Assembly (NCBI GenBank): GCA_965637545.1
Contig: OZ281498.1
Location: forward strand, 17,546,001-17,610,000
DNA from: Phallusia mammillata
Taxonomy: Eukaryota
Direction of reading: 5' to 3'
Length of the DNA: 64,000 nucleotides
In this document: positions 1 to 64,000 of the stretch, piece after piece
How the letters are laid out: every line of letters begins with the position of its first letter
How positions within the stretch are numbered: the stretch's first letter is position 1
Notes under the pieces: generated by a model
What the model was told of the DNA's origin: nothing
What the model saw: the letters and a program-made list of their open reading frames with translations, nothing else
The model's database searches: none
Program-made: the position numbers and the translations under genes

Positions 1-436
1 GACACTATGTCGAGCGATGACGTGCTAGGTCCGGCGCAGGAGTTAAGGGAACTGGGTGTTCTGGTAAGAAGTGTACTCACAAGATACAAAATTCACCACA
101 AACACAAGGATCCGATCTTACGTGGTATCATTTTGGATGTAAATCTCATTGGAATATTTAGACCCCGCTTTTCCTTAAATAATAAAAACTTTCGCCTTCC
201 TTAAAGTTTGGGCTTTGCTGCCGAAATTATACAGATCAGTAATGGTTTTTGTTTAGACTTTTGCACAATTTGTTCGTCCAACTGATACAGAACAATACAA
301 TATGACTCAATTGTTGGAGATAGCTGGAAATGACAGTCGTATTCTTATCACCAATCAAGACGGTTCATCACTTGGTTCAAGGCCCAGACACATTAAGAAA
401 TATGTGTGTGATGATATATGCCGATTTTATCAATAA
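1..436 (+). CDS. LSV copy 0 (subfamily A): last two exons of the vWA domain, 5' part outside the window
   Basis: Exon 1-63 reads DTMSSDDVLGPAQELRELGVL, followed by gtaag. Exon 257-436 follows tttag and reads TFAQFVRPTDTEQYNMTQLLEIAGNDSRILITNQDGSSLGSRPRHIKKYVCDDICRFYQ*. Both are paralogous to exons 8-9 of the other copies. Confidence 0.85.
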
Positions 437-1094
437 ATTATAGAAAATACTTGTTAAACCAGAATCGAATAGAAGTCTCAATATGTCGTGTCTGATATTT
501 GCACAGACTTAAGCAACGACGTTACAGAAAAGAAAGCAGTTTTGCTTTCTTTGGAGTTGTCACTATTTTCACTCAGACTTATCTTCTGGAGCCTTTACAA
601 TTTCTTGTTCAACACAATATTATTATAAAAGTTCCCGAGGGTCATACTTATATAAAGTAGATCAAGTTAACTATTGCGTATTCGCAAATGGGATTTTCGA
701 AAGGTAATTTATCCTAATTGCTGAAACAAGCAGCTTTTTGTCGTTCGTACATGAAAATCATCCGATTGTTTTGCAGTTTATTTTCTACAAGCATTCATCT
801 CAAGAATATTTCGAGGACAAACTTTCTAAAGCTATGATTTAAATTCGGTAATTAAAGGACTCAAATATAACACTTTAGGCTACTATTTGCACATTATTTT
901 TAAACATAACACTAATTTGGATTAAATTACAGCTTGAAATCGTGTTTGACCCTTATTCGGCCTTCTACATGTCACGCTATATGTAGCCAAAGAATTGCAA
1001 TGCCTACCCTGAGGCGCAATATACGGTGTTTTGGTACAGCTTTGCCAGGCTTAACGACGCCACAGTATAGATATAGTTTAAAATGTGCTGTAGA

Positions 1095-3770
1095 ATGAGA
1101 AAGTTGGTTGGATTGGTTATTATCCTTTCGATTCTGGACTGTACAAGAGGTAAAAAGATAAAACTCAAACTCATGTATGCAGAACCATGATGTGAAGTGT
1201 CGTATAGATTATAAATCGTCAAATATTGATATGAGGTCAACTTTGCTACGAGATTAAACAACCAGTTATAAATTTTATTCAGGTATGCAATGTTGGCGTT
1301 GTGATCAAGCTTCAAACGAAAAAGATTGCAGAATATACGGAAAACCGGTCAGATGTATAGGAGATCAAGTAAGCTACATTACAATTCGTTAAATGATTAG
1401 ATTGATACAAACAACAGTTGTGTTAAAGAATAAACAGTATTCAATAGATTTACTTTTACACAGCAAATGTTTTGGTACGTATTACCATAGCGAAGTAATG
1501 TGAGATAGTAACTGTTGTTGTTGTAGCGCAATTAATCAGGGTGTCAAACTGTTTGTAATTTGGCTTTAGGTTTGGTTCAAGTTTAAAAACAAAATATAGA
1601 GCTCAAATGGTTCGGGTTTTTAGAAAAATGTAAGTTAATGTTCAGTTTATGTTTAATGGATAAATGCAATTTCGTTTGGACTCTCTGCTTTAAATGATTT
1701 GTGATCCAAATTTGTTGCAAAAATCAATGTATGCGGAAACGTGATTTGGAAAGGGTGCAAACAACGAAAAGCATGTATGGATAGTCAGATGCAGGTTAAC
1801 TATATTATACAATAATATATGTAGATATAATTGAATTTGCTGGAAAAGTAATACTGTAAATCATGCGAGAATGATTATATTTGTTCTATTTTGCCAAATT
1901 TGAGCAAATTCTAAGCTTTTTTCCGGTTTAGTATCAAATGTCATACTTCATTTGTCAATCTAAAAAGGCAATAAAAGCACAGTGTTATAAACTATGTAGT
2001 GAGAAACCATCAAAAATCACACACAACTAAGAAGTCGTGTTTTTAAACTCGATGTAAATGTACATGCAAAAATGGTTTGTATTTTGATTTCTGCGTATTT
2101 CACAGAACTTTTGGGGTGGTCAAAAACCTCAGCATCAATGCAATACAGATCAAAGCTCGTCCATTTGCACTTGCTGCTGCAAAACTTTGATGTGCAACAA
2201 ACACATTACATGTCAAGGTGAAACCTATGATAAAGCAAGCTGTAAAAACAAATTGTAAGTTATAGTTTTCATTTCTTGCGTTTTCAACTATAGTCAGTTA
2301 ACGGTAAAATGTTTTTGCAGCAAAGAAAAAATGTCCAGTTATTTCTGGCAACTTCAAGAACGGTAAAGTCACTTGTAGTAACAGCAACAACGTTGGTTCA
2401 GTTTGTAAGTTTTCTTGCACCAGTGATGGTTATTTCATCCAACCTACACCAGAAGCTGGGACATCTCGATGTCTTCCTAACGGACAGTGGAGTCAACCCA
2501 CACAGAGCTGTGCAAGTTAGTCACAAACCTTGGTATTCAATTATTAGGCAACAATAACTACTGTTTTCCAGGACCCTGTCCTCCATTTGTTCCAGTGGAT
2601 TCAATGGCTTTGGTGCATGCAAGCGACGAAGCTACATTTCAAAGATTGGCAGATAACGTATTGAAGTAAATACTCATGTAATAGCTGATATTTATTAAAC
2701 TCTTTTAGACCTGTTTTAACACGGTCATATATCAATCCAAATATAACCGCCAATCGCCATCAAATGTGTTACTAATTAAAACATTTTAAAGTACAAAGTT
2801 TTTAGGACTTATCACATTGGTCCTGATTCAATGAGAATTGCACGCATTCCATTCAGTGGAAGGGTACACACAGAAAATGCTGTTACTTTTGACGATAATG
2901 CTTGCGACAGCAACAAAACTGCGTTTATGGAACTTATACAGAAGCAGAAATTTGCGAAAACCGGTAATCGTTGTTCAAATGTAGTATGAAACCTTTCTAC
3001 ATTCATGCAAAATATACGTTTTTTGGTTTCAAAACACCAAAAATATATAGAAGTTAAATAAATTTAAATCTAGTGGCCCAAAGTTTATCAACTAGCTGTG
3101 TGTTTCTCAACAAATTAACGCCAAATACACATAATTTACCATAAAAAGTACCAGTTTACCAATAGTTAGATTTGATTAGTATGAAAGATTAGTATAAATA
3201 CGAACTGTAAACGATGTATCTTACATTTTACCGTTTTCCAGATGACGGACTTGTAAACATTGGTGCAGCATTAAGGTATGCTCTGGACGTTTTGAAAAAT
3301 CCCAAGCGTCTTCCTAGTGATCACCTGGATGTTGTTATTGTTGCCACCGACTCCGCGTCTAGTGATGACGTTTTAGGTCCAGCGCAAGAATTGCGAGAAT
3401 CTGGTGTTTTGGTAAGAAACAATTAAAATTATTAAAATACCAATTCACTATACTCGCATAAATAAACTCAAAATTATAAGTAAACTGACAATGTTTGGAT
3501 ACAAGAACAACGGATAAAACATGATTCGATTTCTGATGTGTAGATAGTAGCTTGTATTGTTCACATGTAGTTTAAAGACTTTTGGCGTTTCAGACGTTTG
3601 CACGTTTTGTTCGTCCAACAAACAAGGAATCTTACAACATGACGGAGCTTATGGAAATCGCAGGAAACGAAGATCGGATCACAATCAACAATTTAGGCAA
3701 GCCACCTCAAAAGCGTGGAATCAGTTTTATGCAATCTTATGTGTGTAACAATATTTGTAAATTTTACTGA
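1095..3770 (+). pseudogene. LSV copy 1 (subfamily A): secreted Ly6/uPAR-sushi-vWA gene, disabled
   Basis: Exons 1095-1149 (signal MRKLVGLVIILSILDCTRG), 1283-1368, exon 3 broken (about 1464-1497 and 1735-1794 with ~235 nt between), 2106-2217, 2321-2515 (sushi), 2572-about 2677, 2806-2963, 3242-3411, 3594-3770. In-frame TAA at 2667-2669 where copies 2-6 have TCA/TCT (Ser). Confidence 0.85.
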
Positions 3771-4927
3771 GATTGCACAAGAGTAATTACGACATTGGTA
3801 ACCTTATTTGAATTGCGGCAAAAGGAAACAATGTAGTTTTTTCACGTTGCCTTGCTGTTTGGGATCGGTAAGATGTTTCCAGGGACTTTGTGGGGGGCGA
3901 ACATTTTTAGGCATTTTAAACAACAGTATAACCATTTGGACAAGCTTAGTTGCGTTTTATCCTCCAAAACCTGTCGTATTGTTGTAATCCCTGGTCCAGC
4001 ACAGAAGCTTTATTAGGATTGAAATGTCAAGAAAACGTTAAACAACGTCTGCACGTTGTTTGGGTTTGCGTCTCTGCCGGCATAGAAAACCCACAGTGCT
4101 TTCTGTGTGTGGACAAGTTTATTCTAACGTTAACATAAAACCTAGAAGGAAAAAAATATTTTAATACTTATCTTCCCAGCTGTCCGTTCGGCAGCTCTGG
4201 TTTGATAAGTAGAAAAACATAAAAAAAAGGTTTTTCTGGTAGACCATGTTTTTATGTTACCCGTTTCGTTTTCACATCTTTTTAAATCCAAAAATGATAA
4301 GGAACTAGGAAAAGGCACAGATAGAGGAAAGTGTTGTATCCGATGAAAAATACGCCGATTTGGGAATATTTACATTGGCTGCAAGCGAATAAAAAATACT
4401 CAGAAAATGTTTACATTACAGTAGTGTGGGCTGAAAATGCCTTGCCAAATCTGTTCGATGCCACAACAAGGCATAAACCAAAAAAGAACTGGAAACCAAA
4501 GTGATGTTGGCTTATTGTTAAATATCAATCTAGATAACTGAAGCCATCACATTACATTTTTAACCTTTTTTGATACAAATATTTTAAGATTGTTCATGCG
4601 TTTCTATTATCAGACATGGTTACTAAAATCATATTGCCAATCTTAAAAGTTTTATCTTTTGATGAATATGATTCGACTTATACCCGGCAAAGTGGCAGAA
4701 AAAGTCTATGTTTTTAAGCTTTGTTTGTTTTCCTAAAGATCTTGGCTGCTGAGCAATATTCAGATCACGCAAACTCTTGTATGACACCATGCTCTGTAAG
4801 AGATAAACCGATTGTCAAATGTACACAAGCTGGGGGCAAGCCAGGCTTTGACGTAATCGCTTTGCAGAACGATAAGTGGTTGTTGGGTCACTTTTTAACG
4901 AGTTTTAGCATCCACTCAATAGTAATG

Positions 4928-5030
4928 TTTTCTCCGGGTTCGAACACAGGAAGCTTTCAAAGATGAATTCTGAATAGATTTTTATGTCTGCATATGGGTC
5001 AGGTGCGCATGGACAATTCGGTCAAGTTCT
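4928..5030 (-). mobile_element. tRNA-derived SINE-like repeat, diverged copy
   Basis: Minus strand aacttgaccgaattgtccatgcgcacctgacccat...cctgtgttcgaacccgg aligns with 46930-47023. Confidence 0.5.
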
Positions 5031-6929
5031 AACCACAATAATTTATTCTCCTTGCGTCCTCCAGAAACAGATTTCTTAGCTTTTTACGAGCAGATGTCGG
5101 TAAGATCCACCACCCTAGTAGTAGTTGAAATTATAATGTAGCATAGGAATCTTTTAAGTAAATAAAAAGTTCTTTTCTTTTAAGTAATAACAATAAAGTA
5201 GCGCTTTCGTTTAAAATACGGAAAAAGATACCATTCATAAGTTTAATGGTGAAAATAACGGCCCAAATAGACGTAAAAAGCGACATGCTTTATTGTTCAA
5301 ACGTTTCGGCAAATGCTCATGCCATCATCAGTGATATATCAAGATATGAAAATATTAAGGGTGATAACTTTTGCACTATGTTGGTTTATTGAGCTTATAC
5401 CTGGGATTGACTCACGAAGGGATTTTATTCTGGATTATATCAGTAAGGACTTGATTATGTACAAAGCGTTCGGCGTCCCAAGGAAAACCACTTCGCGAGT
5501 CAATGCCGACCTTACTTAAGCCTTGTGGTGCAAATTTGTCCCAAGTTTAAACGCAATGAACCAAAATAATGCAAAAAATATCACCCTTAGCATACTTTCA
5601 AGAAAGACCGAATGCCAAAGGAATTACTTCGACAACAAAGTTTGACACAACCTTAACGAGTTTTAAATATATTAGTTGCAACAATTTGCTTTTGTTCTGC
5701 GTACACCTTCATTATAAAACGGAATAATGTTGTAGGTTTAAAATACACCAAGTATAATTATCACAGACTTTCCTGTTTGCTGGATTTCTTCGCTCTTCAT
5801 GAGCTACGGCAAAGGTTCGTAAGTCTTTTTGTGGTTTAACATATGTTTTGCATCACAACAACTCTGAGGCAGTTCAAAATTTTGGCAATTGCCTGAGGTG
5901 ATGAGCGTAAAAGTAAAGATTTTTAATTTAATCTGCAATCGACAATTATTGTCCGAAAAAACGTCCTAAAGTGTATATGTTGTACAGCTAATGACAGATT
6001 TCATTTTTTCAGCATTGTTTACAAACATTTTGCATTTACGGAAACGGTTTTTGCGTTTAGAATCGTAAGTATTTAGTTTGCACTACAACATCGCATGACG
6101 TAGGTCTTCATTTTTCGAAAAACCGTTTTCCCACTACTTTAATTGATAAGAGTGAGTTAGATAGCAGCATAACTAACTGCACAACTACAAAAGAGTGAAC
6201 GAGCAGCAAGAAAACATTAATTGTGTTTTGAGAACTATATAAATAGTGTAAGCGGAATAATGTCTCTCAATTTAGTATTTTGTTATTCACATACCTTTCG
6301 GGCATTGCGACATTTTATTAAGCCAACACAATACAAAGTAAACAAACATTTTTAACTGAAATATTGAACTGAAGTCCCATTATACCACTTATTCGTTTAG
6401 GAATCTTTTTTGAAATCCATACCTTCAGCTGTTCAATGAGATATTTTAGAAAGTTTTTTCGCATAATAATTTTCGATTGCAGATCAAATTGGAAGTCATT
6501 TCTTCGACACTCCTTCACCTCATGCAAATGTAACATTTTAAACTGCCTGAGGGTTGTTGTTATGTTAAACACCATTTAAGCTTATCATCCTAAAACCAGG
6601 CAAAACTTTGCTGCAGTCATTAACATACAATTCCAAAAACGCAGTTCTTAACGATTCTTTTTTTCGGAAACTGGTCCATTTCTCATTTGAACAAAGCAAA
6701 AAATATTATCGCGTACTTTCGTTTCAAACTCTGTTAAACAAGCTTTTCAACTCCGGCTTTGCACCAATAAAAAACATCGAAATTTTAAATCTTTGCTCAT
6801 TATCTTCGTTTCTAAAACAACAAAACAATTTTACCACTCAATGAAACACCCCGTGTTTAAAAAATAACGAATTACTTTTGTTCCACTTTTGTTATGTTGT
6901 TTATTTGCCGAAACGATAATTTTCCAAGT

Positions 6930-9330
6930 TTATTGATACCGACATATATCATTGCACACGTATGTTTGTACAAGGTCGGAGCTTGAAATGGATCTAGAAG
7001 GTCCCAAATCAGTAATAAACACTCGCTCCTCGTCTCCAGCAATCTCTAGAAGTTGGGTCATGTTAAATTCCTTTGTGTTAGTATCCCCGACGAATCGAGC
7101 AAAGGTCTAGAAACGTACAGGAAAAAATAAAAACCCATGCAAAATTCTTATGTTTAGCTTTGAATTTTTTCTCAAGTAAGCCACTTGCAACAAAGAAATG
7201 TAGGGCTTACCAAAACCCCTAAGTCTCGCAAGGCCTGCGCGGTTTCTAACACTTCATCATCAGATTGGGCGTCGCTTGTAACGATAACAACATCGAGATG
7301 GTGTTTACGAAGTCGTATGTCCGTATTAAAAACGCTGAGAGCGTAGTTAAGCGCGGCACCGATGTTAACCAGACCATCTTCTGAAAAAAAAACAGAGTCG
7401 TTCCACAAAAACCTTATCCAATAAAACTTTACATATGCGTCAGTGGGTATGAGAGCATGTATATTTTTTAAAGCTATACTCAAAGAGGCGGTTGGGCCAA
7501 CAATCTAAAAAAATACAGGTTGATGTTATGGAAAGATAATTTTCCTAACTTATATATTGTACATGGACGTATTTATCCGTCTTTACCAGTTTGTGCAAAT
7601 TTTTGCCCCTTAACAAGTTCGAAAAAGTACGAGCTGTTGATGTTAATATTTGTGTCTTCGAATGTAATTGCATCCTCAAGATGAACTCTGCCGCTAAAAG
7701 GAATGCGTGCTATCCTCATCGAATCCAATCCCATGTGGTACGTCCTACATGTGGTTTTTAAGTTTAGATGAACTATCGCTAGCAGTAGCTAAGCTTATAA
7801 GTGCAATTGTTATTGTTTTAGCAGAGTGTTTGAAAAAACTAATTGCTCAAAAAAACAGAGATAATTATTTTTTCTAATTAGTAAAAATTTAAGGCAGTTA
7901 TACATTGCCATGTAAAACCTTGTTGTATTCTCACCCGATTGAAGATTTTGCGAGTTTATTAGTCATCGTTTGCCATGTTTCCGCATCACTTGTATGTACC
8001 ATGACCATGTAGTCGATTGGAACGTATGGTGGACAGGGCCCTAAACAAAAATGTCAAAGTTTGTAAAATATTTACCTAAAAAAATAGTTGCTTTCACTTA
8101 CTTGCGCAGCACTGCTTTGGTTGACTCCACTGTCTGTTACGAAGACATCGAGATATCCCAGCTTCTGGTGTGGGTTGAATCGAGAATCCATCGCTGGTGC
8201 AAGTAAACTCACAAACTGAACCAGGATTGTTGCCATCACTGCATTTCACTTCACCATTGGAGAAAGCAGTCGATACTGGTGGGCATTGTGCATTGGCTGA
8301 AAAATGGATTTGGTTTGGCATTTAGCTACGTTTTTGTAACAAAACAAATAATTATTTCGTGATTTTCTAGAATATTATAGAATTGTCAATGGCTTGTAGT
8401 AAATATCACCTGCACACATGTTGTTTTCGTTGCACATGGTGGTTTCACAGCAGCAAGTACAAAGAGAAGAGGTACGGTCACTATTGCATTGCTGCTGATG
8501 AGCCCGACCATCAAGAAAGTTCTATGGAAACCAACAATCAAATAATTGTCTTTCTAGCTTGAAGTAACACTTTCTCTATTAACATACTAACAGTGATATT
8601 TGAAGAACAGTTTTGAAAGTTTACGTTCTAACATACCTGCATTTCGCCGGATTTACAAGCAGTCCTCTGTTTGCACCCTTTCCATAATAAATTTTCCGAG
8701 TCTATGCGTCTTACTACGGTCGAACAAATGTCCTAGAAAAGAATTTCACTTCAAATTAAATTTAGTAGTACTAAGACGCGTTGTCGTGACTTTTTGGAGA
8801 ATTGCAGTCACAGTTTTTGTTTACTGGACTTAATTTCAGTTTAGTTGAATTTGTTCCGAAAGTGACTCGAGTATCATTGTTTCAATGGACTAACATAGTC
8901 TCATAAAATAACTGCAGTTTTACCAAATGTTTTTTTTTCTAAAATTAAATTAACTTACTTGTAGTAAATCGTTAAAAAATCTGTCTAAAACTGAAATACC
9001 TGTGATCCAATGCATTTTACCGCCTGGCCAAACAATTTACATTCCTCCAAACTTGTTGCTTGGTCACATTGCCAACATTGTAAACCTATGGAATTAAAAA
9101 AAAAACAAAAATTATCAAAAATGTTCGCTTTGTTCGCCTTGAGAAGACTGACGATCTCAATTGCCGTAACCACTATTTTTAGTCCTATAGGACTACATTT
9201 GCGTCATGCACTAAAACCTTCCTTAGCAACTAATTTGCGTTTTTTTTACATTTTGAAATATTGTTTGTGTTATATCTTGTGAGACTTGCAAAATTCCAAC
9301 AAAAACTAAAATTGCTGTGCAAGTTTTCAT
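6930..9330 (-). CDS. LSV copy 2 (subfamily B): all 9 exons open, but intron 1 donor reads AT instead of GT; possible pseudogene
   Basis: Exons 9330-9276 (MKTCTAILVFVGILQVSQG), 9085-9000, 8732-8637, 8521-8410, 8296-8102, 8040-7935, 7744-7587, 7380-7211, 7106-6930. Phases are consistent with no stops. The donor after exon 1 is ATATAA, against GTATAA in copy 3. Confidence 0.8.
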
Positions 9331-9930
9331 ATTTTCCTCCCTTTTCACAGTTTCAGAGTAAAGAGTTATTTTCTATTACCATGGCCGCACTCTACATATA
9401 TTTTATATACACCGCTGATGTTAGAATGCCCTTCGGCAAGGTGAGTAGGTCTAGTAATAGGTTTTTGTTTGTTGTCATGAACTACATTTCTATATAGTTG
9501 TAACCAATCTCGGCACGAGGCATTTGCCAACTTGGCAATGCAGAATTGCCTCCAGGGAATTATTCATTTATACTTTAAAGTGTAAACCAGACGCCAAACA
9601 TATCAATCACATTGAATTTATTATTGTCGATAATATCTGCAAAGTATTGAAACGCATGTTGTCAGGTATGTGTTGTTTTTAGGTCTAAAAATGAAAAAAA
9701 ATAACTGATTAAAAAAATAATAATAATCATAAATTTTTCGTGCCGTGATTCGTGCCGTGATTGGTTACAACTATATAGAAATGTAGCATATGAAAATAAA
9801 TAAAAACATAACACTATACCTACTGACCTTGCCCAAGGGCCTTCCAACGCCAGCGGTTAAATATATGACATATGCGGACTGTGGTGATGGTGATAGTAAA
9901 TACTCTGATACTTTAAACAGGGAGAAAAAT

Positions 9931-12591
9931 ATGACTTGCACAGCAATTTTAGTTTTTGTTGGAATTTTGCAAGTCTCACAAGGTATAACACAAACAATAT
10001 TTTACAATGTAAAACAGTGCAAATTTAAGTTGCTAGGGAAGGTTTTAGTGCATGACGCAAATGTAGTCCTAAAAATAGTGGTTACGGCAATTGAGATTGT
10101 TGGTCTACATTTTTCTTCTCAAGGCGAACAAACCGTGCAATTTTTGTTTAATTTTAGTTTATTTCTTATTCCATAGGTTTACAATGCTGGCAATGTGACC
10201 AAGCAACAAGTTTGGAGGAATGTAAACTGACTGGCCAGGCGGTAAAATGCATTGGGTCACAGGTATTTCAGTTTTAGACAGATTTTTTATTTACCACATA
10301 ATTTAATCTCAGAAAAGAAACATTTAGTGAAACTGCAGTTAGTTGATGATACTATGTTGGTCCGTTAAAACAACGGTTTACTCGATTCACTTCCCGAGCA
10401 AAATCAACTAAACTTGAATTAAGTCCAGTAAAAAAAAATGGACTTTAGTTTTCCAAAAAGTCATTGCAGCACTGACATTATTACAGCAACAGTACATTAA
10501 CCACGCGTTTTAGTACGACTAAATTTAATTTGAAGTGAAATTCTTTTCCAGGACATTTGTTCGACCGTCGTAAGACGCAAAGACTCGGAAAATATAATAT
10601 GGAAAGGTTGCAAACAGAGGACAGCTTGTAAATCTGATGAAATGCAGGTATGTTAAAACGTAAACATTTAAAACCGTTCTTTAAATATCACTGTTAGTAT
10701 GTTTAGTGTTACCTCAAAGCTAGAAAATACATTATTTGATTGTTGGTTTCCATTGAACTTTCTAGATGGTCGGGCTCGTCAGCATCAATGTAACAATGAC
10801 CGTAGCTCTTCTCTTTGCACTTGCTGCTGTGAAACCTCCATGTGCAACGAAAATAACATGTGTGCAGGTGATATTCACTCCAAATCATTGACAATCATAT
10901 TCTATTCCAAAAAAAATCACGACAAAATCCTTTGTTTTGTTATGAAACGTAGCTAAATTCCAAACCAAATCCATTTTTCAGCCAATGCACAATGCCCACC
11001 AGTACCGACGGCTTTTTCCAATGGTGAAGTAAAATGCAGTAATTTCAACAATCCTGGTTCAGTTTGTGAGTTTACTTGTACCAGTGATGGATTCTCGATC
11101 CAACCCACACCACAAGCTGGGACATCTCGATGTCTTCGTAACGGACAGTGGAGTCAACCAAAGCAGTGTTGCGCAAGTTAGTAGACATATGAGTTGTTAT
11201 AGTTCAATTTTTTAACAATATTGACGTTTTTGTTTAGGGCCCTGCCCACCATACATTCCAATCGACTACATGGTTATGGTACATGCAAGTGACGCCGAAA
11301 TGTGGCAATCTATAACCAATAAAGTGGCAAAATCTTCAATCCGGTGAGAATACAACAATGTTATTACTATGTCTAACTGCCTTAAATTTTTGTTAATCAG
11401 AAAGAAAGAAAAATACACCTTGTTTTTTGAGCAATTGGTCTTTTCTTTTTAGAATAAGCTTAAACAGTAACAATTGCACGTATAGTTACTGCTAGCGATA
11501 GTTCATGAGTATAATTGTTTTTAGTATGACCAAAATACTAAATTAAATACTGCCATGCAGGACGTACAAGATGGGTTTGGACTCAATGAGAATGGCACGC
11601 ATTCCTTTTAGCGGCAGAGTTTATCTTGAGGACTCAATTACATTCGAAGACACACATCTCGACATCAACAGCTCGTCCTTTTTCGAACTTGTTAAGGAGC
11701 AAAAATTTGCACAAACTGGTAAAGATGGATCTATACGTCGATTTATACTAAGTTAGGAAAATCATCTTTCCATAACATCAACCTGTGACAATTATTAGAT
11801 TATTTGCCCAACCGTCTCTTTAAGGACAGCTTTCAAAAAAAGCTCTACAGGAAAAGAGTAAGTCAGTCTCACACTATTCCATGCAGCACAACAACAAAAT
11901 TCTGCAGTGCAAATGAATAAGGGACAGTAGGTATTTTGGTACTCGCTGACTATAGGGATTTGAACAGGCTTTTATGGCCACTGACGCATATGTAAAGTTT
12001 CATTGGATGGGATTATTGTTGAACTAATCTGTATTTTTTAGAGAATGGTCAGGTTAACATCGGTGCCGCGCTTAAATACGCTCTCAGTGTTTTTAATGTG
12101 GACGTACGACATCGTAAACACCATCTCGATGTTGTTATCGTTACAAGCGACGCCCAATCGGATGATGAAGTGTTAGAAACTGCTCAAGCCTTGCGAGACT
12201 TGGGGGTTTTGGTAAGCCCTACATTCCCTTGTTATAAGTGGTTTGCTTGGAAAAAATTAGAAGCCAAACTTATGAATTTTGCATTGGTTTTTATTTTTTT
12301 CTGTACGTTTTCTAGACCTTTACTCGGTTCGTCGGGGATACCAACACGAAGGATTTTAACATGACCCAACTTCTGGAGATTGCCGGAGACGAGGAGCGAG
12401 TGTTTATTACAGACTTGGGACTGGATCCATTTCAAGCTCCGAACTTGTACAAACATACGTGTGCAATGATATATGTCGGTATCATTAAACTTGGAAAATT
12501 ATCGTTTGGGCAAAATAAACAACATAAGAAGGGTGAAACAAAAGTGATTTGTTGTTGTTTTAAACTCGGGGTAGTCTTTATTGAGTGGTAA
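9931..12591 (+). pseudogene. LSV copy 3 (subfamily B): exon 4 acceptor mutated and last exon frameshifted
   Basis: Exons 9931-9982, 10177-10262, 10552-10647, 10756-10867 (acceptor cattg, against catag in copies 2 and 4), 10982-11176, 11238-11343, 11561-11718, 12042-12211, 12316-12591. A 4-nt deletion near 12421 (ggaccttctagatcc > ggactggatcc) shifts the frame and removes the terminal VCNDIC. Confidence 0.8.
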
Positions 12592-13715
12592 AAAATTATA
12601 AGAAGCAAAGGTTTTACATTTCGATGTTTTTCATCGTGTCAAAGCCTGAGGTGGAAGGCATGTTTAACAGAGTTTGAAAGGAAAGTACCGCTTTATATCA
12701 TTACGCGATAATGAATTTCGCTTCGCTGCAATGAGAAATGGACTAGTTTACGAAAAAAAGAAAAGTTTAAAACTGCGTTAAAATTGTACAACAACCCAAA
12801 ATGCTTGTTTACTTGTGGTGATTCTGCTTAATTAATTTGCCGCAAAGCTCAAAAGGTATGTGAATGACGAAATATAAAATTCGGATACATCATTCCTCTT
12901 ACACTAATTATATGGTTCTCAAAATGCAATTAATAAAAAAGTTTGCTTCAATCTGTCGTAATTGTTTGGTTAGTTATGTTGGTATTTATCCTTATCAATT
13001 AAGGAGTTGGGAAACGGTTTTGCAAAAAATGGAGACCTACGTCATGCAATGTTGTGGTGCAAACTGTACATTTACATTTCTAAACGCAGATGCTGTTCCC
13101 ATAAATGCAAAGAGTTTGTTAAGGTTTACAATGCTGGAAATGCGAGCAAGCCTCAAACTTCCGGGACTGTTTAAACTTTAGAAAAAGCGTAATATCCTGG
13201 AAAGCAGGTAATTTGAGACATATAAATAAGTCTTTTCATTTCTGCGACTTTTAGAGTGGTATTCTACTTTTCATATCCCATATCTGTTTGATTTTTTTAA
13301 GTCGAAAGAAAAATCGAAATATTATGTGGAAAGGTTGTTGTATGGCATGTAATGGTATGATGGTAACAAAATTAGTTTTTTGGAAAAATTTAATGCAGAA
13401 AGAAGTAGAATTTTACGATTTTGTTTTTCAAATATAAGTTCGATTAAACATGCTTTTACAACTTCATAGGGTGTCGACTTTTCCAACATCACTGCAATAC
13501 TAATCGAAGCTCGTCATTCTGCACTTGTTGGAAAACGTAAATGTGCAACTGAAACACTTTACGCATAGGTGTCAACCACTGCTATTCGAATTGTATTCAA
13601 TTTACTCGTTTAGAACGCAGGACGCTTCCGAGAACCAATGTCAAGGTGTTTTTTTACATTTCTGTTTGTGCATCGATGCACCGGACTACTTCTACAAGTT
13701 CCTGCCCAACAGACA

Positions 13716-13782
13716 TTTTTTTCATGGGTTTCGAACGCAGAACACTCCCGGGGTGCGCCGGACTATTCGGCCAAGTTATCCC
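13716..13782 (-). mobile_element. tRNA-derived SINE-like repeat, internally deleted copy
   Basis: Minus strand gggataacttggccgaatagtccggcgcacc...gcgttcgaaacccatgaaaaaaa. Confidence 0.5.
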
Positions 13783-14156
13783 TAACCTCAACAATTTATC
13801 ATCCTTGCGCCTACTGAAACAGGTTCTTTACGATATCTGAGATTAAGAACCACCACGCTAGTAGTTGACATACTCTAAGCCCAATGTATCGGGAATCGCT
13901 GAGTTAAATTGTGATCTCAAGTAATAACAATAATGCAGTGCTTCCCTTTAAACTCGGTCAGAAACACTTTTTACTTTTATAAGTATTTCTAGGTACAAAC
14001 ACCAAAGACACACATTCAAAACCGTTTCACATTATAACTTCGTTTGAAAACTGTAAAGCAGTTTTAACACGCAAACTCGCCTCAGTGAAAAAATAAATCA
14101 AATTATTTGTGTTCCTTCTGAGTTGTTTATTTTGCCCAAACGATAATTTTCCGAGT

Positions 14157-17100
14157 TTAATGATATCGACATATGTCATTGCACACGTATGTTTGTACAA
14201 GTTCAGAGCTCGAAATGGATCTAGAAGGTCCCAAATCAGTAATAAAAACTCGCTCCTCGTCTCCAGCAATCTCCAGAAGTTGGGTCATGTTAAATTCCTT
14301 ATCCCCGACGAATCGAACAAACGTCTGGGAAGCGTGCAAGAACAAATAAATTACGTTTGTAAAACGCCTATTTTCAAAACTACGCTGGTAGGAAATTCGT
14401 CCTGAACCCCGTGCACTAAAATATTTTAGTTGCAAATCGTCATAAAAAATTGAAGCTTTAAGTAAACTTTAGTCAGTCAGCTCAGTAACCTATGCTTTAG
14501 TTGGGCAATGTTATAAGCTTCATGTCGACTCTGCCGCTACAATGGCTCCTCTGTTCCTATTCAAATGAATTAGATGTTATTGCCTAACAAATAACAATGA
14601 CTGATTCAAGTTTACAAAACATTTAGTTTCGTAAATAAGTTATAGTTTTAAGTTTTTAAATAGACCACATAAAAAGAAAAAAAGAGCTTACCAAAACACC
14701 TAAGTCTCGTAGGGCTTGTGCAGTTTCTAACACTTCATCATCAGATTGGGCGTCGGTTGTAACAATGACAACATCGAGATGGTGTTTACGAAGTCGTACG
14801 TCCGCATCAAAAACGCTCAGAGCGTATTTAAGCGCGGCACCGATGTTAACCAGACCATCCTCTGAAAAACACAGGGTCAATGACGGAAATCTAATTGAAT
14901 ACCAGAGGTATCAGAGTTACACAAACATTGCTACTGTCTTTAGTTCATTCGCAGTGGTAGACCTGCAGTCTGTCATTGTGGTTGCATGGATTGGGAGGAG
15001 GCAAACTGTATTACATTCATATGGAGCTATTTTTTATTTTGTAAAAGCTGTATTATAATAAACGGTTGGGGCAACGATTTAGTATATCAGCACAATATTG
15101 TTTTTACTAGTGATGCACCGAACCCGCCTAAAAAGGTTCTGGCCGAAACCGAATATTTCGGCCGAATCAGACCGAAACCTAAAATCCCCGTTTTTTGGAT
15201 GGTTTCAATTAAACCTTGTGTTGTTGATGCGAGTGAACTCAATTTTGACAAACTAAAATCACTTTCACACTGGGTAAACTTTGCTAAACATCTAATATTT
15301 TGCAGACAACGTGGCTGGTATTTCATAGATACAACAAATAGTTAATTAATGATGTTTCGTATGGGCGTAAATGAAATTTAAGGCCTTAATTCCATGCAAT
15401 AAAAAAGTTCGGTTTCGGCCGAATTTTCAAAAAAGTTCGGGCCGAAACCGAAACATTGGAAAACAGCGAATTCGGCCGAAATGTTTCGGCCAACCGAAAC
15501 TTCGGTGCATCACTAGTTTTTACCAGTTTTTGCAAACTTCTGCATCTTAACAAGTTCGAAAAGCGACGAGCTGTTGATGTCGAGAGGCGTGTCTTGAAAC
15601 GTAATTGCATTCTCAAGGTGGACTTCGCCACTAAAAGGAATGCGTGCCAATCTCATTGAGTCCAAACCGGTGTTGTACGTCCTGCATATGTGATTTAAAT
15701 TAGACGTAATTCGGTGTTACTGTGGCAACTTTATGCGCAATTGGGTACCGTTAATTAAAGTATAAAAACCCGATCAAACTACTTAAAGATGGATTATATG
15801 AACTATTTTTCATTCTGATTAATCTAAATTTAAAGCGGTTCTGCATTGCAAAACAAGACATCATTGCATTCTCACCCGATTGAAGATTTCGCGAGTTTAT
15901 CAGTCATCATTTGCCACGTTGCCGCGTCACTTGCATGTACCATAACCATGTAGTCGATTGGAACGTATGGAGGACAGGGCCCTAAATATGAGTGTTAAAC
16001 TTTGTTTACAAAATTGAACTAACAAAACAAATGCTTTCACTTACTTGCGCAGCACTGCTTTGGTTGACTCCACTGTCCGTTACGAAGACATCGAGATGTC
16101 CCAGCTTTTGGTGTGGGTTGAATCGAGAATCCATCACTGGTGCAAGTAAACTCACAAACTGAACCAGGATTGTTTGAATCACTGCATCTTACTTCACCAT
16201 TAGAGAAGGCAGTCGGTACTGGTTGACATTGTGCATTGGCTGTAAAATGGAATTAGTTTGACATTTAGCTACGTTTTATGATAAAAAAGGATTCTGTGGT
16301 AATTTTTACTGGAATGGTATAGTCTATGATTTGTAGTGAATATCACCTGCACACATGTTGTTTTCGTTGCACATGGAGGTTTCACAACAGCAAGTGCAAA
16401 GAGAAGAGGGACGGTCATTGTTACATTGATGCTGACGAGAACGACGACCCAGAAAGTTCTATGAAAAACAACAATTAAAACAATTGTCTTTCTAGCTTTG
16501 AAGTAGCACACTAATTAGTGTTGGATTAGGCTCGGTTAACATACTGACAGTGGATATTTAAGAAATTGTTTTGCCAAATGAAAGCATTCACGTGTAAAAA
16601 TCTCCTGCCAGGCTAGATTTATAAAGCCTGTGTGCCTCGCCATGTGGGAATGATCAGTGACCGGTTGATTCGGTATAATGCCTTCAATGGGTCATTGACG
16701 TACTATGTTTATTTCGGTGGGCCATGGTCGCTGGTCTGCATAGACGCTTCAGGGTCCCACTTAGAAAATCTAGTAACACCATGCCCCACGGCAGAGCGCT
16801 AAATTTAAAAAGGTGGCACAAAGATAAAACTTGATTTCTAATGTAAAGAATATAAAACTTACCTTCCAACCCTACCCCTCTTCAACCGTAAATTAATAAT
16901 TGAGCGCTTTGCGCCACGAAAGTTAGCTAAATGTGGGTCTGCCGCGTTAGTAGCTCCACCATCCCACTTACGAATGTACGTTTTCCTTAGCCATTGTTAG
17001 TTACTGCATAACTTGTATGATACAGAGGTTGTTTATTGGCTCAAACATCAGTAAAATACCTGCTTTTCATCGGATTGACAAGCTGTCCTCTGTTTGCAAC

Positions 17101-17782
17101 CTTTCCATATTAAATTTTCTGAGTCTCTGCGTCTCACTACGGTCGAACAAATGTCCTGTAGAATAGAGTTTCACTTCCCTTTAATTCAAGATTTAATAAA
17201 AAATGTCGTAAATGTATTATCAGTGTTAATAAAGTCGGTGCTGTAGAAGATTAAAGTTACAGGTTTTTATTTACCAGATTTAATTTTAGTTTAGTTGATT
17301 TTTGCACTGGAAGTGGTTTGAGTAAAATGCTTGTTTCAATCTACCTGTTAAGTTAATAGTTTTGGTCTGAAAGTTAAAGGAAGCATATTTTCATAAAATA
17401 ACTGAAGTTTCGCTAAATGTGGCTGTTCCAAGATTAAGTCAATTTGAGTAACTCAATAACTACAATACCTTATAATACATTCGAAATACCTGGGAATCAA
17501 TGCATTTTACCGCCTGGCCAATGAGTTTACAATCTTCCAAACTTGTTGCTTGGTCACATTGCCAGCATTGTAATCCTACAATGACAAATGAAACGAAATC
17601 TTTATGAATTACGCGAAGTATCTTAATTGCCGTAACCACTATCACTTTACTACATTTGCCTCATGTACTAAATTCTTCAACAGCAATGTAAATTTGCGCT
17701 TGGATTTTAATATCAAGTTTGTGTTACCTTGTGAAACTTGCAAAACTCCAACAAAAACAAAAATTGTAATGCAAGTTTTCAT
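14157..17782 (-). CDS. LSV copy 4 (subfamily B): intact 381-aa secreted Ly6/uPAR-sushi-vWA protein
   Basis: Exons 17782-17728, 17575-17490, 17155-17060, 16458-16347, 16239-16045, 15981-15876, 15681-15524, 14861-14692, 14324-14157. All introns are GT-AG; the total is 1146 nt with no internal stop. LU-type LQCWQC...KGC...CTCCC...CN, sushi C..NG..C..G.VC.F.C..G..C..NGQWS, vWA DYMVMVHAS...RIPFS...VNIGAAL...VIVTTDAQSDD. Confidence 0.9.
15108..15515. mobile_element. hAT-type MITE, family 1 (TIR tagtgatgcaccgaa)
   Basis: Terminal inverted repeats; perfect 8-bp TSD gtttttac at 15100-15107 and 15516-15523; internal ggccgaaaccgaa repeats. Confidence 0.9.
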
Positions 17783-17859
17783 ATTTTCGTCCCGATTTGT
17801 AGTTACAGAGTACAAAATTATTCTGCATTACCATGTCCCCCGCTGGCATATGTTATATG

Positions 17860-18050
17860 CTTGACCGTTGATGTTGTAAGGCCTCGAGGCAGGACCATCA
17901 AGTTGTTTTATGTTTTGAGATTTATGGTTTTAGACGTTGTGTATATAAATTGAGATACTTGACCGTTGATGTCGTAAGGCCTCTGGGCAGGACCAGCAAG
18001 TTGTTTTATGTTTTTATGTTTTATGGTTTTTCACGTTTTGTACATAAATC
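17860..18050. repeat. Two diverged tandem copies (~97 bp) of the LSV copy 4 proximal upstream region
   Basis: ttgaccgttgatgt(t/c)gtaaggcctc...aggacca(t/g)caagttgttttatg occurs at about 17862 and 17959. The unit is single-copy upstream of copies 2 and 3. Confidence 0.7.
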
Positions 18051-20195
18051 GAGTTATAATGTATCTCTGCCCAGGGATCTTTGGCAACGTGGCGATGCAG
18101 AATTGCCTTACAGAGATTATTAGTTTTTGGCGTTATGTACCAAGCGGTATAAATCTCACATGTTTTGACCTCAATACTTACGTTATTCAACCAATACTAA
18201 CAATATTTAGATTGGACTTTGTTCGGCGCTGGTACAGGTTACTTGAATTATTGTGCGACTTTATTTGCTTGAAAAAATATGTAGGATAGTTTGTAGTCAT
18301 CAATGACAAAATTATAGTATATATTTAACCTAACTTTTGAAAATGCATTTTCCAGTCAGAAATTTTCTTATGTTTTTCTCCGGCCAAGCAAAAAATTTCC
18401 CCCACGTATCCTTACGACATCTACCTTCTGCCATGTTTGTATAACACAAATCAACGTGAAAGATAAATCTGTGTTGTGCAGTGGTATGGGCCATACATAC
18501 CAAAACCACACATGACACAAACATAAACGCCAGATATGACAGGTAGATCGCCAAATGCTCTGCCGTTTAACATATTTAACCGATACAGTTGGGTTTGTAT
18601 AGTATGTCAAAACTTCGATTGTATATAATAAAACTGCTAGCAATACTCGGTTATAAATTATGTCTGGCAGTAACAGTTTATTAATTTGGGTTTGTCATTA
18701 ATATAATCATTATCAGCACAAATAACCCGACCGTTTATTATGCTATCTTTGAAAATTGTCACAGATGTGTTGGCAGTGCATGAGCATAACTCGCAGCAGT
18801 TTTTTGGGTTTCAGTCGAGCGTGATCGTTTTGTGATAAAAAATGAGGTTGTCGCATGGTTTCTAATACGGTTTAAGAAAGTTCAAAAACGTGGGGCTTAG
18901 TGATGCAAAACCTTCTGGCCAATCAGCCACAAACCTCTAATTTTTTAAACAACGAATGACAATGTAAATTGTGACGTTGTCCAATCACATCGTGTTCTAT
19001 TTGAGAAATCAAAAAGTCGCAATGCTAGGAGACAATCATTTGCGGTTATTGTACTTTCTGTAGAGGACGCTTAGAATACAGCAACTGCTAGCTAGAATTC
19101 GTAGAACTGTTCGTAAGGAAGTATTTGGCAAAAGAATGCACCGTGAGTGGTCTTGGTGACAACAGCTTTACTCCAGTAAGTGTATGTTTATTATTCATAA
19201 AGTAAATATAACTTTTTAAGCAATTTGTAAGTAAAGACAAGTGAGAATTAGTATTTAGATTCAGTTTAAGCCAAAACCGATACGTGGCAGCAAAAAGTCT
19301 GATTGACATCATGAAAGTCAATTATTGTTATGGTAAGTTTTTATTTTTCCTGTACAATTGTAATTTAACTCTTTGTCTGTATCTGTAGGTGAGATGAAAG
19401 GAAGCAAATTATCCAGCAGTGTCATAAAGTGAATTGGAAGATGCTGTTTATTGGGTGTTTCCTGGGCTGTTTATTTTGTACGTCGAACTTTTATTTGTCG
19501 AAGTGTGAGTACTGGCAATGGTGTAAACGTTATGCGCTAAAAATATATTGCAGAGAGACCATATTTGATGTATTGTGTTTGCTGGAGAAGTCAGTGGGAT
19601 AAAAACGCAGTAAATTATAGCTGAACATAGTTAAAATGGTGAAAATTGTCAGGTAACCGAAAAAGGTCCAAAGAAAAAACGGAGAAAAGCTGGCAAAGGC
19701 TCGCAGATGAACCATACAAAAATTCTTATCTATGATTTATCTGTGGTCCGGCGTCAAGTTTCATGGCAAGTTAGGTAGATATAGGTTCCTGATATCATCG
19801 GCTCAGTATCAACTTTTCATCCTACTTTTTCCCCGGGTTTCCATTTCGGGGGAAAAGTCATGGATGGCTGGAGATAATTTTTCTGACTGGGTGGATGACT
19901 AATTCATGGCCTTTACCTTTTGATATTTTTGGGTTGATGGTATTAAAATCTGTGTCACAACAGCTTGATTTCCCAACGTTGCTTACCTATCCTAAACAAA
20001 AACCGTCGACAGCGTTAATCTTCATTCACACTTCTGCCCTGTCGTTACAAAAATAGAAACGAACATAAAAGGGTTGACCCTTTTAATTCTGAAAATTAAA
20101 TTGTGGCATATTTAGGATCACATTTGATAAATAAGCTATTGCTGCCAGGCATAGTATCAAGTTAATAGAGCTCTTCTGGCAAATGTGTTTTTATT

Positions 20196-20235
20196 CCGAC
20201 GTTTCGACGTCCTATACAGGTCGTCTTCACCAGGG
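20196..20235 (-). ncRNA. Minimal type I hammerhead-ribozyme motif (Penelope-like), with an A6G core change
   Basis: Minus strand cc-CTGGTGA-a-gacgacct-gtat-aggacgtc-GAAAC-GTC-gg-aataaa. Stem II pairs 7 of 8, stem III is the palindrome ACGT, and the triplet is GUC. Confidence 0.55.
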
Positions 20236-21041
20236 TAAATAACACTGAATGTGACTAGAACAGTGTACGATAAACAAAGGGAAAAAAATGAAACGCAAGC
20301 ACGTCACAACGCAACGAAAACACCGCGCGATAACGAATGATTGGGCTTCTATGTCTAAATCACATTTGATGTCTAAATGAGCCCAAAACAGAAACTACCA
20401 TGAAAAAAAATTCACGCCTAAATTGTGTAATCATTCGGTTGTAACACCTCATTATCTATCATGCAATTTTTCGCAGTTATTATGGAATTTTTTTATTTAC
20501 ATATCCATCTGGTCACTAAGGATTCATTCGTGTCTCTATGAACACTGTAAAGCTAATTAAAACACAACTGTATTTTTGTACTCTCGACATACTGAATTTA
20601 TCCGTAATATACTTACTATTACAAACCGTAATCATATATTCGCAGTTTTGGTTTGTTTTAGGCCTAATCCAGCAACAAAGTACGTTTATGTTCTTAAAGA
20701 AGTAAGTACCCCATTTTTCATTTTCTTGAAAAAGTCAGAATGTAAACTTACACCATTCCCAACGGTTTATAACCTATGATTTATTGTACGTCTCAATCTA
20801 AAAAGTAAAATTATCGGATATTAGTGGGTCTAAATTTTTCGCCATCATGTTCGTTAAAACAGCTTAAATCTAAGTTTTGATTAAATTTTAAACGTAACTA
20901 TAGAACGATAATGGTGTATACCATACTTTCACGGAAGGTCAAATTATAAAAAATTGCTTCGACACAAATTATAGCTTGGCGTTTAAAACAACCGCAACAG
21001 TTTCTCAAACATGCCATTTGCAACAATTTGCTCTCTTTCCG

Positions 21042-21583
21042 GGTATGCCGTGGATATTTATCACAGCACGAACAAGCGTAGTTTTTAGTTCAGTCGATCA
21101 ATCAGGATGCCGTGCTAGAATTTTAGCGTTGGTTTGATCATCTACCGATGAAGTGCGTCCAGCAAAGGAGTTGCGAGATTTTGGCGTTTTGGTTAGAAAG
21201 TTGACTTAATTTGCGTTTGGGAAAGAATGTAGCTTTCATTGGTTGTATGTTTATTAATAAAAAGCAGTTAGAAATTAGGTCAATTCGACGTGTGTTATTA
21301 TGTGTTGTAGTTTAGGGTGTTTGTGAAACGAAAACGGATTGTACCCAGGGGCGCGCTACTTTTTTTCAACCACCACATTCGTCTTTCGTTTGTAATATTT
21401 TTGAGTTTTACACTTTCGCAAGATTCATACGGTCCAGCAGCAAAAGTCAGTGCAATACGAGCTTCTAGAGATTGCTGGAGCAAGAGATCGGATCACAATC
21501 ACCCATCCAAGCGGGTCTTTTCAAAAGTCAAGAACAGGATTTATGCAGCAATATGTCTGCAACCACATATGCCAGTTTTATAA
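21042..21583 (+). pseudogene. LSV relic: decayed exons 8 and 9 (subfamily A-like)
   Basis: RYAVDIY...STDEVRPAKELRDFGVL ends at 21191 before gttag. From 21412: TFARFIRS, a 4-nt deletion, then ELLEIAGARDRITIT...FMQQYVCNHICQFY. No upstream exons recognised. Confidence 0.75.
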
Positions 21584-22394
21584 GACTTGGGGAAACTTCG
21601 GTTAAAACAACTTTATCGTACATTTTAACTGGGTACATTGTTGTTTTAGGTAAAAATTTGTTTCAAATGAAGGATTGTCTCTCACATTATTTATCTTAAT
21701 CGGCAACATGTTAGGAACTATCCTTCTTTTGATTTACGCGATCGTCAATTATTGACTACTTTATGAAAGCCTATTTAGTGTAAAACATATGGGTGTGAAG
21801 GTGATTTTAAATCAAACCTATAAGTTTGGGTACATAGCTATTAGTTTCTAAACTTTTTTCTGGTATAAATTTGAAGGGCATATTCGCATTCTTGAAAGTT
21901 TGGTTGCTACATTGAAATGATTTTCGGTACAATAGATAACTTAGTGGTGATAAACGTTTGTTTATCACCTCAGCTTATTCTTCCAATATTTTTACAATTA
22001 TGTTTCAAAGCACAGTTTTTGACTTTTTTACACATTATGCTAAGAAATGAAGCATAATTTCAGAAACACAGTTTAATACAAAGCAATTAAGCTTTTTCAA
22101 CTTTGTGCGACCATTACTTGCTATCACCTGCAGGGCCTGATTGATGTAAGTTATGCGGCCTTTTTTTTAGAAAAAACGAACCGCGCTTTACATAACCTGG
22201 GGTGAAAAAAGTCAAAAATCATATCTAACATTAACTCACACCCATAATTTATCACGCGATTAGCTTATTTTCAAAACACATTTTGATGCAGTCAATGACA
22301 GGCTGCAAATGCTCGTATGCTATTAGGTAAATAGGATAGAACTGGTAACCAAGCTTCAGGTATATAGAGGCTCTTTATTTATAATTGGTAAAAT

Positions 22395-25300
22395 ATGTGG
22401 TTTTACATTGGATTTTTGCTGTACATTGGATTGTTGCAAGGCACTAGAGCAGGGGTTCTTAACCTGGGGTGCACGCACCCCCAAGGGGTGCGAGAACTGT
22501 TCCTAGGGGGTGCGGGGATGCTGAATCATTAAGGTTGGTTAGGTCTATTCTATTTAAGCAATTACAGAAGGGGGAGCGAAAATTGGTTAGTGATTTGAAA
22601 GGGGGTGCGAAAATTGGTTGGTGATTTGAAAGGGGTGCAGCAAGGAAAAAAGGTTAAGAACCACTGCACTAGAGGTTTGCGAATCACTTTTTTTAACTTT
22701 TGGGTATTTTTATTTTGCAATTAATTTGTATTTTGTTAAAACCTTGCTTTAACGTTGACTGAAATCTTGTTTTAAACGTTTTCTACATAAGCTATTGCTT
22801 CCCTAGAGGGCGCCATGCTTTTAGTTGAAACCCTATATACATTGTATCAAAATTGTTTAAAATATATGCAAAACTAAAGGTTTACAATGTTGGAAATGTG
22901 ATCAAGCAGAAACTGTACAAGATTGTGCAAGATACGGAGAGACAGTTTCTTGTTCCGGAAAACAGGTAATTTACTATGCAACTAATGCAGTGATCATCCT
23001 ACAACAGTTTTTGTTAAATCTGTAGTTGCATAACATATACTAATTAATGATCATGAAAGGGCTAATTTTGTCAGACCCATCACATTGAACTTCGTGTTGG
23101 TGGATTTTGTAAAGCATTTTCACTTTAGTAGCCTCCTTTTAACACGCAAATAAAACCACTGTATGTATTTCGTCAAACGGTTTAAAGCTAAAGACGACAT
23201 ATCCACAGTTTGCAGATTTCAAAAACTATCTGAACAACATTTTTGACCAATTACGTTTTCTCATGCAGGATATCTGTTCGACAGTTGTACGTCGCGAGAA
23301 AAATCGAAACATAGTGTGGAAACGATGCAAACAACGCATGGCCTGTGAGGCTGGTGAAAAACAGGTAATTGATTAACCGAGACAGATTGCTTGGCAAAAA
23401 AGTCGATCTCTAGCGCCACTTCCCGGCTGGATATATTGTACTTGTTCAACAGCAAACCAGGCTTTTTTTAGAACTTTATTGGGAGTAGAACTTTTCAACA
23501 TCAATGCAACACAGATCAGAGCTCATCTATTTGTACATGCTGTTGCAAATCCTCGATGTGTAACCGAAATACTATGTGTAAAGGTCATAATTTTTAATGC
23601 TTGAGTAGATACAAACTGGGTATTGGTGTGATTCGAAAGGTCCAATGGTAACAGCTGTTCATGTTGACATAAACAAAAATAATGTATTTAGATCTAATAA
23701 TTTGATGACATATGTTAATTTGTTCTACAGCTGATGCAAAATGTCCGCTTATCTCCAACACGTTCAGAAACGGAGAAGTTAGTTGCAGTAATGGCAACAA
23801 TCCTGGTTCAGTTTGTAAGTTTACTTGCACCAGTGATGGATTCTCGATCCAACCCACGCCACAAGCTGGGACATCTCGATGTCTTCGTAACGGACAGTGG
23901 AGTCAACCGAAGCAGTGCTGCGCAAGTTAGTATTTGAACTTATGTGACACACTATAGACAAAAATCAGATATAAGTTATATATTTTTTTCAGGGCCATGT
24001 CCTCCGTATGTTCCTATCGATTACATGGCTTTGGTGCATGCAAGTAACGAAGTAGCTTGGAAACAAGTGGCAGATAACGTTGTAAAGTCAATTCTCACGT
24101 AAGATATTAAAAAATATGGTGTCAAAACCTTTAATCCAGGGGTTCTTAACCAGGGGGTACAAGAACTGTTCTTAGGGTGTGCGGCGTGCGGGGATGCTTT
24201 ATAAAAATTAAATTACAATGGTTTTGTTATTTAAGCAAATGCAGAAGGGGGAGCGAAAATTTGTGGTGATTTGAATGGGGTCCTGCAAGTAAAAAGCTTA
24301 AGAACCACTGCTTAATCGAAATACATTAGCATAAATATTGTATTCAGAAAGTTTTTTTTTAATCATTGGATGTACGTAAAGGGACTTTGTTTAAATATCT
24401 TGTAGTAGTTTTTATTTTGCTTTACCATGTCTTTGGATTTGCCTTACAGAGCATACCACACTGGACCAGACTCAATGAGGATAGCTAGGATTCCATTCAG
24501 CAGCAGAGTGCATACTGAAAACGCTATCGACTTTAAGAATACCCCTCCTACGATTAACAGCACGGCGTTCTTTAAACGAGTTAGTGCTCAGAAGTTTGCC
24601 AAGACAGGTGGGAAAGTAATCGTCAAGATGCATAAAAAAACTGGAATAGTGAATGAAAATTAATCTAAGATATATTTGTTTATTCCACGCAAAAAAAAAG
24701 ATTTTAAGTTGGGTTTAAGTCTAGATTGAAGTTTTTTAAGTTAAACACTATACACGTACCTGTTTGTAAATCTATGAGTTGTAACCAAAAAGGCGACATT
24801 TTGTTGCTTAGATTTAAATAAAAACGCTTGCTAACCTCCGTGATTATCAAGTTAAAACATAAAATTCTGACTACATTTCATCAATCTATTTCACCATTAG
24901 ATAAAATTTTGGGAACCTTATTGATAATGATCAACGTCTTTTCTGTTTACAGACGATGGCCTTGTTAACATAGGAGTTGCGCTTAAATATGCCGTGCAGC
25001 GCTTTAAGAAAGACAAACGACTCCAAAGTGACCATTTGGATATGTTGATAGTCGCAACTGATTCCATGTCAGATGATGACGTGTTGACACCTGCACAAGA
25101 GTTGCGAGATTTAGGAGTGTTGGTAAGAGCTTTAGAACAGCAACAAAACGAGAGACTATTTATGACAAAATAAGTTACACACACTGGTGAAATTCATTTT
25201 TTTGTCGGTCGGTTCTATTACAAAAGGTCATACTTTTCAGCCGGTTCTGTTACAAAAAGTCCATTAACAGTAACCTGTAGCGGCCGTAATTTACTTAAAA

Positions 25301-26918
25301 ATCTGTGCAGCCTGGATCTGCACCGACCGCCGCACTAGGGGGTTTCCTCATTTGTCTTGATCGCAACACTGTCTGCCTGATGGTACAAATTTCTCCTTGG
25401 TTGCACAACAGCATTGGTTCTCTGTTAAACGAACAGAAACGTGTCACAATCGGCAATAATACGCACATTCAATATGACCGATAAACTTCACAAAGAAATA
25501 TGTTACGTTAAGAAAGTCAATACTTCTTAAATCATACACAACATTATCACGACATTTAACTAACACGCTTTACACATTCAATTACGTACCAACTTGTTAG
25601 GAGTCCAGGACTAAATTACAGGCACTTTGACGGACTAAGACGTTTCAGCATTTCAATAACTTTAACTTTCATGTTTTTATAGCTACACATAAAACACTAA
25701 TGTTAGAACAAAACATTTCCAAAACTAAATTGAATCAACTATGAACTGCGACAACTAAAACTGCTGCTTACAGCACAGAAAGAAACTGTAAAACGTGGTC
25801 AGCACAAGATTGCGACACTGATGACATCACACACATTGTTACGTTTGGAGATTTCTAACCAATCCTGGCAGACGCTTTGTTACGTCATAGTCAATGAAGT
25901 GAGATTACTGACGTGGCCTAGAAACAGGGAAAGAAAGCACATGCAAGTAATTTCTCGCTGTAACAGTAACCAGTAATGCTAACCGGTTCGCTGATCTTAT
26001 TTCGTGAGACGGTTCTACAGAACCGAAGTGAACCGGTATGACAAAGGAAATAACACTGCTACAGACATTTAAAATTTGTAAAGGACAAAATAATAAATAT
26101 ATTGTTAACTTACAGGTATCCAAAATTGATTTCACATGTTTAACGTGTTTCTATCTGTTAGTGACAAAGATAGCTGGTAAATATATTGGTAAAATGCACA
26201 GCCTGTCATGTTCCCGTTTTCACGGGTACGCAAAAGTTTGGGACTGACCATCGGAAGTTCTCTGATCGGCAGCAAACCTTTTCTTTTACATTTATTCACG
26301 TCCAACCACCAGTAATCAAAACAACAAAAACAATTCAGCACTACTTCGCAATTATCTCTATCACGTTCTATATCATTCTCTGTTATATTATGTTATCGTT
26401 AGATGGGCGCTCTTATAACGTTGATGCAACAATGAAAAGGGTAAAAGGCACTAACATGCCGTGACGATTTCCTTTAGATAAAACAATGGACACTGCAACG
26501 GGCAACGGCGCACGATAAAACTGGCACACTATAACAATGACAACACAATAGCGCCTGCAACGATAGATTCTAGAGACAAACAGACGTTGCCCGTGATCCG
26601 TGGTAATTGGGTCGCGCGACATTGTCAAGGGGCGGTTTAGAACATTTGTGACACAGCCCTTGTACCCCTTAAAGCAGCCAACACCTAAACAATAGTTCAC
26701 ACTGCAGATTATATCTATAATATTTTTTTTGGTTTTTCCAGACATTTGCCAGATTTATGCGTCAGTCAATCAACGACCCGTATAACATGACACAGCTGAT
26801 GGAAATTGTTGGAGCAGAAAATCGGGTTGCTATTACCAATTTAAAGGCGTCACTACAGAAAAAGAGACCAGAATTTGTTCCACCTTGTGTATGCAATGAC
26901 ATATGTCGCTTTTATTAG
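22395..26918 (+). CDS. LSV copy 5 (subfamily C): exons open, but a MITE sits between the last base of exon 1 and its donor; probably disrupted
   Basis: Exons 22395-22449 (MWFYIGFLLYIGLLQGTRG), 22880-22965, 23269-23364, 23472-23583, 23731-23925, 23993-24098, 24450-24607, 24953-25122, 26742-26918. The original donor gtttgc is displaced to 22675. Confidence 0.8.
22450..22666. mobile_element. hAT (Charlie-like) MITE, family 2 (TIR caggggttcttaacct)
   Basis: TIR caggggttcttaacct / aggttaagaaccactg; perfect TSD cactagag at 22442-22449 and 22667-22674; the equivalent site in copy 6 (27653-27660) is empty. Confidence 0.92.
24137..24310. mobile_element. hAT MITE, family 2, second copy (intron 6 of LSV copy 5)
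   Basis: caggggttcttaacc ... cttaagaaccactg; imperfect TSD ctttaatc / cttaatc; absent from copy 6 intron 6. Confidence 0.8.
25276..25965. mobile_element. Solo-LTR-like insertion nested in the family 3 MITE
   Basis: Begins TGTAGCG and ends CGCTGTAACA; gtaacc is duplicated on both sides; absent at the paralogous position in copy 6 (near 34795). Confidence 0.65.
26204..26653 (-). mobile_element. Solo LTR (TGTCA...TGACA)
   Basis: Inverted termini tgtca / tgaca; 5-bp TSD cagcc; AATAAA on the minus strand; absent from copy 6 intron 8. Confidence 0.75.
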
Positions 26919-27027
26919 ACGTTTCTGTTGTTAAAAAAAGCTATGAAAAACAAAAACACATTACTGAGAAATCTAATATTTTGAAATGAATGAAACAAAA
27001 CTACGGTATGGTTGCTTGTAGTTATTC

Positions 27028-27110
27028 AAGAAAAATAAAATTTGCTACAGAAGTTTTCATATTTTCGTCCCGATTCGTAGTTACAGAGTGTATAATTACT
27101 CTGCATTACC
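27028..27110 (-). pseudogene. Relic of a subfamily B exon 1 and its 5' flank
   Basis: aagttttcatattttcgtcccgattcgtagttacagagtg...ctgcattacc matches copy 4 at 17773-17832. The minus strand reads ATG AAA ACT TCT GTA GCA AAT TTT ATT TTT CTT and then joins the copy 5 3' flank. Confidence 0.65.
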
Positions 27111-27605
27111 ACGATACTTGTCCGTTGTTTTACTGTAAAACTGACATTTAAATGGTTTTTGATGCAATAAAAATTTAGTGGTGAAAAACGTTTGTTTATA
27201 ACCTCAGCTTATTGTACCAATTGATATTTTTTCAAGTATGTTTCAAAACCCAGGTTTTACCTTTTTACTAATGAAGCTTAATTTTAGAAACACACCTTAC
27301 AGAGCAATTAAGCTTGTTGACTTTTGTACGATATTTACTTGCTATCACCTACAGGGCTATATGCGGTTCAAACTTTTTCTTGAAAATGAACCAAACTTTA
27401 CATAGCCTGGAGCTGAAAACAGCAAAAAATCATGTCTAACATCAACTCACACTCGTAATTTATCACGTAATTAGCTATTTTCAAAACACATTTTTTTAGG
27501 CAGTTTCGGCAGGCTGCAAATGCTCGTATGCTATTAGGTAGAAAGGATAGAACTGCTAACCAAGCTTCAGGTATATAGAGGCTCTTTATTTGTGATCCGC
27601 AAAAT

Positions 27606-30600
27606 ATGTGGTTTTACATTGGATTTTTGCTGCACATTGGATTTTTGCAAGGCACCAAAGGTTTGCGAATTACTTATTTCAACTTTTAGGCATTTTTGTA
27701 TTGCAGTTAAATTGTGGTTTGTTGAAACTTTGCTTTAACGTTAACTGAAATCTTGTTTCAAGCGTTTAATCTGTTGCTGCCAGACATACCATAATAACAA
27801 TTATTGGCATCCCTGTAGATTTATATTGTAAAATACATAATGACACGTTGTAACACACACAAAAAACTTTAAAACTTAACGTTAACTTTAGTTTGGACTT
27901 CCTATGCATTTTAATAAAATTGTTTAAAATAAATGCAAAACTACAGGTTTACAATGCTGGAAATGTGATCAAGCAGCAACTGTACAAGATTGTGCAAAAT
28001 TCGGAGAGACTGTTTCTTGTTCCGGAAACCAGGTAATTTCCTATGCAACTAATGTCGTGATCAACATACAATTTTTTTTTGTCAAATACGTAGTTGCATA
28101 ACATATACCAGTTAATGATCATAAATGGGCTAATTCTGTCACACCTATCACTTTGAACTTCGTGTTGCTGTTGTTTTTTACTCAAGCATCTTTTACTTTA
28201 GTAGTGTTTAGTAGCATCTTCTCAACACGCAAATAAGACCATTGTTTGTATTTTACAAACAGTTTGTTACTCGAAGCTGACGACAACAGTTTGTTACTCG
28301 AAGCTGACGATCCATAGTTTGCAGATCGTAAAATACTGTTGACGCAGAACTTTGAATTAAAAAAAAACTTAAAAACATTTCTGTCCAATTACGTTTTCTC
28401 ATGCAGGATATCTGTTCGACAGTTGTACGTCGCGAAAAAAATCGAAACATAGTGTGGAAAGGATGCAAACAACGCTTGGCCTGTGAGGCTGGTGAAAAAC
28501 AGGTAATTGGCTAACCGAGACAGATAGCTGAAATAAAGGAAAATTGAACGCTACTTCCCGGCTGGATTTATTCTACTTGATTATCAGCAAACCAAGCTTG
28601 AATTTTATGTTGTTAGAACTTTATTGGGAGTAGGACTTCTCAACATCAATGCAACACAGATCAGAGCTCATCTATTTGTACATGTTGTTGCAAATCCTTG
28701 ATATGTAACCGAAATACTATGTGTACAGGTAATAAATTGAAATGCTTGAGTACATGTAAATTGGGTATTGATGTGATGCAAAAGGTCCAATGGTAACAGC
28801 TGTGTATTTTCCTAGGAAATCAGAGTTCAATAATGTATTTGATAAAATAATTTGGTGACATGTTTTAATTTGTTCTACAGCTGATGCAAAATGTCCGCCA
28901 ATCTCCAACACGTTTAGGAATGGAGAAGTAAAATGCAGTGATTCCAACAACCATGGTTCAGTTTGTGAGTTTACTTGCACCAGTGATGGATTCTCGATTC
29001 AACCCACACCAGAAGCTGGGAGATCGCGATGTCTTCGTAACGGACAGTGGAGTCAACCGAAGCAATGTTGCACAAGTTAGTATTTGGAATTATGTGAAAG
29101 ACTAACGACAAAAATCACATGTCTTTTTTTTCAGGACCATGTCCTCCGTATGTTCCTATCGATTACATGGTTTTGGTGCATGCAAGTAACGAAGTAGCTT
29201 GGAAACAAGTGGCAGATAACGTTGTAAAGTCAATTCTCACGTAAGAATGAAAAAAAATATGGTGTCAATACCTCAAACCAAAACATATCAGCAAAATCAA
29301 AATAACTGTATTTAGAAAGCAATCATTGGATGTACGTAAAGGGATTTTCTTTACAAATCTTGTGGTAGTTGCAGTTTATGTGACATATTTTGCTTTAACA
29401 TGTCTTTGGTTTTGACTTACAGAGCATACCACACTGGACCAGACTCAATGAGGGTATCTAGGATTCCATTCAGCGGCAGAGTGCATACTGAAAACGCTAT
29501 CGACTTTAATGATCCTGACATGATTAACAGCACGGCGTTCTTCAAACGAGTTAGTGCTCAGAAGTTCGCCAAGACAGGTGGGAAATTAGTGCTCAAAAGT
29601 TTGCAAAGACAGGAAAAAAAGATAATGAAACTGTTAAGGATTTCTATTGTTGCGTTGTAATTTCGAACGTTGTGTTTTAATTAGCACCTCATTTCGAGCC
29701 TTGTATGCCTTTAGCGCAGTGCAGCATTCCTTACATTTCAAGTATGGTCCGCAAGCACACTATTCCTAATCTAGCGTGTTTTCCGTGGAATGTAAATGGA
29801 TAATCGTTGCCTATATAATGCTGCGCATGTTGAGTTTAATCATTCTATTTTATTTCCGTTTACTTGGTGTCGTAAATACAACAACTTGAAGAATACAACA
29901 ATTGGCGACGAGGATGGGATCCAGCTGAACGAGGTAAACGCAGCCTGGTCCTATAAAATCTCTAATAATGGAGAAATTTTTAGAAGCCATGCAAAAACAG
30001 ATGGAACTGCAAGAACGCCGACACCAAGAGCAAGAACGCCGACATCAAGACCAAATGGAAACTTTGATGAACTTTTTGAAGCAGTCGTCGACATCTGAAA
30101 GTTCCGCCACGCCCAGTTCCAGCACAGCCACGCCCAATTTTCCAGCGTTTGATCAAACCATGGAATTGTGGGAAGATTATTGGTCGAGATTTCGCACGTT
30201 TTTCAAGGCACATGCTGTGTCCGATGACCGCAAAGCACAAGTGTTTTTGACCAACCAGACTAGTACGGTATATCAGTTGTTGGCCAATTTAGCAGGTCAA
30301 AGTTCGCCGCCGAAGCAAGTCAACGATTTGACGATGGAAGAAATCGTAGGTTTCATGAAAGACCAGTTTGATCCCAAACTTTTTGTTGTGCGGGAACGAT
30401 TTCGCTACTGGAGTGAAATGAAGCGAAAACCAGGAGAAGCAATCCAGGAACTGGCAGCACGAATCCGTCAAGGCGCCAGCACCTGTGATTTTCCATCCAT
30501 CAAGGATCCGTTAGATGAGGCACTTCGTACACGCTTTATTTGTTCCGTAAAAAATGAAGCAGTTCTAAAGGCCGTATTTAAAATTAAAAGTGACGAGTTG

Positions 30601-33600
30601 ACTTTCGCACGGGCAGTTCAAGTCGCCATGGAGACGGAGGACGCCGCTAGAGTTGCTAAAGAAACCGTTTACGGGACGCAACAAAGTGAGGTAAACAAGG
30701 TGCGCAAGTTTCGTCCAAGGAATCAGCGACACCGGGAGGTTCCTTCTGCAGAGCTCCAGAACGAGAATTCAAGCTCATATAATTGTTATCGTTGTGGCAA
30801 GAAGGGCCATTTTGCAAGTGAATGTCGTTTTAAGGCTTCAACTTGCAGTTTTTGCAAACGACGTGGGCATTTACAGTCGGTCTGCAGAAAGAAAGCGTAT
30901 CACGAATCAATGAAAGTAAAATGTGTCGACAAGTTTACTGTGAAAAATATTTCAAACCAAGTAGCTAAAGTTCCAAAATTGGAGGTTCCAATTTCTATCA
31001 ACAAGAAAACTTGCATCATGGAACTCGACACCGCTGCAGGTGGAAATTTTCTGTCCATTGCGGCCTGGAAAAGTCTTGGAAAGCCGAAGCTTCGAGACCC
31101 AGATACGCGATATCAATCTGCTACAGATCATCCCATGCCAATCCTAGGTTCTTTTACAGCTATGGCGAGACATGCTGGGTCAAACAAGGATTGTAACATT
31201 ACGTTACTTGTTTCAAGCATCCCTAAGCTGAATCTATTAGGTCGTGACGCCATCAAGAAGATGCATATTTCTTTAGACGACATTCTTCACAAAGAAAATC
31301 CGGTCAACATTATCGACAAAATTGAGGAACAAAATCTCGCACAAGAGTGCCGAAAACTTTGCGAAAGTTTTTTTGCGTTAATCCCCAACTTAAAACGCAT
31401 CGTCATCCATTACCTCTACCAGACGAATTAATACGAAGACTTGGGGGTGGACATGGTTTTACAAAGATAGATCTCGCGGATGTGTATAATCAAATCATGC
31501 TAGGCCCCGAAAGCAGAAAGAGGTTGGCACTTAGCACGCACCGTGGTGTGTTGCTGCAAAACGTTTTGCCGTTTGGTATATCTTCTGCTCCAAGTTATTT
31601 TCAGAAAATCATGGATGACCTTACTTGTGATTTACCAGGAGTTGCTGTATATTTAGATGATATCCTCGTGAGTGGTTCTTCTGCCGATGATCATCTCAAA
31701 AATCTGCGACGTCTTTTTGAAAGATTAAACAAGAAGGGTCTTCGTTGTCGCATGGAAAAATGCAAATTTGCCCAAAACAAGGTGGAGTATTTGGGCCACA
31801 TATTATCAAAGGACGGAGTAGAAAAAGGTGCAAAAGTCGATGACGTCATTAAAATGCCTCCGCCGCACAACGTCTCAACACTTCGTTCGTTTCTTGGTTC
31901 TGTGCAGTTTTACGGCAAGTTCATGACACCGAATTTTTCAACAGTGTCAGAACCGTTACACCGACTTACAAGAAAAGGTGTCGAGTGGAAGTGGCAAGAA
32001 ACAGAACAAGACGCATTTGAGCAACTAAAACGTATGTTGTCATCCAACAACGTGCTCACGCATTTTGACCAGACGTTGCCTGTTGGAATTGCGTGTGACG
32101 CCTCTTACGTTGGTATCGGAGCTGTATTGTTTCACCGTTATCCAGATGGTAGCGACCGGCCGATAGCCAATGCATCGAAGACATTGACCGACAGTCAACG
32201 AAATTACAGTCAAATACAAAAAAAAGCTTTAGCAATTGTTTACGCTCTAAAGAAGTTCTATCAATACTTGTTTGGGAGGAAGTTTATCCTTATGACCGAT
32301 CACAAGCCTTTGCTGTCGCTGTTTGGGCCAAACAAGGCTACTCCAGCCCTTGCAGCCAATCGTTTAGCTCGATGGGCATTATTCTTAAATCAATTTTCAT
32401 ACGACATAGTTTACCGCAAAACGTCAGAGCATCAAAATGCTGATGTCCTAAGCCGCTTACCTGTGGGTCAAGATCCAGTTTTTGACGGAAAAGAAAGTGC
32501 TCACGATGTAGATACCGTTTGCAATATTCGGACTTTGAGTTTACAAGTTCAACCGTCAGATTCGTATTCTTTGCAGAAAGAGACTGCCAAAGATCCTACA
32601 TTGACCAAGGTGATGCGTTATACTCGAGAAGGATGGCCGGCGAAATTTCGCGTAGAGGATATAAATGATCCAGCAGAGAGTTTTCGAAAAATTAAAGAAT
32701 CACTGAGCACATGCTACGGATGTCTATTATACGGCTCACGAGCGGTGATTCCTGAAAGTATTCGACCAAAAGTTCTTAAACTACTACACGAAGGACACTT
32801 CGGTATGCAGCGTATGAAGCAGTTGGCTCGTACAGCAGTCTACTGGCCAAACATCGACAGGGACATCGTTGATCTCTGCCGAAAGTGTAATACGTGTGCG
32901 GTATATCAGAACGCTCCATCAAAAGTTGCCCTGCATCCATGGATGAGTCCAGAAAAGCCGTGGAGTCGGTTACATGTTGACCATGCAATTAACTTCATGG
33001 GTTACAACTGGTTGCTGCTAATTGACGCATATTCGAAATACCCGTGTATTCATCCGACGCAGTCGATATCAGCAAAACTACAATCGATCTTTTGGAGAAC
33101 GACTTTTCTCATTTCGGTTATCCTCACACGCTTGTGACAGATAATGCTCCCACGTTCATGTCCGAACAATTTCAGAATTATTGCAAAGAGCGAGGAATAG
33201 TTCACGTTACAGGAGCACCTTACCATCCAGCCACTAATGGCGCTGCTGAGCGCTTGGTACAAACTTTTAAGCAGGCTCTTCGGAAGTCGTCAAGTCCGCC
33301 TAAAGAAGCGCTGCTCGAGTTTTTAATGCAGTACCGCCGAACACCGACCGGAAGTGGTTATTCACCAAGCGAGCTTTTAAACCACCGACAGATGCGTACA
33401 AAGATTGATGCATTGCTTCCATCTCCAGCCCACACCACACAAGGGATCCAATCGAAGATCGCCACCAAATCTCAGTCTCTAGTGCGAAGAGCAAACGTTT
33501 ATTCATACAAAGTTGGTGATCCTTGTTATGCCCTTTACTTTGGTCCTAGGCACAACCAACAACCACGCTGGGTGGCAGCAAAAGTTATCAAGCGACATGG

Positions 33601-35336
33601 ATGTCGCAGCGTTGAAGTACGTGTTATTCCGCGAGGACCTATATGGAGACGTCATAATGAACAACTCCGTCCTCGTTACGCAACAGAAGAAGATGAAAAT
33701 CCGGCGGATGATCCTAACCCCGTGAGTGAGAGAATAAATGAGGCAATACCTGACACGACACAATCCTCACCACCGAAGGTCGCGGACCCCGAACATTTAG
33801 AATATGGTCCCGGCAATCCGAGACGTTCAAAACGACAACGTAAACCCCGACAATTATTGTGTTGCTAATTATCGTTTTTCATACTTGTTGGGGAGGTGTT
33901 AAGGATTTCTATTGTTGCGTTGTAATTTCGAACGTTGTGTTTTAATTAGCACCTCATTTCGAGCCTTGTATGCCTTTAGCGCAGTGCAGCATTCCTTACA
34001 TTTCAAGTATGGTCCGCAAGCACACTATTCCTAATCTGGCGTGTTTTCCGTGGAATGTAAATGGATAATCGTTGCCTATATAATGCTGCGCATGTTGAGT
34101 TTAATCATTCTATTTTATTTCCGTTTACTTGGTGTCGTGAATACAACAACTTGAAGAATACAACAGAAACAACTGAAGTAGTCGCTGAAAATTAATCTAA
34201 TATATATTTGTTTAATCTTGAAAAGAGAGTTTAGGTTGAGATTAGTCAAGATTTAAGTCTTTTGCTGGAACACTATACACGGTTCTGTTTATAAGTCTAA
34301 TAAGTAATCACCATAAGACGACATGCTTCATTGTTTAAATTCAAAAGTCTTGCTATCATAATTGATTATCAAGTTAAAACATAGAAAAATATGTCTCCAA
34401 TCAATCAATCCTTATCAACGCCAGATACAATTTTAGTAACGTTATGAGTGATGATCAACGTCTTTTTTGTTCACAGATGATGGTCTAGTTAACATAGGAG
34501 TTGCGCTTAAATATGCCGTGCAGCGCTTTAAGAAAGACAAACGACTCCAAAGTGACCATTTGGATATGTTGATAGTCACAACTGATTCAATGTCAAATGA
34601 TGACGTGTTAGCACCAGCACAAGAATTACGAGATTTAGGAGTGTTGGTAAGAGCTTTAGATCAGCAACAAAACGAGAGACTATCTATGAAAATATAAGTT
34701 ATACACACTGGTTGAATTCATTTTTTTGTCGGTCGGTTCTATTACAAAAGGTCATACTTTTCAGCCGGTTCTGTTTAAAAAAGTCCATTAACAGTAACCA
34801 GTAATGCTAACCGGCTCGCTGATCTCATTTCGTGAGACGGTTCTATAGAACCGGAGTGAACCGGCTGAATCCCACCACTGGTTATACACAATTCTTTAGG
34901 TTTTGCTTTTGCACAACCAAGGTATGACAAAGGAAATAACACTGCTACAGACATTTAAAATTTGTAAAGGACAAAATAATAAATAACTTATATTGTTAAC
35001 TTACAGGTATCCAAAATTAATTTCACGTGTTTAACGTGTTTCTATCTGTTAGTGACAAAGATAGCTGGTAAATATATTGAAAATATATAAGCAGCCAACA
35101 CCTAAACAATAGTTCACACTGCAGATTATATCTATAATATTTTTTTTTGGTTTTTCCAGACATTTGTCAGATTTATGCGTCAGTCAATCAACGACCCGTA
35201 TAACATGACACAGCTGATGGAAATTGCTGGAGCAGAAGATCGGGTTGTTATTACCAATTTAAAGGCGTCACTACAGAAAAAGAGACCAGAATTTGTTCCA
35301 CCTTATGTATGCAATGACATATGTCGCTTTTATTAG
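27606..35336 (+). CDS. LSV copy 6 (subfamily C): intact 383-aa ORF, Gypsy element in intron 7
   Basis: Exons 27606-27660, 27947-28032, 28407-28502, 28617-28728, 28881-29075, 29135-29240, 29423-29577, 34477-34646, 35160-35336. All introns are GT-AG; the total is 1152 nt with no internal stop. Confidence 0.88.
29903..29920 (+). other. Primer-binding site, complementary to the 3' end of tRNA-Ser(GCU)
   Basis: tggcgacgaggatgggat is the reverse complement of ATCCCATCCTCGTCG-CCA, the metazoan tRNA-Ser(GCU) 3' end as I recall it. Confidence 0.8.
29968..31431 (+). CDS. gag: Gypsy Gag (two CCHC knuckles) and aspartic protease
   Basis: CYRCGKKGHFASEC and CSFCKRRGHLQSVC; protease MELDTAAG. The frame is lost at the deletion junction near 31375. 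Confidence 0.9.
   Translation: MEKFLEAMQKQMELQERRHQEQERRHQDQMETLMNFLKQSSTSESSATPSSSTATPNFPAFDQTMELWEDYWSRFRTFFKAHAVSDDRKAQVFLTNQTSTVYQLLANLAGQSSPPKQVNDLTMEEIVGFMKDQFDPKLFVVRERFRYWSEMKRKPGEAIQELAARIRQGASTCDFPSIKDPLDEALRTRFICSVKNEAVLKAVFKIKSDELTFARAVQVAMETEDAARVAKETVYGTQQSEVNKVRKFRPRNQRHREVPSAELQNENSSSYNCYRCGKKGHFASECRFKASTCSFCKRRGHLQSVCRKKAYHESMKVKCVDKFTVKNISNQVAKVPKLEVPISINKKTCIMELDTAAGGNFLSIAAWKSLGKPKLRDPDTRYQSATDHPMPILGSFTAMARHAGSNKDCNITLLVSSIPKLNLLGRDAIKKMHISLDDILHKENPVNIIDKIEEQNLAQECRKLCESFFALIPNLKRIVIHYLYQTN
31347..33868 (+). pseudogene. pol: Gypsy pol (RT-RNase H-integrase), N-terminally deleted and frameshifted
   Basis: FTKIDLADVYNQ, LPFGISSAP, YLDDILV, ACDASYVGIGAVL, LHEGHFG...CRKCNTC, LHVDHA, VTDNAPTF, TNGAAERLV. 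A frameshift near 33070 splits ORFs 31347-33137 and 33044-33868. Confidence 0.9.
34706..34880. mobile_element. hAT-type MITE, family 3 (intron 8 of LSV copy 6)
   Basis: Degenerate TIR cactggttgaattca / tgaatcccaccactg; perfect 8-bp TSD gttataca. The paralogous copy in copy 5 (about 25183-26036) is interrupted by a solo LTR and has lost its right end. Confidence 0.8.
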
Positions 35337-36329
35337 ACCTTTCTGTTGTTAAAAAAAGCTATGAAAAACAAAAACACATTACTGAGAAACCTAATATTTT
35401 GAAATGAATAAAACAAAAGTACGGTATGGTTTCTTGGAGTTATTCTTTCTCATAGTTTAGTATTATTTAAGATTAATAGATACGATTAAATTGTTTATTT
35501 GTTTGCGATGTCTTTAGAAAGTTTGCTTGTCCAAATACGAAAACTAAGAAATACCGATGCAATCAACAAAGATATGATGAAAATGTGCATTTTCCCAAAA
35601 AATTAATAAATCTGGCCATGCTTAAAAAATCCTTCAGGTGGCTACGCATAACAAAGCTCAAATCGCCGACGTTTTAATGGTCACGAATGCAATGCGTGTT
35701 TTGGTTTCGTAGCATGACAACACGGGGGAAATCCAACAACGTCAACAGTGCATTTAATCACTCACATTTGCATTGTGAGGCTGAGAGGAAGAGCCTCATG
35801 CTACCTTTTCTTCGTCACTGGTTTTACCTGGACGTAACTTTTCAGTAATTAACCATAGTCGAAAATACCTTGTCTCTGGTTCACCCTGGACACTTTGCTA
35901 TCACTGTTTACGTCTATTTTAACCTGGTTACGTGTTTTTAAAGAGTGCCACAAGAAATGTCTACAGTAAGTGGGTTTTTTAACTTAGATAAAAAGACTAC
36001 CAATTTAAACTTTGTATACGTGCCCCTTTTTTCTTTGTTGATGTAACTTGCCATGTGCACCTGTGTGCTCATAAGCGTATACATCGGTACAAAGGCCGTT
36101 TATTACTTAAAAGGGTAGAAATAGGCACAAATTTTGCTGATGTTGTAAGAGACACAAACGCGTTGTTAGTCGAAAAGTCGAAACAGAAATATAAAGTTGG
36201 AAATTATAAACTAAGGTTTTCATATTTGTAAATCATATCTTAATTTCAGATTTAAGTACTCATACGTTTTGCGTTGTATTAGTAATGCAAACTTGTGATT
36301 TTTCAGGTGTTATATTGTCACATTTGATC

Positions 36330-37785
36330 ATGATTACTGCAGAATTTGGAACTATTGCTTTTTCTATTTTAATTTTTTTGGCTGTGTTTGGAATTTGCGC
36401 CAACTCACTGACCATAATCGCGATTTTGCATTCACCTGAACTCAGGTAAAAATTAATTTGTCTCCAAGTTTGCAGTGCAATGATTTGGTAATAAAGTTTG
36501 GCTTTCAGAGGACCCTTTAATATATTGACCGTCAGTCTTTGTGTTTCGGATGTGTTGTCTGCGATGAGCAGTGTAATTTATGCAATCGGAATATACGATT
36601 GGCGAAGAACTGAATACAACTTAATACTGGTGGTCTGTACAAAAACATATTTTGATTTTTGAGTCTGGTAAATAACATTCAAAGATTGTTTATGATGTTC
36701 TAGTTTGCAGAATATACGTCGTATGTAACATCCAGCGTAACTGCCACACACGTTTGTATTTTTGCCATTCTACGTTTTGTCGCATGCCGGTGGCCATTCA
36801 GAAAATTAACATCATCTCAAGCTAAGGTAGGCTAAGTAAGAGTTACTGTTTTTGCAGGCACAACACAACTAATGTATTTTCAGAGGACAGCAGTTGCCAT
36901 ATGGACAATCCAATGGACAATCGTTTTGGTCTATTTTGCTGTTACTTTTAACTCAGAAAGAGGAGAAATCTTCCAATGGTCTGTTTTAGGTTTTGGTAAA
37001 AGTTTATGTCAGTTTTGGTAAAACTTTATATCAGTATAATTTATAAGTTTGTATCTTAACACATAGTTCAGACAATGAACCTCTGTAACAGGGTAACGTA
37101 CATAGTAAGAGTTATATGGATCATCGAAATGTGCCTTATCACATCTTTTACTTTTGCCCTCTCTGTCTTAATCTTGGTGCATGGAAAACGACGTAAAACT
37201 CTTCAAATATCAGGTAATAAACTTAACGACTTGTTTTATATTTGCACTAAATTTACTGTAAATGTTCACAGAGGAAGCCAGACAAAGAAGGGCCAGGGAA
37301 GACAAGTTTGTGGTTACTCAACTTTTGTTGATTGTCCTGTCCTTCTACATTGGTTACATCCCATACATAAGTATAACGTTTTCATGGATTTGAGTAATAC
37401 AAAAAAGCAAGTTCTTGTTTCGCGTTTTGCAAAAAGTATATTTTTGTAGGATACATGCACGTTATTGAGGGAACGAACAACCATGCAAGCACATACGATC
37501 AATTAATTGTGGCATACGTTTTTGTTCGCGTAAGCGAGTGCCTCAACCCAATTTTCTACAACATTGCCTCGGGGTAATTCTATCAATTCCCCCAAAAAAA
37601 ACAATAAGCAAAATGTAGTAACATGTTTTTTTAATTCCAGAAAACTTCGAAGAAAGACAATAAGTTTGTTGGTTGACTGCAAGATTTTTTTCTTGTGTTG
37701 TTCCACAAATGAAGAACCTCAAATGACAGTTCAGTTAAACAACGTTGAGATGCAACACGTACCCGATGAAGCAGAAAATCTTTAA
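36330..37785 (+). CDS. Class A (rhodopsin-like) GPCR, orphan; 8 coding exons
   Basis: Exons 36330-36445 (TM1 GICANSLTI), 36509-36629 or 36632 (TM2 LCVSD; donor uncertain), 36704-36826 (TM3 ...AILRFVACRWP), 36884-36995 (TM4 AIW), 37067-37213 (TM5), 37272-37370 (TM6 FYIGYIPY), 37450-37573 (TM7 ECLNPIFY), 37641-37785. Introns are 57-79 nt. Confidence 0.85.
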
Positions 37786-40700
37786 CATTAATTCCAATGC
37801 ATTGCTTTAAACCGCATTATCAAGATCTGTACAAAGAGTTTGCTGTTGGCCAGAAGTTCAAATTTCCTCCGAGGCCTTATTGCGTACGTTTAATATAATT
37901 GTTCTTAACCGCCCAATTAACTCTGTATTAAAAGCAAATAGACATGGCCAAACAAGTCAACCAATTTGTACTTGCTTTTTATAAATGGTTTATTTTGTAA
38001 AGCTATACGATTATTGGTTGGACTGTTTAAGTTTATCGTATTGTTGGACTGCTTACGTTTATCGTGGAAAATAAATAGGCTCTGAACGAGCACAATCGTA
38101 AAACAAACTTAAAACAATAAGAAAGAAGGTATCAGCCTGTGCAGAAAAAACAATTTAGATTTAAGATGCAAAAAATGAGTTGCAACTAAACGCTTTTGCT
38201 CTCCTATAATCCAAATAACCGTAGGTGACGGTTGAGAAATTCTCCCACCGGTTACTTAGACTTATAGATAAAGCAAATCAGTGGGTTGAAATTCAACTGT
38301 ACATGCACAATGTACTAATCATACCAATAATTTTGCTAATCATCGGTCCTACGTACCTTTTCCCAAAAGTGTTTGAATTGTTGTTTGGTTTTGCATTTTC
38401 ACATACACTGACTTAATTGTCTGTTTTTTGTCGCAACGTCATTATAACTATCAAGCATTTGACTCCATTCAGAAGTAATTATGCTAAAACACCTCCAACC
38501 TGCATCTTTAGCAAATACGTTTTTACATACAAGTTATGCAACAAATATAAATCATCTGTGGCGATAAAATTAAAAGTGCTTCGAAACTTTTCCAACTTGT
38601 CGTTTTTTTGCAGAACTACGACTGTATATACAAAATGTTAATAGTTTCGCCTTCATGTAACCGACAAATATCACTTAACAGATAGTTCTGCTTAAACTCG
38701 GGAGTTACAATAAAATGACAAGTGTACTGAACCACACTCCCGCCGAACGCAGCGAATAAATGGGTATAGTTCGTCTGTGTTGGAAATGCTGAAAATGTAT
38801 TTTAGTGCAGCGCCAATATCTAACCAAGTTACTTACCTCACACAGGCACAACGTTGTATTGTGCAGTTGGTGCAACTGTTTTTTCAGAACTTCAACAAAG
38901 TAGTTTGTTGTTGCTTGTTTACTTTTGCCGCAGTCAGATATAGCTGTACGTAAGGACTTGCAGGTCCAGCTTTAGCACAATGCAAAACTTTAGATTGTGA
39001 GAAACAGCCATATATTTGGGACATTAATAGCCGGTTTAAATCTGCTTCATTTGTAACGTTTTTAAAAGGTTTTAAGGTTGTAGTCGATATTTTCACAGTC
39101 TGAAACAGTGAAATGACAAAAGTCATGGCGTTGACTTACTGAAAGACCTTTGACGTTGCCAATATAATAAGTAAATCAAACAAAAATTAACAAGGAAGTA
39201 GATGTGTTACAAATAGTATCGTTTTGCGTCTAAAATTCATTATCTTTTATCGTATTCGGTTAGCCCTGTTGATTCTGTTGGAAGTTGTGTGATAAAAGTT
39301 ATGCTGTTACTCAAGAAATATAGCAAATATATAAACGATCACCAGCTGTGATATGTTTCAGAAACGTGAGAATTATCTGGCTCCAAGGTGGCAAATGAAA
39401 TACAATCGGGTAGAATTTTAGTCGAAACTCAATCAATCAATCAACGCAGTCTCAAAGACAAATAACTGTATTTTCTGGTGCTCGACCCAATTTATCAGAG
39501 AACTCGCTATCAACTTAACTGTTTGGCCTTCAGAAGAAACAGTGCAACAAAAAGGCGAGGCAGGCTTTGAGCAGAGATATCTTATCTGGTCGCTGAATTC
39601 AGTTCTAAGTCTCAAAACTTCTTCTTTTACCAGAACCACAATTTAAGTCCAGCAATTCTAGGGCACACCAGAGACGAACTGTTTTAGAATTCCACTCTTA
39701 GGTCAGACCTGCCGGATAGACGACGAGACAGTTGTTGCGAGAATTATAGTGTGTGACTTTTCCAGAGAGTTGATAAGAAGCCTAACCGGTTAAACCTGGA
39801 CTGCGCTTATTCAGATTAGTCTCAAGCACTCATGTTATTAATCGGGTCACCACTGTTGGTGTGCGTGTAAGTAAACACTTCAAAAGGAGCTGTCTTGACT
39901 TTGCACACCACGAAGCGCAATGCTTGCGTGTCGATAGTGATTGACAAGAATTAAAGTACGATTACTGATGTAACTTACAGGTGGCAGTTTGGTATGTCGC
40001 AAATTTCTATTCTGCATTGCCTTATTGCATTAGGAAATATTATTGGTGCGTAACAGAAACTACAATGCGGAAAAGCGACTTAAATATATTTTGACAAACT
40101 TTCGTAGAGCTACTTTTGCACACCGTAGTTGCAGTTGTGACGGGCGAGATGTTCTGAAGCAACCTCTTGTGCAGAAAAACTTTGACCATCAATTTGAAAC
40201 ATTACATGGGTGTCACTAATGTGTCGTCTTCGAGGTTATAGTTATCTGAAAAGCATACAACGATAAACGTAGAGATAGCATGTTGCTAAAAGTAAACAGG
40301 GTATTGGTTTCGAAATTAAACCTATAAAAAGTATACGTTGTTCCAATGTTACATAACTTATTAAGGAAATTAATGGTTTTGAAAGAGGACATTATACACC
40401 ATTTTAGCTGATTTTTTGCTGGCGGAAAGCGACCCCTTTCGAACACACCACAATTACATAGACGCATTGCTGTTCTGTAACCCAGATTGTAACACCAACT
40501 GCCCTAAATGCACGTTCATTCGTGGCAAGCACTGCAAGCGTACAACTTCCGGAGTCAACTTTCCTGAAACAAATTACAACGCTTAATTTTCCTGCTTAGT
40601 AGCTCAATAAAGACCTGTTTAAACTAGGTTGCGTATAAACTGCAAACAGTTTTGTGTGCTATGTTCTGACCAGTTTTTTTTTTCGACAAGCATTGTAGTT

Positions 40701-40888
40701 TATTTTAGGTTGCAAGTAGATTGATAAGAAACGAAACAGCTCAAAAACTTTAAGATAGCAGTAGACATTCAACCCGCTTTTTGATCTCATCCGATATAAA
40801 AAACTTATACTAATACCTTTGTATAATAGTTTTTTAGTTGTAAGTGGGCCCTTATATCTAAATGTACCGTATAACCCATACTTATATG

Positions 40889-41266
40889 CAGGGTTGCCAT
40901 CGACTTGAAACCAATAATAAGGACAACCGAAAATAAAAATTTTATACGAAACAAAACAAACGATTTTGAACGAATCTTGCATTTATACGAGCCGTGACAT
41001 ATCACATGCCAAATATTTGGCCAGAAACAATCTGTTCCAGCAGCTCCATGCTCGTAGAAAATACTTCGTGCATCTCACAACAGCTCAGGTCTAGGTTTAC
41101 TTTTACTTGTAGCAGGGATTTGACACTAATTGTTGAAAATAAGACAAAAGAAGGACTCAAGTCAAAAATAAGGACATTTCTTAGATTTAAGGACAATGAA
41201 CTTTTCTAAGACATAGCCCTTCAAAATAAGGAAAATCTTAGAAATAAGGACGGTATGGCAACCCTG
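40889..41266. mobile_element. hAT-type MITE, family 4 (TIR cagggttgcca)
   Basis: TIR cagggttgccat / atggcaaccctg; perfect 8-bp TSD cttatatg. Confidence 0.9.
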
Positions 41267-42130
41267 CTTATATGGCTTATTGCAAACGTCTCTGTTGTGT
41301 GCAAAAACAGCGATTTCGATAAATGAAATGTAAGCGATAAAATATAACCTGTATATCAAAATTTTGGTCCGCGTGCAGTGTTGTCGCAATATTTCATTTG
41401 GATTAAAAGGTTATTTTGTCAGTTAAGGTGCTACCTTTAGGGACAGGAAATTACATGTTGCGCTTTATAGCAAGATATCGTGACAGTCTTTGCACCTATT
41501 ATCGCCCAAACGTCTTTCTTTTTGTTTAGTCAGTTTACTTGAAAGTAGGACGCTTGTTGGTCAGGAAGTTGTTTAAAGGCAGATTAAAGCCGAGCAGCTA
41601 AGTGAACACAATGAACTGTAAAAAAAATCTGACGGACAGAGCAACCAGTTACCCTTTGCAGCATGGCATGTTTAGTTAATTAGTTGTATACACTAATCAA
41701 ACGTTTTTCATGGAATATTAAAATTTCTATCTATGCTTTTTAGCTAATAACGCTATTAGCTTATAATCTGATTGTGGCAAATTGGTCTTTGATAAGAAGC
41801 AAGTGAATTTTCCGACAAAACGTCATGACTAAAGGACCTGTAAAATGCAGAAACCCGCATTTACATTTCAAGGTAAATAAACGAGTGCATGAAAAGCGCC
41901 TCTTAGTGCCATATGAAACTTGTTTTGTCTGTATTACAGTTCACGAAAACAGAAGCTTTTCACACAAGCACCAAGAATCTATTCGAACATTCAAAAATGT
42001 TTTTAAACTATGAAAGTATTGTCCGGTGAGTTTTCAAATAGGACGAAGAAAATAGTTTCAATGTGTAACGTTGATTTTTTATGTTTAAACTACTAGTTAA
42101 TAAATCTATACATATAACTTACACAGATGT

Positions 42131-43617
42131 ATGGATTCCCACCCTGCCTTGCAATTTGATCAGCAGAAACCGAAACTTACGGAAAAAACAGAGTTGGAAT
42201 TTCTAATCAAAGCGTCAGGAAAACGAATAAAAGTGCATAAGTTTTTTAAAAAACGAGATACTTTTGCAGGTATGTCAAAAACTGTTACGTTTGTAGGCCA
42301 ACCTTAAAAGTAGATGGTCTTTTATGTTTCGTTACTTAAAAAACTACAATTTCCAATTTATTATGTAAATTATATCAGGCCACGAGTGGTTTTAAACTTA
42401 TGGAAATTTTCAAAACACTGAATGTACAAGTAAAGTTTAAACGACGACAAGTATTACAGGACTAACTTTCTTCATGTTATACGTTGTATTGCTTGTTGTG
42501 ACATAAACCATCAAAACCCGATATAAAACCTAAGCTCAATTGACTGATGTAAACAAAGTGCGTTAAGCTTTTTTGTGAATGTAACGCGACGCCTTTTACA
42601 AAACTTACCAGGGGCTAGGTATTGTCCAATCAAGTGGTCTCTGGTTCGTTAACCTACATCCAACAAGTTATGCACATACACTTCTCTTCACTAAACTCAT
42701 TGAAATTTGCTTCAGATCGCTTATGGAAAACAAAATACAGAAAATTCAAGGTTAGAAAAAGAAAACCAACGTTCATTGAAAGAGCTGCAAATCGACTTTT
42801 AAAGTGGTCGAGGGAAGTCAAAAAAACGCGGAACATCAAAAAATGCCGTTTTTGTCGCTTTGAAACTTGGTATCTGGTTGCCATGGCAAGGCACAAGCTG
42901 GTCAAGCACAGGACGAAGAAACAAAGAATCGCTTGTACCGAAATGGATAGAATTCTGGCGCCAAGTGTGTATGAAGGTATGGAGAAAATGGCAATGTGCC
43001 GTAAATGTGGCAAGGAGTTTGCACAAGAAGACAGTTTGAAGAAACACATACAGGTGGTTCACCAGAAAAAGAAACCGCATAAGTGTAAAGAATGTGGTAA
43101 GCAATTTGGGCAACGACAAGACCTTACCGTTCACATGAACACGCACACCGGAATAAAACCGTTTGCGTGCGAAAAGTGCGACAAAAGATTCACAAGTTCG
43201 AGTTCTCGTAATGCACACGTCAGGCAGATCCACGAAAAGATTAGACCGCACGTCTGTAAGATTTGTGAGAAATCGTTTGGTCAGCTTCATCAACTCAAGT
43301 CTCATACTCGATTTCACACAGGTTACAAACCCTACAAGTGTAAGCATTGTGATTACGCCACTGTAACAACTGGATTGTTGAAAATCCATGTTCGAGGCGT
43401 GCACAGAATTTGCGATGTTACCAACGGACGTATCTTTGAGCGGTTTAAATGCATAGATTGTGGCACCAACTTTGACAGCAAGATGCAGCTTGAAACGCAC
43501 AGTAACATAGCAAAAGGTGTGAGATCGTACATATGCAACATATGTGGATATGCCTACTACTGTCAAACTGCATTGGGCAGACATTACAGAAAAGCTCACA
43601 ATACGTGTGCAATTTAA
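42131..43617 (+). CDS. C2H2 zinc-finger protein (about 8 fingers, one degenerate)
   Basis: The 42622-43617 ORF has tandem CxxC...HxxxH/HxxxxH fingers with TGIKPF and TGYKPY linkers. Likely exons are 42131-42269 and 42716-43617 (phase 1 junction); the 5' exon is less certain. Confidence 0.85.
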
Positions 43618-44313
43618 AAAGCACTTTTAGAAAACGCACGTTTTTTAATGACTTTTTTGTTTGCTGTAATAAATACAATCAACTTGTCTGTTTGCGCGCT
43701 GAATTTAAAGATTTGCTGTAGTTTTTAATCTGAATTTTATACGCAACCTACAGACTGAAAATCTTGAAAAACTTTGAGCTCGGCAAGGGTTGTACATGTT
43801 TTTTGTTTGAATTACACGAAACGAATTTCCAAACGCAACACATCATGCAGTGTACAAAGCAACAATCTAGGAAATCAATTCATTCGAGGCCTGCTTCCTA
43901 ATTACGAATTTGAAGCGGAAATCTTACAAAGTTGCCTTCAAATGGTGATAGCCAGAGTATAGTTTTAAGGCTACGCAAAGCAGACACAAAGAGAATTGTG
44001 CTTGACAAATTTTGAGGTTTTATATTGCGACTTAGGATTTGGCGCTCTTAAAATCTTATGCACCTTTTACAAACGACTGTATTGAACAATAACCTCAAAC
44101 GAGGGAGTCAAGTTAAAGAACTAAATCAGTAATTGAAGCAGGTTGCAGGAGGGATAAAGCAAAATAACGCGGCACTGGCATTTTAGAAGGAAAAAACAGA
44201 AATCAGTTTGCTTGAAACTATTTGAAAAAATGCATTTTACAAACAATGTTTTTTGCCAAAATATCACCTTGCCTTGTTCGCAAATCGTACACCACGTGAC
44301 ACATGGAATGACG

Positions 44314-47300
44314 TCAATTTTTCCCGCTATAACGATAAGGATCATGTCCGAGTACGTAGAAATCGTCGGCGTACAAGTCCCTCAAGCGGTTAACGTCCGC
44401 CTCTGAAATAAGTTGCATAGCTTTAGCTGTAATTGTATTTTGCGTGGCCGGTTTGTTGGCACCGGGAAACGTAAAATTTATATCCAAGTCTCTCTGAACG
44501 AATTTGAGCAGCCGATTGGACTCTGTAACCAGGTTTTCGAATCGCATTACCATGCTGTAGTTTAGCGCACAAGGCTGACAGAGCAACACTTGGGGGCGCC
44601 AGTGCACATCCATCGTGTGACTGTTGACGTTGCGTGTGTGGGTTAACACGTGTCTGCAATAAAAGTAACAACATGAACGCGTGACTATTGCAATACCATG
44701 TCACCGTCTACCTGATAAATTGTTGAAAAGAAATTTCTCCGCTCCGCAGTACATGCCGATATCTGATGACGTCATCCTGTTGTTGTTTTCCCAGTGCAGA
44801 AAATTCTGGCGAGCTCTTCAGCGCCACCATGTCACCAACGGCCGAGGTCATTCTGTGGCAAGATATATGTGCATTGTGTAGTTTAGAACTGTCTACATAG
44901 TTACATGCCTAATCGAAATCTTTCTTGTCGATCGGAGTGAATATAAGTGCAGTGCAATATCCCACGTATAACAATTGCACGATTGGGCCAAGGAAAGGCA
45001 AGCCAATGGCCAGGATATTAAAAACGTAAAATTTCAATAATAAAAAAATTTGCGTTTTAACAAATAAATCGAACTTTTGTATTGTAACGGTAGGAGTTGG
45101 AACCAAAACTTGTGGCAATTAACGTAATTCATGTAGCCTACATGAGTCAAGTAAACCACAAGAATCATAATGTGACTATTTTTTTAGGAGCGATGACAAA
45201 ACTAAATCAGTGCTTTTGTAAGTTCAAATAACTTTTAAGTCATACCAAAAAATACCTAAAAACAGCCGGACCTGGTTGGGCAATAAACGCAAGTTATGTA
45301 TAAGCTGTTGCTACTAGTGATGTACCGAATCGGCTAAATTTCGATTCGGCCGAAACCGAATATTCGGCGGTTTTGCCGAATAAATTCGCCCGAATCAACC
45401 GAATCATTTATGACGTCACGCGAAGTCGTACGCTACGCTTTTGACGTGAAAAAATGTCTATCTACCAGGCAGCCAGTGCAAAATAGTTGTGTTTTGTCCT
45501 TATTTCAGTTCTGTGGGGTTTAAAATTGCCATAAGCATGATTGGCAACCTGCCAATGAATTACTATTTTTTTGACTACCGTGGGGAAAACGATAATGTGT
45601 TTAAAAAGATAAACTATGACGCAATTTTTGTTATGTTTGGGCTTTTGAAAGATTGCGTGGACCTTAATAAGCAGAAAAGACACGTTTAATGCTTTAAATT
45701 GGTGTTCGTAAAAGATTCGGTTTAGGCCGAATCGCAACAAATTATTCGGCCGAAACCGAATCTTTGCAAAAATGATCGATTCGGCCGAATAAATTCGGCA
45801 AACCGAATATTCGGTACATCTCTAGTTGCTACCAGACATAATATTAAATTTACAGAACTTATTTTTGTCGTTTGGTTGTTTTTGAAGCACCTAACTCCAT
45901 GCAAACATCCGATATGTTTGCAGTGTTAACTAGGCGTGACGAAAACAATAGCTGGACTAACACATGAGTACACTAGGATCTATGTTAGGTATAGCAGAAA
46001 ACTAACACCGGAGTCGTATAATCGGTCAGAAACAAAGCGGAGTCGCCTGCTAGCGCTGCAGTCAAATGGTTTAGCGAGGCACACTTCATTTGGCAACATT
46101 TATCCGCGAGCTGACCTTTCTGCATTTAGCCCACGTGCGCCCAGCCAAAGTTTTGATCCACTGTACACAGCTGTTTATCTACGATTTGACATTAAAAATA
46201 TTTAAAACCTACCTGATGCCGTGCAAAAATTCCGGAGACTGATTTCGGGCAATTTTTACACCAGCGTTTCGCCGGTACGAGGTCATATCGGAACGGTTGG
46301 TAAACTTATCAAAGTAGGCAGACACCAACCGTTCAAATGGATGCCTCGTTATCATGAATGTTGTGAATTGCTTAATAATGCGCTCAGCTTGTTCGTCGTC
46401 AACCCTGTAATAAAAATAGAGTTCTCAGGTAACCACGACTTACAAGTAATCATGCTGGATGGGCCGTATTTTACCTAACAAGCGTTTTATGGGGAAACTG
46501 CGAGTAGGCATATCTATGAAGCAGTTCTTTCGTGACATCTCCTGGAAATCCGTTCAACTTCATTAACACAGCTTGCCATGTGGTGCTTGCCACCTGCAAA
46601 ACAGAAGTTACCTTTAAAATACTGCTGCATGTATACCAACATGTCATAGTTTAAAATGATAAACATAGCCTATTTCATAAAAATGGCTGAACACTGTGCA
46701 GCAAAATCAACCGTTAAAACGCAGTACAAAACCTAGGGTTTCTCTCGAATAGGGTTTTTCCCCATTTATTTAATAATGTGCTGGTTTCAATCGGAGGGAA
46801 CAGTGTGAAAAGCATATTTTCTTCTTCATTCCTGTGAACTGATTTTGTTCATACTTGAAAAATTTGGACCGCCAGATGACGCTATGTGTGTTGAAAAAAA
46901 AATCGTAGGCTAAGATAGCCAACAGCGGGCAACTTGGCCAAACGGTCTGGCGCGCCTGACCCATGCACAGAAACAAAAAACTGTTTGGAATTCGTCCTCG
47001 GGGGTGTCCTGGGTTCGAACCCAGTAAAAAAACAGAAACTTATAGTCACATCACACTGGCATACTAGAAAATAAAAATCTACATAAACAAATTTACGGTG
47101 TAAACCAGCTATGACGCGTTTCGTGAGTACAAAAAATTGCATACTGGATAACCAAAAACATTTATATACCTTTGGTAGTTCGCACATAAGCAGCGGCATG
47201 CTCGCCCCATACTTAAAGCTGTGTGAACGTTGGAATTTTGAGTTCAAGTTGCGTTCTTTGCACTTCCGTTGTATTTCCTGCAATCTACAGCTGAAAGGGG

Positions 47301-48191
47301 GCTCAGCGGAGAGTGGATGCATCCCTTCTTGTAAACGGGGACATGTTGGGGTTGCCTGGGGTGCAAATGTGGGACAGGGGGATGTTTTCTCATGAACGTT
47401 TACTGTTTGTCGTTCTGCAAAACATCATGAACCAAATAAAGTAGGCGCTCTGAATCATCACCTATACACAAGACTCATACACCGACCACACATAAACCGT
47501 TAACACACGTAACTTTTTGACGCATCCAAGCAAACCTTTTTAATTGTACAATCATAACATAATTTGTGGTAAAAAATGCCAGATAGCAAATAAAACCACA
47601 TGTAAACAGTAAAATTACGATTATACGATTATTTTTTACAGTAACATAAAGCATAAAAAGCGAGAACATATTTTGCAAGACCAACAGTTCTATTGAAATA
47701 AATATCGTGGGTCAGACCATTGTTAAATAGGGATAAAGAAAGCATCTATCTATAACATAACCACGTTGGCTTGAAATATATTCTTTCAGTACAGAATTTA
47801 GGTTTATGGAAAGATACAGATAACAACAAATGGCCAATAACATAGGTAATCAATAAATTATATGCAGCTAGCCTTTTTCTAATTTAACACCAAATATGAT
47901 TATGTCCTGTGGACCACCCAAAGGGTAGTTCTGCTTAGATTTAAAACCATATAGCTAACATTTTCTAGACAACAAAAAATACTACCCATTGCGCAATAGT
48001 TAAATAATGGCTAAGTTAGCTGAGAAAATAATAAACTTACCTTGTAACATACTGTTTATTTTTGAGGTCGATAATGTCGAATATAATCCAGCCCGTTCAA
48101 CAAACAAAGCAATTCCACTTAACATTAGCAGAAATGCAAAGATTTTCTTTCCTTTTGTCAACATCATATTTGCAATTGACACTGCAGACAC
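44314..48191 (-). CDS. Carbohydrate sulfotransferase (Sulfotransfer_2; CHST8-14/HNK-1ST-like), type II membrane protein
   Basis: Exons 48191-48041 (TM anchor), 47414-47170, 46593-46475 (5'-PSB CELPKVASTTW across the junction), 46404-46213 (3'-PB RHPFERLVSAYFDKF), possible 46160-46116, 44852-44712 (GEISFQQFIR), 44653-44314 (HWRPQ..LCQPC...RFE...Y.DDF). Confidence 0.88.
45315..45824. mobile_element. hAT-type MITE, family 1, second copy
   Basis: TIR tagtgatgtaccgaat / attcggtacatctcta; perfect 8-bp TSD gttgctac; same subterminal ggccgaaaccgaa repeats. Confidence 0.9.
46927..47033 (+). mobile_element. tRNA-derived SINE-like repeat
   Basis: A-box-like TGGCCAAACGG and B-box GGTTCGAACCC, then an A-rich tail. 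Related minus-strand copies at about 4928-5030 and 13716-13782. Confidence 0.55.
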
Positions 48192-50492
48192 TGCTGCTTA
48201 CACTACACTGGTCATTGAATCATTTTATAAACAACACTAACTTTTTTCAATAAAATGAATGAAACTGATTATTACGCATTATAAATCAAAAACAAGTGCT
48301 ACTATTTCATCACAAAAGACAATCACCATTATGTTTGACCCTAAAAACTCACGAACACTAGCTAATCAGTAGTTCTTACTCTCAACTTTCATATGACAAC
48401 CAACGCCTGTTGAGTATTTCTATCGGATAGTTAAGTCTTATTGGTAATAAAACTATCGTAACGTGTTTTGTGTAACTTCTGCTGCTTTCAAAACAGTGTG
48501 TTTGCGTTCGTTATTTTTCTAACTTACATTTACTGCCTGTGGTTTACGCTAGCAACAGAAGCGGTCAAAATAGTGCTCGTGTTGTGTAACTAAATTTCGG
48601 CACGTCGGCAGCTTTTTCCCACGGGCCAAAAGCACAAAACGCTTGTTTCCTCTGGCAAAACATTACTTTAGCCGCAACACAAAAATAGCCGTCAACAAGC
48701 ATCGGACACCTTCCATTTAGATTTAAGGCCTAATTAGGCCAAGGATGCTATGGTTAGTCAGTTGCCTACGACTGAAGCACTGAAAGTGTGTGGCTAAATT
48801 GTGTTGATTTGATTTCTGTTTTAAAGGTTATACAATGCCTTCAATTCATGTTCCTGAAAAGTGACACGTATTTTGTAGGGTTTTTAACGAGCGTTATATA
48901 ACTTTGCGTAATTGAAATACCTCGGCCTATAGTTTAGGTGCAGTTCTGATTTAAACTGTAAATGTGTCAAGCTAGTAGTTCATTTTTGCTTGATACACGA
49001 TCACTGCGCATTGCAAACTCTTGCTTAAAACGAATAATTGTTAAATTCTAGGAACAGGCCTGAAGCTTGCATGCAGACCATTGATCACGGCCCCAAAAAG
49101 CATTGCGGGGAGTGGGAATACAGTGGAAAAATGTCGATAAATCTTGTTTTTAAGCTATGGTATTGCAATTTTTGCATATATTATCATTTATCAGTATTTT
49201 ATTGAGAGTAATGTATTCCAGTGTGTAATAATAACCAACAAATATACGTAGATTGAGATGTAGGTGAACTGGGAAAACGTTGTAGAGTTAGTGTTAAAAT
49301 AAGTCTTACTGAGTGGTAATAATTTTTGTGTGTGCAATATAGGTAGTTTTCGTGCGCTCCACAACAAGAATGGCTCTTACCTTCACACAAGTGGATGTAG
49401 GCTAATACTTTGTGTGGCATCACCTTGTGCTACATAACAACCGAGAGGCTTTTGCTTTAAACCTATTCTTCCCTTGGGTGCAAAAAATATATGCATATTA
49501 ATATACTGCAAATATTTGCAAAATATCACATAATGTAGTTCGCTTACGTCTAAAGTAATGCTAGAACACATTTTGTGCGGGTGGTCTTTGCGCATTTGTT
49601 CAGCTGCTGCTCAACCTACGTAACTGCACACTTAACAAATTACACAAGGCGCCTACAAGAATCAGGTTTTTACGCGGCCTTTGTTTTTGACTACATTATG
49701 ATGTTAGATCAGTTGCCACAAAGCAGTGGTTCTTACCCTTTCATCGACCATGGCCCCCTGAAAGTAACTTTAGGGCCCTTTCAAAGTAACCTCGTAAAAA
49801 TGTAGATGACACATTTAACTGAATTGTAAAGTCCATGATTTTATAGGTTAAGCATTTTTGTTAAAAATGGCCGAACGTAGTAAATTTTAAATAAATATAG
49901 GGCCTACATGTGGGCGTTGTTTATGTTGCGCCGAAAAGAAATCTGAATATCTTTTTTGAAAAGCGTATAATAGGCTCTGCAAATTTTAACACGGGCACCA
50001 CCACCAACTTTAAACGATATTTCATGACTAGGTAATCAAGCCGACTGTCGAAACACAACAATGGGACAAATCAGGTATAATTCCTAAATCCATGAAGTGT
50101 GGTGGAATTTCGTACTAATTTCGGCTGCAAGTCCAATGAAGTAAACGACAAATCGTACTAGTGATAAACCTCAGTATGGACAAATAGTCGATTAAATTGG
50201 GAAATAAGAATATTTGCAACGCACACTCAATTCTACGCAATATGAAAGGAAAAGGCACACTGACTTTGGTGGATGTTTTTATAATTGAGCCTACACCGTG
50301 GCCGTTCAGAACACAGCTCGTCATTGACAAACTAATTTACTTTCCAACACATTTTCAGTTTAAAACCTTAAAAGTAGTCGATAGGAAATTACCTGCACAC
50401 ACATTTATTGTCAAGACACTACATTGGTAGCTAAGGCTCTCCTTCATTTTTTTGAATTTTTTGATTAGGTAATTAATGTTTTAAGTTATATA

Positions 50493-50875
50493 CAGGGTTG
50501 CCATACCGTCCTTATTTCTAAGATTTGTCATTATTTTGAAGGGCTGTGTCTTAGAAAAGTTTATTGTCCTTATTTCTAAGAAATGTCCTTATTTTTGACT
50601 GTTGTCCTTATTTTGCCTTATTTTCAACAATCACTATAGTCAAATCCCTGCAACAAGTAGAAGTGAACCTAGACCGGGCCCGATGTGAGATGCACTTAGT
50701 ATTTTCTACGAACAACGAGTTGCTGTAACAGATTATTTCTGGCCAAAATATTGCAAATATTATGTCATGGCTCATATAAAAGCAAAGATTTGTTCAAAAA
50801 CGTTTGTTTCGTTTCGCATGAAAAATTAATTTTACAGTTGTCCTTATTCTTGATTTCAAGTCGATGGCAACCCTG
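50493..50875. mobile_element. hAT-type MITE, family 4, second copy in opposite orientation
   Basis: Reverse-complement match to 40889-41266 along its length; perfect TSD gttatata. Confidence 0.9.
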
Positions 50876-50904
50876 GTTATATAGCTATAAGCTATGAACT
50901 AACC

Positions 50905-51950
50905 ATGTATCAATGTGATGTTTGGTAAAAATGTGACATACAGGTTTTGGTTTCTGGGTCTGACCATAAACCAAAACCTGTCATGGAAAGACCACATGAT
51001 TTCAATTTTGCAAAAGATTAGAAAAATATTTTACATATGTGTAAAGATAAAACCTTTTTTGTCCCAAGAAGCTTTACGAACAATTTATGAAACGTTAGTA
51101 AAAAGCCAGGTATTATACTGTATAACTTGCTGGTGCCATGGTCATAAAACTATATTGGCAAAAATCCAAAAAATTTGTGATAAATTTTTGTGTCTTACCT
51201 TTGGAGTTAGCCATATAGGACTACCTCAGGCAATGTTAAAACATCGTATACTATCTGTTGATCAACTTTTAAAACTGGAATGTGTTACTTTTGTTCACAA
51301 CTGGGAAGCAGGTAAACTTCCTGAAGCTTTCAAAACATTTTTTCTTCCTACTAGTAATTTAACCAGTATAACAACCAGACAAAAACAGTTTGGTTATCTT
51401 AAACCTTTTTGTGGCAGTAGTGTTGCCCAGCAATCTATTAAGTTCTCAGGTCCATTACATTGGACAAACCTTAATATCAAGAAAGTACCACGGTCTAAAA
51501 GTGCTTTCACATGTTACATAAAGTCACTCTTAATAGAAAATCAGAATACTTGTTTTGATCTTTGTGGAACACCCCAATTAGACCTCAAATGGTTCTAATG
51601 CAGTTTGGCACAAACCTTCACCCAGTAATTTAGTGTTTCCAGTTCAATACTGGAAAAACAAACCCACTACATACACATTTACAAACATGGACAACTATTT
51701 TTGGAGTGCGGATGATGCATCATGCGTCATCTCATACAATGATTGTAGGAAATACCTAAACCTTCATATGCTTTATGTGTCTAATCAACATTGGTTTATA
51801 TCGATAAATAATAATATTAGTAATACATGGTCGCTAACCCCCCCTTGTGCGTTCTTTAGTTTCGTTCCTTTTTCAGTGTTTTTATTTCTAATTGTGCTCT
51901 TTTCGGCGCGCCCTTTTCTTTTTGAACCAACAACATGGGAAATTAATTGA
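50905..51950 (+). mobile_element. 5'-truncated LINE (CR1/L2-like) ORF2 C-terminus and 3' flank
   Basis: ORF 50915-51598 has FLGLTINQNLSWKDHM...IYETLVKSQVLYCITCW, the typical post-RT motif set. The 3' end is approximate. Confidence 0.7.
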
Positions 51951-52089
51951 TTCAGTGTTTGACTTTAAAATTCATATTAAATATTTATTAACTACGCTTA
52001 TTGGTATTGTCTTGATTTGTGCTGTTTTTGTTTTTTATGACCCAATCAATTTGGGTAGGTTTCTTTTTTGGTTGTCGTTGTTTAAGTAC

Positions 52090-52392
52090 CTTTAATTATT
52101 CACCCGGCTGGAATCCACCCATGTTGTCAAACCAAGTCGCGTTGCTGTTAGCGCCCCTCGTTTCTTCAACGAGATTCCAACCTCTCAGGCCCGCTTTTTT
52201 ACCAGGTACAGCTGCTGCGTTTTTTTACCGTTGCCCTCCACCTGTTAGTATCATTTTAGCGTATTTTCAACCGCTAGGTTTTCGCAGCTGTGTCCTGTGT
52301 TTGTCGTGCCATTGTATCGTCATAACTTACTATGCTTGTCGCGTTCAAGTGCACGTGAACAAAATAAAATACGATACGATACGATACGATAC
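52090..52392 (+). repeat. Retroposon-like 3' end with (ATACG)4 tail
   Basis: AATAAA followed by atacgatacgatacgatacgatac at 52369-52392. The 5' limit is uncertain. Confidence 0.4.
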
Positions 52393-53211
52393 TTTAATAG
52401 ATGTGGCAGCGACATGGACTTGCTGGTGTGGTTAACTGGAAATGCGATGAAACAGATGACTTTTATACTTTCAAAAGGTAAAAAACTGTACATTCCAAGC
52501 AGAACAAATAGTTTGAATTGTTAAAAATTTATGTTGTTTTTTCCTAAACTAAGATTTTGGTAAAAAAGGAAGTGTTAATTCATTAACGTTTATTTGCTTT
52601 GACAGCGAAAACCCATGGGCGGTCATAAGCAGTTTCAGCAACAAACAAACTTGCTTTATTTCTGCGATCAGTTTGGCACATGTAAATGGTTTCGAAAGTA
52701 AAAATACATTAAAATAGTTAGCAAGGATAGTTTTCAGAGAAAATATGTACACATTGTACAAAAATGTGCGCGACATGTAAACTTACTGACTTTTTACACT
52801 GGATAGCAACTTACTCTTAGTTTACTCGCTAATTAGTTGACACAAACTTTGATATTCACTACATAACGAATTTGGTAAGCAACTGTCCAGAAAGGGCGAT
52901 TTTCATTTCAGCCGATTCACCGCAGCATACATAAGACTTAACAATAGGCATTATATGTTTAAAAAAAAACAAGAAAATTTAAGTCTCAATCCAAATTTCT
53001 GCCTTTCAGGTCAGTTTTTATTGTAAACATGGTAAGAATTTTCATTTATGTTGTTGCATGGTACTCTTGTCCGTTTGTTGAATCGTTTGTTTTACGCGGA
53101 TGGTAGAACACAGCCAACAACTTGCATTGTTATCATTATAATGAAGCATCGCATTCAAAGCAGTGCAAGTGTTTTTCACACCATTCCACACAAGTGTATG
53201 TTACATATATA

Positions 53212-56200
53212 TCAAGCCCTCCAAATTACCCATCTAGGTTTTGGTATTGGCTCCGCTGTTGTTGGCCGTCCCTCGTCTGAAACCTCTTTCTTTCTTCTCC
53301 TGGCTCCTCTGTCTTTTGTGTCCTTTCTTTTCTTCGGCGGCAGGCCAAGTTTCCTCCTTCTCTCGTCGCCCTCTAGGTCACGCCTCCTCTTCACTTCTAT
53401 CATATACGTCTTCCACGTCTTTTGTTCTTCCAAGACTATGACACGGATGCGGTTAAGAAGGAGAAGAATGACCAAGACGTTCTTGCACGTAAAGAAAACA
53501 TTCATATGTGTCACCACACGATAATGGAGCATAATGAAGAGCCTGATTATAAGAAAGGGGCCATCCTGAAAACACATGCTCATCACCATGCCCCAGATTT
53601 CTGTATAGCAACAGAAACACTCAAAGCAGTAACGGCCTTTCACCACGTTCTCAACTTCTTCGTCTGCTCTTAAGTTATCGTGAAGTTTTTTCCGCACTGG
53701 ACTAGATCCGCTGAAATGACTTTCGTCCCCGATTTCTACAAGGCTGTCGTTCTTGTGGCCATTCTGTGCTTCTGCGTTGTTGTTTTTCTCCACATTACGT
53801 TTCTTCATTTTTCCGTTTTCGTTAGATGCAATGCTCCCTGGTGCATCCCCGGTCGGTACACCACCTGCAGGTAATTTCCCGATGTGCTTTTCCTTTCGCT
53901 GTATACCAGGAAGCATCAATGTGTCTTTGGGAGTGATCTTGTCAGCTTGCATCGCGGCCTCCACGTCTTTAGCGTCGTGTTTCGTGTCACCGTTGGTTAT
54001 GACGTCATCGCGGTTGATTGGGATTTCGTCTTTATCATCATCTAGTGGTGGAAGGTCTTTGGTGGCAGTGAGGACTAAACAAAATTGAAGAAGACTCCAG
54101 CTCCAAATAGCCAGCACTAGAAACACTATTTCTCGGTTTTGGGCCACCTTAAAAAGATAAAAAGTTAGGTTATCGCGCTTCGAATACGTCTTCTTGCTTT
54201 TCCTTTTTATACTTTTTATGAGTAAGAAAAACGTGATGGATAATTGAATCAATACTAAAACAATGCAAGTTTAAACTAATTTACATTTTCACAACGACTT
54301 ACATTTTCTTCTCCGAAAACTTCCAACAGTTCAATGATGTCAGCACCCGCCGCTATATTGACCAATAACAGCTGTGATAGTTCATCACGTGACAGCTCGC
54401 CTTTGGGCGCAATCCATTTTCCCAAAACCAGAACAAATATAAGAATCTGCTCAAGAGCAAGTGTCCAACCTTCGTCTGAAAGAGCGATGTTTATTCCGAG
54501 CTGTAATGAAAGCATGACAATGTGTCTGAACAACAATATTTAAGTTTGGGACACGTCGAATCACTTGTATTAAAAAATCGAAAATTTGAGGCAGAATTTT
54601 AACTTTTCCGTTATATGAAAATAAGCCCACCTTATCCACAATTCCATTATGGTTACTTTGTGAAAGATTTGATTATGGGGACGCTTTTAAAAGATAAGCT
54701 AGTCTATAATTGAAGGTTTGTTTATCAAAACGAAATGTTTTCTAACGCGTAAAACTGAGCTAAAATAATAGAACTTTTATAGCGCTGGTTTGCCACAATA
54801 ACGTGCTACCACCTGGCTGTGAAAGTCGTTAGAAAAATGTTACACCTCGGTTCATAAGCTTCGGTTATAGCGCCACAGCTTAACATGGCAAAGGCCGGGA
54901 TCTGTGTTTTTCTAGTCCAGCTTTGATTAGTATTGTTTGTAAAAAAACATAAAAATATGTGAAAAACTGCTGCCAATTTAATGCCATATTTTTCTTACAG
55001 AAAGGTCCTGCGTCGAATTGCCAGTTAGGGCAGATGTTGTTTCGTTGTTCAATTCGGAAAGCCGATCGTTGAGCAGTTTAATCTCGAGCAGCCAAACACA
55101 CGGAATTCCACCCAGCAATAGAAAGAACACGCTCGGAGTTATCCTGGGCACGAAAAAGTTGAATAAACACTTGTGTTGCTGTCTGTTAAATTCATTAAAC
55201 ATATTTTTGGGGTTTAGTGTGGCAAGAAAGCGGTTTGTTTTAATAAAACAATTTCACTTCCTTTATGTTTGCCTCCTCTGTTGATATTTTTGATGCCACG
55301 AAATTCATTTTTCTATTACGGAGTCGGTTTAAAGAAGTGTTTAAAAATATTGCAGCAGAGTTGCCACTAGCAGTGAGAGGGCTTGTTAAACACAATATAG
55401 CGTCCCATATATGCCACCGGTAACAAACAATATGCTATGTGCAAGAGAAAGTGGAGATGAGACTGATTAATTACTGACAAATTTGCTACAATTAAGACTT
55501 AAATGAAACCAGAATATTGCTTAAACCTGTAGTTGAAATTGTGAAAGGTGATTTTGAAATAAGAAAAAAATATACCGTAATTTGAACTTAAAAAGTTTGG
55601 TTTAGTTTTGCTTTTGAAACGCTTTCTATTCTAAGTTATTGGTCATTATAATACATTCTACGTGCCAAAGATACTTGAAATCACAACTGCGCAAATAGCG
55701 TGCAAAGCGATGTCGATATTTTGACACACAGGGCTTGTGTAATCGTTCTGTGGTCTTTTTCACTTGTCGTCTTTGTGACAAAACGATTTTGAATCGCGCC
55801 TGGCATTAAAAACAAGTCGTTTTGTGACGCTACAGTGATCCGACAACTTTGTTTGGAAACAATCGCGAAACGGTAGCGGTGCCGTGAAAAGTTGATTTTA
55901 GGACTACACTGTTTGGGGTTTTGAAGGGTTTGGGCAGTCGACTTGCGTTTGTACAACACGACCACGAATTGGGCTATTATTCGTGCCCTGACGGAAGAGC
56001 TTGTGTTTGAATTCCAGAGTTTTCGTTTAAACTTCATTGCAAATTGTGTCAACTGTTAACGTTGTTTTTTGCTCCATCTACATTTCTAGTAAACACGACA
56101 ATGAATTTCAGGGGATTTTGGGTGGATGTTTGAACATTTTACAACGATTTTTTTATTTTTGCCACATGTTACAAAGCTAATAGATAATTTAGGTTTTATT

Positions 56201-56773
56201 TACGTGGGTTTCACTTCCAGATTTCAGTGTGTTTTGCAGTTGCAAACTTTCTAAAATACGTTAAAAATCATTTTGCGAAGGCACTCATTTTTATAAACAG
56301 CCTAAAATACATTTCAAAAACTTCTTTAAACGTTCAGCAACACCTTAATTAAAATTTCATTATATTTAAAACAGCTTTGTGCAAATAACATGACATATGT
56401 TCATTTTTGTTCAAGTTCAGTTGAAAAGTGCCAGCAAATTAACTGGTTAACACAATAATTTTAAAAGTAAGTTAAGTATACATATCCTATATTCAACTTA
56501 CCATTTCATTTCGTTGCCTCTTCTCACAAATATTGCGTGAACAGTTTCCAAAGCGAGTGGACACAAAACGAAAAGTAGAAGCCAGTAGGTTGGATTTTGA
56601 AGGGCTACAGTTACCCTCCAAATTGCGATAAACGTAAACAATGTATACAAGCATCTTGACAGAATTGATTTGATAATTCTCATGAAAGTCTTAAGAATAG
56701 TAGCGATCTTGCTGCCTTGTAATTTGCCACATGGAGTTTTCCATTCCGCCCTTCGCAAACAATCCAAACACAT
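53212..56773 (-). CDS. TMEM26: Transmembrane protein 26-like, 516 aa
   Basis: Exons 56773-56502 (IWRVT...YWLL...LET...RRG..KW), 55143-54999 (ITPSVFFLLLGGIPCVWLLE), 54500-54303 (WTLALEQ...SRDELSQLLL...GADIIE), 54147-53212 (IWSWSLLQF...QDGPFLIIRL...VFFTCKN). Phases are consistent. Confidence 0.9.
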
Positions 56774-59700
56774 TGTGCTAAACCCGCAAGGGAAAGTTAC
56801 CGATACCAATTTCAAAGACCTTAAGATGAGCAACTGCAAAACATAGTGGAGAAGGCTAAAAAATGTAAAAATGCAATTATTTCATAAACGTTTTAAATAG
56901 AAAATATTATTAAAATCCCTGCGATGACATGAAAAATTCAAAAATAAATATTACAAAAATGTGTTGTTACGTCATAATGAAGCATGTTACTTTAAATTTA
57001 TAATTCTATTCACTAATATAAGAGCAAAAAAAATTTATAACTGAAAAGCTTTAGTTTTGTTAATTTAATTAACTACTTCAAGATCAAAACATTTAACTGA
57101 AGAACAATGCTAAAAACTTTTTTTAATCAATATACAGCACTTTTTAATCTTCATTTTTGTTTCTTCACGAAAGGAGTTTTTATAAAAAACAAAACAAGCT
57201 ACAACTGCATACATTTGACGTTATTCGACGTCACCAAACCAAGAAATTGCTTGGAAATAACAGCAAAGTTGTCAGAAAACTGCATTGTAAAGCAATAAAA
57301 TCCATGTTCAGTTACGTTGTACTTTAACATTATGACAAACAATAACAGGTCGATTCGCAGCAATTGATGCGAGGCGTTATAGAACCATTGCTCACGAACC
57401 ACACTTCAATCTGTCAAAAATGCAAACTAAAAACTCAAATGATTTAAAGATAACAGTTTTCGATCTTTAGTGCGATTTCCCATAATCCGAGGGACTCGAA
57501 AAATCCGCAGTCACGTCACAATGGGCACTCTTAGCACACAAAGGCAATCTTTCGATACAAAACTATGCGAGATTGTGACAGAACAAAAGTGAACTACAAA
57601 CTATCAAAAACCAAGGCTATCAATTAAGATAACAATAAGAGGCTTTTTATACAACCGACTTTTACAACACCTAATCCTCAGCTAAATTTTTTTTCCAAAA
57701 AATTGCGTTAGCACACCGTTTTCTATTTTCTTTTTGCTTTTTAATGATTAAAGTCAAAATAGATAAGCTTTTAATGCACTCCCGTCATATTAAATGTAAC
57801 CATGAAATATGCTAAAATTAATGTAACGAACAGTCAAAACGATATCCCATAAAACCCTAAAATAAGCACAGTCGCGGCAAATTAATAATGCATTCCAAAG
57901 AAAAACGAATATAACAATAATAGGCTATTCTTTGTGGTAGCTCCTGTCTTACAAAACATCACAATATGAGTGCGTTGCAGCGAAAATGATGCTGAATTTA
58001 ACGTTTACCAACCTCACCTGTCTGTCAATTACCAATAGGCTAATCTATTCTCCCGGAATTAAACTTTAATACGATAAAATTTGCTTTACACCAAGGGTCA
58101 GATACCATGCCTAATACACGAATATACCTAGCACTGATTACCGTATAAATCAACTAGTATCAACTACAATTTCACACTAAACGCAAAGCCATTACTTTTT
58201 AATAAGCACATCGGCAAGTGGCGTATGAAAGGTTGCCGACCCGTGCTTTACAGTTTACAGCATTGCTTTTCAACTTTTGGCGTCACCTCATCACTGCTAC
58301 TATATTTGTACCAGAATTTTTGCTAGCTCATATGTTGTGATGTTTATTAAAAATGTTTGTCACACCCATAATTTCCCCAAATATATCCGCGCAGGTTACC
58401 GAACTCTGCTTTACAGATTTTTTCAAGTAACGCTGATATAATTATGACCCCAGAAGTTTCGCATTTTAAAACAAAACAACGACTCTGCATAATATACATT
58501 CTAATTCTGGAAAACGTAATCACAGAGTTCCGTCTCAAATCTGCTAATACAGCTGACAACTTAAGTCATGAATTTGCAAAGGGAAACAATTCAATGATTT
58601 CTTCGCGTGTTGCGTTGCTGGCCCGGCAATGTTTAAATTATTTATTTGTGTTTAGAAGCTAGCAGTCAAATGGACGGTAATTGGTTTCAAGTGTACCGGA
58701 GTTCAAGACAAACGATCGTGCGGTTTGTTTCCAGTTTTGGGCATTATATAATATTTGTAAATACAGTCAACCTCAGTTTCACCGGATTTTCGCCTAATTC
58801 TGATAAACTTGAGCTACAAGTTGATTGTAATGTGGTAATAAGGCTATACAAAATGTACTCCAAAGAGCAGCAGACGATCAGCGTCAGTGTAATGTTTTAT
58901 TTTGTAAAAAACAGAAATATTAATTTCGCCTATTTTGGGCATTGTCAGTTTCCGTCTTATTCAAATAAAAGTGGTAATAAGGCTTTAACTAATCAACATC
59001 GTTCAATCCAAATCTTCGACTAATCCAGGTACATTTTTTGGTCCAAATGTGTCTGGATTAACGAAAGTTTACTATGCGTTCAAAATACAATCGTAAGTAC
59101 TTTGATCTTATAAAGCAAAGATCAGTTAAACAGAGTTTTAAACCCAAAAACAGTCCTTAGTCAAAATAGTGTTTTGGTGCTAAACATTTTCTAAAAATGT
59201 GTAATAAAATGGCAAACAAGCTTCAAGACCTGTCTATTTGTTAATATGCATTAAATGTACAAAGTTAAAATTTGTGTTCTTTGTGTTAAAAAAGTTATGA
59301 CTCAAGTTACATTAATAAAACACTGCTGTCTATGGGTTTTTCATAGATCAAGAAATATCGGTAAATCGTAACTATCCGTAACGTCATAAACGGAGAATTC
59401 CACAATCACTTTAAATCATCGTTGTATCACATTATCACCTACGATCACCCAAATAATCCTTGTCTGCACAATAATTATGTACTATGTTATTTTTTAAATT
59501 TGTTTCATCAAAAAACAAAAAAAGAAAACAATAAAGTTGACGAGACAATAACGAAGAAACAAAAAAGTATTTTTTTAGTTTTTTTGAAAACCACAAACAA
59601 GCAACACTTTTGTTGTCTAGCATCGAACCACTCCAGCGCCATGAAACCTGATTTATCGTAAAACTGATCAAATCTGCGATTAAGTCTTTTGAACAAGATC

Positions 59701-62700
59701 TGTCTCTCCTGTATTTTGGTGACGGCCTATTGTTGCTGTAACTTTGTTTGCTAAGAATTTGCGTTAGGAACTGTGTCACGCGTTTTGGATACTATCAACC
59801 ACAACAAACTATTGGTCGGGCATATTTTCAAATAGTGTGTGGTGAGTAAAGTTTCTCCATTATTTTTTAAACAATTAAAACCGTTGCAATTGGTGCAACT
59901 AATGTTTTTTTACAAAGGAGTCCATACTAATAAAAAAAGGAAATCGTTGACATAAATAAAACCACAGAAAAAAAACCTTCATAAAAGTGGTCGACCATCT
60001 TGACAAAAAACAGCTAGCATTTCAACTACTCTTCCAACAATTTCTGAAACTTACATTAATAAAAATATCTGCCAAATAACTCATAATATAGGATTAGAGA
60101 TTCAAATTCTGATTTTGAAATAAAATTTATTTACTCGCCTAAGCTCGCTTCTTTAGTTCTAAAAACCTGTTTTTAGTGCAACAATACAAGAAAAAATAAC
60201 TGTTTCATATGAGAAGAAAACGACATATTCTTTTCCAATATCAGTTACTGAATTTGTCTTCACTAATTCTGTGAAGCTTTTTAGATAAAAACGATCCATA
60301 CAAACAGAATATTGCAACACTTCACCGCAAACTTGGCTTAGCCGTGCTTCTCTCACCGAGGCACGTTACAGGAACTCGCTCATGTCAGGGTCGAAAAGCC
60401 GCAAAACAGACGCCACCGCAGCCCCCGTTATAGCTATTGTGCCAGCCCAAGCGGCCGAGAATTTTGACGCTGTGACAACAGGCCAAAGTGGCGAGAAGGC
60501 CCCCTGCAACGTCGATAGTCACTGAAGTTTTTCAAATCGTCATCTCTGATCGTGAATTGTTGTTTTAGCAGAGAAATGATTTGCCGTCCTCGTGAACCAT
60601 CTCTTCCACTTAGGTTTTGTTTGGCCTTTTTGATTCTTTTATTGTCGTGTCGTTTCGAGTATCGTTTATTCTCGGGTAAACACGCGTCCGAGATTTAAGA
60701 TAATGTTACGTGATTAATGCTGAAGACTGTGTAGTTAAGGACTTATACTAACCTTTTTTCCTATACTGCACACTGTTACATTTTGTTACTTTAACACGAA
60801 ACATCTACGAACATAACACGAAACATCTCGCCTACGAACATAATCATGAGAGCAAAAATTAAGTTAATAAAATCCATTGAATCTACCTTTTATCATAAAA
60901 GAAACATTCAATATGTAAGCACTACCAGTCAGGTTAAGAAGTTTTGGGTTATTTAATTGGACAAACAATGTCAACAAATAGCGCATTATCCATAATGTTT
61001 AACAAATACTTATTCAACAGAAACTTTTGCCTGAAAGACACAATCACGTCGATGCACATGTGCACAATTACATACAAAAACAAAGATTTGTTGTCATGTT
61101 ATATTTAATAAAAATTGATAATACGAGTTTTGTCTTTTTGACTAATGGCAGATTGCTTTGTGTCGGAATGTATTCGCTACAGTATTAAAACCAACACCCA
61201 CTAAAATAATATATGCAAGGAAACTGATTTTTAAGGCTTCAGAAGTTGAGGCTTCGGTGTTTAACAACGTGGCAAAAGTTGATGGAAAATTTTACAAACT
61301 TTGTCCAAACCAAACTCCGTTGGTCCACCCGGCTTCGCGCAAGCTTGAAAACGCAGACCGGTCGGCTCGGGATAAGCAATGTAAGCGACATTGGTATCAA
61401 ATACGGTGTTTAACTTGGCGACAAAGGCGACCTGAGAAGAAGGGCATTAGTCACATCGGGGAAACGCGCCGCCGGGCCCTAATCCTCTGAGCAAAAGAGC
61501 ATAAGGGATTGAGGCAGTTTAATTCAAATAGGAAGCAATTCATGTGGCCATTGACAGAACACGCCTTAACATCGCATAGGTATGTTGTTTCTGTCTTTTT
61601 GACGCTGTAGGGGATGAGGCTGATAGATTTCGGTCTGACTTACCGAAGTTTTGGAGGAGAAAAGGTCGTTGTCCTTACTTCGACAAGAGTTTGTTTTGGA
61701 TACTTCGTTGTACACAAAGGTATCCGTCTTAGGGTAGCGATACAGCTTTGCATTTTTTGGACCTTAATTTCATGGGGTACAATAGTTTGAAATCGTCAAT
61801 ACCGCCTAGTTGGTTGCGTTACACCTTATTTAAAAATCTAAATAATACACACATTGCGAAAGTTGAATAAATTTGCACTAACTTTTGATTCTATTACAAA
61901 TAGGTAAAAAGTCAGTTTTTGCCTGGCATGATTAGATTTAACAAACTTTACTAAGTATTTTAATTGCCATGTACTATTTTTCCTCTTAAAATTGAATCGC
62001 ACATATTCTGTAAAAAGTATATTTTGGCGCAACTAAATGGCCAAAATACACTTTACTAAACATTAGAGTGGATTCAAAGAAAGGTAAATATTTCTGCCTG
62101 CGACTGGCTCTTTTCAAAACTTTTAGAAGCTAAATCGGTCTTGTTAAAGAAACAAGACTTAAATTTTCTGCGTTATTTCCTAGCAATAATCGCATTTTTT
62201 GTTTAAAAAACAATATTTTTCAAAGCAGTTCGCAGTGTTTATTGGGTGAAACTATGAAAGCATCGTCTACATTTCAAATCCATTTTAAACATGAAACAGT
62301 GCAGATATTGGTGCTATCAGAATGAGACGAAAAACTAGTGCAATTTGTAAAGCATTCGAGGCTTTGTAAATGTTGGTTCGGTTCGTTATTCCTGAATTCA
62401 TGGAGACACGAAGATAAGACACATAAGGAACAAAAGGTAACAATCTTGGTAAACAGAAATTGATCGAAATGTTATTAGCAGTGTGTTCTTGGGTCATCAC
62501 AGTGCAATTGCTACTACGTACTTGTGCATTTATATAACAACTAAATATATGAAAGTGAAGCAATGCGAATATAATATAATAAGCATCTACAGCAGTGTTT
62601 TCAAACTCTTTTTCTTACCTAAAAAATTTCCTCCAAACCCATAAAATGTTCAATACGTTACGGCCGAAAAGTCTTAATTTGACAATACCTCGGTTTAAAC

Positions 62701-64000
62701 CAGATTCTAGAAAATGATATTCATAAAATAGATATACTTACAAAACAAAGTAATAAAAACAGTTCAAGTCACGAGCAATACCTCGATACCAACACCCCAT
62801 ATAAAAATCAGCCAAGTTGTGAAACACTACTCTACAAAAATGGTGAACAACAGACATACAGCTAGCAATGATGCAACAACTAGCGAACTAACTCAAATTG
62901 TCGTACCGTTTACTGACTACTTATTCTACGTTGAATTACTTTACATTAATAAAAGTAAAATGAATATATGAGTAAACACAATGTGTACATAAAAATCAGT
63001 GATACAAAATTACTGATCTGTAGGCCCATATTTGAACACAGCAATCGTTTAACTGAACATTTTTACCACAAATGTGCTAAATTACAAGTACCCGAGAGAG
63101 GACTGGTTAGAATAGGACGAAGTTATTAAAATAAGCCTGAGAAGAACGAAATGCACACATTTGAGACGGAATGATGGTTGGTAAAAGAAACATATGGTAA
63201 AGAAAAATGGGATGTAGGCAATGTGAGGTTAGTCGTCCAACTGACACAGACATGCGACTCCTCTGTTGACCCAATGTTGTTCTGGAAGTGACGAGGGAAA
63301 CCTGAGAAAATTTGGAACAACGGATTTAATGTAAAATAATAGACAAGGGGGTTTAAAAAGGCTTGATAACCTTCTGAATAAATTTTTTTAAATTTCTTTA
63401 ACAACCTAAATCCGCACACCCCCAAAACTTGAATTTATCCGGGTTACGAAAGTAAAATAACCTATAACGATTAACCAAACTGAATACGCTCCAAACCTTC
63501 ATAACATTAATATTGTTGCAGATTTTTATTGAGGCCGGGCTTATCGGTCCAACTTGGGCTTTTGTTTAAATAAATCGGGTTTGTTTCGGGCCTTACTTTC
63601 AATTCCACCCCATTAATTTCGTAATTTCATTAACTTTCGGGCCTAATTCGGGCATATTTTAAACATACTCGAGTTCTGGCCTTTACTTTCCCGTTCGGGC
63701 CGGGTTCAGGCCCCAATTCTAAATCCGATTACACCTCTGTATTGTTTTGTTGAGGAACTACAAAAGGCAGCTCGATGGGAACTTAATCTAATCAATACAA
63801 AAAACCAACAATATACGCTTACTTTATTGTTAGCACATAGTTGGTGGAATGACCAGTTGTAGATAGAACACCTCTTCTGGCGCTTGTTTTGTACACAGGA
63901 CAGCTGTATGTTATTTCGTCACTAGATGTATCACGCTTATCTCGAACTTGATGTGGTTCCAACCAAATCTGGTGGCGTGAATAGATAAAGCTAAGGAAAA

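Follow-up and report, generated by a model that had tools for sequence, protein, structure and literature searches.

The stretch of DNA analysed here (the window; 64,000 nucleotides of Phallusia mammillata, GenBank assembly GCA_965637545.1, contig OZ281498.1, positions 17,546,001 to 17,610,000 of the forward strand) contains a tandem cluster of related genes. Six-frame ORF clustering and exon mapping over this 64-kb window yielded nine exon families, which recur in the same order and with the same phases across the copies. Seven full-length paralogs, c0 to c6, were mapped together with two gene fragments, the 5' part of c0 lying beyond the window. In the shared nine-exon plan, exon 1 encodes a signal peptide, exons 2-4 a 14-cysteine domain, exon 5 a sushi (CCP) module and exons 6-9 a vWA domain, which is followed by the stop codon. 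The seven copies lie on both strands, as the sequence-only reading had proposed when it claimed at least seven paralogs with one nine-exon plan in both orientations. Its three diverged subfamilies are upheld as to divergence, but their number is now three to four, given the considerable divergence between c0 and c1. The features are as follows, in window coordinates.

About -2300 to 436, plus strand: c0, whole gene, which begins some 2.3 kb before position 1
1-436, plus strand: 3' end of c0 (tail of exon 8, 1-63; exon 9, 257-433, plus the stop)
1095-3770, plus strand: c1, a pseudogene-like copy
c1 exons 1-5, plus strand: 1095-1150 (uncertain), 1283-1368, ~1705-1794, 2106-2217, 2321-2515
c1 exons 6-9, plus strand: 2572-2677, 2806-2963, 3242-3411, 3594-3770
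6930-9330, minus strand: c2, an open frame of 384 aa
9931-12488, plus strand: c3, head-to-head with c2
13124-13568, plus strand: degenerate fragment of exons 2-4 (LU domain), with internal stops
14157-17782, minus strand: c4, intact and transcribed, 381 aa
c4 exons 1-4, minus strand: 17782-17728, 17575-17490, 17155-17060, 16458-16347 (exons 2-4 encode the LU domain)
c4 exons 5-9, minus strand: 16239-16045 (sushi); 15981-15876, 15681-15524, 14861-14692, 14324-14157 (vWA)
21025-21584, plus strand: degenerate fragment of exons 8-9
22395-26918, plus strand: c5, exons 2-9 intact
27025-27105, minus strand: relic signal-peptide exon 1, sharing its ORF family with exon 1 of c2, c3 and c4
27606-35336, plus strand: c6, 383 aa, all splice sites canonical
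c6 exons 1-5, plus strand: 27606-27660, 27947-28032, 28407-28502, 28617-28728, 28881-29075
c6 exons 6-9, plus strand: 29135-29240, 29423-29577, 34477-34646, 35160-35336
29632-34165, plus strand: Ty3/gypsy-type LTR retrotransposon of 4.5 kb within intron 7 of c6
29632-29900 and 33897-34165: LTRs of this element, 269 nt each and 99% identical

Only c4 and c6 combine canonical splice sites throughout with an open frame. In c0 the splice sites of exons 4-9 are canonical and exon 3 is aberrant, without the cysteine of the 'DIC' motif. An in-frame TAA interrupts exon 6 of c1, the exon 3 of which has no AG acceptor. In c3 the exon-4 acceptor reads TG in place of AG, and exon 9 is frameshifted by the loss of 4 nt. 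c1 and c3 are pseudogenes. The exon-1 donor of c2 is AT rather than GT; in c5 the conserved donor of exon 1 is gone, and the next phase-1 donor lies at 22509. Five of the seven copies carry such lesions or anomalies, so a large part of the cluster may be without function; two to four of the seven look functional. The element in intron 7 of c6 encodes zf-CCHC, RVT_1, RNase H and integrase domains (Pfam), and its pol region consists of three overlapping ORFs. The pseudogenes, the fragments, this young LTR insertion and gene conversion all support the birth-and-death turnover that had been suggested for the cluster.

Transcription was followed in assembled contigs. Runs X1 and X6, which come from two studies and are presumed, by a guess at their type, to be RNA, gave contigs in which each of the eight c4 introns is removed at an exact joint; the intron ends read CT..AC, equivalent to GT..AG on the minus strand. 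Contigs of the DNA run X13 lacked these joints. Exon 9 of c3 was covered by an X1 contig at a depth of 16.8, and c3 is thus still transcribed at a low level. No RNA coverage of the fragment at 13124-13568 was seen in the contigs. At least one copy, c4, is transcribed, and the earlier proposal, which was to fall if no copy were expressed, survives on this point with c4 introns spliced in two presumed-RNA studies.

The N-terminal domain was compared with the cysteine framework of LU domains, defined as an LxCxxC start, a CCxxxxCN end and at least 8-10 cysteines within about 70-100 residues. All 14 cysteines, an 'LQCWQC' start and a 'CTCCCxxxxCN' end were found in the intact copies and in their Ciona and Phallusia relatives, in agreement with this framework. 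A profile of the domain searched against PDB sequences matched LYPD1 (6zss) over the whole domain with an E value of 1.1e-6, LYPD6 with 1.2e-3 and 1.6e-3, and LYPD6B with 0.018. An AF2 model of the LU domain alone reached a moderate pLDDT of 59.6. When this model was used in an exhaustive VIA-align fold search, ranks 1-39 were all three-finger or TGF-beta-receptor ectodomain structures (Z 8.3-3.6) and the first unrelated chain appeared only at Z 2.4. With Foldseek the top 50 matches were all three-finger proteins, the best having an E value of 0.012, and the named neighbours of the domain in the protein atlas all fell within the three-finger clan. The Pfam models UPAR_LY6, Toxin_TOLIP and UPAR_LY6_2 stayed below their gathering scores on the Phallusia relative (E 0.5-3), and the Pfam LU models gave nothing on the Ciona relative or on single exons. 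An LU alignment deepened with paralog exon fragments was discarded, MAFFT having placed exon-2 fragments onto exon 4; in alignments A4, A6 and A7, too, the ends of some fragments are out of place, as they are to a slight degree in A8. From profile and model, the N-terminal domain is predicted to be a three-finger LU domain of the LYPD1/LYPD6 type. The three-finger fold suspected for it was open to refutation by a different fold, and only three-finger folds were matched.

The sushi module encoded by exon 5 scored 23.6 bits against Pfam PF00084 (curated cut-off 20.7; E 7e-5), and its four consensus cysteines and Trp are invariant in the family alignment. The module carries an extra disulfide pair. 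For the vWA domain, PF00092 was matched with an E value of 7e-6 by exon 8 alone and of 3e-17 by the Ciona relative P0119. Foldseek aligned the vWA to collagen VI alpha3 N5 with an E value of 1.6e-11, and target-normalised TM scores among the best matches were 0.76-0.81. The best matches by sequence and fold were collagen VI alpha3, VWF A2/A3 and the integrin alpha1/alpha2 I domains (HMM E 2e-7), and the neighbours in the protein atlas were matrilins, collagen XIV and VWA2. The MIDAS is degenerate: H-[AT]-S-[DN]-[AE] stands in place of DxSxS, the Thr is replaced by Val, and the beta4 Asp alone is retained. c0 has an Asp at the first MIDAS position (LVDANDE), and one distant paralog on C7 retains DSSSS. 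By sequence and model, the domain is a vWA of the collagen VI/VWF-A3/matrilin type that has lost its MIDAS. Resemblance to the vWA domains of matrix proteins speaks to ancestry and does not reveal the ligand.

The predicted mature protein has about 360 residues and 24 cysteines in a 14+7+1+2 pattern, in which the sushi exon contributes seven (6+1) and a 'CCARPCPP' junction lies between modules. In the full-length AF2 model the pLDDT is 80-97 over sushi and vWA and below 50 in the LU part. The domain order LU, CCP, vWA read from the letters was correct, being supported by Pfam for CCP and vWA and by profile and fold for LU. The gene models contain no TM segment, GPI signal or protease, as had also been claimed, because the ORF ends directly past the vWA without a hydrophobic C-terminus. 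Anchor-free secretion is consistent with the sequence.

The same architecture was found in Ciona intestinalis XP_002125201.1 / XP_078484189.1, C. savignyi H2ZPS8 and Phallusia mammillata A0A6F9DKY6. The full-length relatives align with E values of 1e-42 to 1e-62 (1e-55 to 1e-62 for Ciona intestinalis) and have the same 14 cysteines. They share with the window copies the signal peptide, the 14-Cys LU domain, the CCP, an 'RPCPP' linker, the MIDAS-less vWA and a C-terminal CxxxC, yet their identity to these copies is only 31-34%. Where they could be mapped, namely at the boundaries of exons 3-5 and 8-9, the intron positions of Ciona equal those of Phallusia. In the phylogenetic tree the Ciona and Phallusia relatives group with copies at C3:27.1 Mb of this genome, apart from the window cluster, which falls in a clade with 99/98 support made up exclusively of genes of this genome. 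The Ciona gene lies outside any tandem array, and in Ciona one conserved, unclustered ortholog seems to have been retained. In Clavelina lepadiformis, XP_076816476.1 and CAK8680300.1 have the same CCP, a 'PCPP' linker, a MIDAS Asp changed to His and the C-terminal Cys pair, with about 35% identity over 260 residues, whereas LU is absent from these proteins as annotated and a short N-terminal hydrophobic stretch takes its place. At no fewer than 22 loci of the Phallusia genome an LU exon and a vWA exon occur together, and the window cluster is one among many. When the exon-8 profile was searched against 1.84 billion representatives, multi-vWA proteins dominated the list and the family architecture occurred only in P0119 and P0093. 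Word-indexed homolog searches with three queries returned only Ciona, Phallusia and Clavelina proteins and none of the present genome, although length and word limits make such searches weak on absence elsewhere. From these database matches, the family seems to be confined to sea squirts. The window holds a tandem cluster with birth-and-death turnover, which represents a single lineage-specific subfamily within a gene family of ascidians.

A literature search found no paper on an LU-CCP-vWA family, and the accession numbers had no match in papers either. The order LU-CCP-vWA is not among the non-standard LU architectures of invertebrates listed by a 2026 survey (PMC13719153), in which tunicates were not sampled. 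Identity with Ci-sushi, which is a target of JNK during Ciona metamorphosis, was rejected, as the published qPCR primers (PMC4389792) found no match in the 23-kb Ciona locus with up to four mismatches allowed. KH.L112.30, listed as 'MUP-4-like', changes in tail regression (PMC8495957); its link to XP_002125201.1 is an unverified lead because the two have only the name in common. The sequence-only reading, which knew of no named family with this domain order, was right in that none was found, but the architecture is already in the databases under automatic names, 'MUP-4-like' and 'matrilin-3-like' for XP_002125201.1 / XP_078484189.1.

The dN/dS ratio is 0.13-0.47 in every domain, with none standing out, which indicates purifying selection and gives no sign of diversifying selection. 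Even pairs that include c2 or c3 have pairwise values of 0.17-0.30. Between individuals, 8 of the 168 bases of c4 exon 9 differ, and the c4 variants are mostly synonymous or common to the paralogs c2 and c3.

What, then, might these proteins do? The likeliest role, we infer, is that of a secreted, metal-independent matrix or adhesion adaptor, to which we assign a probability of roughly 40-45%. It is known that VWF A3 binds collagen without metal. The MIDAS-less vWA would dock in a similar metal-free manner onto a matrix component or onto itself, and the LU and CCP modules would present two further protein-binding faces. Matrix would in this way be linked to cells or soluble ligands in the epidermis, tunic or blood, and duplication, gene conversion and decay would keep shifting the number of working copies. 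Counting against such an adaptor, LYPD-type LU domains are usually receptor modulators rather than matrix builders.

A humoral role in innate-immune recognition or complement regulation, in which CCP-vWA would serve as a decoy or regulator by engaging opsonins (C3-like or other) and the LU domain would behave like CD59, is unlikely. Factor B and C2 likewise have a CCP adjoining a vWA at their core, and Foldseek aligned both with the family across the two domains over 281-309 columns, but with an rmsd of 13-14 Å and no sequence match at E <= 1e-3. Factor B/C2 have three CCPs, a vWA with MIDAS and a C-terminal serine protease, whereas the family has one CCP, no protease and a degenerate MIDAS, the site required for Mg-dependent C3b binding. 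The best PDB sequence matches of the sushi profile were DAF, C1s, C2b, CR1 and C4BP, which mirror, however, which structures were crystallised. The LU model also matches the fold of CD59 (Z 7.4), and tandem expansion with turnover is frequent in immune genes, yet no domain is exceptional in its dN/dS. The complement-decoy idea put forward earlier thus fared poorly against a MIDAS-less vWA of the collagen VI/VWF-A3 type under purifying selection. Distinctly unlikely, in our estimate, is a modulator of receptor signalling, soluble or tethered to the matrix, whose LU domain would bind a receptor (for example a nicotinic receptor or a Wnt co-receptor) and whose CCP-vWA part would localise it. LYPD1 (Lynx2), LYPD6 and LYPD6B, the nearest solved relatives of the N-terminal domain by sequence, and Lypd6b, Lynx1 and SLURP-2, the nearest by fold, are receptor modulators; the identity is only about 20-25%, the specificity-bearing finger loops are not conserved, and a count of at least 22 paralogs is high for a modulator of developmental signalling.

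Copy turnover and gene conversion in a multi-copy cluster, along with the differences between individuals in c4 exon 9, would also suit a gamete-recognition or allorecognition family of polymorphic secreted ligands on egg coat, sperm or colony surface, and known ascidian recognition genes include CCP-bearing proteins. The nature of the c4 variants, the purifying selection across all domains and the apparently single, unclustered ortholog of Ciona make this highly improbable. That the array is largely decaying, with c4 and perhaps c6 the sole working genes and the rest duplication debris without collective function, we regard as very unlikely. The disabling lesions of c1 and c3, the exon-1 donor defects of c2 and c5, the aberrant exon 3 of c0, the two fragments, the relic exon 1 and the retrotransposon inside c6 all speak for decay, but the low dN/dS persists in pairs including c2 or c3, and so does c3 transcription. 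Decay in any case concerns the status of the copies and is compatible with any function of c4.

The modules are all well known, and the order LU, CCP, vWA in a secreted protein was found in no named family. The ascidian-wide conservation, the fixed introns, the expansion to 22 or more loci in this genome and the expression of at least one copy point to a sizeable unstudied part of the tunicate secreted proteome. The names matrilin-3-like, MUP-4-like and P-selectin-like mislead, and their replacement is due. Discovery of the ligand could inform tunic and matrix assembly, blood-cell adhesion and innate recognition in tunicates, which are the closest invertebrate relatives of vertebrates. It is a long shot that a tunicate-confined chordate invention has placed an LYPD1/LYPD6-type module on a CCP-vWA scaffold to make matrix-anchored receptor modulators (cholinergic, Wnt co-receptor or complement-like), with arrays that diversify the ligand-facing fingers. 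If true, these would be a new class of extracellular regulators.

The comparison with known systems brings out what the family shares with each. Twelve cysteines of LYPD1 align with the N-terminal domain, and the LxCxxC start and CCxxxxCN end are common to both. The fold is shared with LYPD1, LYPD6, LYPD6B, CD59, uPAR and the snake three-finger toxins at Z 6.4-8.3. These known proteins are stand-alone single- or multi-LU proteins, GPI-anchored or secreted, whereas in the family the LU domain is joined to CCP and vWA, carries two additional cysteines (the CCC and a trailing C) and is without a GPI signal. MUP-4 is a transmembrane receptor with EGF and SEA domains, in contrast with the family models, which contain no EGF, coiled coil or TM. 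Matrilin combines vWA with EGF repeats and a coiled coil, whereas by Pfam the family relatives show VWA (plus Sushi) only. Compared with the matrix vWA proteins collagen VI alpha3, VWF and the matrilins, the family has a single vWA and no EGF, coiled coil or collagen repeats. VWF A3 is likewise without a working metal site, as is the vWA of the family.

Based on stop-free six-frame segments clustered over the whole window, the repeated units fall into families of 6-8 members whose order is fixed and which occur on both strands. Codon-by-codon reading of c2 gave nine exons with GT-AG introns of fixed phase: exon 1 encodes a signal peptide, exons 2-4 a cysteine-rich N-terminal domain, exon 5 a sushi (CCP) domain and exons 6-9 a von Willebrand A (vWA) domain followed by the stop codon. 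Mapping of the c2 exons onto the other copies yielded seven genes in total, numbered c0 to c6 along the window (subfamily A, c2-c4; subfamily B, c5-c6), which confirmed the claim of the sequence-only reading that at least seven paralogs share one nine-exon plan in both orientations. The 7.8 kb upstream of c0 contained no additional copies.

c0, start about 2.3 kb before the window, end at 436, + strand: aberrant exon 3
c1, 1095-3770, + strand: pseudogene-like
c2, 6930-9330, - strand: exon-1 donor defect
c3, 9931-12488, + strand: pseudogene-like
c4, 14157-17782, - strand: intact, transcribed
c5, 22395-26918, + strand: exon-1 donor lost
c6, 27606-35336, + strand: intact, LTR element within intron 7
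13124-13568: degenerate fragment
21025-21584: degenerate fragment
27025-27105, - strand: relic exon 1

Only c4 and c6 combine an open frame with canonical splice sites throughout. An in-frame TAA interrupts exon 6 of c1, the AG acceptor before its exon 3 is absent, and c3 has an AG to TG change at the exon-4 acceptor and has lost 4 nt from exon 9. The 384-aa frame of c2 is open, yet its exon-1 donor is AT. The conserved exon-1 donor of c5 is gone, and use of the following phase-1 donor (22509) would lengthen the product by 20 residues. Common to c0 and c1 is a diverged exon 3 that is missing the usual first cysteine. The element in c6 intron 7 (29632-34165) is a Ty3/gypsy-type LTR retrotransposon; its 269-nt LTRs are 99% identical, and the insertion is therefore recent. 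Its gag zinc knuckle, RT, RNase H and integrase are spread over three overlapping ORFs, with the integrase core divided between two ORFs.

Several other features of the window were recorded. c2 and c3 are in head-to-head orientation (9276-9982) with start codons about 600 bp apart; as an inverted duplicate pair, they would be served by one promoter region. A dispersed repeat roughly 420 bp long lies in intron 7 of c4 (15100-15520), with 924 first-look candidates in a genome search, scored copies 90-97% identical on all large contigs, and a DNA-run contig depth of 1.5e5-3e5. A tandem arrangement was looked for and not found, and a SINE- or MITE-like identity is probable. The neighbourhood downstream of the cluster (42622-43617, +; 44314-44649, -; 53212-54252, -; 50915-51598, +) comprises, in Pfam, a C2H2 zinc-finger ORF (331 aa), a sulfotransferase (PF03567) exon and a TMEM26-family exon, together with a 227-aa ORF that has no Pfam match and resembles the tail of a non-LTR element.

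Of the words sampled from a 10-kb stretch, twelve small runs belonging to three studies contain 12-22%, approximately the exon share of that stretch. The stretch 12250-18200 was compared with two of these runs, one more small run and one DNA run. Contigs of two runs from two studies, X1 and X6, join the exons of c4 exactly across all eight introns (CT..AC on the + strand), and the joints coincide with the modelled exon ends at single-base resolution (stated ambiguity ±1). DNA run X13 gives complete coverage of the stretch with none of these joints. The RNA type of the runs is a presumed label, and the intron-less contigs are themselves the evidence of RNA material. Since the c4 introns are spliced out, the possibility that no copy is transcribed is excluded. 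c3 exon 9 has X1 coverage as well, with a contig depth about 25-fold lower.

Pfam did not recognise a Ly6/uPAR (LU) domain in the N-terminal domain. The profile of this domain matched LYPD1 over its whole length (E 1.1e-6) with 12 cysteines aligned; two LYPD6 entries and LYPD6B ranked next. When a model of the domain alone (pLDDT 59.6, moderate confidence) was compared with 48,161 representative chains, the first 39 were all three-finger or TGF-beta-receptor ectodomain folds, including Lypd6b (Z 8.3), Lynx1 (8.0), SLURP-2 (7.6) and CD59 (7.4), and the first unrelated chain scored Z 2.4. The top 50 Foldseek matches agree with the three-finger class, and the language-model neighbours, whose scores serve as a lead only, belong throughout to the LU/three-finger clan. 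The assignment of the N-terminal domain as an LU domain is taken as established, and the model predicts its three-finger fold with moderate confidence, in line with the earlier proposal of a three-finger-like domain.

The sushi exon exceeded the Pfam curated cut-off (E 7e-5), and its profile matched complement-type CCPs and E-selectin; of its seven cysteines, four are canonical, two make up an extra pair and one is additional. Exon 8 alone was significant for vWA in Pfam (E 7e-6). Together with the N-domain matches, these bear out the order LU, sushi, vWA. The proposed lack of a TM segment, GPI signal or protease also held for the predicted protein, whose last residues, YVCNDICRYH, come straight after the final vWA helix.

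Searches with the exon-8 profile led to a 391-aa Ciona intestinalis protein of the same plan (vWA, Pfam 3e-17), and further relatives were C. savignyi H2ZPS8, Phallusia mammillata A0A6F9DKY6 and two Clavelina proteins with sushi and vWA only. Ci-sushi was rejected as a member, being a different gene. In end-to-end alignments, the window copies share 31-34% of residues with the proteins of Ciona and Phallusia (E 1e-42 to 1e-62; 1e-55 to 1e-62 for C. intestinalis), the cysteines being kept almost throughout, and the mappable exon boundaries of the Ciona gene (exons 3, 4, 5, 8 and 9) are identical to those of the window genes. No tandem array surrounds the Ciona gene. In the 240-Mb assembly of the window, the exon-8 profile matched at 40 places and that of LU exon 4 at 57. 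An LU exon lies 1-6 kb upstream on the same strand of 23 exon-8 matches, two of which use one LU exon, giving at least 22 loci; all 11 fetched loci, on five contigs, have the order LU, sushi, vWA. About 30 more LU exon-4 core matches without a nearby vWA exon (contig C3, about 25.69-25.75, 26.29-26.31 and 17.97-18.63 Mb) probably reflect tandemly arrayed Ly6-type genes of the ordinary, stand-alone kind. In a tree built from sushi and exon 8, the Ciona and Phallusia proteins cluster with the copies at 27.1 Mb of C3, and all window copies fall in one 99/98-supported clade of 13 genes, all from this genome. In the window cluster, a conserved ascidian family has therefore undergone a lineage-specific expansion. 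Two Logan contigs of run DRR090687 contain single-exon ORFs with 60% and 55% identity to exon 8 of c2 and c5, and the expanded subfamily is therefore probably present in at least one other species.

Pairwise dN/dS ranged from 0.13 to 0.47, alike in LU, sushi and vWA with no outlying domain, which indicates purifying selection. Between subfamilies A and B, dS is saturated in LU and vWA, yet only 0.42-0.46 in the sushi exon (16045-16239, 8102-8296, 23731-23925 and 28881-29075). Its last 130 nt (66-195) are 94-97% identical between A and B (89-97% in pairs with c6), compared with 60-71% in its first third and 59-70% in other exons, a likeness exceeding that of c5 to c6. The pattern indicates a clear gene-conversion tract or an unusual nucleotide-level constraint. 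In c4 exon 9, 8 of 168 bases vary between individuals; the eight include four variants that match paralogs c2 and c3 and five synonymous ones.

The AlphaFold model of the Ciona relative has pLDDT 80-97 over sushi and vWA, and Foldseek matched its vWA to collagen VI alpha3 N5 (E 1.6e-11), VWF A3 and the integrin alpha1/alpha2 I domains (TM 0.76-0.81, normalised by target). Among PDB sequences, the vWA profile matched collagen VI alpha3, VWF A2/A3, TRAP/MIC2 and integrin alpha2, with factor B and C2 absent at E <= 1e-3. The metal site (MIDAS) is degenerate in all relatives and in all window copies but c0, which keeps the first Asp: DxSxS is replaced by H-x-S-x-A/E, and Thr by Val. A distant LU-sushi-vWA paralog on contig C7 (G000:C7:12792500-12800500; L014, 3522-3623) retains the canonical loop DSSSS (ILDSSSSVG), and the metal-site loss is therefore derived within the family. 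Because of the MIDAS-less, matrix-class vWA, the heavy disulfide bonding, the anchorless secretion and the purifying selection, we favor a matrix or adhesion adaptor role, at a probability of roughly 0.45. The complement decoy of the sequence-only reading finds no support in the degenerate MIDAS, the collagen VI/VWF affinity or the selection, and an immune or complement-related role is unlikely. Somewhat less probable still is a receptor-modulating role, for which the LYPD-type LU domain speaks, and gamete recognition or allorecognition is very improbable.

The observation of the cluster is thus confirmed and its first interpretation partly supported. No paper on an LU-sushi-vWA family was found in the literature, and a 2026 survey of unusual LU architectures had tunicates outside its sample (PMC13719153). 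Of the claim to a new architecture, the unstudied order of known modules stands; the proteins themselves are already in databases, wrongly named 'matrilin-3-like', 'MUP-4-like', 'Sushi domain-containing' or 'uncharacterized'. LU-sushi-vWA is a new, unstudied architecture built from known modules, abundant in this genome and of moderate interest.
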